This document shows, piece after piece, positions 1-64,000 of a stretch of DNA of 64,000 nt. The position numbers were made by a program, and so were the translations under genes. The notes under the pieces are model-generated. The model was given only the letters and a program-made list of their open reading frames with translations, was not told where the DNA came from and ran no database searches. Source of the stretch: Bilabrum cf. latius (Eukaryota). Numbering within the stretch: position 1 is the first letter of the stretch; every line of letters begins with the position of its first letter. The stretch spans positions 62,001 to 126,000 of the forward strand of contig OZ237747.1 in assembly GCA_965178125.1 (NCBI GenBank), in the 5' to 3' direction.

Positions 1-69
1 CTAGACTTCTAGCTGATTCAAACTGTTCGCAACCGAGGGGTAGCTACCAGGCTACGCTTGTATCTCCGA

Positions 70-1527
70 TTATTCGGCACCTGTGGCACGACCCTCTCCA
101 CCGCCCACCTGCTCCCCCAACATGAGACCCCTGATGTCCAGCAGTTCCTTTGGCACGCGCGCCTCGACTCGGTTGAATTCCACTTCCCAGGCGGCCCCTT
201 CGCCTATCCTCCCCTCCTCCCCTTGTTCCCTGCCCTGCCCGTTCCCGTCCAAGCAGGCAGCACCCGACCGTTGGACGCGATGGATGCGCACCAGGCCTGC
301 TCTGCTTCCACTGCCGGCAGCTCGCGGGGCCGGCGCCGCCCCCGACACGGTTGGAGGGACGAAGCTGACCTCGTCCTCATCCTCCTCCTCGCAGAGCTCG
401 GCACTGAGGGAAAAGGCAGGGTGGCGACAACTGGCGTGGGGCGGTGTCCGGTGGCCGATGGCATGCGAATCGGCTCGCTGCTCTTTCACGACCAGTCTGG
501 TCTCCCTGTCCCTATCTGCCAGCAGCCCACACCTTGCCTCCGGACGGAGAGGCGCGCTGGGCACCGCGATCACAACTCGAGGGCTAGTGAGAAGAGATCG
601 TCCATCCGGCCTAGTGCGCCGCCCCCACAGGTTCTTGACCCTGGATACCCGCTCTGCTGCGCTCCCAGCAGTGCCAAGGGCCCCTTTGGCGCCTTTCTGC
701 TGCCTGCCAACGGAATCGGCACGACCTGCACTGCCCGCCCCGCTGCCTAACTCAAAGGGCGCCAGACTCTCGATGTCCGTGCCTCGGTTGCGCGCCAGGC
801 TGTCTGCTTGTGCCTATAACGCTTTGAAACCGGCCCTCACCCATGCTTGCATCCTATGCTACGGCGGTTTATCGCCCTGTGGCAAATCGTGCTGGGTGCC
901 AGAAATTGACGCACCGGAGCTGCTGCTGTCTCTCGCACCACCCGAGGCTTTCGGATTCGTCGAAGTCCCGCTGGTAGCACCAGCATTGAGATCTTCCTCC
1001 TCGTGGGGTCCTGCAAGTAGGGCGTTTGCGGCACGGTGCCTGGGCGTGCCTGTTCCAGCAAGCAGTCCGATGGCTCGATGAATGAGTGCGTTCTCGACGC
1101 TGGACCACCCCGCTGAGTGGACACTGCCCCTGTCTCTATGAGCAACTGATTCGAATGGAATTAGTTGGTCAACTCCAAGTACGGCAATGTGATGACGGTG
1201 GCTTGAGGCCGCTGATCCGGCACGCAAGACGCTGTGCATGATCGCTCGAAGCGAATCGCATTCACAGACGTTCACACCGGAGGCTTCAGGTGGACATACT
1301 TCTGAGCCCCGCTAGTCACTTAATGCAGAATCTTGGCAAGATCCCCCTTGGATTCGCTTCATGGCTGACAGGTCCAAGCAGCCTTGGCTGCTGCACAGCA
1401 TGGAGCAGCTGCCTTCGCCTTTGCGATACTCAAAATTCAGGCGGAGCAACCAGTCGATCGCAATACTTTTCCGTAGACTGCGCTTGTAAATACGAATTGC
1501 CGGAAACACGACGCATACTACCAACAA
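70..1527 (-). CDS. Hypothetical protein (TAG read as sense; 5' end uncertain)
   Basis: ORF-track pieces 1312..1527, 859..1275 and 70..573 share one frame, are separated only by TAG codons, and end at TAA 70-72. An in-frame TGA at 1528-1530 bounds the frame upstream, so the true start or first exon is unresolved. No family recognised. Confidence 0.5.
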
Positions 1528-1727
1528 TCACAGCTCCGTGCGTGAGCCAAACAGGCCATGCTCACTCAAAACAGTCGCCCTCCAGTACCGCCGCCATTGT
1601 TGCCTCAATAGCCGAACCAAGCGCAAATGGATCGATAATATTTGAATTGGCTGTTGCTCAAGCCGTATGCCTGTGTTGCCCACTGCGGTGACCACAAGCC
1701 AATGATTCTTTGGTCGATTTCGGAATT

Positions 1728-1780
1728 CGTCCCCCTCCCGTGCCCAAGCGTGGGAGGGGGGGGTCCCACGCTTGGGCACC
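1728..1780 (+). repeat. Left terminal inverted repeat (53 bp)
   Basis: cgtccccctcccgtgcccaagcgtgggaggggggggtcccacgcttgggcacc is the exact reverse complement of 14607-14659. Confidence 0.95.
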
Positions 1781-1830
1781 CCTGCCCAAGCGTGGGACCC
1801 CCCCGTCCACGCCTGGGCACCCTACGCCTG
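1741..1830. repeat. Left subterminal array of alternately oriented TGCCCAAGCGTGGG motifs
   Basis: Copies at about 1741 (+), 1765 (-), 1783 (+), 1807 (-, 1 mismatch) and a partial copy at about 1822. Confidence 0.85.
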
Positions 1831-2377
1831 GAGCAGTCATCTGACTGCTCCAGCTAGTAGTTTAAAAGATGTTATGAACTCTAAATAAGATAAAGCTCAC
1901 ATACTCTTTACCGAGATGATTGAGGATCATATGGTCGCGGACCGGCCTGTGTTTGGACCAGCGGAACAGACCCATTTGGGGACGACGAGGATTGGCCCCA
2001 TAATGATCGTGTTCGCGCGCAGTTCATAATGAAGTTCATTTTCAATATTTTATTCTGGATATGGATATGGGCGCCGTTGTACCTTTTGGAAGGCCTGGAG
2101 CGGGGAATGGCTCCGATGGACCACTTGCAGGTGGACAAAGCATAGACAACCGTACACCTGACACAAAACGGTCCAAAAGATTATGATGGCGCGCAAAGTG
2201 GCTATAGCCCATATTTAATATCATACTTTTGGCGACAATGTTGGGGTCGCCATTGAGACACAAAGGACACAAGGGCTCGGACACTGGTAGCTAAGATTTA
2301 TCAATGTGTGCGTAGTTGCCACAGTCGTACCAAAAGCCTAAATAATTAGCCATCAAACCGGTAAATGAACGCATTTC

Positions 2378-5300
2378 TTACAGTGGTGAAGTCGCCACTA
2401 GGCGGATAAACTCTGCACCAATATCAGGCATTCCTAGCGGGGCCCAACCGCCTGCACTACCTTCGTCCCGGTCTATTCCATTGGTCGCTCGACGCGCAGC
2501 AAGTGGCCGAATTATGCTGTCAAGTGGAACAACATCTAGCCTGGGTCTAGCCAGGAATGGGGCATACGGTACTGGAAAACCAACTTGGGCCCACCATGTC
2601 TTCTCAAGTTCGAGTGAGAAGGGAGTGCGCACAAAGAGTGCGGGACCTGGCTTTTCGCCACCTGCTTCCGTCGATGGCGCTGTCTCGAATACTGACGAAG
2701 ATGAGGATCGAGATGATGGCTGACTGCTAGGCGCTTCAAGGGATGATGCACGTCCGTGTTTAGGCAGCAGTCCCGCCTAGCTAGAACTCTCAGCGGCTGA
2801 TGCCCTGTACAGCATACTATCCCATGCCAAACCCTAGGCTCTTCTGCGACGCATCGAAGCATCTGCAGGATTTGCTTCATCTCCCCTCGACTGATACATA
2901 CATCTGAATCGCTAATCCATCAAATCGAGTGGACTTCGGCCAGCCGCCACTTGCAGTGATGCATCGAGTGCAATGCTCACTGCGTCCGATGCTGAGCGAT
3001 GAGTATCGAATGGTCGCACAGGCTCGGGCAAACTAGCACTGCTGTTCTACTCGCCGACTACTTTGCCCACTACCATGCCCCGTTGCTCATTGAGTACTGA
3101 AACCAGCGTCCGGCGTTCCGCAACACTCTTCTCCGATTCCATCCGGGCTGCTGTTGCAGATCGCCACAGTGACGCAACAGCGTTTGTTGCTAGCTTGATT
3201 TCGTCACCGCCTGTTCGCCGGCGTTTCCTAGGGCGGCCATCATGTGACACATCCTCTGGGACGACTGGCTCGTCCTCCCAGTTCCCCTAGGAGCTCGTCC
3301 GTAGGTTCGGAGGCACCGATATAGGTGGGTTGTAGCTCGCGATAGGCATCTCAAACCCTCTACCAACAGCCTCTCGTGATTTAGCTGCCTCTTGGAGATG
3401 ATCGCTCGAAATAGAGTTCTCGGACACGCGTCGTCCACCAATAGAGGCATCCGCAGAGCCAATGGCAAAGCCACCTCTCCAAGCACGCTGCTCGTCAGAT
3501 GTCATTCTTCTATGCTTACCCCATGAGCTTCCCCATGCTTCCATTTCTGTGGCTACTTCAGGCGCATCGTCGCAGTCTTCCTCGCTTTCGTACTCGTATC
3601 GGCGTCGCTTGCGTCCCCTACTCCTTCCAGCCTTCGCCGCTGGCAAATCCCGCACGCTGCTGATTTGACCCCCTGCGGCCAAACTTGGGCGCCCCTTTGA
3701 TGGCGTGTCGTCAGTGAGCTGCATGGCGTGTTGATGGGCGTGTCTTTCCTACGTTCGCCCCCCCATCTCTTTGGCTTTCTTCGAAGCTACCCGCTTCCTT
3801 TGAGATTTCGGCGGGTACACTCTTTCCAGTGGTGCGAATCGTCTAATGACTGCCATGGTTGCTTCTGTTCCAAGCGGTGATACAAAGCAAACAAGTTCCC
3901 CGACGCACCATGGATTGTCACTTTCATCCCACGCCACCTCGTACGTTGGCTTTGCCTAATTTACCTCCGGGTGGTAGGCCACCATGCATCCACCAGTTGC
4001 CTCACTGTCGTTGATGCCATCGTTAAAATCGAACGCATTTCCATGCATGCCTGTGGAGTGGCACATGGAAGTCGCTAGTCTATGCTTGACCCTGCCTCCA
4101 TCCATATTGGCGAACCGATGGATGTCAGCGAAGCCGCGATCTATGTGAAACTGCTAGTTCTCAGCGGCTGCTGCCGTACCGTGTCGTTGCATGAAAGCTT
4201 CTCGTAACACGCATATTCCATGCAATACGTGAGAGGGTTTAGCGCCGCCAATCGGGTGGTTCAAGCACCGCTGTCGAACTCGATTGAACATCGCCGAGCG
4301 AGATGCACACTAACGAAGTCTTTGCACTTCTCTCTCGGTTGCCGTAAGCCTGTGTGGAGACCTGGGCGCTGGTGACCCTGCACCCGTACCCCCTTGACCG
4401 CTTGAATCAGAGCCTGCACGTGCTGCAACATCGACTTGGCCCGCTCCACCGCTCGCGGATAGACCGAGCACCGCTGATGAGTCAGGCCTAGGAGGTTCTG
4501 GCGGCAGTACCTAGTAGTATACTGACATACTTGCAATAATGTCAGCAGCATGATTGGGCAGAAGTGGCTAACGGCTTGCACCATGGGTTTGCCTATAGCA
4601 CACACGCGGTAGTGGAGCATCAGCAAGGATCCACTTATGCTCGCGCCATGAAAGGACTTCTGCGGCACAGCGTGGCCCGCTCCATCGTCTGGACCCATGG
4701 TGCGGTTCGCACCTTGGCTACGTTTCGCTATGAGAGACCTCAAAGCCCCCGTTGAGGTCATAACGCTCCTACGCGAAAGAGAATGCTCTAAGTACGTCTG
4801 GTGCCACCTGTTGCTACACTCCACGCTTCTAGCGAGTGTTGAGCCAAGTCGCTTGTGATGAACGATCCGCGCTCCCCGCAATCTATTCCAAGAAAGTTGC
4901 TGAACTTGGGGCTAAATAAGCTTCGTGCGGGCTTCTTTGATTGGCATCTAGTGTCCCGACAACATGGTCATGTTCTGCGCCCGCTTGAACTAAGAGGTCT
5001 GGTGTAAGAGCACCTACTCGAAGAGCAGCCTCACGAGCAGCTGCCGTGGCGGTGTCATCTATACCGTACTTGGCTGACAAAGCCCTGGACGTGCGTCTTC
5101 GTACATCATTTCGAAGGCGTCGTCCTGCTAGTTTTAGATCAGAACCACGCTGTTGCCTGGCCCACTCCTTTATCGTTCGGTTGTAGCCTTCCATTGCTGC
5201 CGTGGTCTACCCCTTAGGTAGCCCATTCAGCAAGCATGACTCAAGTAGATGCTCAATGTCGTGTAGCTTGCTGTGCATTCCAAAGGCATCTTCAACGTCA

Positions 5301-8300
5301 GACTTGTTGTGCCTAGCGTACAGTTCCTTGCGCACCTGTGCCATGGTTGCCCTCAACGTAATACCAGCCGAGCTCCTTGATATCACAGTGTCGACTGGCA
5401 TGGCATCAGCCCTCGTGATTGATAGCAGCTGCAAAGCAGAGGACAACATGAGCTGCACTGCGCGCAGTTCCCCGTGTGCCAGCCTCAAAGGTCCCCATGG
5501 GTCAACCAGCCGAGCTAAAGCATGTACCACCGCAACATTCTCTTCTGCTGTAACACACGTGTCGCTGAGCGACTGCTGGAACCGCTCGCCGCGTTGGATG
5601 CTGCCTCTGGCACTGCCCATCAGCATCGGTGAGAAATATTGTCCTACCCCGGAGGTACTCGCTACTCTAGGAGGGCACTAAGGCATGAAGCGCACTCCAG
5701 ACGCTCTTGATTGCTCTCGCAACAGCAATTCTGGGTTGGATCGCTCCTGGGATGGTATAGGTGCTGCTGCGCTCGACAGCAGTCTCCCTAGCTTCTCCAC
5801 ATATACCTCAATGTCTCGACCCGTGAGGCTGGCAGCTCGCTGCAAACGCTGTATGTCGCTAGCAATGATGACTTCTAGCACAGCAAGTCCCGCTAGCGAG
5901 GCAACTTGAGCACACAAGCTTCCTGTCAGGGTGTGCAGATCATCGAATGCCACCAGTGAGCTAAAGTCTATGTCTGATCGCCCTGCAATAGCGTGTAGCA
6001 GGCGCTTCCCATCGCACAGGAGTGTAGTCACGACGCCTGCCGTCCGGCCATTGCTGCTACTGCTGCCAGCTAAGATATCGTCTTGCACCGCTACTGAGTC
6101 ATGTACAACTGCAATCTATACGTGCTCCTGCAACAATGAAGGCACGCCATCAAGGCTATCGGATAGTCCCGCCGCTGCAAGCAAGCTTGGTGCCTTCTTG
6201 GATGATGCCCTGTGCATGACCCTTGCTGCCTGCATAGTCATGTGCGTTGTAAACTGCGGCCGTTTTATGCCTCTGTGGATTGGATCCACCCAGCTTCGTC
6301 CACGGCCCAACCGCACCACATCCTCCTCCACGGAAGTTGCTATCGTCGCGCACAGGGCGTGGTGCAAATAAGAAGCCTAGGTTGGCAAAACGAAAGCTTG
6401 CCCAGTAGGCCCAAGCTTTGAAGCCTGTACTGCAGGGCGGCCATACTTGTCCGGGACACCATGGCCAGAAGCCTGTTCTCTCTCGCGATCCTCGCTGCCA
6501 TCTTCATTTCCATCGTCACTACCGCTGGAGCTTGGCCCATGTGCTGCTCGCCCCTACCAGTAGGACACGGCTCGCATCGCATCTTTGTATGGGACAGAGT
6601 CGGTACTGGCAGACAAACACTTGGGACAAACGTTGGCCTTGTATCCCAGAATGTCAGCCAGCTCTGGACCATCCGCTACGATCAGTCGAAGTGTGACGAA
6701 AAATTCCAGCGTGCGAAGACCCAGCTTGTACGGGACGCTGCCCTGCGGGACCCTGACTCTGATTGGCCCCCGGCTGGTATGCAACATCAGCTATATCACC
6801 ACTCGATTCCATAACGACCTAAGTGCATCTCGCTTGCTTGAGGTTCTGTATGGCATGACACCAATAATTGTGCGTAGGTGATCCGTTGTCGAGGCTGCGC
6901 CTAGAACACACGCGCAAAGTGTGTGAACGTTCTTGACGGAGTACGAAAGGGTGGCGTCGCTCCATAAGCATATAGGGATATGGACACGGAGGTGTGACTG
7001 CAAGAGCTCTGACTTGGCAGGGGGTGTATGACCATCAGACTAGACAGCCGAGTGCTACTGGGCTCGCACGGCAGTTCGCCACGTTTCCCAATTGAACGTC
7101 GACGCGGTCGAACAACACCGAGCTTGCCAATCAGAAGCGACGGAAGCAAACGAAGTCTGGGGTGTAGCGCTTGCAGAGCCCCCTTGCGCCAAAGTTAGCA
7201 CGAAAGTCCAGAAAGACTGCGGGTCTTTGTCACACAGTGTGGTCACGATGGCCATGGCTGGATCGACGGCGAAGCCGCCTGTGTCAGGGCACAGGTCAAT
7301 GTCCAGCTCCACGAATTGCAAATAACCCTCGCCGTTGTCACAATCAAACCATTCAGCAGCCAATTCTTCTGATACTGCCGCTGCCTCAAAGCTGGCGGCT
7401 ACATGCTGCGAGATGCAAAAGCAATAGAGATGCTGCAGGTGTACCTCTCATCGTGGCAGTTCTTCAACTGCGACTGCAAGCGCTTATCTCACATCTAACT
7501 TCTGGATAACCTTCTTTGCTGCTCGCACTCGATTGTACTCCGTTGACGCAGTTCGCGCACTGTGGAATTCTCGCAAGCACCGAGCAGCATCCTTGCGAAC
7601 GGCCTGCGCAGCAGCCGGATGCTTGGCTTCCAGCCCGCGGGCCGTGGCCTCCTGTTGCTGCTCAAAGGCCTGCAGCGCCTCATTGATGGCACGATCGGGA
7701 TGCTTGGACCCTAGAGCTCGCTTTACAGACTTGCACAGAGTTTGTGCGAGCCCGACATCCTCCGATTCAGCCTCCTACACATAGTGCAGCATCTGGGTCA
7801 GTGCCTCCTCGTGCGCATCACCGGCCTTGGCATATGAGCTCACTGCACTGGCAGGGATATACACGACTCTTGTCAGGCCTTGTGCGGCTACTTCAAGTGC
7901 CGGAGGGTCAACTATGGTTGGCGTGGCTCGGGTGTTGCCGTCTGGAGCAGGGGCATGGCGCAGCCAATCACCGGTACCGGAGTCGCCTGAACCCGGCAAC
8001 GAGTCACTTGATGCCAATGAGCTTGGAGTAAGTTCTATATCTGTATCTGGCTAGAACCCCCCGCCGATATTTTCCATGTAACCACCTGGATCCAAGGATT
8101 CTAACAGATGCATGTCGCTTGCTCGGAGTCTTGCGTCGGAATCTCCGACGGTGTTCGACATTGGAGTCCTTGCATCTATGCCTGATCCAGCCTATGTCTC
8201 TGAATCCGGCTCAACCACAGCTGCTGCAGCACTTATACTGTTGTTCGAATGTGATTGCACTCCACTTCTGGTTGACCGTGATAGCTCCGTGCCAGCTCCC

Positions 8301-8383
8301 TTGCCAGCTTCCCCAACCTAATTGTTGCTGCAAGGTAATGGCAAAGCAAACATTCGGTAAATATTATTACGCGCATATTCCAT
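2378..8383 (-). CDS. Plavaka/CMC-like DDE transposase, ~1970 aa (TAG=Gln; intron 7492-7406; possible extra 5' exon above 8450)
   Basis: Eleven ORF-track fragments lie in one frame (7775..8017, 7055..7363, 6791..7003, 6554..6787, 6116..6367, 5678..6088, 5207..5626, 4883..5194, 3749..3937, 3287..3724, 3047..3250), followed by 2378..2632. They are joined by about 28 TAGs. The only TAA/TGA inside fall in an 87-nt phase-0 GTGAGA...TCGCAG intron. Motifs: IPICLWSDAT (D1, ~6958), LIVADGPELADILG..NVCPKC (D2, ~6673), SYLHH, and SKLHDIEHLLESCLLNGLPKG*TTAAMEGYNRTIK (catalytic E, ~5191). Confidence 0.75.
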
Positions 8384-9201
8384 AATTACTGAAGGTTGGA
8401 TACGATAGTGACAAAGGGATGCGAACCGGACTACACCATCACTACCTCACCTGGGATCTACTCCCACAGACTGTGCGACGGATCCTTGCCGTAAACCGAT
8501 CTAAGCTATACTTGCCTGAATTTGGCTAAGTTGTTGCACCGCCTCGAGTGTGCGCTAAAACTCAACCGAGGTAAGCCGTCCGAGATCCTGCAGCCGGACT
8601 CCTTCAGCTCCTCTGACGTTCTACTCAGCGTCTCGATATCCATCGGGTAGGTATCTACGCAATAATTCCAGTGCATTTGCGCACTTTTGGCTGCCACATC
8701 GTAAGCAGTGCGCATGCATCTTGTCCTTGATACCGAGCCGTGCACCACAAGGTGCAGTGGCACACGATACAGAGCTCATCACGCTGGTTGTAGAGCCTCG
8801 CACACACGAATAGAATAATAATAGCTAAAAGGGTACCTCTAGACGAAAGTATAGGCGCGAAGAGTTGAGAATTTAGCCAAACTTTCTAATTGCCAGCGAA
8901 CAGCGGAACCAGATCGGATCAGAATCGCGGCGCCACGACCGTTGCAAATCGCGCACAAACAGCCTTGGGAGCATACATACAGTCAGTATATCAGGCGTTT
9001 GTACCTTTCAGTCATTTAACCTGAGCTTGGTTTTGCCTTCGTGATTGGTGAGTACCTAGTTTCCCCCAAAAAGCAGTACAATGATTGCGATGGCACTGCC
9101 AAGCAGGATGTCCCACTCAAATCTCGGAGGCAAGTATTATATTTTTGCCCTACTCTAGCATCCTTTTATTCAGCAGGTCCGATAGATTCGATTCTAGAGC
9201 T

Positions 9202-12200
9202 ATGATGCAGACAGCAGCGGCATCAGCCGCAGGAAGTGCGCCCGCCACGCTAAACGGTCGTGAATTGGACGCAGCTGCTGCCAGCGCGGCACGGCCGATG
9301 GATTCGCAATCGCTATCGAGCCGAGCTGTGAGGTCCCCAGCTCAGGTAGCTGTAGCAATCTCGACCGGGAGATTGGATGCAACCTTGTCCCCGCCGAGGG
9401 AAGACGAGCAAGCAGCACATTCAAACTTCGTATAGGCTATGCTACAGCATATGCCAAATGAAGCATTTGCACCACGGCTTGGAGGTTGTGCTGATATGTC
9501 CCGCGTTCTAACGGCGGTGGTGATCGACACCGTAGCCGGCATGCTATGCAGGATTCCAGGTCGAGATCCGAGGCACGCCGCTCAACTACAGCAACTGAGT
9601 GCAAGTCGGACACATCATGGAGTCAACCATGTTGACATTCTCCAAGTTCCAATAGTGAACCAAGATGGACATCCAGGCAAATTCGATCCCGGCAAGTTGG
9701 CCAAGGTTAACGAGGCTGATGATGCTGTTGTTAACTGGGCACGTGGCACTTCAAGTTACGGCGGGTCTTCTAGTTCAAGTTCGAGCGGGACATCCTCTGC
9801 ATTAGCTCTGAAAGCCAGGCTGTAGGTTCGACAGGGGTTGCTGGCTGCTCGGAGTGTATAGATGTTGTAGGGCCGCGAACATGCTGCGATCCGGAGCGAG
9901 ACTGCGAGCTAGGTGGCTTGTGACGTGATCAGTATAGGAACGGCAGCAGAGGTTCTTGCCGTCATCCGTGCTGCAATGGTAGGACCTGGACGCCAGCTTC
10001 CTGTAGACATTTTGCCGAATGCTATCCCGGAAGCAATCAAGGGTAGCTCCGCCCGACTCTGCCAGGACATTTTTGCAGGCGCGGCACTTGTAAACCCTAA
10101 GACGGATGCTGGCAGTACGAGCATCATTTCTGGCCCACTGAGTTGCGTGTCTGTTGTCAGCAGGCTGGCAAAGGCTAGCAAGACGAAAGGAGGACAGGCT
10201 GCTGGTGGAAAGAAGGCGTAGCAAGCAGAACTGATGAGGTAGCTTGGAACTCTACGAAGCAAGAGACGCTCACGGCCTTCCGGTGAGCGGCGATACGTGA
10301 AGGCGGAGCATGCTCGGCTTGAGCGGGAGGGGAGAGGACAGGCTACCATATCGACAGTGAGCATCTTCTAGCATGAACGAGTAGCAGCACTTGCAAAGGC
10401 AGCAGGTATGCTAGCTTCGTGTTTGCTGTCGACTGACGACAAGACAGCCCGAACAGCACGGGTCAATCAAGCTGTGCAGCTGGCATCATCACTGTCTGAA
10501 AGACAATGCGTCGAGCTTGGGTACAACGAGGCACTCCTGTCCCTCGAAGTCTCCGCTCAGACTAGCTTGCGGCGGGCGCTACAGAGCCTTCACAGCGAGG
10601 TAGAATCCGAAGACGATAAGAAAGGTGTTAAGGTGGTGATCGACTCCTTGATCACACTTAGTGGAGAGGATGCAGGCTTGGCCGCACACCTGGCTGCAGT
10701 AGCATCGGTTGCTCAGGACGATGGGAATGACTAGTCTGTCGGTCTCAAAGTTATGCTTGGGCTCATCGCACTGGCTGACTTTACTGCTCTTGGTTTGCGA
10801 ATGGGCATATACTACTGGAGCAGCGACGGCAGCGATGACGCTACGTTCGAAGCGAGACCGGTGCAATTCCCAGTATCGCTATGCGGCAATGCAATCGTGC
10901 AGGCCCTTGTCAAGGCAAGGGACGAAGTATTCCGGAATCGCAAGGGATGCACAGTGCAAGCTTGCCCACCTGCCAGCGAGGGTGGACTCGAGCTAAATCA
11001 TCCATCCGGGCTGGACAGAACGTAGCAGGCAGCTTTTTGCTCTCTCATCGATGCTTGTATTGGACGTAGCACAGCTGCATTCATCAACGTTGTCGGAGAC
11101 TGCGCTTCGGCGGGTGTTTCGATCGATTCCGGAGACCACATAGTTGAGTCATATTGGATGTCCAGACACCAAGCCTGTATCGTGCGGAATGCCAACGTCG
11201 CTGCCCTTGGTGATGGTGCTGTCGATCACGTGAAACGATGGTTGAACGACACCACGAAAGAGGCACCTGCTTGTGAGTCTAGGATTGAGACGGTGTTTGC
11301 TATTGCAAACCAACTTGGTTTTTCTAGTCCGGCCGGGGCGCCATTGAACTCTGCAGAGCACAGCGCGTTCAAGTTATGGGTGTTGGCTGAATCCAAAGCA
11401 CGTGCGCCCCTGTCCAGGTTCGAGACGGCATGCGACCTGGTGGCATCAAGATATCCACATGACGCTGGTGTTGTTCCTGCTGTCGTTCGGTTGCTGGTGA
11501 CAGACACCACGTCACGATGCGTACACTTCCGTCGGGCCGGGATTGACTTAGCAGCTGTGGCGGTGGTAGCAACATAGCTAGATGAGGACTCGATTCAAGA
11601 CGAGGGTGAGCCAGCAGATCGCACTGCCACGTCAGGGGCTGCAGCAGGATTGCCCGCATCGTCTGATTCTACCGGTCCATCTCCACTGGACTAGCTGGTC
11701 GACTTAACTGCCGTTGCCATACACACGCTTGCCAATCGATGCGGCTACTCCTTCGACTCACCTGACGGGGAGGGTAAAGACGCTGGTGATGACGGCTGTA
11801 GGGTCGCCGACTTGGACGAGGTCGCTCGAATTATCAATAGAGATCGACGTATACCTAGCCGTATGTTGTACAAGCTGCCAGACGTAGTAGCAGCTGGCGG
11901 TCCGAAACAATTTCCGCGTTTGTCTGACGTAGCCCTACTTGCTGCTTCCCACCTTCGATCAGTTCGAGTAGGCATCAAGAATACTATAGGAGTCTCTAGG
12001 ACGGTGGAGAGGCTTTCCCGATCAGATCGAACGAAATGGATTGCAAGCAGCAAATGCAAGAAGGCGTGGAGAGACTGCAATGCACTTGGTAGCCATGCAG
12101 TGCTGGATGGCATGCTCTCCCGGTCCATGTCAGACAAGCTCTTCAGGATTCCGATTTAGTATGGATTCAAAGAGGCATGTGATGCGGCATCTGATGGAGA

Positions 12201-13060
12201 ACCAGCGTGCTGCCAGTTCCCTGTGTGCCTGCCGTACCGCATGATCGAATTTCCGGTAGCTGCCGCGTTGGCGATCGACATGACATAGAAGAAGAACCCT
12301 CACAAGCATATCCTAGCTGGGATTTCTGGAGCTAGCTCTAGCGCAATGAATGCCTGCCTCAGATAGTATCGGTTGTTGCTCCCGGACTGCAGTCCTGGCG
12401 GTGTTGAGCGGCATCGTGTTTCCTCGTGCCTGAAGGCACTGCTCGAGTACGACGGCAGAGCTACGCCCGCCTCGCTAATCAAGAACATGTGGCTCCCCAA
12501 GGATGTTCGAGAACGAGTGTCGCCCGATGTTGTAGCTGAAACTGACAGCTCCATTGAGCTAGTTGTCACTATTGCACCGGGACTGCACAGCTTGGCATCA
12601 GCAAAGAGCGGCATCCCACTCTTATCCTCATGCGATTTACCTGACAGTGAAGAACCAATCCACATAGTTCGCGCACTCCTTCCTGGGGTGTTGGCTCGAG
12701 CAGCGCTGATAGGAGCGGGGTTGCATATTGACCGCTTGAAAAGTTCATCTTTCTTTCCTGGGCAAATACCGGCCAGCAGCATGGAGCTTGACTTGCAAGT
12801 AGGGCCAACCTCAGGAAGTGGGGTGAGTCGTACTAGAGCAGGAGTTGATTCGGATGAAGACAGTACTGCCGCTGGCAGTGAGCGCAGATTGCGCTAGCAC
12901 CATGGACTGAGCTCTGCACTGGAGTCATCCTCTTCTTCCGCAGCTGCACAATAGCCGGAGGGTCCTGGCACTCGACGCTCCGCCCCCATGTTCAAGAACA
13001 AATCTGAACCAAATGCTGATGGGAATGAGAAAGACCCTGAGGAGCCGCCGCGCCGGCGTC
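9202..13060 (+). CDS. Transposon ORF2, large hypothetical protein (>1280 aa, runs into the assembly gap)
   Basis: ORF-track fragments starting at 9085, 9439, 9913, 10408, 10753, 11158, 11812, 12373 and 12988 share one frame and are interrupted only by TAG. ATG at 9202. Divergent from the transposase. No domain recognised. Confidence 0.65.
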
Positions 13061-13260
13061 NNNNNNNNNNNNNNNNNNNNNNNNNNNNNNNNNNNNNNNN
13101 NNNNNNNNNNNNNNNNNNNNNNNNNNNNNNNNNNNNNNNNNNNNNNNNNNNNNNNNNNNNNNNNNNNNNNNNNNNNNNNNNNNNNNNNNNNNNNNNNNNN
13201 NNNNNNNNNNNNNNNNNNNNNNNNNNNNNNNNNNNNNNNNNNNNNNNNNNNNNNNNNNNN
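13061..13260. other. Assembly gap (200 N)
   Basis: Run of n characters. Confidence 1.
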
Positions 13261-13491
13261 ATGCCGGGTCACCAGCGGCAGGCATAGTCTCCGGAGGTAG
13301 CGGCAGTACTAGTGCACAGTCGTAGGTGGGTTGGCCGGTTTGGAGATGCCAGAGGGACCCTCACCAACTCTTGGAGACAAGAGGAAACTATCGGCAAGGA
13401 CACCACCTGCATAAGGAAGAGATTACTGGCAGTAGGGTGATCTGCGTCCTTGCTCTCCTTATCAGGCTGCGGTAAGTTGTTGTACACCTGC

Positions 13492-13844
13492 CCCTGCTGG
13501 TCGTTGCCGTGTTGACTGCACTCCCGCCCCCCACTACCGTAGCATGCCGAGTGGCACCGTCTCGCTGTACCATGCCTTGTATACGCAGGACTGGATGGAG
13601 TGTGCGGTGCATATGCGTCCTATGGCAGTCTGTGTCCTTGCTCCACTTCTCGGGCTGCGGTGAGTTCAAGTGGGATATTGCTATGGCTGCCTCATTGGGT
13701 GTCGATGTTCAGTGGGCCTGCGCCCTGCTGGTCGTTGCCGTGTTGACTGCACTCCCGCCCCCCACTACCGAAGCATGCCGAGTGGCACCGTCTCGCTGTA
13801 CCATGCCTTGTATACGCAGGACTGGATGGAGTGTGCGGTGCATA
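13492..13844 (+). repeat. 122-bp direct repeat (13492-13613 and 13723-13844)
   Basis: ccctgctggtcgttgccgtgttgactgcac...ggagtgtgcggtgcata occurs twice, 231 bp apart, with one mismatch. Confidence 0.9.
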
Positions 13845-14524
13845 GCGGCTGTGCATGCGCTATGAGGCAGGCTTGTACCGCTGCCGTTTCTCTAAGGCCA
13901 ACGATTCACCGCTGGCTTGGGATTAAGACATTCGTTGTGCAATATTTGGCACCATTTGTCATGGTTTTCGAATTGATTCTGTAACTTGTGGTGACCACTC
14001 GGCGGCCTGGTGCGTGCTGGAAAGCATCGCGGACTCCAACCAGACCACGGACTGGGTGGGTCTGACTCGGCCGCAGTAGAGCGAGATCTGAGCGACGTTC
14101 TCGCGGCAGGGTCAGGGGGGGGTGAGCTGACTTAGGAGGGGCTGCTACTTGTAGGCGATGGCTCCGAGGCTCGCCTCTGCAGATGGGCGACCTCCTGCGG
14201 TCTTCCACTAGGCTCCGCATCCCCTGGGCCGTGGCATGGAGGCGGGTGCTTAGAGGGTCGGCCAGTCCACCGTAGGCTCGGGCTCTGGCTCGTCGAATAC
14301 TCCGAAGACGAGGTCTGTAGAAGGGTCGAGTTGAACTGACCTCTGCTTATGACTTGAATGGCAAGCTTTGCTGCCACATCTTGCGAAGTACTACTGTACT
14401 ACCAATCAGTGGTCCATCGCGTGATACCGAAGTGAATATATTGTAAGTAAAAGAAATATACAACCTACTAGTACCCGATAAGCAAAAGCAGCAAGATTCA
14501 ATGCCAAGTTTATCCCCCTACCTG

Positions 14525-14646
14525 TGCCCAGGCGTGGGTAACTCATTCCACGCTTGGGCCATCGACCATGTGCCCAAGCGTGACCCCACGCTTGGGCACC
14601 GGGGGAGGTGCCCAAGCGTGGGACCCCCCCCTCCCACGCTTGGGCA
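14525..14646. repeat. Right subterminal array of alternately oriented TGCCCA(A/G)GCGTGGG motifs
   Basis: About six copies near 14525, 14548, 14571, 14585, 14609 and 14633, alternating in orientation. Confidence 0.85.
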
Positions 14647-14659
14647 CGGGAGGGGGACG
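14607..14659 (-). repeat. Right terminal inverted repeat (53 bp)
   Basis: Reverse complement of 1728-1780. Confidence 0.95.
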
Positions 14660-14731
14660 TTGAAAAGTCATCCCCCCGCCGGGCCTGGCCTGCTCCATTC
14701 TCCCAAGCCAGGTTAAGGAAGGTCAACGCTC

Positions 14732-15589
14732 ATGGCGATTGCATTGATAACGGGAGGTGCACGTGGTTTGGGACAGCAGTTCGCAATGAGGCTGCTCGAT
14801 GCAAAGGTGGTAACAAAGGTTGCTCTTTTAGATCTACTGGACAGCGTACATACGACTTCGGCAGATTTTAACGCGAAGTACGGGCCCGGTACCGCAATGG
14901 CAGTGAAGGTAGACGTGACCAATACAGAAGCTCTGGAAGCTGCGTTTGATCAAGCTGTAGCGTTTGGAGGGTCTGGCAAACTAGACGTGGTTATCAATAA
15001 CGCCGGAATCGCAACTCCAGGGCTTTCTAAAGCTCGTCCAGCCGTTCTGATCAATTTGCTAGCGGTAATTGAAGGCACACGGCTAGCACTGGATCGAATG
15101 GACGGGCAAGGATCCATCGTTAACGTTGCCTCGTACGCAGCCTGCGTTCGGGTGCCGTTCAGTCCCGTGTATGGAGCAACAAAATCGGCCGTGCTACACT
15201 TCTCCCGCTCTCTAAAGTACAAGGCTGCGGAGGGAATCCGCGTGACGGCCCTGTGCCCTTCCTTCGCAGACACCCCGATGGTTCGCGAGAGCATGGGCAT
15301 GCCCACCACGCAGTCTGCCATGTCTGTTTCCAGCGCCGTGTCTGCCCTGGGCACGCTCATGACAGCGGAGCACGTCGCCAACGAGATGCTCCGCCTGGTG
15401 CAGGACGAGTCTCTTGCAGGCGAGGGGCTTGTGGTCACCCCGAGAGGCACGTATGTGTACGAGGCCGGGCGGAGGCCATCTGCACCTGAAGGGGCGGAGA
15501 GGAGGGGGTCTGCCACTGCCACTGCCTCTTCGGTGAAAGCAGCCGCAGTTGGTCTGAAAGGGAGTATGCACGGCTCGGCCAAGTTGTAA
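14732..15589 (+). CDS. Short-chain dehydrogenase/reductase (15-hydroxyprostaglandin dehydrogenase-like), C-terminal AKL
   Basis: ALITGGARGLG (TGxxxGxG), LDVVINNAGI, IVNVAS and YGATK (YxxxK). Ends ...GSAKL-TAA, a PTS1-like signal. Confidence 0.9.
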   Translation: MAIALITGGARGLGQQFAMRLLDAKVVTKVALLDLLDSVHTTSADFNAKYGPGTAMAVKVDVTNTEALEAAFDQAVAFGGSGKLDVVINNAGIATPGLSKARPAVLINLLAVIEGTRLALDRMDGQGSIVNVASYAACVRVPFSPVYGATKSAVLHFSRSLKYKAAEGIRVTALCPSFADTPMVRESMGMPTTQSAMSVSSAVSALGTLMTAEHVANEMLRLVQDESLAGEGLVVTPRGTYVYEAGRRPSAPEGAERRGSATATASSVKAAAVGLKGSMHGSAKL

Positions 15590-15801
15590 CTGAGTGCAGT
15601 GCTGCAATCGGTGAAATACAGAAAACCATCTTGATTGTCGTTTCGCCGCACGCGGCACCGACCTGCCCTGCTGTATACTCGCAAGCAACTCCAAACAGGA
15701 CCAGAATCATGCACATGGGCATGCGTTTAATCTGTCCGATACCTATAATTCTCACTTCGAGCCAGTCGCCCGGTCTTCCATCCTGGGTACAGTGAGTGCC
15801 C

Positions 15802-17590
15802 TCAGAGGGGCAGCTCGAAGTTCACGTCCACGTTGATCTCCTCTGCCTGACTCACGATGTTGGCCACCTTGACGGCCTTCTCGGCAGCCTCGTCCAGGTC
15901 GTCCACCATGATGACCCGCACCTCGTCCGAGGCTGCTTCCATGACCTTCTTGGCGTTGTCCACGTTGGTCCCCTGCAGCCGCACGATGAGCGGCTTCCTC
16001 AGCCCGATCGACTTGGCCGCCGCCACGATTCCCTTGGCGATCATGGACGTGTCCACGATCCCGCCAAAGATGTTCACCAGGATGGCGCGCACCTTCTCGT
16101 CCGAATTAAGGATCTTGAAGGCCGCCTGCACCTGCTTCTCGGTGGCGCCCCCGCCCACGTCCAGAAAGTTGGCCGGGTTGCCCTCGTGCAACTTGATGAT
16201 GTCCAGGGTGGCCATGGCAAGCCCTGCCCCGTTGACCATGCACCCGATGTCCCCGTCCAGCCCGATGTAGTTCAGGTCCCACTTGGCCGCCTCCACCTCC
16301 CTCGCGTCCTCCTGCGCCTCGTCCCTCTGCGCGAAAATGTCCGACTGGCGGAACTCGGCGTTGTCATCGAAATTGATCTTGGCATCGCACACAAACACGC
16401 CGCCCTCGGGCGTCTCAGCGAGCGGGTTCACCTCCACCAGAGTTGCGTCTGTGCTAAGGAACATCTTGTAGAGCGACTTGGTCGTGGACTCGATCTTGGC
16501 CTTGCCATCCTCGCTATCGAAGCCCAGAAAGTGAGCCAGCTCGTCGATCTGAGCGTCCGTGGGACCCGCCTCCATGTTGACCACGGGCACCTTCATGATC
16601 GCCTCCGGGGTCTGCTCCGCCACGTCCTCGATCGAGGTGCCGCCCTTGTACGACGCCACGATCACGGGGCCGCCCGTGCCTCGGTCCATGAGCAAACTCA
16701 AGTACAGTTCCCTGCGCATGTATAACCTCTCCATCAAGAAAACCCTGTCCACGGGGCGCCCCTCTGCCCCCGTCTGCTTGGTCACCAGCTGCTGCTGCAG
16801 CATCTTGCCGGCCAGGTCTTTCGCCTGCGCCGGGCGCGTGCAGATGTGCACACCGCCCTAGAACCCGTTCGTGAACGTACCCAAGCCCCTGCCACCTGCC
16901 AGAACCTATGCCTTGATTACAACGTCGGCTGAATCTGCGATGCACTAGCAAAGGCGCGAAGCGATCCGCAATGCTGACCAATGGCTCAAATCGGGAAGCA
17001 ATCGGACAGCGAGCTAAAGCATCAAGTCCGCAGCTATGGCATGAGTTGCGGCCAATCAAGGGCATCGACGCGTCTGTACATATGCTTTGCTTTGGGCGAT
17101 GCAGCAATAGCCACAACGATGCGCTGAGGTGTGTCGGAATTCCCCAGCACACCGCCAGCGCACCGCAAGCTTTCAAGTCTCACTGCCTCCACCGCTGATC
17201 TCATGATACGCTGCTTCCGCCTCTTCTGCTGTTGAAGCCACAGCACTACGCGGGACAGGCACACCGTACTGCTTCATGATCTCCATGGACTGGTATTCGT
17301 GCAGATTCAAGTACCTTCGCTGGGCACCTGCCCTGAGTCGCGGAGCCTGCGGGTCAAGAAATCGGAATGAGTGTCTCAGAAAGCAAACAATAGCAAATGG
17401 AAGTCGATTATTCCTATCAGATCCATTGCAGTCGGCCAGGGGCGCGGGCGCTAATGGCATATAGTGCAACTATTCGCCGGTACCGGCTGCACCTTGCCCT
17501 GGGGCATAGCTTGAGGTGACTGAACGTGATTCTCACCAGGGCTGCGTTACGAGCAGGCCTTAGGAAGTGTCTCAAACGCCCAAGAGCCAT
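15802..17590 (-). CDS. Mitochondrial succinyl-CoA ligase beta subunit (exons 17590-17537, 17346-17184, 16934-15802)
   Basis: RRYLNLHEYQS, VVIKA*VLAGGRGLG, GCMVNGAGLAMATLDII, NPANFLDVGGGA and ILVNIFGGI motifs. Two GTGAGA...GCAG introns in compatible phase. In-frame TAGs at 16906-16908 and 16858-16860. Ends at TGA. ADP- versus GDP-forming isoform not resolved. Confidence 0.95.
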
Positions 17591-17731
17591 GATTTGCTCT
17601 GTGCGGCTGTGTTTTGGCTGGATGTTGCAACTCTGCGGGAATTACGAAAATCGTGGCCAAGTGCACGTTACATCACCAACGGTACTGATCTCTTTCGTGA
17701 GGCCACCGAGCGTGTAAGACTCGTTTCAGAG

Positions 17732-18172
17732 ATGTCAGCAGCTGCTAAATAGCCATCGATAGCAGTTGGATCTGCAGACCCTGCAGCTGAAGAGGATAAG
17801 CCATTGGTGCCTGTGTTTTTGTCAGGAAATATGCCGTCAGAGTTGAGACCGAAAGTATACGAGAAAGCAATGGAAGCATTGAAGGAGAAAGAAGCCGAGA
17901 AAGATGTTGCTACAATAATTAAGAAGTCGTGCGAGGAAGAGTTCAAGGGGATGTGGCACTGCATCGTAGGAGTCGAGTACGGCGCATCGCTCTCAACCGA
18001 AACTGGCTTTGTCCTTTTCTTCCGCGTTGGATTGCAGAATATCCTCGTATTTCGAACTCTTGATGATGAAAAATACGCTAGAGATCTACCCGAAGAGGAG
18101 GAAGACGATGAGGAGGACAGTGAAGCCGGGGACGACGAAGACGGTGCTGGCGAATCGAAAGGCGAGGACTGA
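17732..18172 (+). CDS. Dynein light chain type 1 (LC8 family) with acidic tail
   Basis: EKDVATIIKKSCEEEFKGMWHCIVGVEYG. ATG 17732 with an in-frame TAG at 17750-17752. Ends at TGA. Confidence 0.8.
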
Positions 18173-18359
18173 CTGAGCCGAATGTTTACTTTATTGATAC
18201 GAAATTGTACTAGGATCAGGCATGGATCTTAAGCAGCTCTACCAATCGGCAGGCTCATCAAACATCACGCGAAGGCAGCCGCGGAGCTGGATAACAAAGG
18301 TCGCGCTGGATGGATACGAAGCTGCCGCGGCACCTGCTCCGCCCCACCTTGCCTCGGAC

Positions 18360-19223
18360 TCACCTCCGAGGCATTCCACCACCAGATCGAGGTGCGAACC
18401 CCCGTTCTGCCCGCAGGCCAGACCTCGGAGACACGGCGGTCCCAGGCTCAGAGCGGCCAGCACTGGCAGTGGCACCTCCCGGCCGTCCGCGGCCCCTGCT
18501 GCCCCGCCCCCGCCCCCGGCCCGCTCCTCCTGCCGCGCGAGTCCGAACTGAGCCACCACGTGCAGGCGATCCGGGCCCAGCAGTGGATGCCACTGTGGAG
18601 GAGTCTTCGCTCGCGGCCAGCCTCAGCTCCGGCGGGACGTGGCCGTCAATCAGCACGCTTGCTCTGCGTAACACCCTGTGCAAACCCCCCGAAAGCATAA
18701 CTGTAGTTTCGAACCCTCTGTACAGTAGAGCTGTCGTGCAATATGGTGCTTCCTCTTCGTTTGCATCGTACAAGACCACGAGCGGCGTGCCAGCCGCTGC
18801 TGATCCCCGAAGCTTCTTGTACAATGCGGCAGGTACTCGATCTCCGCGAATTTTCGATGCCGGCAGATTCACAGCGTCCATGAGGCGGCATCGAGCAAAC
18901 TCTTCCTCTGGTCTACAGTCCACTAGAACGATGCCGTTGCTAGCAGCTTCAAATGAACTTGCCGGAGGAGCGTCCTCGGATGCACCAGCTTTGGCATGGA
19001 CCATCAATCTGTACAGTTCTCGCAGAGACATTCTGTCGAATTCTTCGAGCCGACGCTGCAATATCTCCTTTTCAGTCGGAGGCGGCCTTCGTCTTTTGCT
19101 CGCACTCTTTCCTGTGTCCAATGACGATTTCACGTGAGCAAACCGCCCAGGTTTGCCAGGCAACGATTCTGTTGCCTTTGCTGCTGGCTTCTTAATCTTA
19201 TCTCTACCGAACGCGCATGCCAT
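18360..19223 (-). CDS. CEP41: CEP41-like rhodanese-domain protein
   Basis: FAHVKSSLDTGKS resembles the CEP41 N-terminal motif. Rhodanese fold motifs IVLVDCR..EEFARCRL, VVLYDANEE, and RGFETTVMLSGGL. Ends at TGA. Confidence 0.7.
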   Translation of the reverse strand: MACAFGRDKIKKPAAKATESLPGKPGRFAHVKSSLDTGKSASKRRRPPPTEKEILQRRLEEFDRMSLRELYRLMVHAKAGASEDAPPASSFEAASNGIVLVDCRPEEEFARCRLMDAVNLPASKIRGDRVPAALYKKLRGSAAAGTPLVVLYDANEEEAPYCTTALLYRGFETTVMLSGGLHRVLRRASVLIDGHVPPELRLAASEDSSTVASTAGPGSPARGGSVRTRAAGGAGRGRGRGSRGRGRPGGATASAGRSEPGTAVSPRSGLRAERGFAPRSGGGMPRR

Positions 19224-19339
19224 GACCGCCCCAAGCCTAGAAATATACTTTCCAACGTCTTTCTGCAGTGCGGGGGTTCCGGCTTTCGCAAATGCACAAC
19301 TTGAAGTCACGAGCCGATTGTGCGTACGTGTGTCGTAGC

Positions 19340-20584
19340 ATGGAGCAAACAGCCTGGCAAGCAGCTCAAAAGGCCGCCAGGTTCGACGCCGGCAGAAGGT
19401 ACCGCGACGATACCGCACCAAGCACAGTATTCGATTTGAAAAAGGCTGCAACTTTGCAGACATCAGCTGGCAGATCACAGGCGCCGCTGCATCCATAGCA
19501 AGTTGAACCTGGGATTGAGCTTGACTGGGCGGGTAATGTTGTTCGGCGACCGCTGAGGCAGCGCCCGCAGGACAGCACGGGCGGAGTAGCCGGCGCGCTC
19601 GGCTACGGCCAGACGCTGGGCAAGGGTTTGGTTCCGCAGCGCGATACTCACAGACACCAGAGTCGAAGACTTTTTGCCGACAGAGATTTGCGACAGCATT
19701 CGTACGGTGGGGGCGGTAAAGCGGCCGCAAAGTCCAGCTTGCCAGCAAGTCCCGGCAGCGCTGCGCTTGCGAAGGCGGTTGCACAGAGCGGGCCTGGGGC
19801 TCACAACTCAAAGCACTGGGTGTCGAGCACACAAGCGATGCTGGAGGGCAAGCGCCACGACGAGCTTGGCTTGGAGCCTCGGCGGGGTCGCGGCCGTCTC
19901 AACCCGACCGGGGATGGTGCTCGCTCGTCATCAGCCGCGCCCCAGTCCTCCGTGGACCGCATGATGATGATGCGCAGGCAGAGAGAGGGCGGCAGCATGG
20001 GGGTGATCGCTCCCCAGGAGGAGGACCTGATGGCTCGTAGTCGTCGCCAGCAGCGAGGTGCACGTGCAGGTTCAGGCGCAGTCGCAGGCGCGCCCGGCCT
20101 CGGGCTGCTGCCACGCTCCACCTCGCCTCTGGGACTCCCTGGGAGCAGGGCACTGCCCGGGGCGGGCACTTCGGCCAGCAGGGTGGGCATGGCCGGCGCC
20201 CAATTGCTGGGCACAGGCCGCGTGGCAGCCCACCGAGATGGGCTGCTGCTGTCCGTGGCAGAGGCGGTGGCCCGTGCCCCCGAGGTGGAGAGGGTGCGTC
20301 CCCCTGGCGGGGTGGGCATGCTGGAGAGTGCGGCGGGGAGGATGGCGCGCAGGGGGGACCTTGATCTTGGAGCAGATGCGGGCAGCAGCGCGCAGAGAAG
20401 CTAGACTGTCAGTGGACCCGGGCCTCGGGCCCAGGGTGTGGGCACCACTGCCACGGTGGGAGGGCGAGGCAGCAAGGACTCTTCTGCTTCAAAACCTCCG
20501 CCACCCCTTGCTGGCTACACGGGAGGCCTGAGAGAAGGGCCAAGGCGACTCGGCATGCACGAGTACTTCTACCGCGGAAGGTGA
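19340..20584 (+). CDS. Hypothetical low-complexity protein (~414 aa)
   Basis: ATG 19340, in-frame TAGs at 19496-19498 and 20402-20404, ends ...MHEYFYRGR-TGA. Divergent from the CEP41-like gene. Confidence 0.55.
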
Positions 20585-20906
20585 TGGAGGCGGGATGATC
20601 CAGATGGTGCTTGAAGCCCAACGGAACTTACGAACAACTGATCCAGGCTCTTCTCAGTCCCGCCAAGTGGCATGACCTCGAGCTGACGTGTGGCCCAGAT
20701 TTAACAAAATGTAGTATTGCCCAGACCGCGGGATCATGCGCAATCCGAGCCCAGTCAGTCCATCCTTCTGGATCATCCAAGCCCAATCAGTAGCTATAAA
20801 CAGTCGATTCATTCAGATCCAATCCATGATGCAACCCACGTGAGCGGCATCGAATGCTCTCACGCACTCCGAGCGAGCCCGCGCAAGCATGCAGCGCGCC
20901 CCCTCG

Positions 20907-23900
20907 TCACTTCTGCTGCATGCGGTAGTCCAGTCCCTGGTTGCCCGCGTCCTGCACGTCTGCGGCCCCGTACGAGAACTCGCGCCAGAGGGCCTCCTCC
21001 TCCGGCCGGAAGGTGTCTCGGTGCCCTGCCACCATGGGCACAGAGGCGTGCAGGAACGGCCCCAGGGCGTTCCTGCGGCTGCGGCCCACGCTCTTGGCCG
21101 GGTCGTTGAAAATGCTACCCCTGGAAGCGGCTCGGTACAGGTACCCCACCTCTGGCAGCAGCAGGATCCCCTTGCCCGCGTTCTTGAGCTTGGAGAACAG
21201 GTTGTAGTCCTGGTAGGCCACCCCCTAGGCCACCTGGGTGTACCCCCCCACATCCCGGAATGCGTCGGCGCGGTGCAGCGCAGACCCCGCCCCGAAGGTG
21301 TTGACGAACATGCTCAGCGGACCCACGTCCCCGAAGGGACACCACTGCCCGTGCTTCGCCTCTTCCTGCACCTCCACCGCGGTCGGGTCTGGGTTCCGGA
21401 ACGTCTCCACCCAGGTGGTCACGACGTCAGCGCCCTCCCTGTACATGGCCGCGACCATCTTCTCGATCGTGTGAGGGAGCAGGTAGTCGTCGTTGTCGAA
21501 GAAGTACAGCAGCTCACCAGTGGCCCTGGAGGCGGCGAAGTTGCGCGCCCCCGACGCGCCCAGGTGGTTCCTCTCGAGCAGCATGCCGCCCCCCGGCTTG
21601 ATCAGCCGACGCACCTCTGCAAAGGTCGTGCGCTCCTCCTCGCTAGACCCATCGTCCACCACGATGATCTGCAGGTGCTTGTACGTGGAGTCAAGCACAG
21701 ACCGCACTGTGGCCAGCAGCTCCTCGCCCCGGTTGTAGTTGGGGATGCAAACTGAGACCAGGGGCCTCGTTTGTTGAGGGAGTTTCAGCGGGGCCACGTG
21801 CATCTCCGAGTCCCGCCCGAACACTGCGATCGCTGACAGCCGCCGGTACATGGCACGGATCGCCTCCCTGCGCCGAAGTAGCGCGCTGGCATCGGGTACG
21901 CTGGCGCCCACCGGGCACTCCTCGCCCCCGTCCTCCACGAGCGCGCGAGCCATGTCACCGATGTCGTCGTCGCGGTAGGTAGAGCAGCTCGAACCATCCA
22001 TCAGATGCGCATACCGGGCGGGTGCCAGCACTGCAATGCCCCACTGGCTCGCCCTCGCCACCAGGCTGGCCTCGGTGCGACTGGCGGGCGCCAGCACCAC
22101 GGTCGCGTCCTGCGGCACCGTCTGCAGGACCTCCTCCATGGACAGCTCGGAGGTGTCGAAGCTGCGGAAGGCGTCCTTGCTGTTCCCGTCCATGGCCCCG
22201 GGAGGCTGCGCGTCCAGCCCGCTAGTGCGCTGCCTCTCTCTCACCTGCTCGCGGATCGCCTCCACGACGCCATCGTCGAAGGCACGGCGCAGCCTGCGGC
22301 CGTAGAACCACACGTTGCTGATCACGCGCCCAACCGGAGAAGCCCTTGTCGACTGCCCGTCACTCCCGCTGGCAGACAGCAGCTGCAGCTCACTCTCCTG
22401 CTCCTGCTGCGAGCGAGCGGCACCGACGGCGTGCAGCAGCTGCTGCAGCATCACCTCCGTGGTGGACTCGGTCTCAACCACAACCAGGGTGCGCTCTGCA
22501 GCGGACCCAGCGGCGGGCGGCCGAGACGCCGTGACATCTCTCGCCCCAGGCATGGGCGGCGGCATGATCGCGATGCGCCTGGCCCTCACGTTCACCCGGA
22601 TGTCTTGCACGCGGTCTTCCGGCGTGGGGTACACGATCACGTCAGCCATCTGCTTGGTGGAGTGCTCGGCCACTGTGGCGAACATGTATGCGCTCGAGTC
22701 CAGGAAGCGGCCCTGCTCGCGGTGCCTGTCGCGCACCGAGCTCGTGGCCAGCGCCACGAAGGCAGTCCGCAGGAACTGCAGGCCCAGCACTCGCCGCCGG
22801 AGGGCCAGCTCGGGTACGGGAAAGTGGCCGTCAAAGAATACCACCTCGTAGTGGTTCTCGCGGGCCTGCAGCCACGCCAAAAACGCATGCATCGCAGTGT
22901 GCAGGTCGGTCTTCGGGGAGGGGCTGCGGCCGGGCACGGAGGCGGGCTGCTCGAACACCCGAATGCCCAGCCGGCCCGCGTGCTCCACGATCTTGCGCAG
23001 GTCTCCGCGCGGGATCCTCGGCGTGTTGGCGAGCAGCAAGTCCACAGGGCCCGCATCAGCCAGCACGTGCGCCACTGCGAAGGGCTCCGAGTCTAGTATC
23101 CCCTGCGAGGACTGCCTCCTGCCGGACGTGACCACGAGCTGCCTCGAGCCGTGGATGGCCTCGTCGTCGACAGCCAGGAGCGCCGCAATCTCGAACACCT
23201 CGATGGGCTCCTTTGAGCCCTTGATAAACCGGATGCGCACACCAGCTGTCCACTGCGGGCCACTGGAAAACATTAGCCGGAACATTTGCACATCCTCGGG
23301 CATCTGGTCAGCACCGGCCATTGCGTGCAGCCGGCTCTTGGGAGCCTCTGCCTCCTGCTTCACGTTGACCCGGGATACCCGCCAATTCAGCCTCTTCCAG
23401 TGATTTTCCTAGTCCTGCATCTCCAAGATGTGGTCGTTGGGGTGCAGCAGCTCTCCTCGAAGGCCCACCAGCAGACCACGCACGAAAGAGTGGTGCACCA
23501 GGCCAAGCCCGAACCAGGCCTGTCTGGGGATGCGGGTGCCGGGCTTCCACGCAGATCTGAGGTCCCCATCCACCGCGGCCGCGAATTGAACGGATGGCTT
23601 GCGCACGGCCCACCCTTGTGGAAACATAGCACGCGCCTGCGCATTATTTGCTGCAGGCTGCCCCTTCGAATTGCTTGTATCCCCATCGCCCTCTCGCTTC
23701 TACTGCCTCCCGTCCACTTGAGCATCCATGGAGCTGAGAAACATGCAATCGTCACTCTGACAAATCGCTTTTTCGGGGAGAAGCATCCAATCTCGCGTCG
23801 CGAATACATGTGGAATTCCACAGTCGAACGGCGCACTGCCCAGCACCTTGAGCGGGGGCAGGGCAGACCCGTCCGGGGCACGGGGCGCCTCTTCCAACAC

Positions 23901-25874
23901 AGCAGCCTTCTGCGTGCCTCCCTCCTCCTGTACCTCGATCCACTCCGGCAGCTGCAGCTGCGAGTCCAAGCATCTCTGCAGAACGCTCAGCGCGACCTGC
24001 TGATGCTCAGACATCTGCTGCAGGTGCGCCATGCAGTCTGCGCATGCGAACTGGTCCGCCGTGTCCAGTCCCTCCTGCACCAACGCAGTCTGCAGGGATA
24101 GCGGGACCTAGTTCAGCAGCAGCGTGAAGTACAGGTCCGCGAATCGCTGCATCTCCGGGGTGGCCCCAATCCTCTCCATCGTAGCCAGGAAGCGCAGCAC
24201 CTGCTCCCGCGGCAGCAGCGCGCCAGTGCCCAGCCAGGCGAACCCGGCGTGCAGTCGCCTGTGTGGCTCAAAGAACGTCCACCGGGAGTTGAGATGGGCC
24301 TGTGACACGTCCGTGGCCACCACTACCCGGCCTGGATGCTTCGAGTACGCCGAGAACAGCGCCCGCAGGTGCTTGGGTCGGTAGTCGTCGTCCACCACGA
24401 AGCACAGCTCTGTCCGCGCCTCTCTGCACCCCGTATATCTGGCCATTGTGAACGAGTTCTATGGGTTATTGATCACCCGGATGGGCACCCGTGTCGCTGC
24501 CCTCGTCTCACTCACACCGACCTCTCCGCCAGCTTCCTGGGCCTGCCCTGCCCCTGCCCCTGCCCCTGCCCCTGCCCCTGCCCCTCCCCTGGCATCCATG
24601 GCCTGCTCCGCCTCCCAGCCCGCGCAGTCCATCTCCTTCTCCGCGTCTCTTTCCATGGGCCGCTCCACGTCGTTGTTCACCACGATGAACTCGGCCAGCA
24701 GGGGAGCATAGTCCCGGATGGCCTCGCACACGATGCCCCGGACATTGGCACGCCGACGGAAAGACACGATCACGCCCGTGGCCTGCGGCAGGGCATCGAA
24801 GCGGTCCTAGAGGGAGAGAGCCACTTCCTTGGCGCGTGCCATCTCCACGTTCGGTCCCACCAGCTTGATCGAGTAGTTCTGCTTGGCTTGCGCTGCCTGC
24901 AGCCGCGTGGCCACCAGGGGGTTGGACCCGAGCACCGGAGTCAGTGCGGCGATGCAGGCTCGGTCCTCGTCCTCCCGGGGATGCGCGCCCAGGGACGCCT
25001 TGGAGGATGGAATCACCTGCAGGGGCGGCAGCCCGGTTTCCTTTGCCACCAGCATGTTCATGGCGACGTCGTCACACCCCGCGAGACCGTCCACCTCCCG
25101 CAGCAGCTGCACCTGGGAAGCGTACAAGAGCAAGAGGCGCCTGTGCAGTAGCGCTGCACGGGTCGACACGACAGAATATGAATCCCTATATCGCGACTTC
25201 ATGCTATCAGGGATACCTGCCGCTCGTGCGAAGGGGCCAACGATCCTCTGCCGGTTGTCTCGCCACACCGCAACCATCTACTCCACGTCTTCGCCACTTA
25301 GCTAGACCCCAGGCTAAACAATCAGGGCAGCGTTATTCTTTACGTGCTAGCCAAGCAGGAACCTATTATTCATGGTCGCGCTTCGCACTGGAATGAGCTT
25401 GATTTGCACCGAACCAGCACTTACCTTTGGAGGCGTCTCAACTGAGCTCCAAGCAACCACTGCTGATTGCACCAAGTTGGAAGTTGACATGCTCTGCAGA
25501 AGCTTACGCAGCTTGCGCAAGTCATCGACAGAATTTGCGTGTGACAGAACGGTTACTCCGTCTTCACCAAGGACCTGTCCAGTGGGTGGCTCCCCAGCCA
25601 AGTTCCTCATGCTGTCGTAAGCCGCAGCATCGTTTCCCGGTGATTCAATCACAACCGGACAATAAAAATCAGAGCGCTGGGGCGTACCATAGTTTTGCTT
25701 GACGCCCGTCTCGCTGCTAACGGTGGCCGGTCCATCAAGAGGCTTGGAAGTTACGGTGGCTGAATATATCAAACCGATTCCAAAAAGGACTAGCACAGTT
25801 CCAAGTGCAATATATAATACTTTTGAACCATCAATGCCGCTCTTTCCTTTGGGACCTCTAGGCCGGGCCTGCAT
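20907..25874 (-). CDS. Multi-domain type II membrane glycosyltransferase (~1655 aa): GT64/EXTL2-like, GT-A-like, GT-B-like and C-terminal GT2
   Basis: Eight ORF fragments in one frame joined only by TAG. N-terminal TM (VLYIALGTVLVLFGIGLIY). GT64-like TMNNRF...VWRDNRQRIVG and GCDDVAMNML. CFVVDDD. GT2 motifs PLVSVCIPNYNR, IIVVDDGS, GASGARN and YFFDNDD. Ends at TGA. Confidence 0.8.
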
Positions 25875-26183
25875 CGTTTGTGGTCCGTTTTTTTGGGTAG
25901 GCGCAGAAAACTATAAATACACGTTACTGGTTTTGCTCCAACAGTTGGACATTTTTGGTGTTTCTTTGGCCTCCCGCGGGCTGATGTGTATCGTTTACTT
26001 GGTCTACACGAAGCCCCATTAGGGAGCGGTGCCTCATACCGTCAAAAATATTCCAAACAGCTCGTCAATGGTATTCTGGGCTGCTTTCGGCAAAAATTCT
26101 GTCTTTACCAAATTGACTCGTCACACACCTGAACACCCGCATTAAAGATTCGCCGAATCGGAACGTCGCAGTTGTTGTCAAGT

Positions 26184-28451
26184 ATGGCAGCTGTAGCGGG
26201 AGCCTCGTCGGAACTGGTACAAGACACGACTAGTGGTGCAAGTTGTCTGTCGAGTCCGATTCTCGTTGATCCTGCGAGTGCCAGTAAAGTCTCATCAGCT
26301 GCATGCACTTTCTCCTTACAATCTGCCACTGCTGGTACAGATACGGACGTAGCGAGGCAAATTACCGATGAATTAGCAAGTAATTTCCATAGCACAGTAT
26401 TTGCGTCGGCAGGGGTGGACAAACATACCGACGATGCTGCTTCTTTGATTGGATCTTTTTAGAAGACAGGCGAGGCTTCTTGGGAGCGCGGGGTAGGCAC
26501 GTTTGAGCATCAGAAAGACCTACCGTCCCTTCCGGTACCAGAACTGGATGACACATTGGACAAGTACCTAAAGTCGGTGGAGCCTTTGCTATCGCCCGGC
26601 GAGCTTGAGCACACCAAATCGGTGGTGGAAGAGTTCAGGGAGGGTGCTGGCAAGAAGCTGCAGGCCCTGTTGGAGGCGCGGGCAGGCGAGGAGCGAAACT
26701 GGCTGGAGGAATGGTGGGAGTAGCTCGTGTACCTGCGTGCCAGGTACCCCATCGCGGTGTGGATCAATTGGCACGGGATTCTGCCGGGCAGCTGGGGCGC
26801 GCACGGCGTCCGGCAGGCGGAGGCGGCCGCCATGTTCACCCGCCACATCGCCAATTTTCGGCTGCAGCTGCTGGATGGAACCCTCCCCGCCGAGGCCATC
26901 TTGGGGAACAAGATGTGCATGCACCAGTTTACCCGCATGTTCAACAGTGTCCGCGCCCCAGGGGAGGGCATGGACGAGATCCGCGTGTTCCCTGACAGGG
27001 AGCTCACCGACGTGGTGGTCATGCGTGGGGGCGCGCTGTACTCATTCCCCGTGGTGGACCCCAAGACGCACGAGTCCCTCCCCCACTGGCACCTGGTGGA
27101 GCAGTTCGAGCGGGTCAGGGCGGGCTCGGCCCTCTTCGAGATGGGGTCGGAGCCACCGGTGGCCATGCTGACAGCGCAGGAGAGGGACGAGTGGGCCCGC
27201 GCCCGCGCCCACCTGGAGTCCATCTCCCCCATCAACCGGGCCTCGCTGGATGCCATCGACCGGGCCATCGTGGTGCTCGTGCTGGACGACGGGCCCGTCC
27301 CCCGCAGCACCAAAGAGGCCGCAGGGATCAATCTTGTAGGGAGGGAGGGCAAGGGAGACCGATGGTTCGACAAACCCATCCAGATGGTTGTGTACGAGAA
27401 CGGCACCGGCGGTGTCAACGGAGAGCACACTTGGGCTGACGCGATGGCTGTGGTGAGCCTCTTCGAGCGGGTCACCAGGACGGTCGAGGCGGAGCTGAGG
27501 GAGAACGGGGGCCTGCCCAGCTCTCTGCCGCCTGTCGCCCTGCCCGCCTCGGCTGGAGGAAGAGGAGGGGGCAGCAGCAACGCTGCATCCGCACCGCCAT
27601 CGGCGCCCGGCGGTTGGTCCGGATCCATCCCCGCGCCCGGCCCCGAGCAGAAAGCCGTGTTGGATGGGATCCCTGCCCCTCGCAAGCTCGCCTGGGAGCT
27701 GGACGTGCCTGCCACGCAGAGCGTGGAGCTCGCTGCCACTCACCTGCGCGAGATCAGCCGCAAAGTGGACATGGAGACGTTCGACTTCCGCTCGTTCGGG
27801 AAAGCCTTCATGAAGCGGTACAAGCTCATCCCGGACTTTTTCGTGCAGATGGCCATCCAGCTCGCGCACTACCGGCTGCACGGGCGGCTGGTTGCGACCT
27901 ATGAGTCCTGCCACACGCGCTTGTTCTACCACGGCCGCACCGAGACGATCCGCACGACGAGCGTTGAGGTGCGGGACTGGCTGCAGGCCATGGAGGAGAG
28001 CTCCAAGAAATCCGACAGTGAGCGGTTCGAGCTGCTGCAGACCAGCATCAAGGCACACAAGGCCTTTGCCAAGGACTGCCTCATGGGCAAGGGCATCGAT
28101 AGGCACCTACTGGGCATGTACATCCTCTCCGAGATGGGCGCGGTGTCGCCTAAGCCCAGCCTTTTCACGGACAAGTCGTGGACGGAGAGCACGAACTTCA
28201 GGCTGTCCACGTCCAACGTGTCCATGCGAGACGGCGTGGTGTGCGGAGGGTTCATGGCAATGAAGACGGACGGGTACGGCGTGTGCTACGCGATTCGGCC
28301 GGACCGCATCTTCTTCAGCATCACGTCCAACACCGACTGCCCCGACACCAAGGCCATCGACATGCGGGAGGCACTCGCGCAGGCGCTTGGGGACATGCAG
28401 AAGCTGTGCTGCACGCGCAACGTTGCGTACGTGGCCCAGTCCAAGCTGTGA
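26184..28451 (+). CDS. Carnitine/choline acyltransferase, peroxisomal (CROT-like), C-terminal SKL
   Basis: LPSLPVPELDDTLDKYL, NWLEEWWE*LVYL, DRWFDK, catalytic EHTWADA, TYESCHTRLFYHGRTETIR, GKGIDRHL, LSTSN and DGYGVCY. In-frame TAGs at 26460 and 26721. Ends QSKL-TGA. Confidence 0.9.
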
Positions 28452-28590
28452 GGTTGCACAAGGCACTGGCAGGGCGAAGCCGGGGTGAGGGATGGGCATG
28501 GCATGGCTAGGTCTGATCAGCATGCTATCGCTGGTGCTTCATCTTGTGACTTCGTGCAGTTCCGGTCTAGCATCACTGTGCAGATTCGAT

Positions 28591-31500
28591 TCATTTTTTC
28601 TTTCCTTTCCGGGCCTGCTTCCCTCTGAGACCCCCGGGCCCGTCCCTGCGAGCCCTTCCCCCCGTTCGCTTGTTCTCTTGCCGCTCGGCGGCCTGCTGCC
28701 TCTGTGCCGCCCGCTGCCGCCTCACGGTCTTGCGCACCTCTGGGTTGGACATGTCCACCTTGTTCTGCTCCGCCGCCCGCCGTGCCTCAGTCACCGTGGC
28801 GAAGGTCTCTCGGAACCTCCTCATCTCGGGCGGCAGCTCCGCGGCGATCGCAGCCTCCGAGAACTCGAGGGGGTCCGAGGACACGGCGCCTGCACGGGGC
28901 GCCACCAGGTCCAGGGGCTCGTCCCGGCCGTCCAGTGGCAGCCCGTCGGGCCCCAGCACACGGACATTCGCGCGGCGCGGCTCGGCCGCCCTCCTGGGCG
29001 CGAAGACCATCCCCTTGGTCGGCAGCACCCGTCTCCTGCGCGACCGCCCTTCCAGATCCTGCCCCGCCACACGCACCCCCTACTCGAGGGGAACCACACC
29101 GTCAGCAGCTGACCCGTCTGGCCCCATCCCCGGCCCCGGCCCCGGCCGTTGCTCCTGCTACTCTTGGCCCCCCCAACTAGCACCAGCATCGGCACCAGCA
29201 CCGGCACCGGCACCAGCACCGGCACCAGCACCGGCACCGGCACCAGCACCGGCACCAGCACCGGCACCAGCACCGGCACCAGCACCAGCACCAGCACCAG
29301 CACCAGCACCAGCACCAGCACCAGCACCAGCACCAGCACCGGCACCAGCACCGGCACCAGCACCAGCACCAGCACCGGCACCAACACCAGCACCAGCACC
29401 AGCACCATCACCAGTGTCCTGCTCGTGCATAACTCGCTGCCACTCGCCGCCGAGGGCCCCTTCCTCGGCCCAGCGTGCACTGGCTGCGTCGCTGTCTTCC
29501 CCCTGCCCGCCGCCACTCTCTTGCTCCTGTCCCTTACTTTTCCTGCCGAGACCCGCCCTCCTCTTTCTCCGCACCTCATTGGATGGGCCCTTGTCGAACT
29601 CGTCGCTCATGTCGCCGAAGTCTACATCCATTTCATCGTCGCCTGATCCACCCGCCGCCGTAGACCCAAGCCCCTCATCGCCCAGACCCTCGTCTGCCCC
29701 GCTGCGCCGCCTCCGCTGTCGCTCTCGCTCCTATGCCTTGGTGAATTGCCTCAGTTCTGCCGCCTCCTCTTGCTTCCCTGGGTATGCCCGCACATCCACG
29801 CCCTCGTGCACTTCCTGCCCGTCCATCGCAAGCACCTGGACACTGCCGCGGCCCGTTCTCTCCTCACGCGCCACCGCCCGACGCATGGCCGACTCGGACT
29901 TGCCATCCTTGCGGGCGATCCATGCGGGCCACAGCCCTCCCCAGCCCGCCCGCCTCGATGCCCTGTAGGCCCCTGGGAAGATGTCCCTCAGCTTGCGCTT
30001 GGACGGCACCCACCTCTCCAGCGTGCCCCAGGGAGTGCACACATCGAGGATGGTGTGTCCACCGCGCTTCATTGGCATGCGCACGATGCGGCAGAACTGC
30101 CCTGCCCCCGGCAGCTCCTCCCGAATGGCCGCAGCCACCAGCCGAGACAGCGCGATGCTGGCCCTCTCCGTCTCCTCATTCACCTGGCGAGAACGGGCCC
30201 AGCCCGGCGGGATACGGTCGTTTGTGCTGCTGACCCATCCCGCCTCCCCTCCCTATCCCTCCTCTGCTGGCACCTGAGCCTCGCCGGCCTCATCCTCCCC
30301 GCTACCCGCCCCACGGTGCGCGTAACCATCCACGTCAAGAATCACGCGGGAGTCGCCACTGCCTGCAGACGCTGTGTCCTTGCCTTCGCTCGCCTGCAGT
30401 CCATCGGACTAATCGCCCCTACCGTTTCCCCCCTCAGACTGTGCCTCCTCAAGGTCAAGCCCATGCAACTCAGCAGACCCACTCGGCCCCCCAGCCTCGT
30501 TCTCAATATCAGACACATCCACCCAGCCCTACCCCGCCACGAACCGCTGCCTCCTCACCACGACGCCCTGTCGGCGCAGCTCGTCCACGATCCCCCCACC
30601 GCCCTGCCCTTGCACGCCGATGTCACCAAGGCCCTCCATGTGCCCAACCAGCTCCTCGGGTCGGATGCTCAGGCCAGCCTGCCTCCCCTCGGCCCCCATG
30701 CGTCGCAGGACCCAGTCCTGCGCCGCGCCCGACCGAATGGCGGATCCAAGTGAGCCGCGCCCGTCCCCAGCAGCGTTGTTCGCCTCGCGCTGCGCATCCG
30801 CTGCCATCCGTGACTGCGCCAACTGCACGTAGTCCACTGTTCCCTAGGGCCCCCACTCCTCACCCCCGCCGCCCCCTGCACTCCCTACCTGCTCTTGGCC
30901 TGCCCCCGACAGCCCCAGACCCAGACCCAGCCCAGCCATAGTGGACCACCCCTGGTGGCCCGGCCTGCGGCGGAAGAACTCCGGGTCCATGGCCTCGCGC
31001 ACCAGAGAGCGGTCCCTCTCCAGTTCTAGCAAGCGCTCCATGGTCAGGCCCCGCTCCTTCCACCCCTCCAGTCCCTGCTGCCCAGGGTCGGCCCCCCGCA
31101 CCTCGGAGCCTTCGGGGGCCTCCGCAAAGGCAGGCTCATCCCCGTCCGCACCCCCGCCCATCAGATCTGCCAGCGACGGCTCGGGCTCCCCCAGATCCGT
31201 GTCCTCCGACCCCCCCTCGCCCCACTCTGATTCTTCTCCGCTCTCAGACCCGCTGTCCTCGGCGAGGGCCATCAGCCGAGCCACCGAGAACCCGTCCTCT
31301 TCCTCGCCTTCTTTCACTTGGGTCAAAGGGGAGGTGGAGGAAGAAGAGCGCAAACCTCGAGCCCCGGCTCTGTTCCTGGCACCAGCCCCATCCAGCCCCT
31401 CTTCCTTGGCCGCCAGCTCCATGGCCAGGATGCGGCCCGCTGCCGAGCGATTGCGCAGCCACCACGTGCTGGGCTCCAGTAGCACCGAAACAGCATTCTC

Positions 31501-33790
31501 CGCCCCGGGGCCCCGACCGGGGACCATGGGAGCACCCACGGACCCACGGGCCGTGAGCATTGGCTCGGCTAGGCTGTCGGCGGGGTCTGCCTCCCCGAAG
31601 GCTCCCTCCTCGGGCAGATCGCCTCGCTGGGGTGCAATGGTGCTCTAGGCGACACCTCGCTCGCTACCACTCCCCTCCGCAGGCGGTAAGAACCCCTGCC
31701 GTCCCTAGCCCAGCCTGCCTCCACCCTCCGGTCCTCCCAGCGCGAGCACCTCCTCTCCATCCCGCCGGTGCTGCTCCCACCGGTCCGAGAGCTCCACGGC
31801 CACCGCTGCCTCCTAGTACCCTGCGTGCTGCTGGGGGGGCAGGTGACCCACGGTCATAGGCGACGTGCGCCGGAGGGATACCCAGCTGAACTTCTCCTGC
31901 ATCGTGGGCAGCTTGCGGCCGGGGTTCTTCCTGGCGGTGGCTAGCCTGTGGTTGTACGAGGCTTGCGCAAAGTGGCACCAGGACTTGGGGTGCATGGGAC
32001 AGGCCATCGCGTGGGGGCACGGACCCACCACCGCCACTCCCGTGGGGGGCAGCTCCCCGGACCGCACTCTGGCCTGCTCCCAAGGCGCAAGCCGAGGCCT
32101 GGCTAGCCGCCGAACCAGTCCGTGCAGGTGGCTGGGCCTACCATCCTGACTCCCGCGCCCCCGCTTGCCCTTTGACCCTGCCCCCGCCCTCGCCCTCAGC
32201 CAGTCGGGCGACCGAGACCCGGCACCCTGCTGGGCGAGCGATGCCTGCCTGAATGACTCCATGGCCCCCTGGGGCCCCACCTCGGTCAGGGGCAGTTCCG
32301 GCAGGCGAGCTCTCGGCGCGCCAACGAGAGACTCCACGGCGCGAGCCGCAGCGGACGTCTGGCGGGCACCGGGGAGGCCCGGAGGAACGGACGCGTCCAG
32401 CTGCGCGGCCCCGCCCGATGCCAGCCTCATCTCGGCCTGTTTAGCACGATCCATGGCAGCCAAGGCCGCCTGCCGCCTCCCTTCCAATCCCTCGATAGGC
32501 ACCCTCTCGGCAGGCTCATCCGCGGGGGGCGGACCCTCCCACTTTGGCCAATCGCCCCCGTCCGAAGACCACCCGGCCCCACCATCTTCCTCCTGCCCCC
32601 CCTGCACCTCTCGTGCGCTTGCAGCATGCGGACCGTCCACGTTGCCACCCCGCCCCTGATCCTAAGCTACTCCCGACCCCTACCCCGCCGCCAACTCCAG
32701 CGGGTCTTTGTCCACGTCCTTCTGCCGAGCCATCTGCTCGAGAGCGCGGCCCCGGGCCAGTAGCCCGTCCCTGACCATCCGCACGCAGTGGAAGCCCCAC
32801 CGACTGCCCTTCTCAAGGACCACCAGCACGCCCCCCTCCGCCACAAGGTCCCACAGCCTCTCCGCCGCACGGGCTCGCTCCCCATCGCTGGACAGCTCGG
32901 CCAGCGAGTAGTGGCACAGCACCAGGTCGAACCGCCGCCCGGGAGCCACGCGCTACACCTCGTCCAGCGACCGGCGGAAGGCAGCCCCTGGCAGCCCCGC
33001 CTCCCTGAGCATGTGCTCGCACGCCTGCCGCATCGATCGGCTGGACTCGACGCACACAAGGTCGCCTCCACGAAGGGTCTGCGGCCACACGCGGGCCGCG
33101 GCCAGCGTGGCGCTGCCTACGCCAGATCCGAAGTCAAGCACAGACCTTGGCTGGTACCCCGTGATGCCCGGGGGCAGCGCCGCGCGCACCTGTCCCAGCA
33201 CGGACTGCGCCACTGCCAGGTTTGGCAGGGTGCGATGGAGCGCGTGAGCAAGCGTCTCAGCGGGCCCATACACCAGCGGGGGTGCTCTACCCGGCTCGTC
33301 ACGCTTGCTAAGACCTCTCTGCGAACATAATTCAAAAAGTCATGAGTATCAGCACGAGCTTGCGCCACAGCACAAGTCACCTAGAATAGCACGTCGATGC
33401 TCAACTTACGATTCGCCGCCACCGAGCGTCTTTGGTCTCGAAATCGTCCGGTGGTCGCTGGAGGGACTTCTGTAGATTCTATGTCCGGATAAGCACGCTG
33501 GCACTCATTCCTTTCCAGTGGTCACGCATGGATGTTACGCTTCGGCCTGCCACTAGCGCATCAACCCCATGGACAACCGCGGCAGGTGGGCGAACCGGCT
33601 CTCGGGCACGGTGCCGAGTCAGTTGCATATAGGGATTCAATGCAGACGGTGCGATGCGCGGCAAATCTTGACTCTTCTCAACCAGATCAGGAGGAGCAGC
33701 AGACGACTAAAGCCGTGTGCCCTTCTGTCGCCGCCAATTTGAGAGCCTCTACGGCAAATTTAATCCTATACCTCTTTGAACTAGGCGCAT
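28591..33790 (-). CDS. RSM22/METTL17-like mitochondrial small-subunit methyltransferase with very large low-complexity inserts (intron 33409-33319)
   Basis: SVLDFGSGVGS, FDLVLCHYSLAEL, GGVLVVLEKG, VVGPCPHAMACP..WCHFAQ..EKFSWV and RIVRMPMKRGGHTILDVCTPWGTLERW...YRASRRAGWGGLW lie in one frame across many TAGs. Phase-0 GTAAGT...GCAG intron. Arg-rich presequence. An alternative in-frame ATG lies at 33829. Confidence 0.8.
29180..29407. repeat. (GCACCA/GCACCG)n hexamer microsatellite encoding poly-(Gly-Ala) in the RSM22-like gene
   Basis: About 38 tandem hexamers. Confidence 0.9.
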
Positions 33791-34126
33791 CTTCACGCAA
33801 TTATGCGATAATGCTTTGAAACTAGGCATAATATGCACCACAACCGCGCATTAAAGTGGGCTTTCCCTAGTTGCCTTTGCAGACAATTATTTTGTTGCGT
33901 GCACTCGCAAAAACTCAGACTATATTTCCTGAGACACGCGCGCCGTGCCCAAACTAGCGCGGCATTTTGCCGAGGATACGTAGAAGTAAGAGTATTCATA
34001 ATGCAGTTGCAGCCCTGCGTTGGGAAATACCGCCGCAATCGATATTTTCGTCCCAATATCCAACTGCGATCAGTCGATCCCGTCAAGCTGCCATCCAAGG
34101 ACTTGAGAGTTTGTGATTGTGCGCAG

Positions 34127-37100
34127 ATGTCGTTCTTTTCCAATTTGTTCGGAGGGAATGGACCAGATCAGCAGAAGCCGTCCGTTCAAAGGCCGCCGGA
34201 TGCTTCTTTTGCGTCTCGAAGGACTGCGCGAGGTGTCGGGTGAGGTGTCGACGTGTCGTGGTGGCAACTCGATCGGATGATGCCGGCATTGTGTTGCTTC
34301 CCCTAACTAACGTATCTGCACTGCCCTCGATCGCTCTCGTCTCCGCAGTCCGGGCGGCGTTGGTCCCCGCGGAACGGCAGCCCCGCAGCAGCCTGCGCAG
34401 CAACCCGCGAGCGCACAACGAGCACAGGAAGATTCCGGTAGACAAGGAACAGGAGGGTCGTCTGGATTTGGTTTCGTGGCCGGTGGTGGTACTGGCCAAG
34501 GCGGCTCTTCGTCTGCTCGCTCTCCTGCCCCAGCCCCAGCACCTGCCCCGGCCCCCTCAGCCGACAGCGGCTTCTCCTTCGTTGGAGGGGCGGGAGGAGG
34601 TGAGGCCTCTATCACCGCCGCTGCACCCGCCCCTACCACTGCTCCTGCACCAGCACCAGCACCAGGGGGTGGACCTGGCAGTGGGTTTTCTTTCGTCGGT
34701 GGCGCGGGCGGGCCAGCCCCCTCTGTGTCCGGCACTCCTGCAGGGCCGGGGGCAGGGGCAGGGCCGGGGGCAGGGGCAGGAGCAGGGGCAGGAGCAGGCG
34801 GGTTTTCCTTCATGTCAGGGGGCGCTAACGCCGCGACGGCGCCTGCGCCTGCTGCCAGCTCACCTGCCGGGGCTGGTTCCACCACTGGCAGCGTGCTTTC
34901 CGGCTTTGGATCCAGCGCTACTGGGGCTACACCCGCCCCGGCCCCTGCTGGCCTCGGCCCCAGCGGCTTGTCCATGGCGAGCAGCGTGGCGGCTGTGGGC
35001 GACGTGCAGGTGCAGCCGTCGCGCGTGAAGAAGAGGCGGAGCAAACGCAGAGTTGGCGCGGGGAGGGGTGCGGGTGCATTGGCAGGAGCCCCTGGTGCCG
35101 GTGCCGGTGCCGGGGACGACGAGGCCCAGTCGCAGGTGTCTAGGGGGTCGGGGGGCACGGGCATGGGTCCTGGTGCAGGGGCAGAGGGCGGCTCCCAGAC
35201 AGCGGGAGGGGGGTAGCAGCCGGGCGCCTCGTCTTCCGTGTTCCAGGGGATGTAGATGAGGCAGGGCGCAGCTGGGGCCGGGGTGCAGGGGGGGCCCGGG
35301 TCTGCCGGTGCGGGCAGTGGGTCGGGGGCAGGGGGCGGGGGGAGCGGCCTGCTTGCTGGTTTGGCCATCCGCGGCGGGGCGGGCGGGGCAGGATCCACCC
35401 CAGCGGGTGGGACAGGAGCCACTGGTCAGGGCGGCTTCGGCTCAGCGAGCGTGGTGTCCACTACGAGCGGGACTGTGGCCGTGCCTCCCGGGGGCATGGG
35501 CGGGGGGCAGGGGTTCTCGTTCATGGCAGGAGGTGGGCCTGGGCCCGGAGCCGGTGGGGGTCCTCCTGCTGTGCAAGAGGAGAGCGAGGGTGCCGGTCCC
35601 TCGGATGCGTTCGCGGGTGTTCCAGTGCCTGCCCCTGCCCCTGCAGCCGAGTCAGAGGGTACCGATGGGAAGGAAGCCAATGACGCGGACAGCACTGAGG
35701 CAGATCCAGAGAGCAAGCGGGAGACAGAGCAGCAAGAGGAAGAAGACAACCGTGGCGGCTCCACAGACGCGCCCAGTCCGGGAAAATAGGATGCTGCACC
35801 CGGACCCACGCATGCATCGCCCCCCACCCAGCCTGACTCGCCCTCTTCGTAGTAGCGGGCCAGCGGCAGCACAGCAGCGCCCCGGAGGTCTGTTCCCCAG
35901 GGCGCCGTGCAGCAGTTCGAGTCCGTGGTGCGGACCTTCGAGCTGGCCGCGAGGCAGGCTCGCAGGGAGCTGCTGGACGCGCAGGCAGAGCTGCAGAGGC
36001 TGCGGCAGGAAGACAGGGGGGTGGCGGATCGGCTGGCGCGCACCGGGGACCGGCTCTAGCGGGCCCGCAAGCAGCAGGACGAGGCCGTGCAGTCGGAGGA
36101 CTTCGAGGAGGCCGATGCGCTGAACGCCACGGTGGACGCGATCCAGGCCCAGATGCAGGGGCTGGAGGGGACGCGGGAGCAGCTGCAGCTGCAGATCCGC
36201 AGGGCCGAGGAGAGGGAGGCCACGGCGCAGCAGGAGGCGCTGGCTTGCGCTCAGGGGGCGGCCGTGGGCTTCCGCAAGTGGGGCGGGGACCGCGAGGACC
36301 GGCAGAGGCAGTTCAGCCGCGAGTCGCAGGCCACGCAGGCGCACTTGCGGGAACGGATCCTGGCCGAGCGAGAGCAGGCGCTGCTTCGGACCGCCGGCGT
36401 GGAGCGGGAGCAGGAGCTGGTCGAGCGTGAACGCACCGAGCTCGAGGCCTCGATCGCGGAGCAGACGGACGGGGTGAAGGAGGAGAGAGACGCTGCAGCT
36501 CGGCGCCTGGAGGACGCCCGGCAGAGGAGAGAGGAGCTGGAGAGGCAGCTGGCCGAGGCGCGGCAGACGGAAGCCAAGGAGACGGCCGCCCTCGAGGCGC
36601 TGGACGCTAAAATCGAGCGCATCCGCAAGCGATTCGAGCGGCAGCTGCAGCGGCTGCAAGACCGGCTGTCTCAGGTGCGCGCGGACCATGGCGAGTGCGA
36701 GCGGGAGCTGCAGAGCCTCCGCAAGCAGCGAGAGCAGGCGCAGCAGGACCACAGGAGGGACGTGGTCACCGAGGCCCGGCTGGACGAGCAGGTGCGCATT
36801 GCCCGGCGCGAGCTGGCGGTCACGTCTGCCCTCCGCGACGGTCTGGCGGCGCACATCCGTGCCCGTGAGGCGAGGGCGAGGTCCTCGAGCAGCGGGGCGG
36901 GCAGCAGCGGGGGCGCGAGCCAGGAGGTGGAGAGTCTGCGAAGGGACGTGCAGCAGGGGCTGGAGCAGCTGGAGGAGGCCCAGGGGCGGCGGACCTCTGT
37001 GGAGGAGCAGCTCAAGACCGTGGAGGCGGACGCGGACCGAGTGGCGGCCGAGGTGCCGCAGCTGCAGGAGCAGAAGCAGGTCGCGGTGAAGGGCCGCAAG

Positions 37101-39146
37101 TTCAAGGAGGCGGGTCGTCTCTCGAACGAGATCAAGCAGCGGCAGGCGGCCATGGAGGGCTTCGCCGCGGACCTGGCGAGGCTCAGGGGGGAGGCCGACG
37201 AGGCGGAGGCCACGGTGAGACAGAGACAGACAGACGTGGACAAGGCCCGGGCGGCGCTGCTGCAGGCAGAGGAGCAGGCGGACCGGGAGGAGGTGGGTGA
37301 CCTGGTGCGGCAGGTGGGCAGTCTGCAGCAGGTGGGTGTGGCGATGCGGAGGGCCGCCCGCAGCGTCTCGGTGGAGGCTGGGCCCGGCAGGGACGCGCCC
37401 GCCTCTGCCCCAGCTGGCGCTGGAGAGGCCCCTGCCGAGGGCGAGGACCGCGCATGGGATCTCTTCAAGGCGGGCAAGGAGTACGACGAGGGGGCGGGCA
37501 GGGCGGCCAGCGCGCGGGCCGTGGCCGAGTCGTGGCCCTCGGAGCTGAGAGATGTCCCGGGGGAGCCATCCAGGGTGCTGGCGGCGGCGCAGGGCATGCT
37601 GGCCTGCGAGGTGGACATCGCGGCTAGCCTGGCGCGGGCCATCTGCGAGCAGCACGACTGGCCTCTGGAGCTGCCTGAGCCGGAGGAAGACTCGGACTCG
37701 GAGCCGGAACAGGGGGGTGAGGACGGGCAGCAACAGGCTGGTGGCGAGGGTGGGGTCTCTGCGGGTGTCGACGGGGAGGGGGAGCAAGAGGGGGGGGATG
37801 AGGAGGACGACCTGTTCGCAGGGACCACCGGGGCTGATGCTGAGGCTGATGCTGAGGCTGAGGCTGAGGCAGGAAATGCCGATGAGGGTGATTTGCTCGC
37901 AGGTGGTGGCAGCGCCGGCGCGAGTCCCGCTGGAGGGGAGGCCTCGGGCACGAGTGGCCAGGAGGATGGCCAAGGTGGTGCGGCCGAGGAAAACGACGGG
38001 GAGGAAGAGGAGAAGGGCCAAGCAGCGAGTCCTGACGACCTGGCATCCGCCGTGTCGAGAGGGGCGCGATCCTCGTGGCTGCAGACCTTCCTGTACCATG
38101 TGTCCGAGTCCGCGGGTGTGGCAGAGCAGTACGACGCAGCGGCGACGCTGGATGAGCAGTCGGAGCAGCATAAGAGCAAGGTGGCCGCAGCTGTGGACGT
38201 GGTTCGATCTGCGCTGGGCCCCACGGATGGGGCAGACAGCGAGTGGGCAGAGCAGCTGTTCGAGAGGTGCTCTACAGCAGGCAAGGCCGACGCGGAGGTG
38301 GTGGCAGCCGACTAGGAGGCGCTGCTGGGGCTGTGCAGGGGGGATGCACAGGACCCGGTCGAGAGGGTGGAGGGGGTGGCTGCGGTGCTAGAGGCGGACG
38401 AGGAAGGTCGCAAGCGGGCGCGGGAGCTCAGAGGGGTGGCAGTGCGGCGGTCGGCTCGGGAGGTCGCCTCCATGCGACGAGCGGCTAGCGAGCTGCAGAG
38501 AGACGCCGATGAGAGTGCTGCTGGGGATGACTTTGAGACTGCCGGGCGGCTGCAGGAGCAGCTGGATGGCATGATGTTGCCTCTTGACCGGGCCGTGGAG
38601 CGACTCGTGCAGGCTGGGGGAGTGGAGGGGGTGGCGCGCCGGGCCACGCAGTCGGAAGGAGACGATGTGAATACAGCGCGGCACCTCGTGGACGGAGACA
38701 TGGACTGGACGGACGACGCACAGGTGGATCAGTGGGTGGCTGCTGTGTGTGGTGAGGCTGCGGTCGAGGCTACTGCTGGTGCTGGTGCTGGGAGCGGGAA
38801 GGGTGATGCGGCAACCGGGAGTGGTGACAAAAAGGAGGAGGAGGAGGCAGAGGATGTGCCTGCCAAGGATGACAGCGGTGAGGCAGGTGCTGCAGAGGAG
38901 GAGGAGGCCGAGGATGTGCCTGCCAAGGATGACAGCGGTGAGGCAGGTGCTGCAGAGGAGGAGGAGGCAGAGGATGTGCCTGCCAAGGATGGCAGCGGTG
39001 AGGCAGGTGCTGCAGAGGAGGAGGAGGCCGAGGATGTGCCTGCCAAGGATGGCAGCGGCGAGGCAGGTGCTGCAGTGGGGCTAGGGTAGACAGCCAAGGA
39101 GGAAGATGACGATGACGACGACGATGACGACGGGCTGGCTGCTTGA
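34127..39146 (+). CDS. Large coiled-coil protein with UVR-like motifs and Gly/Pro-rich N-terminus (intron 34240-34348)
   Basis: MSFFSNLFGG start. GTGAGG...CTAAC...CCGCAG phase-2 intron. UVR-like motifs AVQSEDFEEADAL, AVKGRKFKEAGRL and AAGDDFETAGRLQ. Frame is continuous through TAGs, including TAG-TAG near 35850, to TGA 39144-39146. Confidence 0.7.
38835..39075 (+). repeat. 60-bp tandem repeat x4 (EEEEAEDVPAKD(D/G)SGEAGAA)
   Basis: Four near-identical units on consecutive lines, inside the CDS. Confidence 0.9.
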
Positions 39147-39361
39147 TCGGATACTCATCTGGAACCCACCAGCTGAGACCCAGGTTGGCTCCCCTGGTTG
39201 TCTCAGTGCTAGCGAGTCGATCGAGTTTGTTGCATCCTAGATGCTTATACATTTATGTCTTCGATAAATAGCAAGATGTCGCGTCAAACGCATGCTGATA
39301 CGTTCTCTACTCAAGTGCAGGTCCCATTCCAAGGCGCAACTACAATTTCCCGTGGGTCCAC

Positions 39362-40441
39362 TCAGCGCCCGCCCCCGCCTGCCACGTTCTGCGGCAGCTC
39401 CTTGCCGTACCCCGACCTGAACACCTTCCCAGTGGGCGCTCCTCCATCCTTCCTGGGCTGCCTGGGCTTGGCCTTCTCTGCATGCAGCTTGCAGTAGCCC
39501 CAGACGAACCCGTCCACCGCCTCGATGGCCCGAGGCACCTCGTGCGGTGAGTACAGCATCACCATGCCGAACCTTCGGCTGCGGTTCGTTCGGCGATCCC
39601 TGAACACCTTGGCAAACCTCACGCTGAAACCGAACCCCTCCAGCAGCGCCCTTAGCTCGTCATCGCCCACGCTCTCCTCGAAGTCGCTGACCTTGACCTT
39701 GCACGCAGCCTCGGGGTCCAGCGCGGCTGCACCCGTGCGCGCCACGGTGGGGGGCACGTACGCGCCCGACTTGCCCGCCATCATTTCCTTGAACTTGTCT
39801 GCGAATGGGTTGCCCGCCTTGCCCGCCATGGGGCCACCTCCGCCTGACGTCTTGAGGCCCTGGCGCAGCATGGCCACCATGCCCTCTGCATCCGCGTCTC
39901 CGTCCTCCTCCTCTGGGTCTTCCACACGAGGCTAGTCACCGGTAGTTGAACCCTTATTTACATTGATTCGGACTACTGTCTTGCCTGCCTTAAACTCGTC
40001 GTCTACTGCCTTGGCCTTGCCAAACTTTGCCCATGACTGCGAAAAAACAGAGTAGGGTAGACTGCAATGCAACACGGCGTCATGAAACGATATTTAAACC
40101 AAACTATGGTGTGGAATCCTTGCTGCCTACTCGGCGGTTCGCCCCCACTAGACAGAGCCATCTCTAAACATAGCAGGAAGCACAGTTCCTGATCGTGAAC
40201 GTCGCTATGCGCGCTGCCTCACCTTTCGCGCCTCCGTCAGCGGACTAGACCTCGTTCTAAATACTCGCTGGCGGTACGTGTACCGCCTCCTCGCAACTTT
40301 GCCGTCTGCTCTTCTTACGAGCTCTACCCTTTCACGGATTCCTTCGGAGATGTCCGGTCTGGGCTCATCTCGAATTACTTTCAGAATTTCCACTGCTCGA
40401 TCCCTATCTTCATCGGTACTAATATCCATTCCTTTTGCCAT
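39362..40441 (-). CDS. EIF3G: Translation initiation factor eIF3 subunit g-like (intron 40222-40037)
   Basis: ARK|SWAKFGKA, GAYVPP, and a C-terminal RRM (VKVSDF...DRRTNRSRRFGMV...AIEAVDGFVWGYCKLHAEKAKPR). One in-frame TAG at 39932. Ends at TGA. Confidence 0.75.
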
Positions 40442-40650
40442 TGTTGTATACGTGCTGGATAGTGAGGGCAATCAGAAAGGGTTTGCTGGTTCCTCTTTAT
40501 TCGAATTTTACATTTAAAGTGCACTGCTTAATGCCTTAATTTACGAAACCGGCCACTTTAGCCCTGGTAGTCTCGATCATGGCCGGTAGTCGCAGTTACA
40601 ATTCATCTGTAGCGTCCATTTGCTAGCGGTTCGCAGCACGAGCAGGCAGA

Positions 40651-42531
40651 ATGGTGTGCGGCCGAAGCTCCCAGGTCCGGAACTCGCCATGGCAGCGCCG
40701 AATGAGGCAGATGCAGCAGCAATTTGGGAGCACAGGCTTCGGAAATATTATTGCAGTTGCCATTAGTACTGGGGCAGATGCATCGAGCATGCTTCTGGGT
40801 CCAATTCTAGTTTGTGTAGCTGTGGGACTGATTGGATACTTGGTGTGGCTCTCTTTCGCCATCGTTGCTCCGATGCAAATGGAGACCTTTTCACTTCAGT
40901 GGTGGATGACATTCTGTGTTGGAATGTGGATTTTGTGTAACTTGACCTTCCACTACTTTATGTGCGTGATTACCGACCCAGGATCGCCTCCCGCCAGGCT
41001 CAGTCCCTGGCTCCAAGGCAAGTTGCAAACAGACGTCTTGCGACATCGTGATGTAGCGGTAGGTGGATTCTTCTCGTAGACTGCTTTGCAACATCAGTCT
41101 TCACCACAAGCACGGAGTCTCGGGGCGCCCTCCTCTACACCTGGCTACCCACCCGTGCAGCAGGCGCTGCAGGTGTAGGTGCCACTCGCTGGGACTGGGC
41201 GGGCCTCGGCGCCGCAGCCCAACTGTGTGAGACCACCAGAGGCCATGGGCCCAGTACAGAAGGAGGCAGCGCTAGTGCAAGCCATGGATGCTGCGGTCGC
41301 AGGCTCACAGGGTGGTTCCACCAGCTCTGCCTCCACCGCGGCTCCGACCGCCGCCGTGAGCAGCACCCGCAGCACTGCCGCGGCCCCTCGCGCGGGGCCG
41401 GACCCCAATGCCCCATTCGGGTGGTGCGCCGTGTGCCAGCAGGTGAAGCCCCCTCGGGCACACCACTGCATGGTGACGAACCGCTGCGTGCTGAGGATGG
41501 ACCACTTCTGCCCTTGGACCAACCAGACGATCGGGTTCCTGAATTACAAGCACTTCTTCATGTTCCTCGTTTGCATGTCGATGGGCGCGCTCTTCATCGC
41601 GCTCTTCTCGCTCAGGCCCTTCCTGCGCGTCAATTTCGAGGAGGACCGGGCGGTGAGGAGGCGCATCCCGGGCCGCAGCGGCATCATGCTCATGTTCTGC
41701 CTGGCCTGCGCGGTGGGGCTGGCGGTGACCGGCATGGCCGTCTGGCACGGGTTCTTGATAGGCACGAACTGCACCACGATTGAGTTCTATTAGAACTCGT
41801 CGCGCCGGAGATAGGCTCTCTTGCGGGGCGGGCAGTACAAGAACCCGTACGACCTCGGCAGCCTAGACGCGAACTGGGAGCAGGTCCTGGGGCACCCGCT
41901 CACCTCGCTCCGGTGGCTGCTGCCCAGCTGGTAGCCCCCGCACGGCAACGGGATGGAGTGGCGCACGCGGGCCCTGGGCACCACCTCGGGGTTCCAGGAG
42001 CCCGATGAGACGCCTGGACTGGTGCCGGCGATGCAGGGGTGGGGCACGTTCTTCAGCGAGGAGGGGGACAGCGGGGACGATGACGATGACGATGGGAGGG
42101 TCTCGGGCGGTGCGGCTGTGCATTACGATGATCCCGCCGATCTTGAGGGTGGTAAGGGCGGGCGAGGCGCGGGCAGGGGCAGCTAGTCCAAGGGAGGCGC
42201 GGGGCTGGTGGACAAGGAGGGAGCCCCTCGGGGGCTGGGGCAGTGGCTCGGGGGGGTGCCCCTCGCTGCTGCCGTGCCAGTGCCAGTGCCAGTGGGAGCT
42301 GGCCAAGATGGAGGAGGGCCGGCAGGAGGCACCGGGCAACCGCTGCCCCGCCCTCCTTCTCCTCCGTTGCCTGCGGCAGAGAGTAAGTCGGCTGGAGAGG
42401 ATGCCCCAGAGATGCAGGCCGCCCGCGGGGGGCTGCACAACGGTGCCGGCATGCACCGCAGTGGAGCGGGGCTGGCGAGCCGGCCCATCGCGAAAGTGCT
42501 CGACAGGAGCAGGGGTCAGATGATATTATGA
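40651..42531 (+). CDS. DHHC palmitoyl acyltransferase (~626 aa)
   Basis: TDPG, CAVCQQVKPPRAHHCMVTNRCVLRMDHFCPW (DHFC variant), TTIEFY*N, NPYDLG..NWEQVLG..WLLPSW*PPHGNG. In-frame TAGs at 41077, 41176, 41791, 41812, 41932 and 42184. Ends at TGA. Confidence 0.9.
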
Positions 42532-42785
42532 GTGCAACAGCTCTGTGATAAACTTCAGTCTGTGTCGTAGAGTCGCTCGCTACAGAACAAAACTTCATTG
42601 CATCCATTGGGATGCATGCAGTCCCCATTCGCAGCCATGGGATCCTCACATCACGGCTGGCATCGCAACCAAAATAGATGCGAGGCCTTCCATCATGTGA
42701 ATCGACCCGTCCGGAGTTGGAATCGACACGAGGACCAGGTCTACAGAGCTGCTACCAGCTAGCTCACCGACCACAAGCTCGTCGC

Positions 42786-44981
42786 TCACCAATCGTTGGC
42801 AACCTTGCGTTCCGAGCTCGGGGGAGCAGCCCCTTCGCTGCTACTGCCCGCAGCGACCGGCACTCCGCCCTCGCACCTGGAGTGCTCGTCATCGTCGCAT
42901 CTCTCCTCATCTTCACGCTGCTGCTCCTTGCTCTCGGGGGCCTGCCGCCTGGAGTTGCCGGCGTGCTCGAACTGAATGGACTTGTCGGCTGATCCCGGTG
43001 CGTAGAATTGCCTGTACCAGCGGCGGAGGCGCATCATGGGCCCATCCCCCTTGACCAGCAGCGGCCGATTGGCGAGGATTTTATTCTCCCAAATGTCCAG
43101 ATCGTTCGCCCACTGGGAGATCCAGTTGCCCACCACGTAGTGCGCCAGCACATCCGGGACCCTCGGGTCCGCGAAATACCTGAACTCCGTCTTGAGCTCC
43201 ATCAGCGAGACGGGGGTGTGCGTCTGGAACATGACCACCTCGCCCAGAGTGGGCAGCTCGATCGTGAAAAACACCAGGCCACCCGGGCCCACAAACGTGA
43301 TGTCAGCATCCGCGTCCGTGCCCGGGATGGCCTTGTTGAGGAACTGCGGCTGCGCGTGGTCCAGGAAGTGCGAGATGTGCGCGCCCTCTTCCTCCGTGCC
43401 CTCCTTCCAGTCGGCCGTGTGGTCGATCGTCAGCCCGGGAAGGGGGACGTTCGTCCACGGGATGGTCATGTCGCGGTGCACGGCGGGGAAATGAGCAATG
43501 TCGGCAGCGTTCTCGGCGAACTCCTGCATGTGCATCATGACGGGGCGAGCGTCGTGCGCCCCCCTGTACGTGTATCCCCCGTCAGAGACGCCTCTCACCC
43601 GCGGGGGCTCGTACGGCGGCGTGAAGGCCTCCCACTCGCGGCCTGCCTTGCTCTTGTTCTTGCCCTTGCCATTCATGTCCTGGGCGGGAACTGCCCTGGG
43701 GGCCTCCCCTCGCTTGGCCCTCTCCGCCTCCTCGTGATCGTAGAAGAAAAGCACCATCCCGTAGCACTCCCGCACTGGCCACTTGCGCGCGCGGGCCGTG
43801 GGCGGCACGCTGTTCGAGTAGGGCACATTGGCCACCTTGCCCTTGCCGTCGAACTCCCAGTGGTGGAAGGGGCACTTGAGATGGTCCCCGCACACCTCGC
43901 CCCCCACGGCCATGTTGGCCCCCAGGTGGGGACAGAACGCGTCCAGCACGGTCACGCGGCCCGACTCCTCCCCGCGGAAGGCGGCCAGCGTGAGACCGAG
44001 CACCTTGAACTCCTTCACCTCGCCCCGCTTGAGCTGCGTGGAGTCGCACAGCTTGTACCAGCTGTTGGGGAACAGGTTGGGGTAGTGCTTCAGCCGGCGG
44101 GCCCGCTGCTCCAGCTGCAGGGGGTCGCTGCGCTTGCGGGTGACTTCCAGCTCCGAGTCCAGGCGGGCGGCGCGGGACCTCTCCTTCAAGAAGAGCATGA
44201 GGGCCAGGGCGGCGAGCGCGAGGCCGGGCAGCTGCTGGGACCACCCCCAGCCTTCGACGGGCAGCACCTCGAGTCCGGCAGCGCGCAGTCCGGCGAGGCA
44301 CAGGGAAAGGGGCCCGGCCCGCACCAGGGCCTCTGCGGCGCTGTCCGCGGCCAGCTGAGGGGCGAATCCGATGATCAGGTCGGCGGTCCCGGCCCACGCG
44401 ATCTGTGCGGCGGCAGGCACCGCCATGTAGGCGGCAGCGGCGAGCGCGCTGATGGCGAACCCTGCGGCTGCCACGTACACGATGCCGCAGAGGAGGGCGA
44501 GCAGGAGACGTACGTTCGTGCAGCCAGTGGCGGGGGCACTGGCTGTACTGGAGTCGCTGTCAGAGTCGGTGCTCGCCGGTGCAGGGGAGGGCGAGCGGGC
44601 TGCTTGGCTCTGGTCGGCGGCTGCCGAGTCGCCGGGGGTGCTCGCCTGCCTCGAGGCGGCGACGCCATGCTGCTCCCGCCCGTCCTGCTCCATCATGCCC
44701 CAAATGAATGCCACCCCGAAGAAGCAGAGCAGGTATACCAGGCAGATTGATGCGACCAGCACGCGGACCGGGTAGGCGAGCAAGCCGAGGCCGTGGTACA
44801 CTCCAGCGATAATCTGAATCGACAGAGTGAAGAACAGGATCGAGGTGAGGTAATTCAAGATGAGCATGCCAACGCTCATAAGCCGGGTGCCGCCTTGCGA
44901 GCTCTTCCTCTTGCTGCTGCTTTTCCCTGCAGAGAGCATCGCGGCTACGCTCCCTGTGGCATCCTTCCGTAATCCAAACAT
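42786..44981 (-). CDS. Rieske-type sterol C7-desaturase (Neverland/DAF-36-like) with multi-TM N-terminus; 5' end uncertain (may extend to ~45241)
   Basis: FPNSWY, Rieske ligands CPHLG...CPFHHW, mononuclear-iron motif ENAADIAHFPAVH, and DLDIWENK...LVKGDGPMMRLRRWYRQFY. Ends at TGA. Confidence 0.85.
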   Translation of the reverse strand: MFGLRKDATGSVAAMLSAGKSSSKRKSSQGGTRLMSVGMLILNYLTSILFFTLSIQIIAGVYHGLGLLAYPVRVLVASICLVYLLCFFGVAFIWGMMEQDGREQHGVAASRQASTPGDSAAADQSQAARSPSPAPASTDSDSDSSTASAPATGCTNVRLLLALLCGIVYVAAAGFAISALAAAAYMAVPAAAQIAWAGTADLIIGFAPQLAADSAAEALVRAGPLSLCLAGLRAAGLEVLPVEGWGWSQQLPGLALAALALMLFLKERSRAARLDSELEVTRKRSDPLQLEQRARRLKHYPNLFPNSWYKLCDSTQLKRGEVKEFKVLGLTLAAFRGEESGRVTVLDAFCPHLGANMAVGGEVCGDHLKCPFHHWEFDGKGKVANVPYSNSVPPTARARKWPVRECYGMVLFFYDHEEAERAKRGEAPRAVPAQDMNGKGKNKSKAGREWEAFTPPYEPPRVRGVSDGGYTYRGAHDARPVMMHMQEFAENAADIAHFPAVHRDMTIPWTNVPLPGLTIDHTADWKEGTEEEGAHISHFLDHAQPQFLNKAIPGTDADADITFVGPGGLVFFTIELPTLGEVVMFQTHTPVSLMELKTEFRYFADPRVPDVLAHYVVGNWISQWANDLDIWENKILANRPLLVKGDGPMMRLRRWYRQFYAPGSADKSIQFEHAGNSRRQAPESKEQQREDEERCDDDEHSRCEGGVPVAAGSSSEGAAPPSSERKVANDW

Positions 44982-45437
44982 GTCGGAGACGGCATCAGAA
45001 TCCAGGTAGACCGCAACCGAGAGCAAGGTTCCAGCCAATGCGCCAAAAAGACTCAACGACTGCGACAATCGGAGCAAGAAAGGCGTAGATATGCCACAAA
45101 TGGCTCCTAAACCAATACGGCACAACGATGTACGGCGATCCCCTGCACAAAAGGCAATCAAATGCTTTAAAACCACAATTTTCGAGCAATTACAGGGAAA
45201 CTTACAATGACAGAATCTACTGCTATATCTAGGCCCGCCATGGAGACCTGTATTAGTCAAAATTCTGCCATGATACGGAAAGGATGTGGACTCTGCTCTA
45301 AGTATTCGTTACAATGGATATGTCTGCATTTTGGGTGACGGCTTCATTCCACGGCTGTTTAAGCACCAACTTTCGCTTTTGTGGCGCATGGTTGCAAGCA
45401 TTTGTCTTCAGGAATCCATTTGAACCAGTCTGGATCC

Positions 45438-48400
45438 ATGACGTTTTGCCGCTGGAGTCGTTTGGCAGCACTTCTGGTACTGGCGACTCAGCAGCTCGCG
45501 GGTGTAGTGCGTGGTGCTGAAAGCACGCTTGGAGCGAATGGGTGGGGCAAAATTCCGAGCTCAAGGACACCGCCGTCTCCGCGATTCTACCATGTTGTAG
45601 AGTTCGATGCCGATGAAAACCGCCTTGTGCTGTGGTCTGGCATTGAAGAGGACCACAGCTTCGTTGACGATTTGTACCAGTACTCATTCGACACAAGAGA
45701 ATATGAGCAGCTACCGGTGCTGAGCCATGATAATCCACTCGGTAGGCAGTCTTGCGCCTCTGGCCTTGTGGACCGGAAGCTGTTCATCTGGGGCGGCCGC
45801 ACCGCCCGGTCGTTGGCCTCGGACGGATGGGTGTACGATATGCAGCAGCTCCGCTGGGATCCGTGGGTGACGTCCAACACACCATCTGCAAGGCACAGAG
45901 TCTCTCATACGGTGTTTTATGACGCGCAAGACGTCACGAGGCCGTTCCTAGCGGTGTTCGGCGGCGACGAGTTTGCCGTAGAGCGAGGCTCGGACATGCA
46001 CATCATCCCACTGAGCACAGACCCGAGCGAGGCCGTGTGGGTGGAACTGCCGCAAGCGGGCGGCATCAAGCCGGACGGGCGAAGCACCGGCTGTCTCGCG
46101 CCCATGTACCACGCGCCCATCGCCGTGCCGACTGGCACAGCGACCGATCCAGGGGCATGGACGGGGGCCGCGGGCAATCCAGCGGGTGCGCCTCGGGATG
46201 CTCGGCAGACCTACCTGTATCTGATGGGTGGGCTGTTCACGGACAACGACGCCTCCCACGCGGACGTGTGGCGGTATGACCTGTCCAACGGGTATTGGAC
46301 GGAGATCTCTGGCTCGGTGGAGAGCAATAGCGCCTCCCTGGTGTCGGCCTCCTCAGGGGCCTCTTTCAGCCCCACGCAGAGGTACCTGTCCCAGTGCATG
46401 GCGGACCCAAGCAGGGGGGCCATCTACCAGCAGTGGGGATACAGCTGGGAGGTGTTTGCAGACAACACTGACGTGCTCATGCTCGACCTGGAAGACCCAG
46501 CCTCGCCGAGGCAGTACGTGGCTGACGTCACCAGGGAACAGGGAGACACCACCAGCCCGAGGGCGCGCAACTCGGCAGGGTGGGCCGCCCTCGTACCACC
46601 GGCCAGCGACCCGGCATGGCCGGCCGTGGCCACTGGCCCGCGCGGGGCGCACCACCCGGACGCGCCTCCCTCGTGCGGCATGGCCGTCAGCGGGGGCTTC
46701 GTCTCCGACTCGGACGTGGTCATCACGAACGACCTGCTCGTCACGCAGCCGGGAGAAGCCCTCGAGGCCATGCGGGCCGCGGCGGCCGCGAACCCCGGGC
46801 AGGCCGTGACTGTGGCCGAGCTGCCCATGTGGACGGAGGCGCCCTACTTCCTGGCGCCGAGGCCGCGCTGGGGACACAGCACCTCCGTGGTGAACGGACA
46901 CATGCTCGTGCTCTTCGGGGACGTGAGCGGGGCCGACGGGGAGGTGCAGTCGGCCGATGACGCGTGGTCGCTGGACCTGGTGCTGAATGCCGCCATGCTG
47001 GACTCGGGGAGCGCCGAGGTGGACGAGGACATCGGGAGGGCCGCCCGGACCTCTGTGTGCAGTGTGCAGCCGGCACGAAGGCGGAGGGGCCTGCAGGCAG
47101 CCCCTGGCGATGATGGCGCGGGGGGCACGGCACGCGCCTGCGAGGCCGCCCGGCTGCGGGACCGCAAGCCCAGGATGGAGGACCTATCTGAGGAAGCTAG
47201 AGGCAGGGCGGCTAGGAGGCTGCAGCAGTACAGAGCCATGCGCATCCGACAGGGGGCAGGGGTGGGGCAGGCGTACAGCCGGGCGCTGGCCAGCACGCTG
47301 GGGGGTGAGAGCGGGAAGAGGAGGAGGAGGAGCAGGAGGATGCTGCAGGAGGCGCATGGGCACAGCACCGGGCTGGAGGACTCCAGCTCCTCGGGACCCC
47401 GCGCGCTGCAGGGCAGCGGAGTGCTCTCTGCGGGGTACGGTCTAGAGGTGTCCATGTCGTTCCTGCCTGTGGTGGCGGAGGGCAGGGTCCCGGATGCGAG
47501 GTCGCATGCGGTGGTGGTAGCCATGGGCAACCTTGTGTACGCTTTCGGGGGACTGGCTGCGTCCTCGGGGACCGCCTACAACGACTTGTGGGTGCTGGAT
47601 CCGAGGGACTCAGTGGACACGTTCGGAAGCATGCAGCTGCTGGCCAACTTCACCGAGAAGTCCCCACGGTGGTCCCAGATCGAGCCCAACAACGCTGCCA
47701 ACTCGGTGCCCACCCCGGTGTACGGCGGGTGCGGCGCGGCCAGCGACACCAAGCTGTGGGTGTTCGGGGGTCGGGCCGGCGTTGGCTTTCTTCAGAACGA
47801 CGTGTGGTCCTTCTCTCTGGATAGCATGGAGTGGAGGCATGAGTGGTCGGCTAGCTCCATGCAGACCGCCGCGGAGAGGATAGCCGCGATCGACGTGCAG
47901 CTGGGAGTCACTGGAGGCACGGCCTTCCCCACGGCGCAGCAGGAGTGCGCGCTGTCCTTCGCTCCAAGTGGGGGCACCGGGGCCACCTCGGACGTGGGCT
48001 ACGTGGCCCTGTGGATGGCGGAGGAGTTTGCGGAGACGCCGTCCGGATCGCTGTGGCTCTTCTCCACGGCGAGCAAATCGTGGCAGCTGCTATTCGAGCA
48101 CTTCGCGAGCCGCAGCCGCTTCTCGCACATCGCCACACCGAGCGGGCGGAGCCTGGTGACCATTGGTGGGTGGCAGTACGGCGAGTACCTGCAGGACGAG
48201 GCGCTGGCGCTGCTCATGCTGGACGCAGATGGCGGCGTCTCCACCGGGGGCTCGCCCTCGGGGGCCTGCGTGGCCAAGGTGAGCGACATCGGTGGGGCGG
48301 GCGAGGCCGACCTTGTGATCGACGGGAGCCTGGCGCCGTTTCTCGAGCTGGCCTGGGCCTTCGGGGGCAGGCTGCGCAAGAACGAGAGGACCATCAACGT

Positions 48401-51400
48401 GCAGGGGACCAACAACGTGGACGTCGGCAACGTGTCGGTGCTGGCGCAGCACACGGACCTCGCGGGCTCGCCCGAGTCCAGGACCACGCACGTGTGCACG
48501 GCGGCGCAGCTGGTGGCAGCGCTTGGGGCCACGTGCTCGCCCGGCTCCTACAGGCCGAGCAGCCCAGCAGCGGGGTCCCCTGCCGGCCAGTGCCAGGCGT
48601 GCCCGCAGGGGCTGTGGTGCGCTGGTGGGGCCACGCAGCCGGTCCCTTGCCCCGCGGGGCACTACCTCCCCTCTCCTGGCGGGGCCTCGTACCGGCAGTG
48701 CATGCCGTGTCCGGCGGGGTTCTTCGCCTCGAGCGAGGGCACGTCAGCGTGCGAGGCGTGCCCCGAGCCCACGAGCGAGGTGCAGTCCAGCTGCCCCGTG
48801 GGCTCGGTGCGGCCGGCCAGCTACCTGGTTGCCTCTGGGCTCCCCCCGGTGGGCTCGCACGAGAACAGGTTCGAGCTGCTGGAAAACGGGACGGGGCTGC
48901 GGAGCATCCTGACCTCGCAGCAGCCCGTGCTGGTGGACGATGATCCTTCCGTCGAGGTGGCGCTGCTGGCGGTGAGCTTCGTGTGGGTGGTGTTTGCCCT
49001 CCTGGCCCTGGTCGTGGCCCTCCTCGCTCTGCTGCGGGACTCGTACTCGGACGAGCAGTGCGGGCTCCCGTGGCGCACCCTCATGCAGCTCGATCTCTTC
49101 GTGGCCTTCCACGACGAGGCCACGCTGCCCACGCTGCTCCAGTCCACCAACGCCTCTTAGCAGCTGCGGCCCGTCCTGCAGCGGCAGACGGCCATGGGGG
49201 GCGCCTGCGTGTGCGTGTTCGTGCTGTTCGCGCTGTCCGTGTGCCTGACCACCCTCTTCTTCTTCGTGTTCGATGCCAAGGTGGCGGGGGAGCAGCTGGT
49301 GCCCGCGCACGTGTTTGACCCGGAGGAGCTGGTGGACGCCGTCACCGGGGCAGATGTCGGCGAGACGGAGCTGGCTCAGGAGGGCCTTTCGCACGATTTC
49401 TTGCACGGGGGCGGGCTGAAGGACAGCCGGGTCACAGGGACCATCCAGCTGACCGTGGCGCTGGACGGGTACTCGGGCGACTGCACCGCCTAGACGGCAT
49501 CGTAGTCCTCGAGGCGACTCGCAGGCAATGGCGGGAGAGCGGGAGAAGCAGGTGAGGTGGTGGTGGAGCCCTCGGGGGATGCCGCTGCGCAGGGATGGGT
49601 CGTGAACCACGGCGGACTGGCGGACCTGGTGCGGGCCCATGCGGGGGAAAGGTTGCGGGTCTCGGGGCCAGGGCTGGCATGGCCCTGGGAGGAGGCACAC
49701 GGTGCCATGGGTAAGGCCAGCAGGAGGGGGGTGGTGGGAGCAGCTGATCCGGATGGACTTGGTCTCGGATTCGGGGGCGCTGGTCTGCTGCTGAACTCGA
49801 GCCAGGCGGCGGTGCGAGGCCCGCATCGCGGGGACAGGCACCCGGATGCCGTGCGCACGCACCACGTGCCCGCAGGCCCAGGCCCCGTGGACCCTGCCTC
49901 GGCAGCGTGGACCGCTCTCACCCGGCTGGCGTCCCCTCGCCTCTGGTGCGCGTGGGGCTCGCGGGCCTGGCGGTGGGCTGCCTGGGCCGGTCGATCGATA
50001 GCCTCGAGGTTCCGCGGTGAGGGCAGCGGGGGCCCCTCTCGGCAGCAGCTGGCAGAGAGGAAGGGCAGGGCGCTGCGAGAACGCATGGCAGCGATGGGCC
50101 ACCGCGGGAGTGCAGCGGGGCAGTCGAGCCCTGTGAAGCGGCGAATGGCCCGCGGGCTGGGGAGCCGCAGGGCGCAGTCGACCGGCTCGCAGGACGGTGG
50201 GATCCTGCCGGTGACCGCCTCGTGCGCGCCCGGGATCAGCGCCAACCTGACGGGCCTGCTGGCCTTCGGGTCGCTGACGGAGAACATGACCATGACCTGC
50301 GCGCGGGTGGGCAGCAGGGTGTGCCTGGCATCGATCACCTGCGAGAGCTGCGAGGTCTCCACGTCCACCGCGACCTTCGATCTGCAGATGGCCGAGCCCT
50401 CGGGCTCCTCTGCCCTCCGGCTGTACGTAGAGCTGGTGGCGGACTCGGCCCTGCCCGCCGACTCAAAGGATGAGGTGACCAAGTCTGTCACCTCCCTCCT
50501 GCTGCTTCCCTCCCAGGCGGACTCGGTATTCCGCGGAGTCGCGCCCACTGACGTGGAGGTGCAGCTGACCCGTGCCTTCTACCAGGACACTCGTGACTCG
50601 GTGGCGCTCGGGCTGCAGGACGCCGTGGCCAGCCGCACGGGTCACCACCTCGAGATCAGCCAGCTGAGCCGAGGGTCGCAGGTGTCCTTCTCGGAGGTGC
50701 AGGAGCAGAGCGGGGTAGGCATCGAGGTCAGGCTAGTGCGGCTCGAGTCCGCGCTGCAGTCGAGGCTCACCGACACGCAGAGCATCGTGACACTGGCCCT
50801 GTCCGTGCTGGGCGCGCTGGGCACTGCTTTCACCGTGTTCGGGGTGATGCTGCGCCAGCTGGAGGCGTTTGTGTTCGGGACGTACGGAGACCCCGGGTCC
50901 GGCATCTGCTGCTGTATCCGGTGCTGCTGCCCCAGCTTGTGGGGGGAGGCATGCCGCCGGTGCCAGGACTGCGCCCGGCTGGACAGGGAACAGGAGGCGA
51001 GGGATTCGTACCTGCGGCAGTTCGTGTCCATCGCGCTCAAGCTGGACGGGTCCGTGGACACGGAGGCAGTGGTACAGGCGGAGAAGCGGCGCATGCACGA
51101 GCAGATCCGGGAGGAAGTGCTGCGGCAGGTGAGGCGGGACAGCGGGAATGTGGGTGGGGGCGGAAAAGGGACGGGGGGGAAGAGCCGAGGAGCGAGGGGG
51201 GACGCGAGGATCGCGGCGTCTCCTGATGGCGTACAGCCCGTCGTGGGGGCGGGCCCGTGGGTGCCCCGGGGCACTGGCACTGGCACTGGCAACGGGCGAG
51301 CACTCGCCACTAGAGCAGGCGCTTCGGCGGAGAGCAAGGCCAGCTTCGCGACTCGGGGAAACGTGGCGCGCCCGAATCGCAGACAGGGTGGCGGAGCTTC

Positions 51401-51554
51401 TGCGCGAGCCAATCTGGTAGATAGCACTTCTGGCAATGATGGGTACGCCAATGGGCGCTCACGTCGTGCCCTCAGCGGTGGCAGTGCCCGGAGCGGCAGT
51501 TCCGGTTCCGGAGCAGATGAGGGGTACGCGGGGTCAGGACGGGAAGAGTGGTAA
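45438..51554 (+). CDS. Kelch-repeat, Cys-rich (ephrin-receptor-like) multi-TM surface protein (~2040 aa)
   Basis: Signal peptide; kelch motifs (LFIWGG, LYLMGG, VYAFGG, LWVFGG); CPAGHY/CPAGFF repeats; three predicted TM segments. Three ORF fragments joined by TAGs at 49158, 49491 and 49503. Ends at TAA. Confidence 0.75.
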
Positions 51555-51686
51555 ACAATCTTAAGTGTTCTACGCACGAACGCAGCTGTCTCGTTTCACG
51601 TAACTTGCTGGCAGCCCTGTGCCGAATTCAGGCAGATCACTTCCAGTCGCTCTCACGGTGCACCTGGGCCAATCTGCCCGCACGAA

Positions 51687-52664
51687 ATGGCTGCCGTATC
51701 AGCGAGCAAGCCGGTTGGTGCGAGCCGTGGAGCACATTTTACAACAATTGTTAGAGACTCTTTGGCAGGCAAAGGGTCTGGTGCTGCCCTTCATGCCGAT
51801 TCGTTGAAGGCGTGGGACGAGCAGTGGCCCAAGGTCCCGGACGTAGCGCACACATCCAAAGAATTTGATGTAAACTTGGTGTACGGAGAACTGAAGAACA
51901 TTCAGTCGTGCATTAGTGTCGCGCGTGATGCTGCTTCGATGCTCCAGCGCAAGGATTGTGATGCACCTCTCGTGTTTGTCGATTTGGGGGCTGGGCTAGG
52001 CAAACCGGTCGTAGGGGCGGCATTGTCTGGCGCCTTTAGTAGAAGTATTGGCATTGAAATTCGCCCCGACTTGGTCGAGCTGGCCTAGACCCTGTGGAGC
52101 AAGCTAGATTCCTCAGAGGCAGTGGCTATTAGTGACGAAAAGACCGACACCACGTACTAGTAGGCATCTGCGCGGGCTTTTCTAGTACAAGGCTCAATTC
52201 TCGACAAAACAGTTGCCTTGAATCATAGCGAATGCGAGACAACCTCCGCGAAAGTCGCGTCTGGAACCCCAGACATCGACGGCTCCACCGGCAGCAGCTA
52301 TGGCAGCCTGAGGGCAACTGGTGGCGCAAGTACTAGTAGTACCCATGCGGCGACTGCAGCCACATATGAAGACCGCCCGGGAACTGAAGGCTCCTGTCTC
52401 TTTGATTGGACAAAGGAGGCCGACGTCGCCTTCTGCCACTCCACCGCATTCGACCTGGCGCTCATGCGCAAGCTAGAGCGCCGAGCCGAAGACCTACGAT
52501 TCGGAAGGGTCCTCGTCACGGTTACACACAAGCTTAGCTCCCCACTGCTCGAGCACGTCTGCAGTCGCAAGATAGACATGACCCATGGCGAGGGCACCCT
52601 GCACTTCTACAGGCGTAGGCGGATGGGCAAGTGGGTGGCGGGCGTGCTGGGGCGGCCGCGGTGA
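51687..52664 (+). CDS. DOT1-like class I SAM-dependent methyltransferase
   Basis: LVYGEL, FVDLGAGLGKPV, SIGIEI and ADVAFCHSTAFD. In-frame TAG at 52086 and TAG-TAG at 52158-52163. Ends at TGA. Confidence 0.75.
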
Positions 52665-52738
52665 CGTCACAGTGGCCAGCGAGGCAGGGTGGCAGCGTGC
52701 AAACGCGTCGCAATGCAGCACAGTGCAATGCACCCGCA

Positions 52739-54316
52739 TCACTAGGAGTACCTCACGACGGCCACCTCCCCTGGCGCCAGCGACACGGATTGCACCGCCT
52801 CGCCCCACGCCACCTCGGTCCAGCTCCGGGGAACAGTGCCCGCGTTGCTGACCGCACCCCCTTGGCCCGCGGGCAGCGCGAGCTCCTAGCCGGCCTGCTG
52901 CAGCGGCACCTGGACGGGTGAGTCCGACGACCCGCTGGCACCGGAGGAACCGGCAGCAGCAGCGGCAGCGGCAGGGGTCTTGGAAGGTGACCCGGCAGCA
53001 ACATCGGCAGGCGTCTTGGAAGGTGACCCGGCCCGCAGCAGCACGACCCCCGCCTGGTACCTGCGCGCGTACACGCCGGCTTGACCCAGGGCCCCCGGCA
53101 GCAGGTATCCGTTGAGAGTACCCTCCGCGTTTGTGAAGCTGCCGAGGAAGGGTACCGACGCGTTGTAGGCCGGGAGCATGCTGCTGCCCGCTGCCGCCGC
53201 CACGCTCGTGCGATCCAGCGCGAACTCTGGGAACCACGTGCAGCCCGCCCCGTAGCTGAGGTATGTGTGGTTGCCGCGCACCAGCAGGAACACGGCGAGG
53301 GTGTACAGCCTGTGCGCCGCCCCCGCAGCGGGCGCCTCCCCGTCGTACATCATCACGACCTTGCCAGCGGTCGCGAGGGGAACCACACGGGCCAGCTGCA
53401 GGGCCAGCCCGCCGGTCCATCCGAACGAGTCGAGCGTGTGGCGGCAGCAGCCCTCGACCAGGACGCCATCTGCGACCGAGTAGTCCGTCTTGGAGCGGCT
53501 GGTGACCCACGCCCCCACGTTGGGGACGAGGGGGTAGTACACCGCCCCCCTTGGCCGCGGGAGGGCCTGTTCGAACTCGGCACGCGTGCGCCGCAGGTGC
53601 GCTTCTATGGCCTGCGACCAGTGCGCTTCGAATGTTTCGTTCACTTCAGGGAGGGGCGGCATCGGATGGAAGCCCAGGTAGGAAGGCACCGAGGTGCTAT
53701 CGGCGAAAAGGCCGTCATTCTCGTTCGAGAGGATCTGAGCGGCCACACGGCGCGCCCACCACTCCGTGTACTTTGGGTTTGCAACATCCATCAGCATCCA
53801 CCCCCACGTGCACATTGTCACGTTCGACACGCCTCCGGGAGATCCCGGGGCCGAGGCGAGGCAGCTCGCCGGACTGCACGCGCTCTGCAGCCCCCCTGCG
53901 GTTGCTAGTGGCCATTCGTCTCGCCAAGTCCCATTGGAAACGATCTCAATCCAATTGCCAGAGAAGTTGCAGCCATCTCGAGTCGACTAGTACCCTATAC
54001 CGATCCCTAATCGGTAGTGAAGAACTAAGAAGTTCTTGTTCTGCTTCCTTAGGGCTCGCGCCACGTCTGACGTGACTTTCTGCGTGCCCAGATACGGAGC
54101 TGATGTAATGAATTCTGCGATTTCTGCATTACCGGGGTGGCATACCTAGTCCGGGAACACCGGTACGCCAGCCTCTACAGTCGGCCAGCGGCGGGCGGCA
54201 GTCACACTTTCTGCCTCATTTTCGAAAGGTTCAACGCCTTTCTCTGCTGATGAAGCAAGCAAATGTGCAGAAATTAAGCGTATGAACATAAAGAATGCCC
54301 CAAAAGTGGCATGCAT
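52739..54316 (-). CDS. Secreted putative glycoside hydrolase (GHL15-like TIM barrel)
   Basis: Hydrophobic N-terminus, VFPD*V, YLGTQK, NFLVLHYRLGIG, WGWMLMDVANPKY, NENDGLFADS, DYSVADGVLVEG, VYARRY and VSLAPGE. Ends ...RYS-TAG-TGA. Family assigned from recalled motif similarity only. Confidence 0.6.
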
Positions 54317-54421
54317 CCGATTCTCCGAACACAATATATCAAGTTCATCAAGTTGCAGTTGATCAGCGGAACCGCCGCCCGATCTTTTTTGCTGATGACC
54401 ACATTATCTAAGAGTCGGCCC

Positions 54422-55189
54422 ATGCGAGCAATCGGTATTTTCGCATTGAGTATGTCTTTAGTGCATGCCGTTGATTGCGGTGATCCCCCGGTGGCGCCTA
54501 ACGCGACACAAGGCCCCGCGATCTTGCTGGTCGGCGATTCAATCTCGATGGGCTGCTGCTGGGACCATGTAGCTGGCGAACCGATTGGATATGGCTTTTA
54601 TGTCCGTGATATGCTATCAAACTTTTCGCTAGGTGCGGTCCAACATTGTGGGGGCTGGGGGCTGGGAGGCCAGGCGGGTCCTACCCCTGTGCAGCTTCAG
54701 TGCGCAAAGCAGTGGGTAGGGTCTTATAAGTGGGATGTTATCACGTACAACAGCGGCCTACACGACCTAGCGAATGATTCTGAGCACGTGCCTTTGGACT
54801 AGTATGCTAAGAACGTGGTCTCTGTCGCGAAGACGTTTCTTCAAAGCACCAAGCGCCTCGTGTGGGTGAGCACGACGCCAGTGCCGGATGTGGACGTTTC
54901 CCCGTCTCGCAAGCCATAGGATGTCATTGCGTACAACTAGGCAGCGTATGATGCACTGGATGCGGCCATTGGGTTCGGAGCGAAGGGCGAGGGCCGCCTC
55001 CAGTACATCGACCTCTGGCAGGCCGTGATCAACAGGTGCGGGGGCTCGCCCCACTACACCGCCTGCGACATCTAGAGGCCCAAGAACGTGCACTACCTGG
55101 AGCCAGGACGCCAGTACACGGGCATCACGATGGCACAGGGCATTATTCAGGCCATCGGCACCGTGAATGCCACAGTGCCATCCCATTGA
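54422..55189 (+). CDS. Secreted SGNH/GDSL hydrolase
   Basis: ILLVGDSISMG (block I), WDVITYNSGLHDL (block III), LVWVSTTPVP and CDI*RPKNVHY (block V). In-frame TAGs at 54800, 54917, 54938 and 55073. Ends at TGA. Confidence 0.85.
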
Positions 55190-55393
55190 GCTGGCCGAAA
55201 CCAGCTCACTGGCCGCCATGTCGCGCATAGCGGGCGCCTTGCCCTGCCAGGACTGCAGGTGCAGGCTTGGGAGCCAAGGGCGCGTCATGTTTGGGCCCAG
55301 CTGAGGCAGCACTGGACTGGACTCTGCATGCTTGCGTGGATCCCATGGATGTGGTATATGCATCCTTCTCGTTGCAACACCTACATTATATTG

Positions 55394-58300
55394 TCACACG
55401 TCATGCTCTAGAGCATGCCTGAACAAGTCAGCTGCTTCCCTCCCGCGAGCGACTGACACTCGGTCGACCTCAGCCAGCCCCTGCCCATCGCCCACCCCCG
55501 CTGCACGCGCTCTCAGCTCCGATCGACTGCCCCCATCGCCCACTCCCGCTGCACGCGCTCTCAGCTCCGATCGACTGCCCCCGACCTCCAGCACCGACAC
55601 GTGCCTCCACGCGTCCATGAGGCCTAACAGCCCCCTGCCCGCTGCATCCCTCTCCCCGCCTCCCTGTGCCGAGGCGACGGGGCTGGCGGCTGCCTGGCTC
55701 GCCGCCATGATGGGAGAGCCCCTGTCCCCGAGCTGGTGCAGGGTGGAGCTCTCCACCAGCGGATCGATAGAGGGCACGTCTCCCACCCCGGTGCGAAGGC
55801 CCTCCGCGCGAGCAGACAACACCCTCGCCAGGATATGTGGCTCCGGGTCCTCCACCCAGCTCCTTGCAGCCTCAAACACGCGAGCCCAGAGACTAGTCGA
55901 CCACCGAACAGGTTCTCCGCCTGCTGTTCCAGTGGCACCAGCCCCTTCGCCAGCACAAGAGCCAGTGGCCCGCCTGCACTTGAATGCAATGCACTTGAAT
56001 GCAACCGCAGCTCCGTGCTGCATGCCTGGCGCGACTCTCCGTCTCTCCACCTCCCCGGGCTGCTTCCAGAGGATAGCACCCTGCCCCTTTCTGTCCAGTG
56101 ATGCGTATGGAGACTGCAGCCTCGTCTCCCGTGCGATGGACACAGCGCGCTGCTGCAGCTCCTCGACGTGCTTCTCCTCGCCCGGATGCCCGAAGCGGTG
56201 CTCCCCCCCCAACATGCGAGCTATGCTGCGCAGTGCCCGCCCTCTGATGGCGGACTGTGCTCCATTTGTCCCATTTTCCTAGTGACTCTTCCTCTATCGG
56301 TTCAGCGGAGACTGCTCCACTCCACTCATTCCCATCACAAACACAGGGAGCGGCATCCATCGGAGGCCCCCGCCCCCGCACGGATGCAGGCATCGGCGGG
56401 CCGCACCGCACCCAGCCGCGCCTCCAGCTCTCCCATCGGTACTGCCTCCGCCGTATTCATCGAAGCTGCGAGCCCTGGCCAGCTGGTCTCTAGCTAGTTG
56501 CATGTCCAGTTCACCCTAGGCCTCTTGACCTCCCCTGTGCACCCCCTCTTGGCCTCCCCTGTGCACCCCCTCTTGGCCTCCCCTGTGCACCCCCTCTTGG
56601 CCTCCCCTGTGCACCCCCTCTTGGCCTCCCCTGTGCACCCCCTCTTGGCCTCCCCTGTGCACCCCCTCTTGGCCTCCCCTGTGCACCCCCTCTTGGCCTC
56701 CCCTGTGCACCCCCTCTTGGCCTCCCCTGTGCACCCCCTCTTGGCCTCCCCTGTGCACCCCCTCTTGGCCTCCCCTGTGCACCCCCTCTTGGCCTCCCCT
56801 GTGCACCCCCTCTTGGCCTCCCCTGTGCACCCCCTCTTGGCCTCCCCTGTGCACCCCCTCTTGGCCTCCCCTGTGCACCCCCTCTTGGCCTCCCCTGTGC
56901 ACCCCCTCTTGGCCTCCCCTGTGCACCCCCTCTTGGCCTCCCCTGTGCACCCCCTCTTGGCCTCCCCTGTGCACCCCCTCTTGGCCTCCCCTGTGCACCC
57001 CCTCTTGGCCTCCCCTGTGCACCCCCTCTTGGCCTCCCCTGTGCACCCCCTCTTGGCCTCCCCTGTGCACCCCCTCTTGACCTCCCCTGTGCACCCCCTC
57101 TTGGCCTCCCCTGTGCACCCCCTCTTGGCCTCCCCTGTGCACCCCCTCTTGGCCTCCCCTGTGCACCCCCTCTTGGCCTCCCCTGTGCACCCCCTCTTGG
57201 CCTCCCCTGTGCACCCCCTCTTGGCCTCCCCTGTGCACCCCCTCTTGGCCTCCCCTGTGCACCCCCTCTTGGCCTCCCCTGTGCACCCCCTCTTGGCCTC
57301 CCCTGTGCACCCCCTCTTGGCCTCCCCTGTGCACCCCCTCTTGGCCTCCCCTGTGCACCCCCTCTTGGCCTCCCCTGTGCACCCCCTCTTGACCTCCCCT
57401 GTGCACCCCCTCTTGGCCTCCCCTGTGCACCCCCTCTTGGCCTCCCCTGTGCACCCCCTCTTGGCCTCCCCTGTGCACCCCCTCTTGGCCTCCCCTGTGC
57501 ACCCCCTCTTGGCCTCCCCTGTGCACCCCCTCTTGGCCTCCCCTGTGCACCCCCTCTTGGCCTCCCCTGTGCACCCCCTCTTGGCCTCCCCTGTGCACCC
57601 CCTCTTGGCCTCCCCTGTGCACCCCCTCTTGGCCTCCCCTGTGCACCCCCTCTTGGCCTCCCCTGTGCACCCCCTCTTGGCCTCCCCTGTGCACCCCCTC
57701 TTGGCCTCCCCTGTGCACCCCCTCTTGGCCTCCCCTGTGCACCCCCTCTTGGCCTCCCCTGTGCACCCCCTCTTGGCCTCCCCTGTGCACCCCCTCTTGG
57801 CCTCCCCTGTGCACCCCCTCTTGGCCTCCCCTGTGCACCCCCTCTTGGCCTCCCCTGTGCACCCCCTCTTGACCTCCCCTGTGCACCCCCTCTTGGCCTC
57901 CCCTGTGCACCCCCTCTTGGCCTCCCCTGTGCACCCCCTCTTGGCCTCCCCTGTGCACCCCCTCTTGGCCTCCCCTGTGCACCCCCTCTTGGCCTCCCCT
58001 GTGCACCCCCTCTTGGCCTCCCCTGTGCACCCCCTCTTGGCCTCCCCTGTGCACCCCCTCTTGGCCTCCCCTGTGCACCCCCTCTTGGCCTCCCCTGTGC
58101 ACCCCCTCTTGGCCTCCCCTGTGCACCCCCTCTTGGCCTCCCCTGTGCACCCCCTCTTGGCCTCCCCTGTGCACCCCCTCTTGGCCTCCCCTGTGCACCC
58201 CCTCTTGGCCTCCCCTGTGCACCCCCTCTTGGCCTCCCCTGTGCACCCCCTCTTGGCCTCCCCTGTGCACCCCCTCTTGGCCTCCCCTGTGCACCCCCTC

Positions 58301-60004
58301 TTGGCCTCCCCTGTGCACCCCCTCTTGGCCTCCCCTGTGCACCCCCTCTTGGCCTCCCCTGTGCACCCCCTCTTGGCCTCCCCTGTGCACCCCCTCTTGG
58401 CCTCCCCTGTGCACCCCCTCTTGGCCTCCCCTGTGCACCCCCTCTTGGCCTCCCCTGTGCACCCCCTCTTGGCCTCCCCTGTGCACCCCCTCTTGGCCTC
58501 CCCTGTGCACCCCCTCTTGGCCTCCCCTGTGCACCCCCTAGTGCAGCCCCTCGTGCAGCCAGGCCTTCTCTATAGCCTCCTGCAGCGCACTGCCGTGCAC
58601 CCCACCAGCAGTCGATGACGATGCTCCGGAGGCGCCACCACATGATCGCCGGCCAGCTGCCTCCAGCATCGCTGTTCCCCGCACCGGCAGGCCCAGCTCG
58701 TCCACCTCCAGCCCAGCACGCAGCAACCGCTCCTCCCGCTCCTCGACGGCCGCTGCATCCACGCCCAGTGCATCGAGTGGCTCCTCCTCCTCCTCCCGCT
58801 CCTCGACGGCCGCTGCATCCACGCCCAGTGCATCGAGTGGCTCATCCTCCTCCTCCCGCTCCTCGACGGCCGCTGCATCCACGCCCAGTGCATCGAGTGG
58901 CTCATCCTCCTCCTCGTCCTCCCCCCACTCACCCCCTTGCCTCCTTCCAACAGCGGCCCACTCCAGCCCGAAGGAACCATCGCCCGGCAAGGGCATGCCA
59001 GTGCCCCTCACCCCCGTGGCTAGCCGCCCCAGGACTTCTTCGGCGCCGGGCACGAAGGGGCGAAGGGTGGGATACGCCGCGAGGAGCTCTGTGCGCACCG
59101 CAGTGGGATGCACGTGCGGTACGAAATGACTGCCTTGCCCATCTTTGAAGGGTAGCGGCATGCCTGGATCCAGCGGGCACCAGGCCAAGTAGCCGGGGGC
59201 CGGGCCTCCCGCGCCCGTTCCCTTCAAGTTGCGAGGGCGCGCCTCTTGTGGCCCTGTTCCTGCGGGTGTCCCAGCGGCTTCGATTCGGGATGATACTGCG
59301 CGTAGCCACTGGAAGGTCTTTGCCCTCGTGGTCGTGTCCCGGTCTGGGCTAGTGCCAGTGCCAGTGGTGCCACTCCCAACGGGCGGGCCTCTACTGCTGG
59401 CACTGTTGCCTCCATCACATTGCCGGTCGCACGGTGTTGCGATGCTGTCTACGTCGAGAGCAGCAACGATACGGAAGTCGACCAAGGGCCAACCTACTGC
59501 CTAGGCAAGGGGAGGGCCTAGAGAAAGGGCTTGGTTCCAAGTCTCGCGGCTGTACGCGTGCAGTACTACTTGCTGCACCGGCCTGGTGCGGGCCAACATA
59601 GACCTCTCAATGTGACGCTTTGCATAGAACACGTTGTTGGCATCAGACCAATACCTAGGCAGTGTCATGACAAGCTGACTTATTTTGTTGGTGCTGTTGA
59701 GCACTCCCGTCCGGGCTGCGACCACCACTGGCTACGTACTCCGATTATCACAACCACGCAGAGCGCCATCTCCGTCGGGAAGAGGGATATCTATGAGATC
59801 AACTAGGCAATTCAAATCGTTGTGATCAATTAAGTGTGCGTGCAGAACAGGAGCACGTGCTTGTGCGTCTGAGAGCCAAGCCAAAGTGCTGTGCTGCTAG
59901 CCGGGAAGCAGCCCATTCTCAGCTCTGCCGTGTAAAGCTGACCATAAAACAGATTTATCATGAACTCTGGCACATGCTACTGCCAGCAGAGCCAGCAAAA
60001 GCAT
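55394..60004 (-). CDS. Putative secreted protein (~1536 aa) with ~84 tandem GVHRGGQE octapeptides
   Basis: Signal peptide MLLLALLAVACA at ATG 60004. Fragments 59501..59728, 58538..59485, 56516..58534, 56294..56503 and 55394..56215 share one frame joined by TAG. Ends at TGA. Confidence 0.6.
56521..58537. repeat. 24-bp minisatellite x ~84 (cctcttggcctcccctgtgcaccc)
   Basis: Perfect tandem array with four G>A variant units (near 56528, 57080, 57392 and 57872). Confidence 0.97.
58731..58915. repeat. 60-bp tandem repeat x3 (EE(E/D)EPLDALGVDAAAVEERE on the minus strand)
   Basis: Lines 58741, 58801 and 58861 are nearly identical. Confidence 0.9.
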
Positions 60005-60136
60005 GCACGAGTGATGAGTTGCACCTGATGTTCCGCAAAAATGGCGGCGGCCCAAGTACGACACATCTTGAGTGTAAACGAGAGCCTCACGGGCGATGGA
60101 GGCGGGATTTGAAATAGTACGAAAGAAACGGTTGAC

Positions 60137-63100
60137 ATGGGTGAGCTTTCCTGCACAGTGCCGTCTTCAGCCAAGGTCCTGCAGCTGCTAGCTTGGCGAT
60201 TCTGCAAGTTAGTTGCATTTATGCGCATGCTCTCTGCGCAGGAGGACAAGCTGCTCAAGCGACTTTCTTCTCTCTAGCAATCACTTCAAGATGTTGCAGC
60301 CTCGATCGCATCTGCTTCCACCAGTTTGCTGCGGGAGCCGCGGGATGGCCGGGATCACAGACGTCACACCGTATCGATTTCACACAGCTCCCTGGATCGC
60401 TTTCAAGCTGATGTGCGGGCGAAGAGGAAGCGTTTTGATAACATCACATCAGATTTGAACCGGTGCATGGACGCACTGCATCGTATCCGCACGCCTGACG
60501 TGCTCGACTGCAAGGTCTGGAGCGTCTCTCTGCCGGCCCCCATCCGAGGGGGCCGGCGCCGCACCGCCAGAACAATACTGAGTGGCCAGCCGAATGATTC
60601 GCTGACATCCATTGGAGCCAACTCGCTGATCCTGTCGTCCTCCATCCCGGGAGAGGCATCGGTGGTCGCATCTGGCGGGGGCGCCCTACTGGGCCTCCCC
60701 CTGTCGCACCCCTCGATCGCACCCGCACCAACCCTGCAGTGGTAGACAAGTGGCCATGCTTCTGACGACAGGTAGAACTGTCAGCTCGTGGCCGTCAATG
60801 GAAGCGACCTGGGGGACGGGGGAGCAGCGGGGGGGCGGCCGGGCAGGGCAGGCTCGGACGGGACACCCGCCGGAGGGAGCCCCACGGGGGGCAGGGACTC
60901 GGAGTCGTTAGCGACCTCCGTGGGGCCCGACACAGACGCAGACGCGGCAGACAGGAGGGCGCGGGCCAGTACCCCCGAGCTGAGGCTTACCAGTGGGCCC
61001 GGGCCCGAGGAGGACGACGACGTAGACACTGGCAGGAATGGGCCGCAGGGGGGCAGCGGAAAGGGGTTGCTTGAGCTGCCCATAGCGCCCCCCACGTTGC
61101 CTGCACGTGGAGCTGGCGTTGAAGGCGGGGGTGGGAGCGGGGCTCAGTACCCCGGTCCCGATGCGAATGCGAGCTACTGGCAGCCCGCCTCCCTGCCCAG
61201 CGTGGCACACTCCAGCAGGCCACTGGCTGCCATGCGCGCGCTGCATGGGGGCCAGTGGGCGGCCAGCGGCGCCAGCTCGGGACAGCATACCGCCGCTGTG
61301 GTCACTGCGGGGGGGCACTGCCTGGTGCTAGACCTGGGCCGAAGGGGCAGGGCGGGGCTATCCGGGGGGTACAGCGGCCTGCCGGTGGGCGGACATGGGG
61401 CGGGGCCTGTGTTCCCTGGGGTGAGTGGCACGAGGCTGGGTCCGGAGGGCATGCAGGTTGGTACTGGGGCGGGGATGGGGGCAGGGCTTCAGTTGCACCG
61501 GGGCTCGCTGGAGGCCCCGGCCGCGAGCGGCAGGGGCGGCGGCGTGCTGCCGGGACCCCATGGCGGCGCGGGTGGTCTGTCCGCAGATGGACTGGAGCGG
61601 GCGGCTCTGGCGGTGGCCAGGGATGGGCCGGCCTCGCTTCCCAGCGCGGCCGCCCGGACTCTGGCTCGAGCAGCGGCGGCGGCGCAGCAGGCGCAGCACG
61701 ACCATGAGCAGCAGCACCAGCATGCAATGCACCACATGTTCCCCTCCGACGCCGGCGGGCCCCCGGATGCGGTTGGCCCGGGCACCGTCAGGAGTCTCTC
61801 CTCCCACGCTGCCTCTAGAGCACCCGCCGAGCACCAGCACCCCACTGCTGACGGTGCCATGGGCGGGCACGGGCTTGTAGGGGGTGGGCACCTGCGCGGG
61901 GCAATGAGCCGGCTGGGCTGGCGGGTGGGCGCCCCGCTGCCCGGCGCTCCCGTGGCCTCGCCGCCAGTGCCCGTGGTGTGCGTGGACGAGGACGCGCCCT
62001 CTCACCGCCGCTTCAGCCCGAGGTTCGTCTCGGTCAAGCACGCGCAGGGCCGCGTGTTTGCACTCACGAGCGGCGGCACCGTGGTCTGGTGGCCCGACGT
62101 GCGGCACGCGCAGCTGGCGCGGGCCAGCAGTCGCTCTCTGTCTGGCGAGCGGGCGCCAGGGGGAGACCCCGGGGCCCGAGGGAGGGGCGGGGAAGGTGCA
62201 ACGGGACATGGGGGGGAGTCCCATCGGTTCGCGTGCCGCATCGCGGGCGCGCCCCGAGTGGTGGCCAGGAAGCTGCCGCTGGCTGGCACCGCGCTGCGGG
62301 TGCAGGGGCGGCCGCCCGTTGCCTGCCTGCAGCCAGGCGACTCGCTGCATGGATATCCCGTGACCACCACCTGGGCCAGCATGGCGGACGCGCCCAGAGC
62401 CTTTCCCATCTCGCTGGCCGATGGGAGCCAGGGAAGACAGGAGAACACGGCGCACATATACGGGAGCCGCGGGAAGGCGGCCCTTGCTGTGTCCTAGTCT
62501 TCCAGAGGGATTTCTGCCGAGGCGGCGCTGGTGCCGCTGCGGGGCACTGGCAGGGACAGGGGGGCGCAGGGAGGCGCGGGCGGGGGCCCAGCCAGGCATC
62601 CGGGGCTGGAGCAGGTACCACCAGGGAGCCAGGGGGCGGGCGTGGGTGTGGCCCCTGACGGGAGCTCTCACCGTGTGTCGAGGGCAGCCACAGCGGCGGT
62701 GGTGGAACACACCGGGGACGAGGCCGGTGTTGGTGTTGGGGTGGGGGAGCTGACCGGGGCGGGGCAGCGCGGGGAGAGCCCTGCTCTGGAGGAGGGGGGC
62801 GTTGGCAGCGGGGCTGATGGGTCCTCTCCTCTGAAGCGGCGGTCGATCTTCGCTGGGATCGTGTCCGCAGTGGGCAGCGCGTTCGGGAGCGGGTCCAGCA
62901 GTAGGAGATCGGCCGCCATCGGCCAGGCGCAGCAGTCGTCCCCTGCCCGTGCCCTCGCCGCGGCCTCGGGCTAGAGCGGGCAGGAGGGGGGGGCCGAGGA
63001 TAGCCCGAAGAGGACCCGCTCCTCGACCGGCTCGGACGCACGGCCTCCCTCGGGGCAGAGCCCGGAGGGCACTCCGGCCAGGGAACAGCGCGGAGGGCCA

Positions 63101-64000
63101 GGGGTAGGGTCCCGGTCTCGATCGCGAGGTGGCTCCGAGGGAGGCAGCCACTCTTCGGACGGTGGCAGAACGCCTGAACACGGGGAGAGAGAGAGGGTCC
63201 GCAGCGACGGGCAGCGGCCTCACCAGGCCGGGCGGTCACCCTCAGCTCCGTCTGCTTCCTCGATGCAGGCGGCCAGGCAGCCCGCGAGGAGACCGTGCGT
63301 AGTTCCCTGTCCCTCGCAGCCCAGCCGCTCGCTGCAGCGGGCCAACGCGCTGGTGGTGCGGGTGCGCGACATGTTCGTGGCCGGGGGCAGGCTCGGGTGC
63401 GTGGCGCAGCTCCTGTCCAGCCGCACCAGCCGACGGGTCGATCTGCTCCTGTTCGCGTTCAGCGCAAAGGAGCTGAGGGCGGCGGCCGAGGCGCCGCACG
63501 GGCACGAAGACCTGTCCCCAGGGGGCGCCGGGGGAGAGAGCGGAGCCAGCAGCTCGGTGTTTGCCGGCAGGCCCTAGCTTGATCAGTTGGAGGAGGACCA
63601 GGAGTTGGTGCTTGTGCCCTGCCACGCGACTGTGAGGCAGCCAGTGGAGCAGGGGCAGGCGCAGGGGCAGGGGTCCAGAGCGGGCGGAGGGGGATCGGGA
63701 CAGGGTGCGAGAAGGCGATGGGTGCCTGGGCAACCAGCGATCGGGAGAGCAGCAGCGGACGCTGTGGTCAGGCAGGAGGGCGAGGAGGGGTCCGTAGGCG
63801 GCGGGGGCGCGCTGATGGCGTGCAGCAAGACTATGGGCGTGCTGGTGGCAGATGCTTCTGCTCTTCGCCTGTACTGGCACGCTGACGTTATGATGGCAAG
63901 GCGCCGGAGGGACTCGCCCTCCGCTGGCGAGTCCTCCAACCAGCAGGAGGAGCAGGAAGCACGGGAACGGGGCAGAGACAGAGACAGAGACAGGGACGGG
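60137..64000 (+). CDS. Large hypothetical Gly/Ala-rich protein, incomplete at window end (weak RCC1/beta-propeller-like segments)
   Basis: ATG 60137. Fragments starting at 60326, 60788, 62531 and 63263 share one frame joined by TAG, and the frame stays open to the end of the window. Confidence 0.55.

Follow-up and report, generated by a model that had tools for sequence, protein, structure and literature searches.

The segment at 1728-14659 of the window (the whole 64-kb stretch of DNA analysed) is probably an autonomous, recently active copy of a cut-and-paste class II transposon, whose gene 1 would encode a divergent transposase of the CMCT clade, i.e., the clade of EnSpm/CACTA, Mirage, Chapaev, Transib/RAG1, Plavaka, ESTA and Lanisha. 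It is bounded by terminal inverted repeats (TIRs) at 1728-1780 (plus strand, beginning 5'-CGTCCCCC) and 14607-14659 (minus strand), which pair with each other over 53 nt each with 100% complementarity. The terminal 23-nt word has two sites in the 64-kb window, which are the two ends of the element, with 0 expected from shuffles (n = 100). The termini are CGTCC..GGACG, i.e., 5'-CG..CG-3'. An earlier sequence-only reading had described perfect 53-bp TIRs, termini other than CACT and TT at both flanks, and the letters confirm it in all three respects.

Contigs from four public sequencing runs (X4, X5, X6, and X7) were compared with the window. Several lose the match exactly at 1727/1728 (one in X4, two in X5, and one in X7) or exactly behind 14659 (three in X4), which fixes the element boundary, and the boundary-crossing contigs run on into foreign flank for up to 255 letters. 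Since the contig matches stop precisely at 1728 and 14659, where other flanks take over, further copies exist. X5 and X7 also include contigs common only over 1728-1773 and divergent beyond, and internally deleted derivatives were found with the joints 2307->8162 (X5, ~91% identical) and 9877->13772 (X6 and X7). The exact ends on other flanks together with the deletion derivatives demonstrate that the mobile element suspected by the sequence-only reading is real and multi-copy, and it is probably active at present. That reading had also taken the copy to be complete at ~12.9 kb. Both ends are indeed present, but an assembly gap of 200 N lies inside the copy at 13061-13260, bridged in each of the four runs by one contig with 414 letters between 13060 and 13261; because 200 N replace 414 bases, the nominal 12,932 bp correspond to a true length of ~13,146 bp. 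The gap could be taken as a sign of an assembly artefact or of an immobile host gene pair inside an inverted repeat, as could the lack of an empty site, for which reads had been proposed as a check: the joint 1727->14660 was not seen among the contigs of any of the four runs. Such an explanation is scarcely credible, as the window sequence recurs in contigs from three separate studies, the exact termini recur on other flanks and deletion derivatives occur.

At the junctions (...GGAATT/CGTCC on the left and GGACG/TTGAAA on the right), the TT at 1726-1727 equals that at 14660-14661 and is a candidate 2-bp target site duplication (TSD). A dinucleotide match arises by chance in about 1 in 16 cases, both flanks are known for one copy only, and other copies have differing left flanks (ending ..CCCAT in X4 and ..ACTC in X7), unpaired with right flanks. 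The TT/TT could therefore be a coincidence, with no TSD made or with one of another length masked in the window copy. We regard this as rather unlikely, though well worth considering, because 2 bp lies within the TSD range of 2-5 bp given for the CMCT clade in the available part of PMC12730594 and would match the 2-bp TSD of PlavakaA given there. The window copy cannot have a longer intact TSD, because the flanking 3-mers (ATT on the left, TTG on the right) and 8-mers (TCGGAATT and TTGAAAAG) are unequal, as are the other longer words.

Each end of the element carries a subterminal zone with copies of a 16-nt motif. The left zone (1740-1853) holds four of them in alternating orientation, at 1740-1755 (plus), 1764-1779 (minus), 1782-1797 (plus), and 1805-1820 (minus, degenerate), followed by a hairpin palindrome at 1828-1853, while further copies in the right zone (14515-14606) are located at 14524-14539 (plus), 14546-14561 (minus), and 14584-14599 (minus). 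All seven matches of the motif in the 64-kb window fall at the element ends, compared with 0.10 expected. Because the motifs alternate in orientation, both ends are strongly hairpin-prone, and single-stranded DNA folds reach -62.1 kcal/mol for 1728-1860 (z = -11.8) and -63.6 kcal/mol for 14510-14659 (z = -11.0). The 13-nt core of the motif was not found in L001 or L002, the loci of relatives described below, and a scan of prokaryote genomes gave no match to the 28-nt terminus. The right part of the element also contains a 122-nt direct repeat on the plus strand (13492-13844) in two copies, 13492-13613 and 13723-13844, which are 99% identical and 231 nt apart; its copy number varies, because one X5 contig jumps back 228 there.

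Gene 1 is encoded on the minus strand, where the ORF at 2378-7447 comprises 1689 aa with 24 TAG codons. Exon 1 (8451-8779) starts with the ATG at 8779 and encodes a Cys/His-rich N-terminus, exon 2 (7493-8327) lies between two contig-confirmed introns, and exon 3 (2378-7405) has 1675 codons, followed by the TAA stop at 2378-2380, and covers the putative catalytic core and the conserved C-terminal region. Intron 1 (8328-8450; 123 nt, GT..AG) is missing at the joint 8327->8451 in X5, X6, and X7, a joint absent from X4, and intron 2 (7406-7492; 87 nt, GT..AG) is missing at the joint 7405->7493 in X5, its plus-strand ends being CT..AC. A predicted 60-nt intron at 7433-7492 was rejected, as the contig joint gives 87 nt. 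The relative L001 has the same exon end as intron 2 of the window, followed by GTGAGA, and the last 70 residues of exon 2 align with L001 upstream of its putative intron (E 6e-6). Joined by these two introns, the three exons form one frame of 2063 codons from the ATG to the TAA without an earlier TAA or TGA, in agreement with the ~2000-aa transposase expected beforehand. One X5 contig covers 2360-7101 with 0 differences. The spliced forms were observed in runs whose RNA nature (X5-X7) is an automatic guess, X5 being flagged 'probably DNA' despite its GT..AG joints, and no RNA record containing the stretch was found.

The two divergent giant ORFs noticed previously are present on the minus (2378-7447) and plus strands (9085-13440, 18 TAG), given TAG as a sense codon; both are open only when TAG encodes a residue, and the same holds for the host genes in the window. 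The spliced gene-1 frame contains 31 TAG, 0 TGA, and a single TAA, which is the terminal stop, and the other two frames over the same sequence contain 20-63 TGA. The TAG codon within the H(3)H/E stretch described below aligns with an invariant Gln. The host is a microbial eukaryote, GC-rich and poor in introns, that uses TAG as a sense codon, most likely for Gln.

The genes are separated by a central spacer (8780-9201), presumed from their orientation to act as a bidirectional promoter. Gene 2 (plus strand, 9202-13060) has at least 1286 codons with 17 TAG and no TAA or TGA, and the continuation of the 9085-13440 frame past the gap is an artefact, because the N count differs from the true base count. 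An intron in the 3' part of its transcript (13472-13588, plus strand; 117 nt, GT..AG) corresponds to the X5 joint 13470->13588 (cut +1), with GTAAGT at 13472. Pfam and NCBIfam gave no family for gene 2 and no TET/JBP, SET, methylase, or ParB-like domain in it, and a word-indexed protein search at shorter lengths gave no homologue; judged by these comparisons, its product is an orphan protein.

A phmmer search with gene 1 against 1.84 billion protein-cluster representatives yielded two relatives only, P0003 (E 2e-67) and P0004 (E 2e-20). A homologous ORF of 1495 aa with 16 TAG was present on a metagenome contig (L002), and its protein is collinear with exon 3 in four segments (E 3e-25, 1e-18, 5e-11, and 8e-5), so protein conservation extends to TAG-containing relatives. 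No match was obtained in a metagenome scan with the single gene-1 protein or in a viral-contig scan, and word-indexed protein searches with gene 1 (near lengths) and with the family profile returned nothing; as the latter missed even P0003 and P0004, these negative results, and the word-indexed one for gene 2, carry little weight.

The conserved stretches of the gene-1 protein suggest an RNase-H-like DDE nuclease, for which we infer D538, D633, and E1127 as candidate catalytic residues. The candidate first Asp, residue 538 of 2063 (6956-6958, minus strand), lies in WSDAT, and LWSD.TL is common to the window protein, P0005, and P0004. The candidate second Asp, residue 633, in LRLIVADGPEL, is followed 15 residues later by the C(2)C pair of CPKC (residues 648/651), and this stretch (6617-6673, minus strand) is kept in the same three proteins. 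An H(3)H pair (residues 1103/1107) stands 20-24 residues ahead of the candidate Glu 1127 in SKLH...HL.E....G...GQ.T.A.E (5189-5263, minus strand), which is invariant in the window protein, P0005, and P0003. Every family member that covers a motif keeps it, in the order D, D, C(2)C, H(3)H, E. PMC12730594 defines the CMCT signature by a C(2)C pair and an H(3)H pair that follow the second Asp and precede the Glu, and by comparison of the motifs with those of relatives the gene-1 protein carries such pairs.

The sequence-only reading had called the element CMC/Plavaka-like. The motifs that it named are present and kept in relatives, but the Plavaka profile (PF18759) matched a gene-1 fragment with 11.7 bits, below its cut-off of 26.3 (E 0.15), over 35 residues around the second Asp and the C(2)C pair, which correspond to positions 215-249 of the 325 in the profile, and the unrelated family RNHCP scored slightly above it on the same fragment (E 0.082), likewise sub-threshold. 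The search with Pfam Plavaka and Transposase_21 profiles that had been recommended accordingly gave no family at threshold. Pfam matched nothing in the whole proteins of both genes at E<=1 and nothing in P0004 at E<=10, PF02992 and PF13960 did not match gene-1 fragments at E<=10, and only noise was obtained from Pfam for exons 1 and 2 and the C-terminal region and from NCBIfam. In the ESM Atlas, queried with the 36-38% identical relative P0004 in place of the window protein, 7 of the 30 listed feature matches were Plavaka clusters (score 0.95, 168 shared features). Among the seven structure rows listed for P0004, three were dominated by Plavaka and one by Transposase_21, and the top one was Plavaka with TM 0.49 over 260 residues, all TM-scores being <0.5 and the model pLDDT 0.51. 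DUF4218 was a faint Atlas lead for P0003 (score 0.90; 13% of members carry it).

A genuine TIR transposon whose transposase founds its own superfamily outside the CMCT clade, with D, D, C(2)C, H(3)H, and E convergent or over-read, would account for the lack of a curated profile match, for the 0 matches of the family profile to PDB sequences at E<=10, and for just two related clusters among 1.84 billion. The CG..CG termini, the very long distance of 494 residues between D633 and E1127, and the two AlphaFold models, whose mean pLDDT of 33.3 and 43.8 is too low for fold comparison, point in the same direction. We nevertheless consider a separate superfamily improbable, because the best Pfam lead that can be interpreted and the neighbours in the Atlas indicate one clade (Plavaka, Transposase_21, and faintly DUF4218), and the zinc-type pairs, in their order and in their distances from the second Asp and the Glu, fit the clade signature of PMC12730594.

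If gene 1 encodes a divergent CMCT transposase, an unusually long insertion of ~490 residues would part D633 from E1127 in its core, with the C(2)C after the second Asp as a putative zinc-type pair and the H(3)H pair ahead of the Glu. The enzyme would recognise the 53-nt TIRs and the alternating 16-nt subterminal motifs, excise the element, and reinsert it via a short staggered cut, possibly of 2 bp. The gene 2 product could serve as an accessory protein. TnpA of En/Spm binds subterminal motifs, and by analogy it is our guess that the gene 2 protein does likewise. We tentatively hypothesize, while holding it at somewhat less than even chances, that the element founds a new CMCT lineage ranking with Plavaka, ESTA, and Lanisha, restricted to a group of protists in which TAG encodes glutamine and marked by CG..CG hairpin-prone ends of alternating 16-nt motifs, the ~490-residue core insertion, and a novel accessory protein of >1286 aa, which may bind the 16-nt motifs or counteract silencing.

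As a DNA transposon in a eukaryote that has reassigned a stop codon, and one probably still transcribed, spliced, and active, the element offers a natural marker for the TAG-as-residue code. It may also serve as a genetic tool in a lineage that probably lacks any. It would add a very divergent branch to the transposase clade related to RAG1; because standard profiles fail to detect this branch, repeat annotation of such genomes will overlook it and cut it at each TAG. For transposon biology, it would add one more lineage and no new principle.

Compared with known systems, the large transposase with its Cys/His-rich, zinc-like N-terminus could also recall a KDZ (Kyakuja/Dileera/Zisupton), hAT, Mutator, or other non-CMCT DDE element, and the available parts of PMC12730594 and 10.1101/2025.02.11.637652 describe accessory genes in those groups too. 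We consider such an origin highly improbable, as the flanks show no 7-8 bp duplication, whereas the TSD is 8 bp in Zisupton and 7 bp in Kyakuja according to the available part of PMC12730594, and none of those families appears in the Pfam leads or among the listed Atlas rows. The same part gives CMCT termini as CA..TG 'in most cases', from which the CG..CG of the window element departs, and its CGTCC..GGACG differs both from the TGT..ACA of PlavakaA and from the CATCA..TGATG of PlavakaB given there. Plavaka, known from fungi and red algae, provides the best interpretable profile lead and the nearest Atlas clusters of P0004, and it is alike in that both pairs, C(2)C and H(3)H, stand after its second Asp and before its Glu. 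In large size and an extra gene the element resembles the giant, 17-19 kb long Plavaka elements of a red alga, which carry accessory genes as well (10.1101/2025.02.11.637652). Points of difference are the profile score well under the Pfam cut-off, a transposase about twice as long, a host in which TAG encodes a residue, and an accessory gene devoid, by Pfam and NCBIfam, of the TET/JBP, SET, methylase, and ParB-like domains.

The element shares with En/Spm (CACTA) the two-gene layout and short subterminal motifs in both orientations within long ends, as well as the single Transposase_21 row among the seven listed for P0004 and the faint DUF4218 lead for P0003, but it has no CACTA termini, no 3-bp duplication, and no PF02992 or PF13960 match. 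The En/Spm gene products arise as alternatives from one transcript, whereas the genes in the window are divergent. Transib makes 5-bp duplications. With Transib and RAG1 the gene-1 protein has the residue order in common, i.e., Asp, Asp, a Cys pair soon after and a His pair ~20 residues before the Glu, but the family profile matched no PDB chain (E<=10). Both are counted among the sharers of the clade motifs in the available part of PMC12730594. The gene-1 enzyme looks like a very distant relative of the Plavaka, EnSpm, and RAG1-type transposases, which makes the element a new branch of an already known kind.

The element (1728-14659) is mobile and multi-copy. When contigs from four public sequencing runs of three separate studies (X4 to X7) were aligned to the window, several left the element exactly at 1727/1728 (one contig in X4, two in X5, one in X7) or at 14659 (three in X4) and ran on for up to 255 letters into unrelated sequence. 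These contigs are further copies at other sites, and their break points fix the element boundaries to the base. Copies with the same terminal inverted repeats (TIRs), which the sequence-only reading had proposed to seek elsewhere, were thus recovered with exact termini and other flanks in X4, X5 and X7; the empty site that it also proposed to seek did not appear, as no contig among X4-X7 joined 1727 to 14660, nor was an excision or empty allele seen in them. An X5 contig of about 91% identity joins 2307 to 8162 and has lost gene 1, the putative transposase gene, and contigs of X6 and X7 join 9877 to 13772 and have lost gene 2, the presumed accessory gene, as is typical of non-autonomous derivatives with internal deletions. 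Other contigs of X5 and X7 match the outer 46 nt alone (1728-1773) and continue into the same unrelated sequence, so this terminus is also used outside the element and may belong to a second element family or to a miniature derivative. Over 2360-7101, one X5 contig shows 0 differences from the window. Recent activity is indicated indirectly by the perfect TIRs, intact frames, identical contigs from three studies, several insertion sites and spliced forms.

A repeat search returned the TIRs as perfect as first claimed, with arms of 53 nt at 1728-1780 and 14607-14659, 100% complementary and separated by 12,826 nt. The terminal 23-mer has two sites in 64 kb, both of them element ends, with 0 expected from 100 shuffles. 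The left junction reads GGAATT followed by CGTCC and the right one GGACG followed by TTGAAA, hence TT is common to both flanks, which share no word of three or more letters. The layout and ends of the proposed ~12.9-kb element stood and its length did not: 13061-13260 is a run of 200 N inside the element, in whose place 414 letters stand between 13060 and 13261 in one contig per run, in all four runs, so that the true size is ~13,146 bp and not the nominal 12,932 bp. Beside the gap, contigs of X4, X5 and X6 have one extra T behind 13330, where the window may contain a one-base error or represent a variant copy. Each end is built of copies of a 16-nt motif in alternating orientation with G or C runs between them. 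The left end has four copies and the right end five or six; matches of this motif in the window number 7 and are confined to the element ends (0.10 expected). Folded as single strands, the two ends reach -62 and -64 kcal/mol (z = -11.8 and -11.0).

Read with the standard code, the element interior holds only short ORFs. The two divergent giant ORFs claimed for it do appear once TAG is read as a residue, one on the gene 1 side (2378..7447, minus strand, 1689 aa, 24 TAG) and one on the gene 2 side (9085..13440, plus strand, 18 TAG). The long frames of the window with ordinary eukaryotic domains (carnitine acyltransferase, GT64 plus GT2, Rsm22, DHHC, Kelch) are likewise open solely with TAG as sense, e.g., 20907-25994, 26133-28451, 28591-33339, 40540-42531 and 45363-51554. 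These host frames stop at TGA or TAA and mostly have no introns, and the carnitine acyltransferase frame has one TAG within its conserved domain, flanked by homology on either side in the alignment to carnitine acetyltransferases of solved structure. The spliced gene 1 frame contains 31 TAG, 0 TGA and a single TAA, which is its terminal stop, and the other two frames over it contain 20-63 TGA; gene 2 has 17 TAG and neither TAA nor TGA across 3858 nt. Judged from these frames, the code of the element is that of the host. Gln is the likely meaning of TAG, since relatives have Gln opposite three of the gene 1 TAG codons, and at one of the three this Gln is invariant. TAG makes up about 31% of the putative Gln codons in the element vs 0-16% in six host frames, and the GC content is 54.7% vs about 58-72% in the rest of the window, a range noted with the host genes; the composition of the element is therefore unlike that of the host.

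Gene models were derived from run contigs aligned to 700-16700, using joints at which the skipped stretch reads GT..AG on the coding strand. Gene 1 has minus-strand introns of 123 nt (joint 8327 to 8451; X5, X6, X7) and 87 nt (joint 7405 to 7493; X5), whose removal leaves a single open frame that starts with the ATG at 8779, spans 2063 codons and closes with the TAA at 2378-2380, in agreement with the transposase of ~2000 aa proposed before. X5 also revealed a plus-strand intron of 117 nt (13472-13588) and, in the adjacent host gene, an intron at 1478-1565 (joint 1477 to 1566). None of these joints occurs in contigs of X4, which behaves as genomic DNA. The spliced forms argue well, though not conclusively, for transcription, X5-X7 being taken as RNA by an automated guess, with X5 flagged as probably DNA. 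Beyond the gap, the 9085..13440 frame is artefactual, and the window does not allow the 3' end of gene 2 to be read.

Pfam gave no family in the whole gene 1 or gene 2 protein at E<=1. When 1.84 billion cluster representatives were searched with phmmer, using residues 120-900 of the exon-3 frame as the query, only two proteins matched, both singleton clusters: P0003 in the C-terminal half of the core (E 2e-67) and P0004 in its N-terminal half (E 2e-20). A metagenome scan recovered the P0004 gene on two contigs, L001 and L002. The L002 frame (2-4489) encodes a protein collinear with that of gene 1 over four segments (E 3e-25, 1e-18, 5e-11 and 8e-5), including the conserved C-terminal region; this relative likewise requires TAG as a sense codon, with 16 in 1495 aa. 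On L001 (112-1572 and 224-327), the upstream exon stops at the residue homologous to the exon end in the window, and GTGAGA comes next in both, which indicates that the position of intron 2 is conserved; the database entry P0004 seems to begin within that putative L001 intron. Gene 1 thus encodes a genuine protein that is conserved in a small family carried by TAG-reading organisms.

Every family member covering them has the motifs LWSD.TL, LRLI..D..EL and SKLH...HL.E....G...GQ.T.A.E, with CP.C 15 residues after the Asp of the second. The candidate catalytic residues are D538, D633 and E1127 of the spliced protein; the candidate second Asp is followed by a C(2)C pair, and the candidate Glu is preceded, at a distance of 20-24 residues, by an H(3)H pair. 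In a Pfam rescan of 200-residue pieces, the expected transposase profile surfaced below threshold: Plavaka PF18759 matched the second-Asp piece (E 0.15; profile positions 215-249 of 325) at 11.7 bits vs the 26.3 cut-off, and one unrelated Pfam lead of similar weight fell on the same fragment. No curated profile threshold was reached. With P0004 as the query, 7 of 30 ESM Atlas feature hits were Plavaka clusters (score 0.95), and 4 of the 7 structure rows listed were dominated by Plavaka (3) or Transposase_21 (1), the best row having TM 0.49 over 260 residues; P0003 gave a faint DUF4218 lead only. On the opposing side, the family profile matched no PDB chain, and both AlphaFold models were unusable (pLDDT 33.3 and 43.8).

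The CG..CG termini of the element also count against membership of the CMCT clade (EnSpm/CACTA-Mirage-Chapaev-Transib-Plavaka-ESTA-Lanisha). According to PMC12730594, transposons of this clade bear the same C(2)C and H(3)H signature, make duplications of 2-5 bp and mostly have CA..TG ends. Plavaka proper and EnSpm proper were each rejected on their defining termini and profile threshold. The element quite likely functions as CMCT transposons do and is probably a member of that clade. The transposase would bind the TIR and the subterminal motifs, use DDE chemistry to cut at the CG termini and integrate with a short stagger, and gap repair after excision would produce the deleted derivatives seen; we infer this mechanism as a whole, from binding to repair.

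The copy in the window is flanked by two host genes in divergent orientation. RNA-like run contigs extend up to 1681 on the left side and begin on the right side at 14682, indicating insertion into a very short upstream stretch shared by both genes, even if contig ends cannot prove transcript starts; no more than about 70 bp of host sequence separates these contigs (intervals 1566-1681 and 14682-14751) from the element ends. Elsewhere in the window, a minus-strand frame of 1590 aa (55394-60166), for which no family was found, consists mostly of about a hundred tandem copies of the 8-residue GGQEGVHR and lies in a region with a GC-skew extreme. Low-complexity tracts, among them long runs of Gly-Ala and Ala-Pro dipeptides, sit at 28591-33339 (minus) and 34311-39146 (plus) within otherwise conserved host frames, e.g., that of the Rsm22 methyltransferase.

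Gene 2 matched no Pfam or NCBIfam family, and one homologue search returned no homologue; its position and the motif-rich ends resemble, by way of analogy, the setting of the En/Spm second protein. Giant Plavaka elements with accessory genes have already been described from red algae, according to 10.1101/2025.02.11.637652, and the present element is a very divergent, not previously described version of an already known transposon type.

What the first reader, a model, noticed from the sequence alone, without database searches (positions are those of the whole stretch)
14732..64000. Non-canonical nuclear genetic code: UAG reassigned to a sense codon (Gln) while UAA and UGA remain stops
Seen in sequence: TAG occurs in-frame in about 16 of 19 host genes. 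It falls inside conserved blocks: succinyl-CoA ligase VVIKA[TAG]VLAGGRG (16906-16908, minus), SGNH CDI[TAG]RPKNVH (55073), carnitine acyltransferase WWE[TAG]LVYL (26721) and DHHC TTIEFY[TAG]N (41791), and it can occur in tandem (52158-52163). Every complete gene model ends at TGA or TAA. Established: the succinyl-CoA ligase beta motif is KAQV(L/H)AGGRG, so that TAG aligns to Gln. UAA and UAG are usually reassigned together; UAG-only reassignment (NCBI table 15-like) is reported in few eukaryotes, such as the fornicate Iotanema and some ciliates. Inference: this GC-rich, flagellate-like protist may be an independent, possibly unreported case, which would need a tRNA-Gln(CUA) and an eRF1 that ignores UAG.
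Basis: partly seen in the sequence, partly recalled or inferred. Interest (0 to 1): 0.95.

Follow-up and report, generated by a model that had tools for sequence, protein, structure and literature searches.

The report
UAG read as glutamine, eukaryote
This GC-rich piece of a eukaryote's nuclear genome uses the normal stop codon TAG inside nearly all of its genes, most likely to encode glutamine, while TGA and TAA still end genes: a rare variant of the genetic code in a lineage that could not be placed.

Summary
With only TAA and TGA as stops, the window has 9 ORFs of 1000 or more codons (longest 2063). The standard code gives a longest ORF of 1265, and 0 of 100 shuffles reached 1000. Sixteen ORF models (16,758 codons) hold 111 in-frame TAG, 0 TAA and 0 TGA. 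Stretches matched by Pfam domains (2,924 codons) hold 14 TAG, 0 TAA, 0 TGA. All cited coordinates are correct. TAG is not an assembly error or an editing site: runs from four studies carry the same letters, and a spliced transcript contig retains two TAGs. Twelve alignable TAG columns favour Gln (posterior 0.98-1.0), including two near-invariant Gln columns. One differently weighted calculation favoured Glu. TGA ends genes at conserved C-termini. TAA is absent from gene bodies but is less well tested as a terminator. No tRNA, eRF1 or whole genome was available, so the mechanism is inferred. The lineage is unplaced; it is not Amoeboaphelidium, and nothing suggests a ciliate or a fornicate. A relative about 90% identical seems to share the code. 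My searches found no published match. Verdict: probably a new occurrence of the known "UAG=Gln only" code.

The parts
15802..16934 (-). Last exon of succinyl-CoA ligase beta, ending in TGA (15802-15804) directly after the conserved C-terminus. Coding TAGs at 16906-16908 and 16858-16860.
   Evidence: Pfam ATP-grasp_2 and Ligase_CoA. The PDB alignment runs to the last residue of human SUCLA2. TAG 16906 column: Q 83, M 35 of 120. TAG 16858 column: K 73, Q 26. A spliced contig of run X6 covers 16221-16934 with 0 differences.
16935..17183 (-). GT..AG intron of the succinyl-CoA ligase beta gene. It holds the non-coding TAGs at 17014 and 16945.
   Evidence: Joint 16934->17184 in runs X5 and X6, absent from X1 and X8. 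Intron ends are GTGAGA..CGCAG.
17184..17590 (-). Exons 1 (17536-17590, coding part) and 2 (17184-17345) of succinyl-CoA ligase beta, with a second intron at about 17346-17535.
   Evidence: Joint 17345->17536 in X5 and X6. The spliced reading gives MALGRL...LNLHEYQSMEIMKQYGVPVP, the canonical N-terminus.
20907..25874 (-). Large glycosyltransferase gene (GT64-like domains plus GT2) with 10 coding TAGs, ending in TGA.
   Evidence: Pfam. TAG 24108 column: Q 38 of 104, the commonest residue. TAG 25314 column: D 42 of 42, but inside a degenerate DxD motif. Contigs of X5/X6 cover 20742-24153 and 24706-25838 with 0 differences. The start M was inferred from fragments of a relative.
26184..28451 (+). 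Carnitine/choline acyltransferase with TAGs at 26460 and 26721. It ends ...SKL then TGA.
   Evidence: Pfam Carn_acyltransf, E 4.5e-172. TAG 26721 aligns to K of mouse CrAT. C-terminus SKL followed by TGA. X6 contig covers 26186-28500 with 0 differences.
28591..33339 (-). Rsm22/METTL17-like mitoribosome assembly methyltransferase ORF with 13 TAGs, ending in TGA.
   Evidence: Pfam Rsm22. PDB METTL17. TAG positions.
34311..39146 (+). Long coiled-coil, low-complexity ORF with 8 TAGs, including the tandem TAG TAG at 35850-35855. Ends in TGA.
   Evidence: No Pfam family.
40579..42531 (+). DHHC palmitoyltransferase with 7 TAGs, including 41791. Ends in TGA.
   Evidence: Pfam DHHC. In the PDB alignment TAG 41791 faces R and TAG 41932 faces S of human DHHC20.
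45438..51554 (+). Kelch / ephrin-receptor-like membrane protein ORF with 3 TAGs. It is the only host model ending in TAA (51552-51554).
   Evidence: Pfam..
51687..52664 (+). DOT1-like methyltransferase with 3 TAGs, including the tandem TAG TAG at 52158-52163. Ends in TGA.
   Evidence: Pfam DOT1..
52739..54316 (-). GHL15-family ORF with 4 TAGs. Its last sense codon is TAG (52742-52744), directly before TGA.
   Evidence: Pfam GHL15..
54422..55189 (+). SGNH/GDSL hydrolase with 4 TAGs. TAG 55073-55075 lies at a near-invariant Gln column.
   Evidence: Q in 115 of 120 homologs, within the motif (I/L)Q(L/R)PKNVH. Homology continues past this last TAG.
55394..60004 (-). ORF with a long tandem array of 8-residue repeats (GVHRGGQE) and 7 TAGs. 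Ends in TGA.
60137..64000 (+). ORF open at the window end, with 6 TAGs.
42786..44981 (-). Rieske / cholesterol-7-desaturase-like gene without any TAG. It has one of the highest GC3 values (0.86). Ends in TGA.
   Evidence: Pfam Rieske and KshA_C. Atlas score 0.95 to cholesterol 7-desaturase clusters..
1728..14659 (.). Element of 12.9 kb bounded by perfect 53-nt inverted repeats. Its large ORFs (2378-7447 on the minus strand, 9085-13440 on the plus strand) carry 24 and 17-18 in-frame TAGs.
   Evidence: Inverted repeats at 1728-1780 and 14607-14659. ORFs and TAG counts. GC3 0.52 and TAG = 31-32% of presumed Gln codons. No Pfam family.

Best explanation
The window is nuclear DNA of a GC-rich, intron-poor eukaryote. 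Its cytoplasmic ribosomes read UAG as a sense codon, most likely glutamine. UGA is the usual terminator, and UAA is kept out of coding sequence (a terminator, or at least unassigned). UAG behaves as a minor synonymous Gln codon. It makes up about 13% of presumed Gln codons overall and is rarer in the genes with the strongest GC3 bias.

Shown here: in-frame UAG in most genes, its retention in spliced mRNA, and its alignment to Gln at conserved columns.

Inferred by analogy with other reassigned codes, not seen here: a tRNA-Gln with anticodon CUA, and an eRF1 that no longer recognises UAG but still recognises UAA and UGA.
For: 1. ORF structure.
- With TAA/TGA as the only stops, the nine longest ORFs are 2063, 1695, 1689, 1611, 1590, 1582, 1451, 1335 and 1296 codons. 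The standard code gives a longest ORF of 1265. Reading TAA as sense instead adds almost nothing.
- 0 of 100 block shuffles gave an ORF of >=1000 codons.

2. Codon counts.
- 16 ORF models (16,758 codons) hold TAG 111, TAA 0, TGA 0 in frame.
- 2,924 codons inside Pfam-matched stretches of 12 genes hold TAG 14, TAA 0, TGA 0.
- There are two tandem TAG-TAG pairs.
- There is no special +4 context after TAG.

3. Not an artefact or an editing site.
- Four runs from four studies carry the stretch 15700-28500 with 0 differences on their long pieces.
- X5 and X6 contigs show two GT..AG splice joints that X1 and X8 lack.
- The spliced X6 contig carries TAG 16906 and TAG 16858.
- 13 of the 14 coding TAGs in that stretch lie on X5/X6 contigs with 0 differences.

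4. Meaning of TAG.
- TAG 55073: Q in 115 of 120 homologs.
- TAG 16906: Q 83, M 35 of 120.
- TAG 24108: Q 38 of 104, the commonest residue.
- TAG 54800: Q 33, D 31, E 19.
- Over the 12 alignable coding columns, the product of column frequencies gives Q a posterior of 0.999 with sequence weights and 0.98-1.0 for pseudocounts 1, 5 and 20.

5. Relatives.
- Protein fragments about 90% identical stop exactly before the window's TAG at 25347.
- Other fragments stop opposite the window's CAG (Gln) at 15847, 14 codons before the conserved C-terminus of SCS-beta.

6. Stops.
- TGA follows the conserved last residues of SCS-beta.
- TGA follows the C-terminal SKL of the acyltransferase.
- TAAs occur in frame only at ORF edges, for example 5 within the 191 codons upstream of DHHC.
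Against: - A first likelihood run used HMMER's entropy-weighted profiles. My occupancy filter dropped the SGNH 55073 column. That run favoured Glu (0.71), with Gln at only 0.03. The assignment therefore depends on how columns are weighted and rests heavily on two or three conserved columns.
- Some columns do not fit Gln. TAG 25314 faces D in 42 of 42 homologs, although the next two invariant D positions are P and G in this protein, so the motif is degenerate here. TAG 25278 faces F in 21 of 42.
- Single-sequence comparisons give K (CrAT), R and S (DHHC20) and L (a bacterial GT2).
- The close relative has Leu where the window has TAG 23409. It has a stop where the window has GAG (Glu) at 23208.
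- I could not see the relative's DNA, so its stops are only presumed to be TAG.
- No tRNA, eRF1, peptide data or whole genome was available.
- ORFs were delimited by TAA/TGA, so the absence of TAG terminators is partly by construction. The GHL15 ORF has TAG as its last codon before TGA, and the 34311-39146 ORF has a TAG 18 codons before its end.
- UAA as a true terminator rests on two ORF ends with no homology check. The Kelch TAA is followed in the same frame by the DOT1-like ORF.
Confidence: 0.84

Rival explanations
1. UAG is a sense codon but encodes another residue. Glutamate is the most likely alternative, as in Blastocrithidia or the ciliate PL0344. Leucine is another, as in the rhizarian exLh and some phyllopharyngean ciliates.
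For: - The entropy-weighted profile calculation favoured Glu at 0.71.
- Glu is present at >=10% in 6 of 12 columns, the same number as Gln.
- The relative's stop faces GAG in the window.
- The relative has Leu at the window's TAG 23409, and a bacterial GT2 has Leu at TAG 21225.
Against: - At the two conserved columns, neither Glu nor Leu appears among the residues found at TAG 16906 (Q 83, M 35, T 1 of 120). At TAG 55073 Glu is absent and Leu occurs once (Q 115 of 120).
- With raw or sequence-weighted counts, Glu's posterior is 0.0007-0.018. Leu is more than 13 log units behind Gln at every pseudocount tried.
Confidence: 0.05
2. Both UAG and UAA are reassigned to Gln, which is the common 'UAR=Gln' code reported for Amoeboaphelidium, hexamitin diplomonads and many ciliates. 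On this view UAA is simply rare in a GC-rich genome, and UGA is the sole stop.
For: - UAA and UAG usually change together (PMC5304391 abstract).
- Only 2 ORFs end in TAA, and neither end is checked by homology.
- The Kelch TAA (51552) is followed in the same frame by the DOT1-like ORF.
Against: - There are 0 in-frame TAA against 111 TAG in 16,758 codons. If TAA:TAG followed the overall CAA:CAG ratio (200:521), about 40 TAA would be expected.
- With TGA as the only stop, ORFs hardly lengthen, and the TAAs lie only at ORF edges.
- GC3 drops from 0.83 to 0.61 across the Kelch TAA, as expected at a gene boundary.
Confidence: 0.05
3. UAG is ambiguous. It is a sense codon inside genes but also a terminator near mRNA 3' ends, giving position-dependent termination as in Condylostoma or Blastocrithidia.
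For: - The GHL15 ORF reads ...TCC TAG TGA.
- The 34311-39146 ORF has a TAG 18 codons before its TGA.
- My ORF definition could not detect TAG terminators.
Against: - At 0.66% TAG per codon, about 2 of 16 ORFs are expected by chance to have a TAG within their last 20 codons.
- Where the end can be checked (SCS-beta, the acyltransferase, SGNH), homology runs past the last TAG to a TGA.
Confidence: 0.05
4. The TAGs are not translated as written. They result from assembly or sequencing error, from RNA editing of UAG to CAG, from unrecognised introns or pseudogenes, or from low-level readthrough without reassignment.
For: Two TAGs of the raw SCS-beta ORF did turn out to be intronic.
Against: - The same letters occur in runs of four studies.
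- TAG is retained on a spliced transcript contig and on gene-length contigs of X5/X6 with 0 differences.
- TAG lies inside Pfam-matched stretches 14 times, with 0 TAA and 0 TGA there.
- There are tandem TAG-TAG pairs and up to 24 TAGs per ORF. These are incompatible with inefficient readthrough or with decay that spares TAA and TGA.
Confidence: 0.01

Closest known systems
Iotanema spirale (Metamonada, Fornicata): UAG = Gln, UAA and UGA stops (PMC5304391, abstract read)
   Same: The code table is the same: only UAG is reassigned, and it is read as glutamine.
   Different: Iotanema is an anaerobic fornicate in which UAA is the primary terminator. Here UGA ends 13 of 14 complete host models. The genome is about 62% GC and encodes a mitoribosome assembly factor of the Rsm22 type. 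A different lineage is therefore likely.
Phyllopharyngean ciliates Hartmannula sinica and Trochilia petrani: UAG putatively Gln (PMC11687900, abstract read)
   Same: UAG alone is reassigned, and to Gln.
   Different: These are ciliates with UAA as the preferred stop. The window has ordinary long genes in a 64-kb array with GT..AG introns, and UGA is the main stop. Nothing here points to a ciliate. Ciliate membership itself was not tested by phylogeny.
Rhizarian exLh and an uncultivated phyllopharyngean clade: UAG = Leu (PMC5304391 and PMC11687900, abstracts)
   Same: UAG is decoupled from UAA.
   Different: Leu is strongly disfavoured by the conserved columns here.
Amoeboaphelidium protococcarum: UAR = Gln (passages of PMC5304391 and PMC6299283)
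   Same: Stop-to-Gln reassignment in a non-ciliate eukaryote. I considered it because the best named glycosyltransferase homologs are opisthokonts.
   Different: Both UAA and UAG are reported as Gln there. The Amoeboaphelidium genomes are 40.5% and 39.9% GC (PMC10608142, Table 1), against about 62% here. Their proteins carry NCBI accessions, yet the best named SCS-beta hit is only 65% identical. Rejected.
NCBI table 15 (labelled 'Blepharisma nuclei; some phages' by the translate tool), including crAss-like phages (PMC9523058, search listing only)
   Same: It reads TAG as Q and changes nothing else.
   Different: The genes here are eukaryotic nuclear genes with spliceosomal introns, not phage or ciliate genes.

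Membership tests
UAG=Gln-only nuclear code (NCBI table 15 type) | UAG occurs in frame inside conserved protein-coding sequence | tested here: met
   14 TAG in 2,924 Pfam-matched codons. 111 TAG in 16,758 ORF codons. Alignments run through TAG.
UAG=Gln-only nuclear code (NCBI table 15 type) | UAG columns correspond to glutamine in homologs | tested here: met
   Q in 115 of 120 and in 83 of 120 homologs at the two conserved columns. Q is commonest in 4 of 12 columns, with posterior 0.98-1.0. Caveat: one weighting scheme favoured Glu, and only 12 columns were available.
UAG=Gln-only nuclear code (NCBI table 15 type) | UAG is present in mature mRNA (not edited, not spliced out) | tested here: met
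   The spliced X6 contig carries TAG 16906 and 16858. 13 of 14 coding TAGs in 15700-28500 lie on X5/X6 contigs with 0 differences. These are assembled contigs, not raw reads, so rare variants would be missed.
UAG=Gln-only nuclear code (NCBI table 15 type) | UGA terminates translation | tested here: met
   TGA directly follows the conserved C-terminus of SCS-beta and the SKL end of the acyltransferase. There are 0 in-frame TGA in 16,758 codons.
UAG=Gln-only nuclear code (NCBI table 15 type) | UAA is not a sense codon | tested here: met
   0 in-frame TAA in 16,758 codons, against about 33 per off frame. TAAs occur only at ORF edges.
UAG=Gln-only nuclear code (NCBI table 15 type) | UAA functions as a terminator | tested here: inconclusive
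   Two ORFs end at TAA (Kelch at 51552; the element ORF at 2378), and neither end could be checked by homology.
UAG=Gln-only nuclear code (NCBI table 15 type) | A tRNA with anticodon CUA and Gln identity | not testable with these tools
   No tRNA in the window (ARAGORN; Rfam). No whole genome is held.
UAG=Gln-only nuclear code (NCBI table 15 type) | eRF1 altered so that UAG is not recognised | not testable with these tools
   eRF1 is not in the window, and no genome is held.
UAR=Gln code (NCBI table 6 type) | UAA also occurs in frame as a sense codon | tested here: not met
   0 TAA against 111 TAG in frame. ORFs barely extend when TAA is read through.
UAG=Leu code (rhizarian exLh type) | UAG columns correspond to leucine | tested here: not met
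   Leu is not among the residues seen at the TAG 16906 column and occurs once in 120 at the TAG 55073 column. Its log-likelihood is far below that of Gln.
Genus Amoeboaphelidium (known stop-to-Gln lineage) | Genome about 40% GC and proteins matching the deposited proteomes | tested here: not met
   The window is 50-72% GC. The best named SCS-beta hit is 65% identical. Published GC values are 40.5% and 39.9% (PMC10608142, Table 1).

The most novel reading that the evidence does not exclude
This is an independent, so far unpublished origin of the 'UAG=Gln only' nuclear code in an unplaced, aerobic, GC-rich eukaryote. Here UGA rather than UAA is the main terminator. A sister lineage about 90% identical shares the code. 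A resident 12.9-kb inverted-repeat element has adapted to it, writing about a third of its Gln codons as UAG, so the element can be expressed only in hosts that read UAG as sense.
Probability: 0.45. Interest if true: 0.8.

Novelty: new member of a known kind. Interest (0 to 1): 0.7.

Why it matters
- Changes in which UAG is decoupled from UAA are rare. The papers I read report them for two non-ciliate lineages and a few ciliates. Each new case tests whether eRF1 and tRNA evolution can separate the two codons.
- A GC-rich case with UGA as the main stop would be a useful contrast to the UAA-terminating cases.
- There is a practical consequence. Standard-code gene callers truncate this organism's proteins. 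The public protein collections already hold such fragments from a relative. Any annotation or phylogenomic use of this assembly therefore needs table 15.

Tried and rejected
**Tools unavailable or failed**
- No whole genome is held. Genome-wide Codetta, tRNA and eRF1 searches were therefore impossible.
- The search for related loci on metagenome contigs, meant to fetch the DNA of the ~90% relative, failed five times with machine errors. TAG-to-CAG/CAA substitutions between orthologs could not be read at DNA level.
That protein was not sent anywhere afterwards, so the 12.9-kb element stays uncharacterised beyond 'no Pfam family'.
- Read laying failed once and then worked.

**Searches with little yield**
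- The search for homologous proteins on the glycosyltransferase gave only 1 hit.
- One PDB query was out of frame.
- My first column mapping of the glycosyltransferase alignment was wrong and was redone.
- The SCS-beta row was out of frame and was corrected.
- PDB alignments for DOT1, GT2 and Rsm22 gave only variable or gapped TAG columns.

**RNA status of the runs**
- No listed run is on record as RNA.
- I call X5 and X6 transcript-derived only because of their splice joints. The tool itself labels X5 'probably DNA'.

**Placement**
- The SCS-beta FastTree (121 rows, including two long-branch rows) puts the window and P0003 on an isolated branch in an unresolved polytomy.
- The nearest named SCS-beta hits are stramenopiles (64-65% identity for most; diatoms and Ectocarpus 61-63%).
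- The best named glycosyltransferase homologs are the holozoans Sphaeroforma and Corallochytrium, at about 31-32% identity.
- No placement is claimed.

**Rejected idea**
- The aphelid (Amoeboaphelidium) hypothesis was rejected on GC content and the lack of close NCBI hits.

**Supplements**
- Supplementary files of papers were not opened. Those of PMC5304391 and PMC11687900 may list further taxa with UAG reassignment.

Full report
**What the window is.** The 64-kb window is 50-72% GC and has one 200-N gap at 13061-13260. It carries ordinary eukaryotic nuclear genes, found by Pfam:
- succinyl-CoA ligase beta
- an LC8-type dynein light chain
- a rhodanese-domain protein
- a very large GT64+GT2 glycosyltransferase
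- a carnitine/choline acyltransferase
- an Rsm22/METTL17-like mitoribosome factor
- a DHHC palmitoyltransferase
- a Rieske/KshA_C protein, which the protein atlas groups with cholesterol 7-desaturases
- a Kelch/ephrin-receptor-like membrane protein
- a DOT1-like methyltransferase
- a GHL15 protein
- an SGNH hydrolase

Spliceosomal introns exist but are few. No tRNA or other Rfam family is present.

**Check of the observation.**
A second tandem pair is at 35850-35855.
- Reading TAG as sense turns a fragmented picture into one of compact long genes. The longest ORFs become 2063, 1695, 1689, 1611, 1590, 1582, 1451, 1335 and 1296 codons, against a longest of 1265 under the standard code.
- Reading TAA as sense instead changes almost nothing.
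- Reading TGA as sense lengthens ORFs in all six frames (44 ORFs of >=500 aa). This is what removing the commonest stop triplet from GC-rich DNA does, so it is not gene-specific.
- None of 100 block shuffles gave an ORF of >=1000 codons (longest 989), against 9 observed.
- In 16 ORF models (16,758 codons) there are 111 in-frame TAG, 0 TAA and 0 TGA. The other two frames of the same stretches hold roughly 120 TAG, 33 TAA and 250 TGA per frame (the SCS-beta row of that call was out of frame and was corrected). TAG is therefore not avoided in frame, while TAA and TGA are avoided completely.
- A measure that does not depend on how I drew ORF ends: inside the stretches matched by Pfam models (2,924 codons in 12 genes) there are 14 TAG, 0 TAA and 0 TGA.

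**Corrections to the raw picture.**
- Contigs of runs X5 and X6 show two joints, 16934->17184 and 17345->17536. Both have GT..AG ends on the minus strand, and both are absent from runs X1 and X8.
- Splicing them restores the canonical N-terminus of succinyl-CoA ligase beta (…LNLHEYQSMEIMKQYGVPVP…) behind a start Met at 17590. The TAGs at 17014 and 16945 are therefore intronic.
- Fragments from a close relative begin at MQARPRG. This puts the glycosyltransferase start at 25874, so TAG 25911 is probably 5'UTR.
- In 14732-64000 I count 15 gene models. Twelve have coding TAGs, two have none (rhodanese-like, Rieske) and one is uncertain (dynein light chain).
- Of the 14 complete models, 13 end in TGA and 1 in TAA.

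**Not an artefact, not edited.**
- The stretch 15700-28500 is present with 0 differences on the long pieces of four runs from four studies.
- The only variant letters lie at 24069-24743 and look allelic. None touches a TAG.
- The 959-nt X6 contig that carries both splice joints also covers 16221-16934 without a difference, so TAG 16906 and TAG 16858 sit on a spliced transcript.
- Thirteen of the 14 coding TAGs in the laid stretch lie on gene-length X5/X6 contigs with 0 differences.
- Caveats: these are assembled contigs, no run is on record as RNA, and the tool itself labels X5 'probably DNA'. I call X5 and X6 transcript-derived only because of the joints.

**Which amino acid.** I translated TAG as X and looked at what homologs have there.

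*Deep alignments:*

| TAG (window) | Gene | Homolog residues |
|---|---|---|
| 55073 | SGNH | Q in 115 of 120, within the motif (I/L)Q(L/R)PKNVH |
| 16906 | SCS-beta | Q 83, M 35 of 120 |
| 16858 | SCS-beta | K 73, Q 26 |
| 54800 | SGNH | Q 33, D 31, E 19 |
| 54917 | SGNH | G 44, D 37 |
| 54938 | SGNH | A 42, E 34, Q 16 |
| 24108 | glycosyltransferase | Q 38 of 104, commonest |
| 24459 | glycosyltransferase | E 25, S 19, A 14, Q 8 of 112 |
| 25347 | glycosyltransferase | D 14 of 41 |
| 25302 | glycosyltransferase | mixed |
| 25278 | glycosyltransferase | F 21 of 42 |
| 25314 | glycosyltransferase | D 42 of 42 |

TAG 25314 is the first residue of the DxD-type motif. (That this motif is catalytic is recalled, not tested.) The next two invariant D positions are P and G in this protein, so the motif is degenerate here and the column says little.

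*Likelihood over these 12 columns:*
- Multiplying column frequencies gives Q a posterior of 0.999 with sequence weighting.
- With raw counts and pseudocounts of 1, 5 and 20 the posterior for Q is 0.98-1.0. Glu is second and Leu is far behind.

*An earlier attempt must be reported against this.* HMMER's entropy-weighted profiles flatten the columns. My >=30-sequence filter removed the 55073 column, because the local alignments reached it in only 26 sequences. That run favoured Glu (0.71), with Gln at 0.03. The Gln call is therefore good but rests on few columns.

*Single-sequence comparisons are uninformative:* K in mouse CrAT; R and S in human DHHC20; C, R and T in DOT1-like chains; L in a bacterial GT2; a gap in METTL17.

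*Composition.* With TAG counted as Gln, Gln makes up 1-8% of residues per gene. TAG is 13% of Gln codons overall (111 of 832). Its share falls with GC3 (Spearman rho -0.54, p 0.03, 16 ORFs).

**A relative seems to share the code.** The protein collections hold standard-code gene calls that are 89-90% identical to the window's proteins and are truncated.
- P0243 and P0398 end exactly one residue before the window's TAG at 25347.
- P0003 and P0391 (SCS-beta) start at the first Met after the window's TAGs. They end opposite the window's CAG (Gln) at 15847, 14 codons short of the conserved C-terminus.
- P0242 and P0397 end opposite the window's GAG (Glu) at 23208. They have Leu where the window has TAG 23409.
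- I could not obtain the relative's DNA, so its stops being TAG is presumed. The pairs TAG/TAG, stop/CAG, stop/GAG and TAG/Leu are all single-base neighbours of TAG. Only the stop/CAG pair speaks specifically for Gln.

**Stops.**
- TGA is a real terminator. It follows the last conserved residues of SCS-beta, where the alignment runs to the end of human SUCLA2. It also follows the C-terminal SKL of the acyltransferase. That SKL is a peroxisomal targeting signal is recalled knowledge.
- TAA never occurs inside a gene body. With TGA as the only stop, ORFs hardly grow, and the in-frame TAAs lie at ORF edges. For example, there are 5 in the 191 codons upstream of DHHC and 2 upstream of the glycosyltransferase.
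- Only the Kelch gene and the large ORF of the inverted-repeat element end in TAA, and neither end can be checked by homology.
- The Kelch TAA is followed in the same frame by the DOT1-like ORF, but GC3 falls from 0.83 to 0.61 across it.
- I therefore regard 'UAA is not sense' as shown, and 'UAA terminates' as likely.
- Whether UAG can also terminate near 3' ends cannot be excluded. One ORF ends …TAG TGA (52742), and one has a TAG 18 codons before its TGA. About two such cases are expected by chance at the observed TAG density.
- No nucleotide context distinguishes TAG from CAG.

**Mechanism.**
- Shown: UAG is in mature mRNA, in frame, in most genes, at Gln-like positions, sometimes twice in a row.
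- Inferred: a cognate tRNA-Gln(CUA) and an eRF1 that has lost UAG recognition while keeping UAA and UGA. This is by analogy with the lineages in PMC5304391 and PMC11687900 (abstracts read). Neither component is in the window, and no genome is held.

**Who is it?**
- *Unresolved placement.* Most of the nearest named SCS-beta sequences are stramenopiles (oomycetes mostly 64-65% identical, diatoms and Ectocarpus 61-63%; Mucochytrium 65%, Platysulcus 63%). In a FastTree of 121 rows, the window and P0003 sit on an isolated branch in an unresolved polytomy. The best named homologs of the glycosyltransferase are the holozoans Sphaeroforma arctica and Corallochytrium, at about 31-32% identity.
- *Aphelid idea rejected.* I tested whether this is an aphelid, because Amoeboaphelidium protococcarum is reported to read UAR as Gln (passages). 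Its genomes are 40.5% and 39.9% GC (PMC10608142, Table 1) and its proteins are in NCBI. The window is about 62% GC and has no close NCBI hit. I rejected the idea.
- *Other known lineages.* An Rsm22-type mitoribosome factor and a presequence-bearing TCA enzyme argue against a fornicate such as Iotanema. Nothing suggests a ciliate. Neither exclusion was tested by phylogeny.
- *Mixed labels.* The stretch occurs in runs labelled with four different organism codes. The organism may therefore live with, or contaminate, other cultures.

**Novelty.**
- The code table itself is known. It is NCBI table 15, reported in Iotanema and in two phyllopharyngean ciliates.
- Four full-text searches found no report of such a code in a stramenopile or any GC-rich non-ciliate, non-metamonad eukaryote. 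Three more searches on aphelids found none either.
- The library lacks most subscription journals, and I opened no supplements. The public runs date from 2025, so a description may exist or be in preparation.
- I rate this 'new member of a known kind', with interest 0.7.

**In passing.** Positions 1728-14659 are bounded by perfect 53-nt inverted repeats. The region holds two large ORFs without any Pfam family. Their GC3 is 0.52, against 0.61-0.88 for most host genes. Their presumed Gln codons are about one third TAG. This looks like a mobile element that can be expressed only under this code.

Noticed in passing
window 1728-14659: Perfect 53-nt inverted repeats (1728-1780 and 14607-14659) bound a 12.9-kb element. 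It holds ORFs 2378-7447 (-), 7484-8446 (-) and 9085-13440 (+), none with a Pfam family. GC3 is 0.52, and TAG makes up 31-32% of presumed Gln codons, far more than in host genes. It is probably a DNA transposon adapted to the variant code. No clear target-site duplication was seen.
   Followed up: partly
window 16935-17183 and about 17346-17535 (minus strand): Two GT..AG introns of the succinyl-CoA ligase beta gene were revealed by spliced contigs. The gene's 5' exons lie head to head with the dynein light chain gene (transcript contigs start at about 17713-17760).
   Followed up: yes
window 24032-25015: All four runs carry a second, diverged version of parts of the glycosyltransferase gene (variants at 24069-24743). 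Three runs (X1, X5, X8) carry a form that skips 234 bases (24780->25015, in frame, non-canonical ends). This is probably allelic variation at a (GA)n-rich region.
   Followed up: no
window 25302-25320 (minus strand): The N-terminal GT64-like domain has X-P-G where 42 of 42, 39 of 42 and 42 of 42 homologs have D-D-D. The second GT64-like domain keeps VVDDDY. The first domain is probably catalytically dead.
   Followed up: partly
window 28440-28451: The carnitine/choline acyltransferase ends in SKL, a peroxisomal targeting signal by recall, directly before TGA.
   Followed up: no
window about 56500-58540 (minus strand): A very long tandem array of an 8-residue unit (GVHRGGQE) lies inside a 1590-codon ORF. 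It uses CAA for Gln (92 CAA against 18 CAG), unlike every other host gene.
   Followed up: no
window 52739-52744 (minus strand): The GHL15 ORF ends ...TCC TAG TGA. TAG is either its last sense codon or, if UAG can still terminate in some contexts, its real stop.
   Followed up: partly
window 42786-44981 (minus strand): A Rieske/KshA_C protein that the protein atlas places with cholesterol 7-desaturase (Neverland) clusters at score 0.95. It has a long membrane-like N-terminal extension, contains no TAG and has one of the highest GC3 values (0.86).
   Followed up: partly
window 15700-18200 (runs X1-X8): The same stretch is held at 0.58-1.00 of its sampled words by runs labelled with four different organism codes from four studies. 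This suggests the organism co-occurs with, or contaminates, other cultures.
   Followed up: no
window 13061-13260: A run of 200 N (an assembly gap) interrupts the 9085-13440 ORF without breaking its frame.
   Followed up: no
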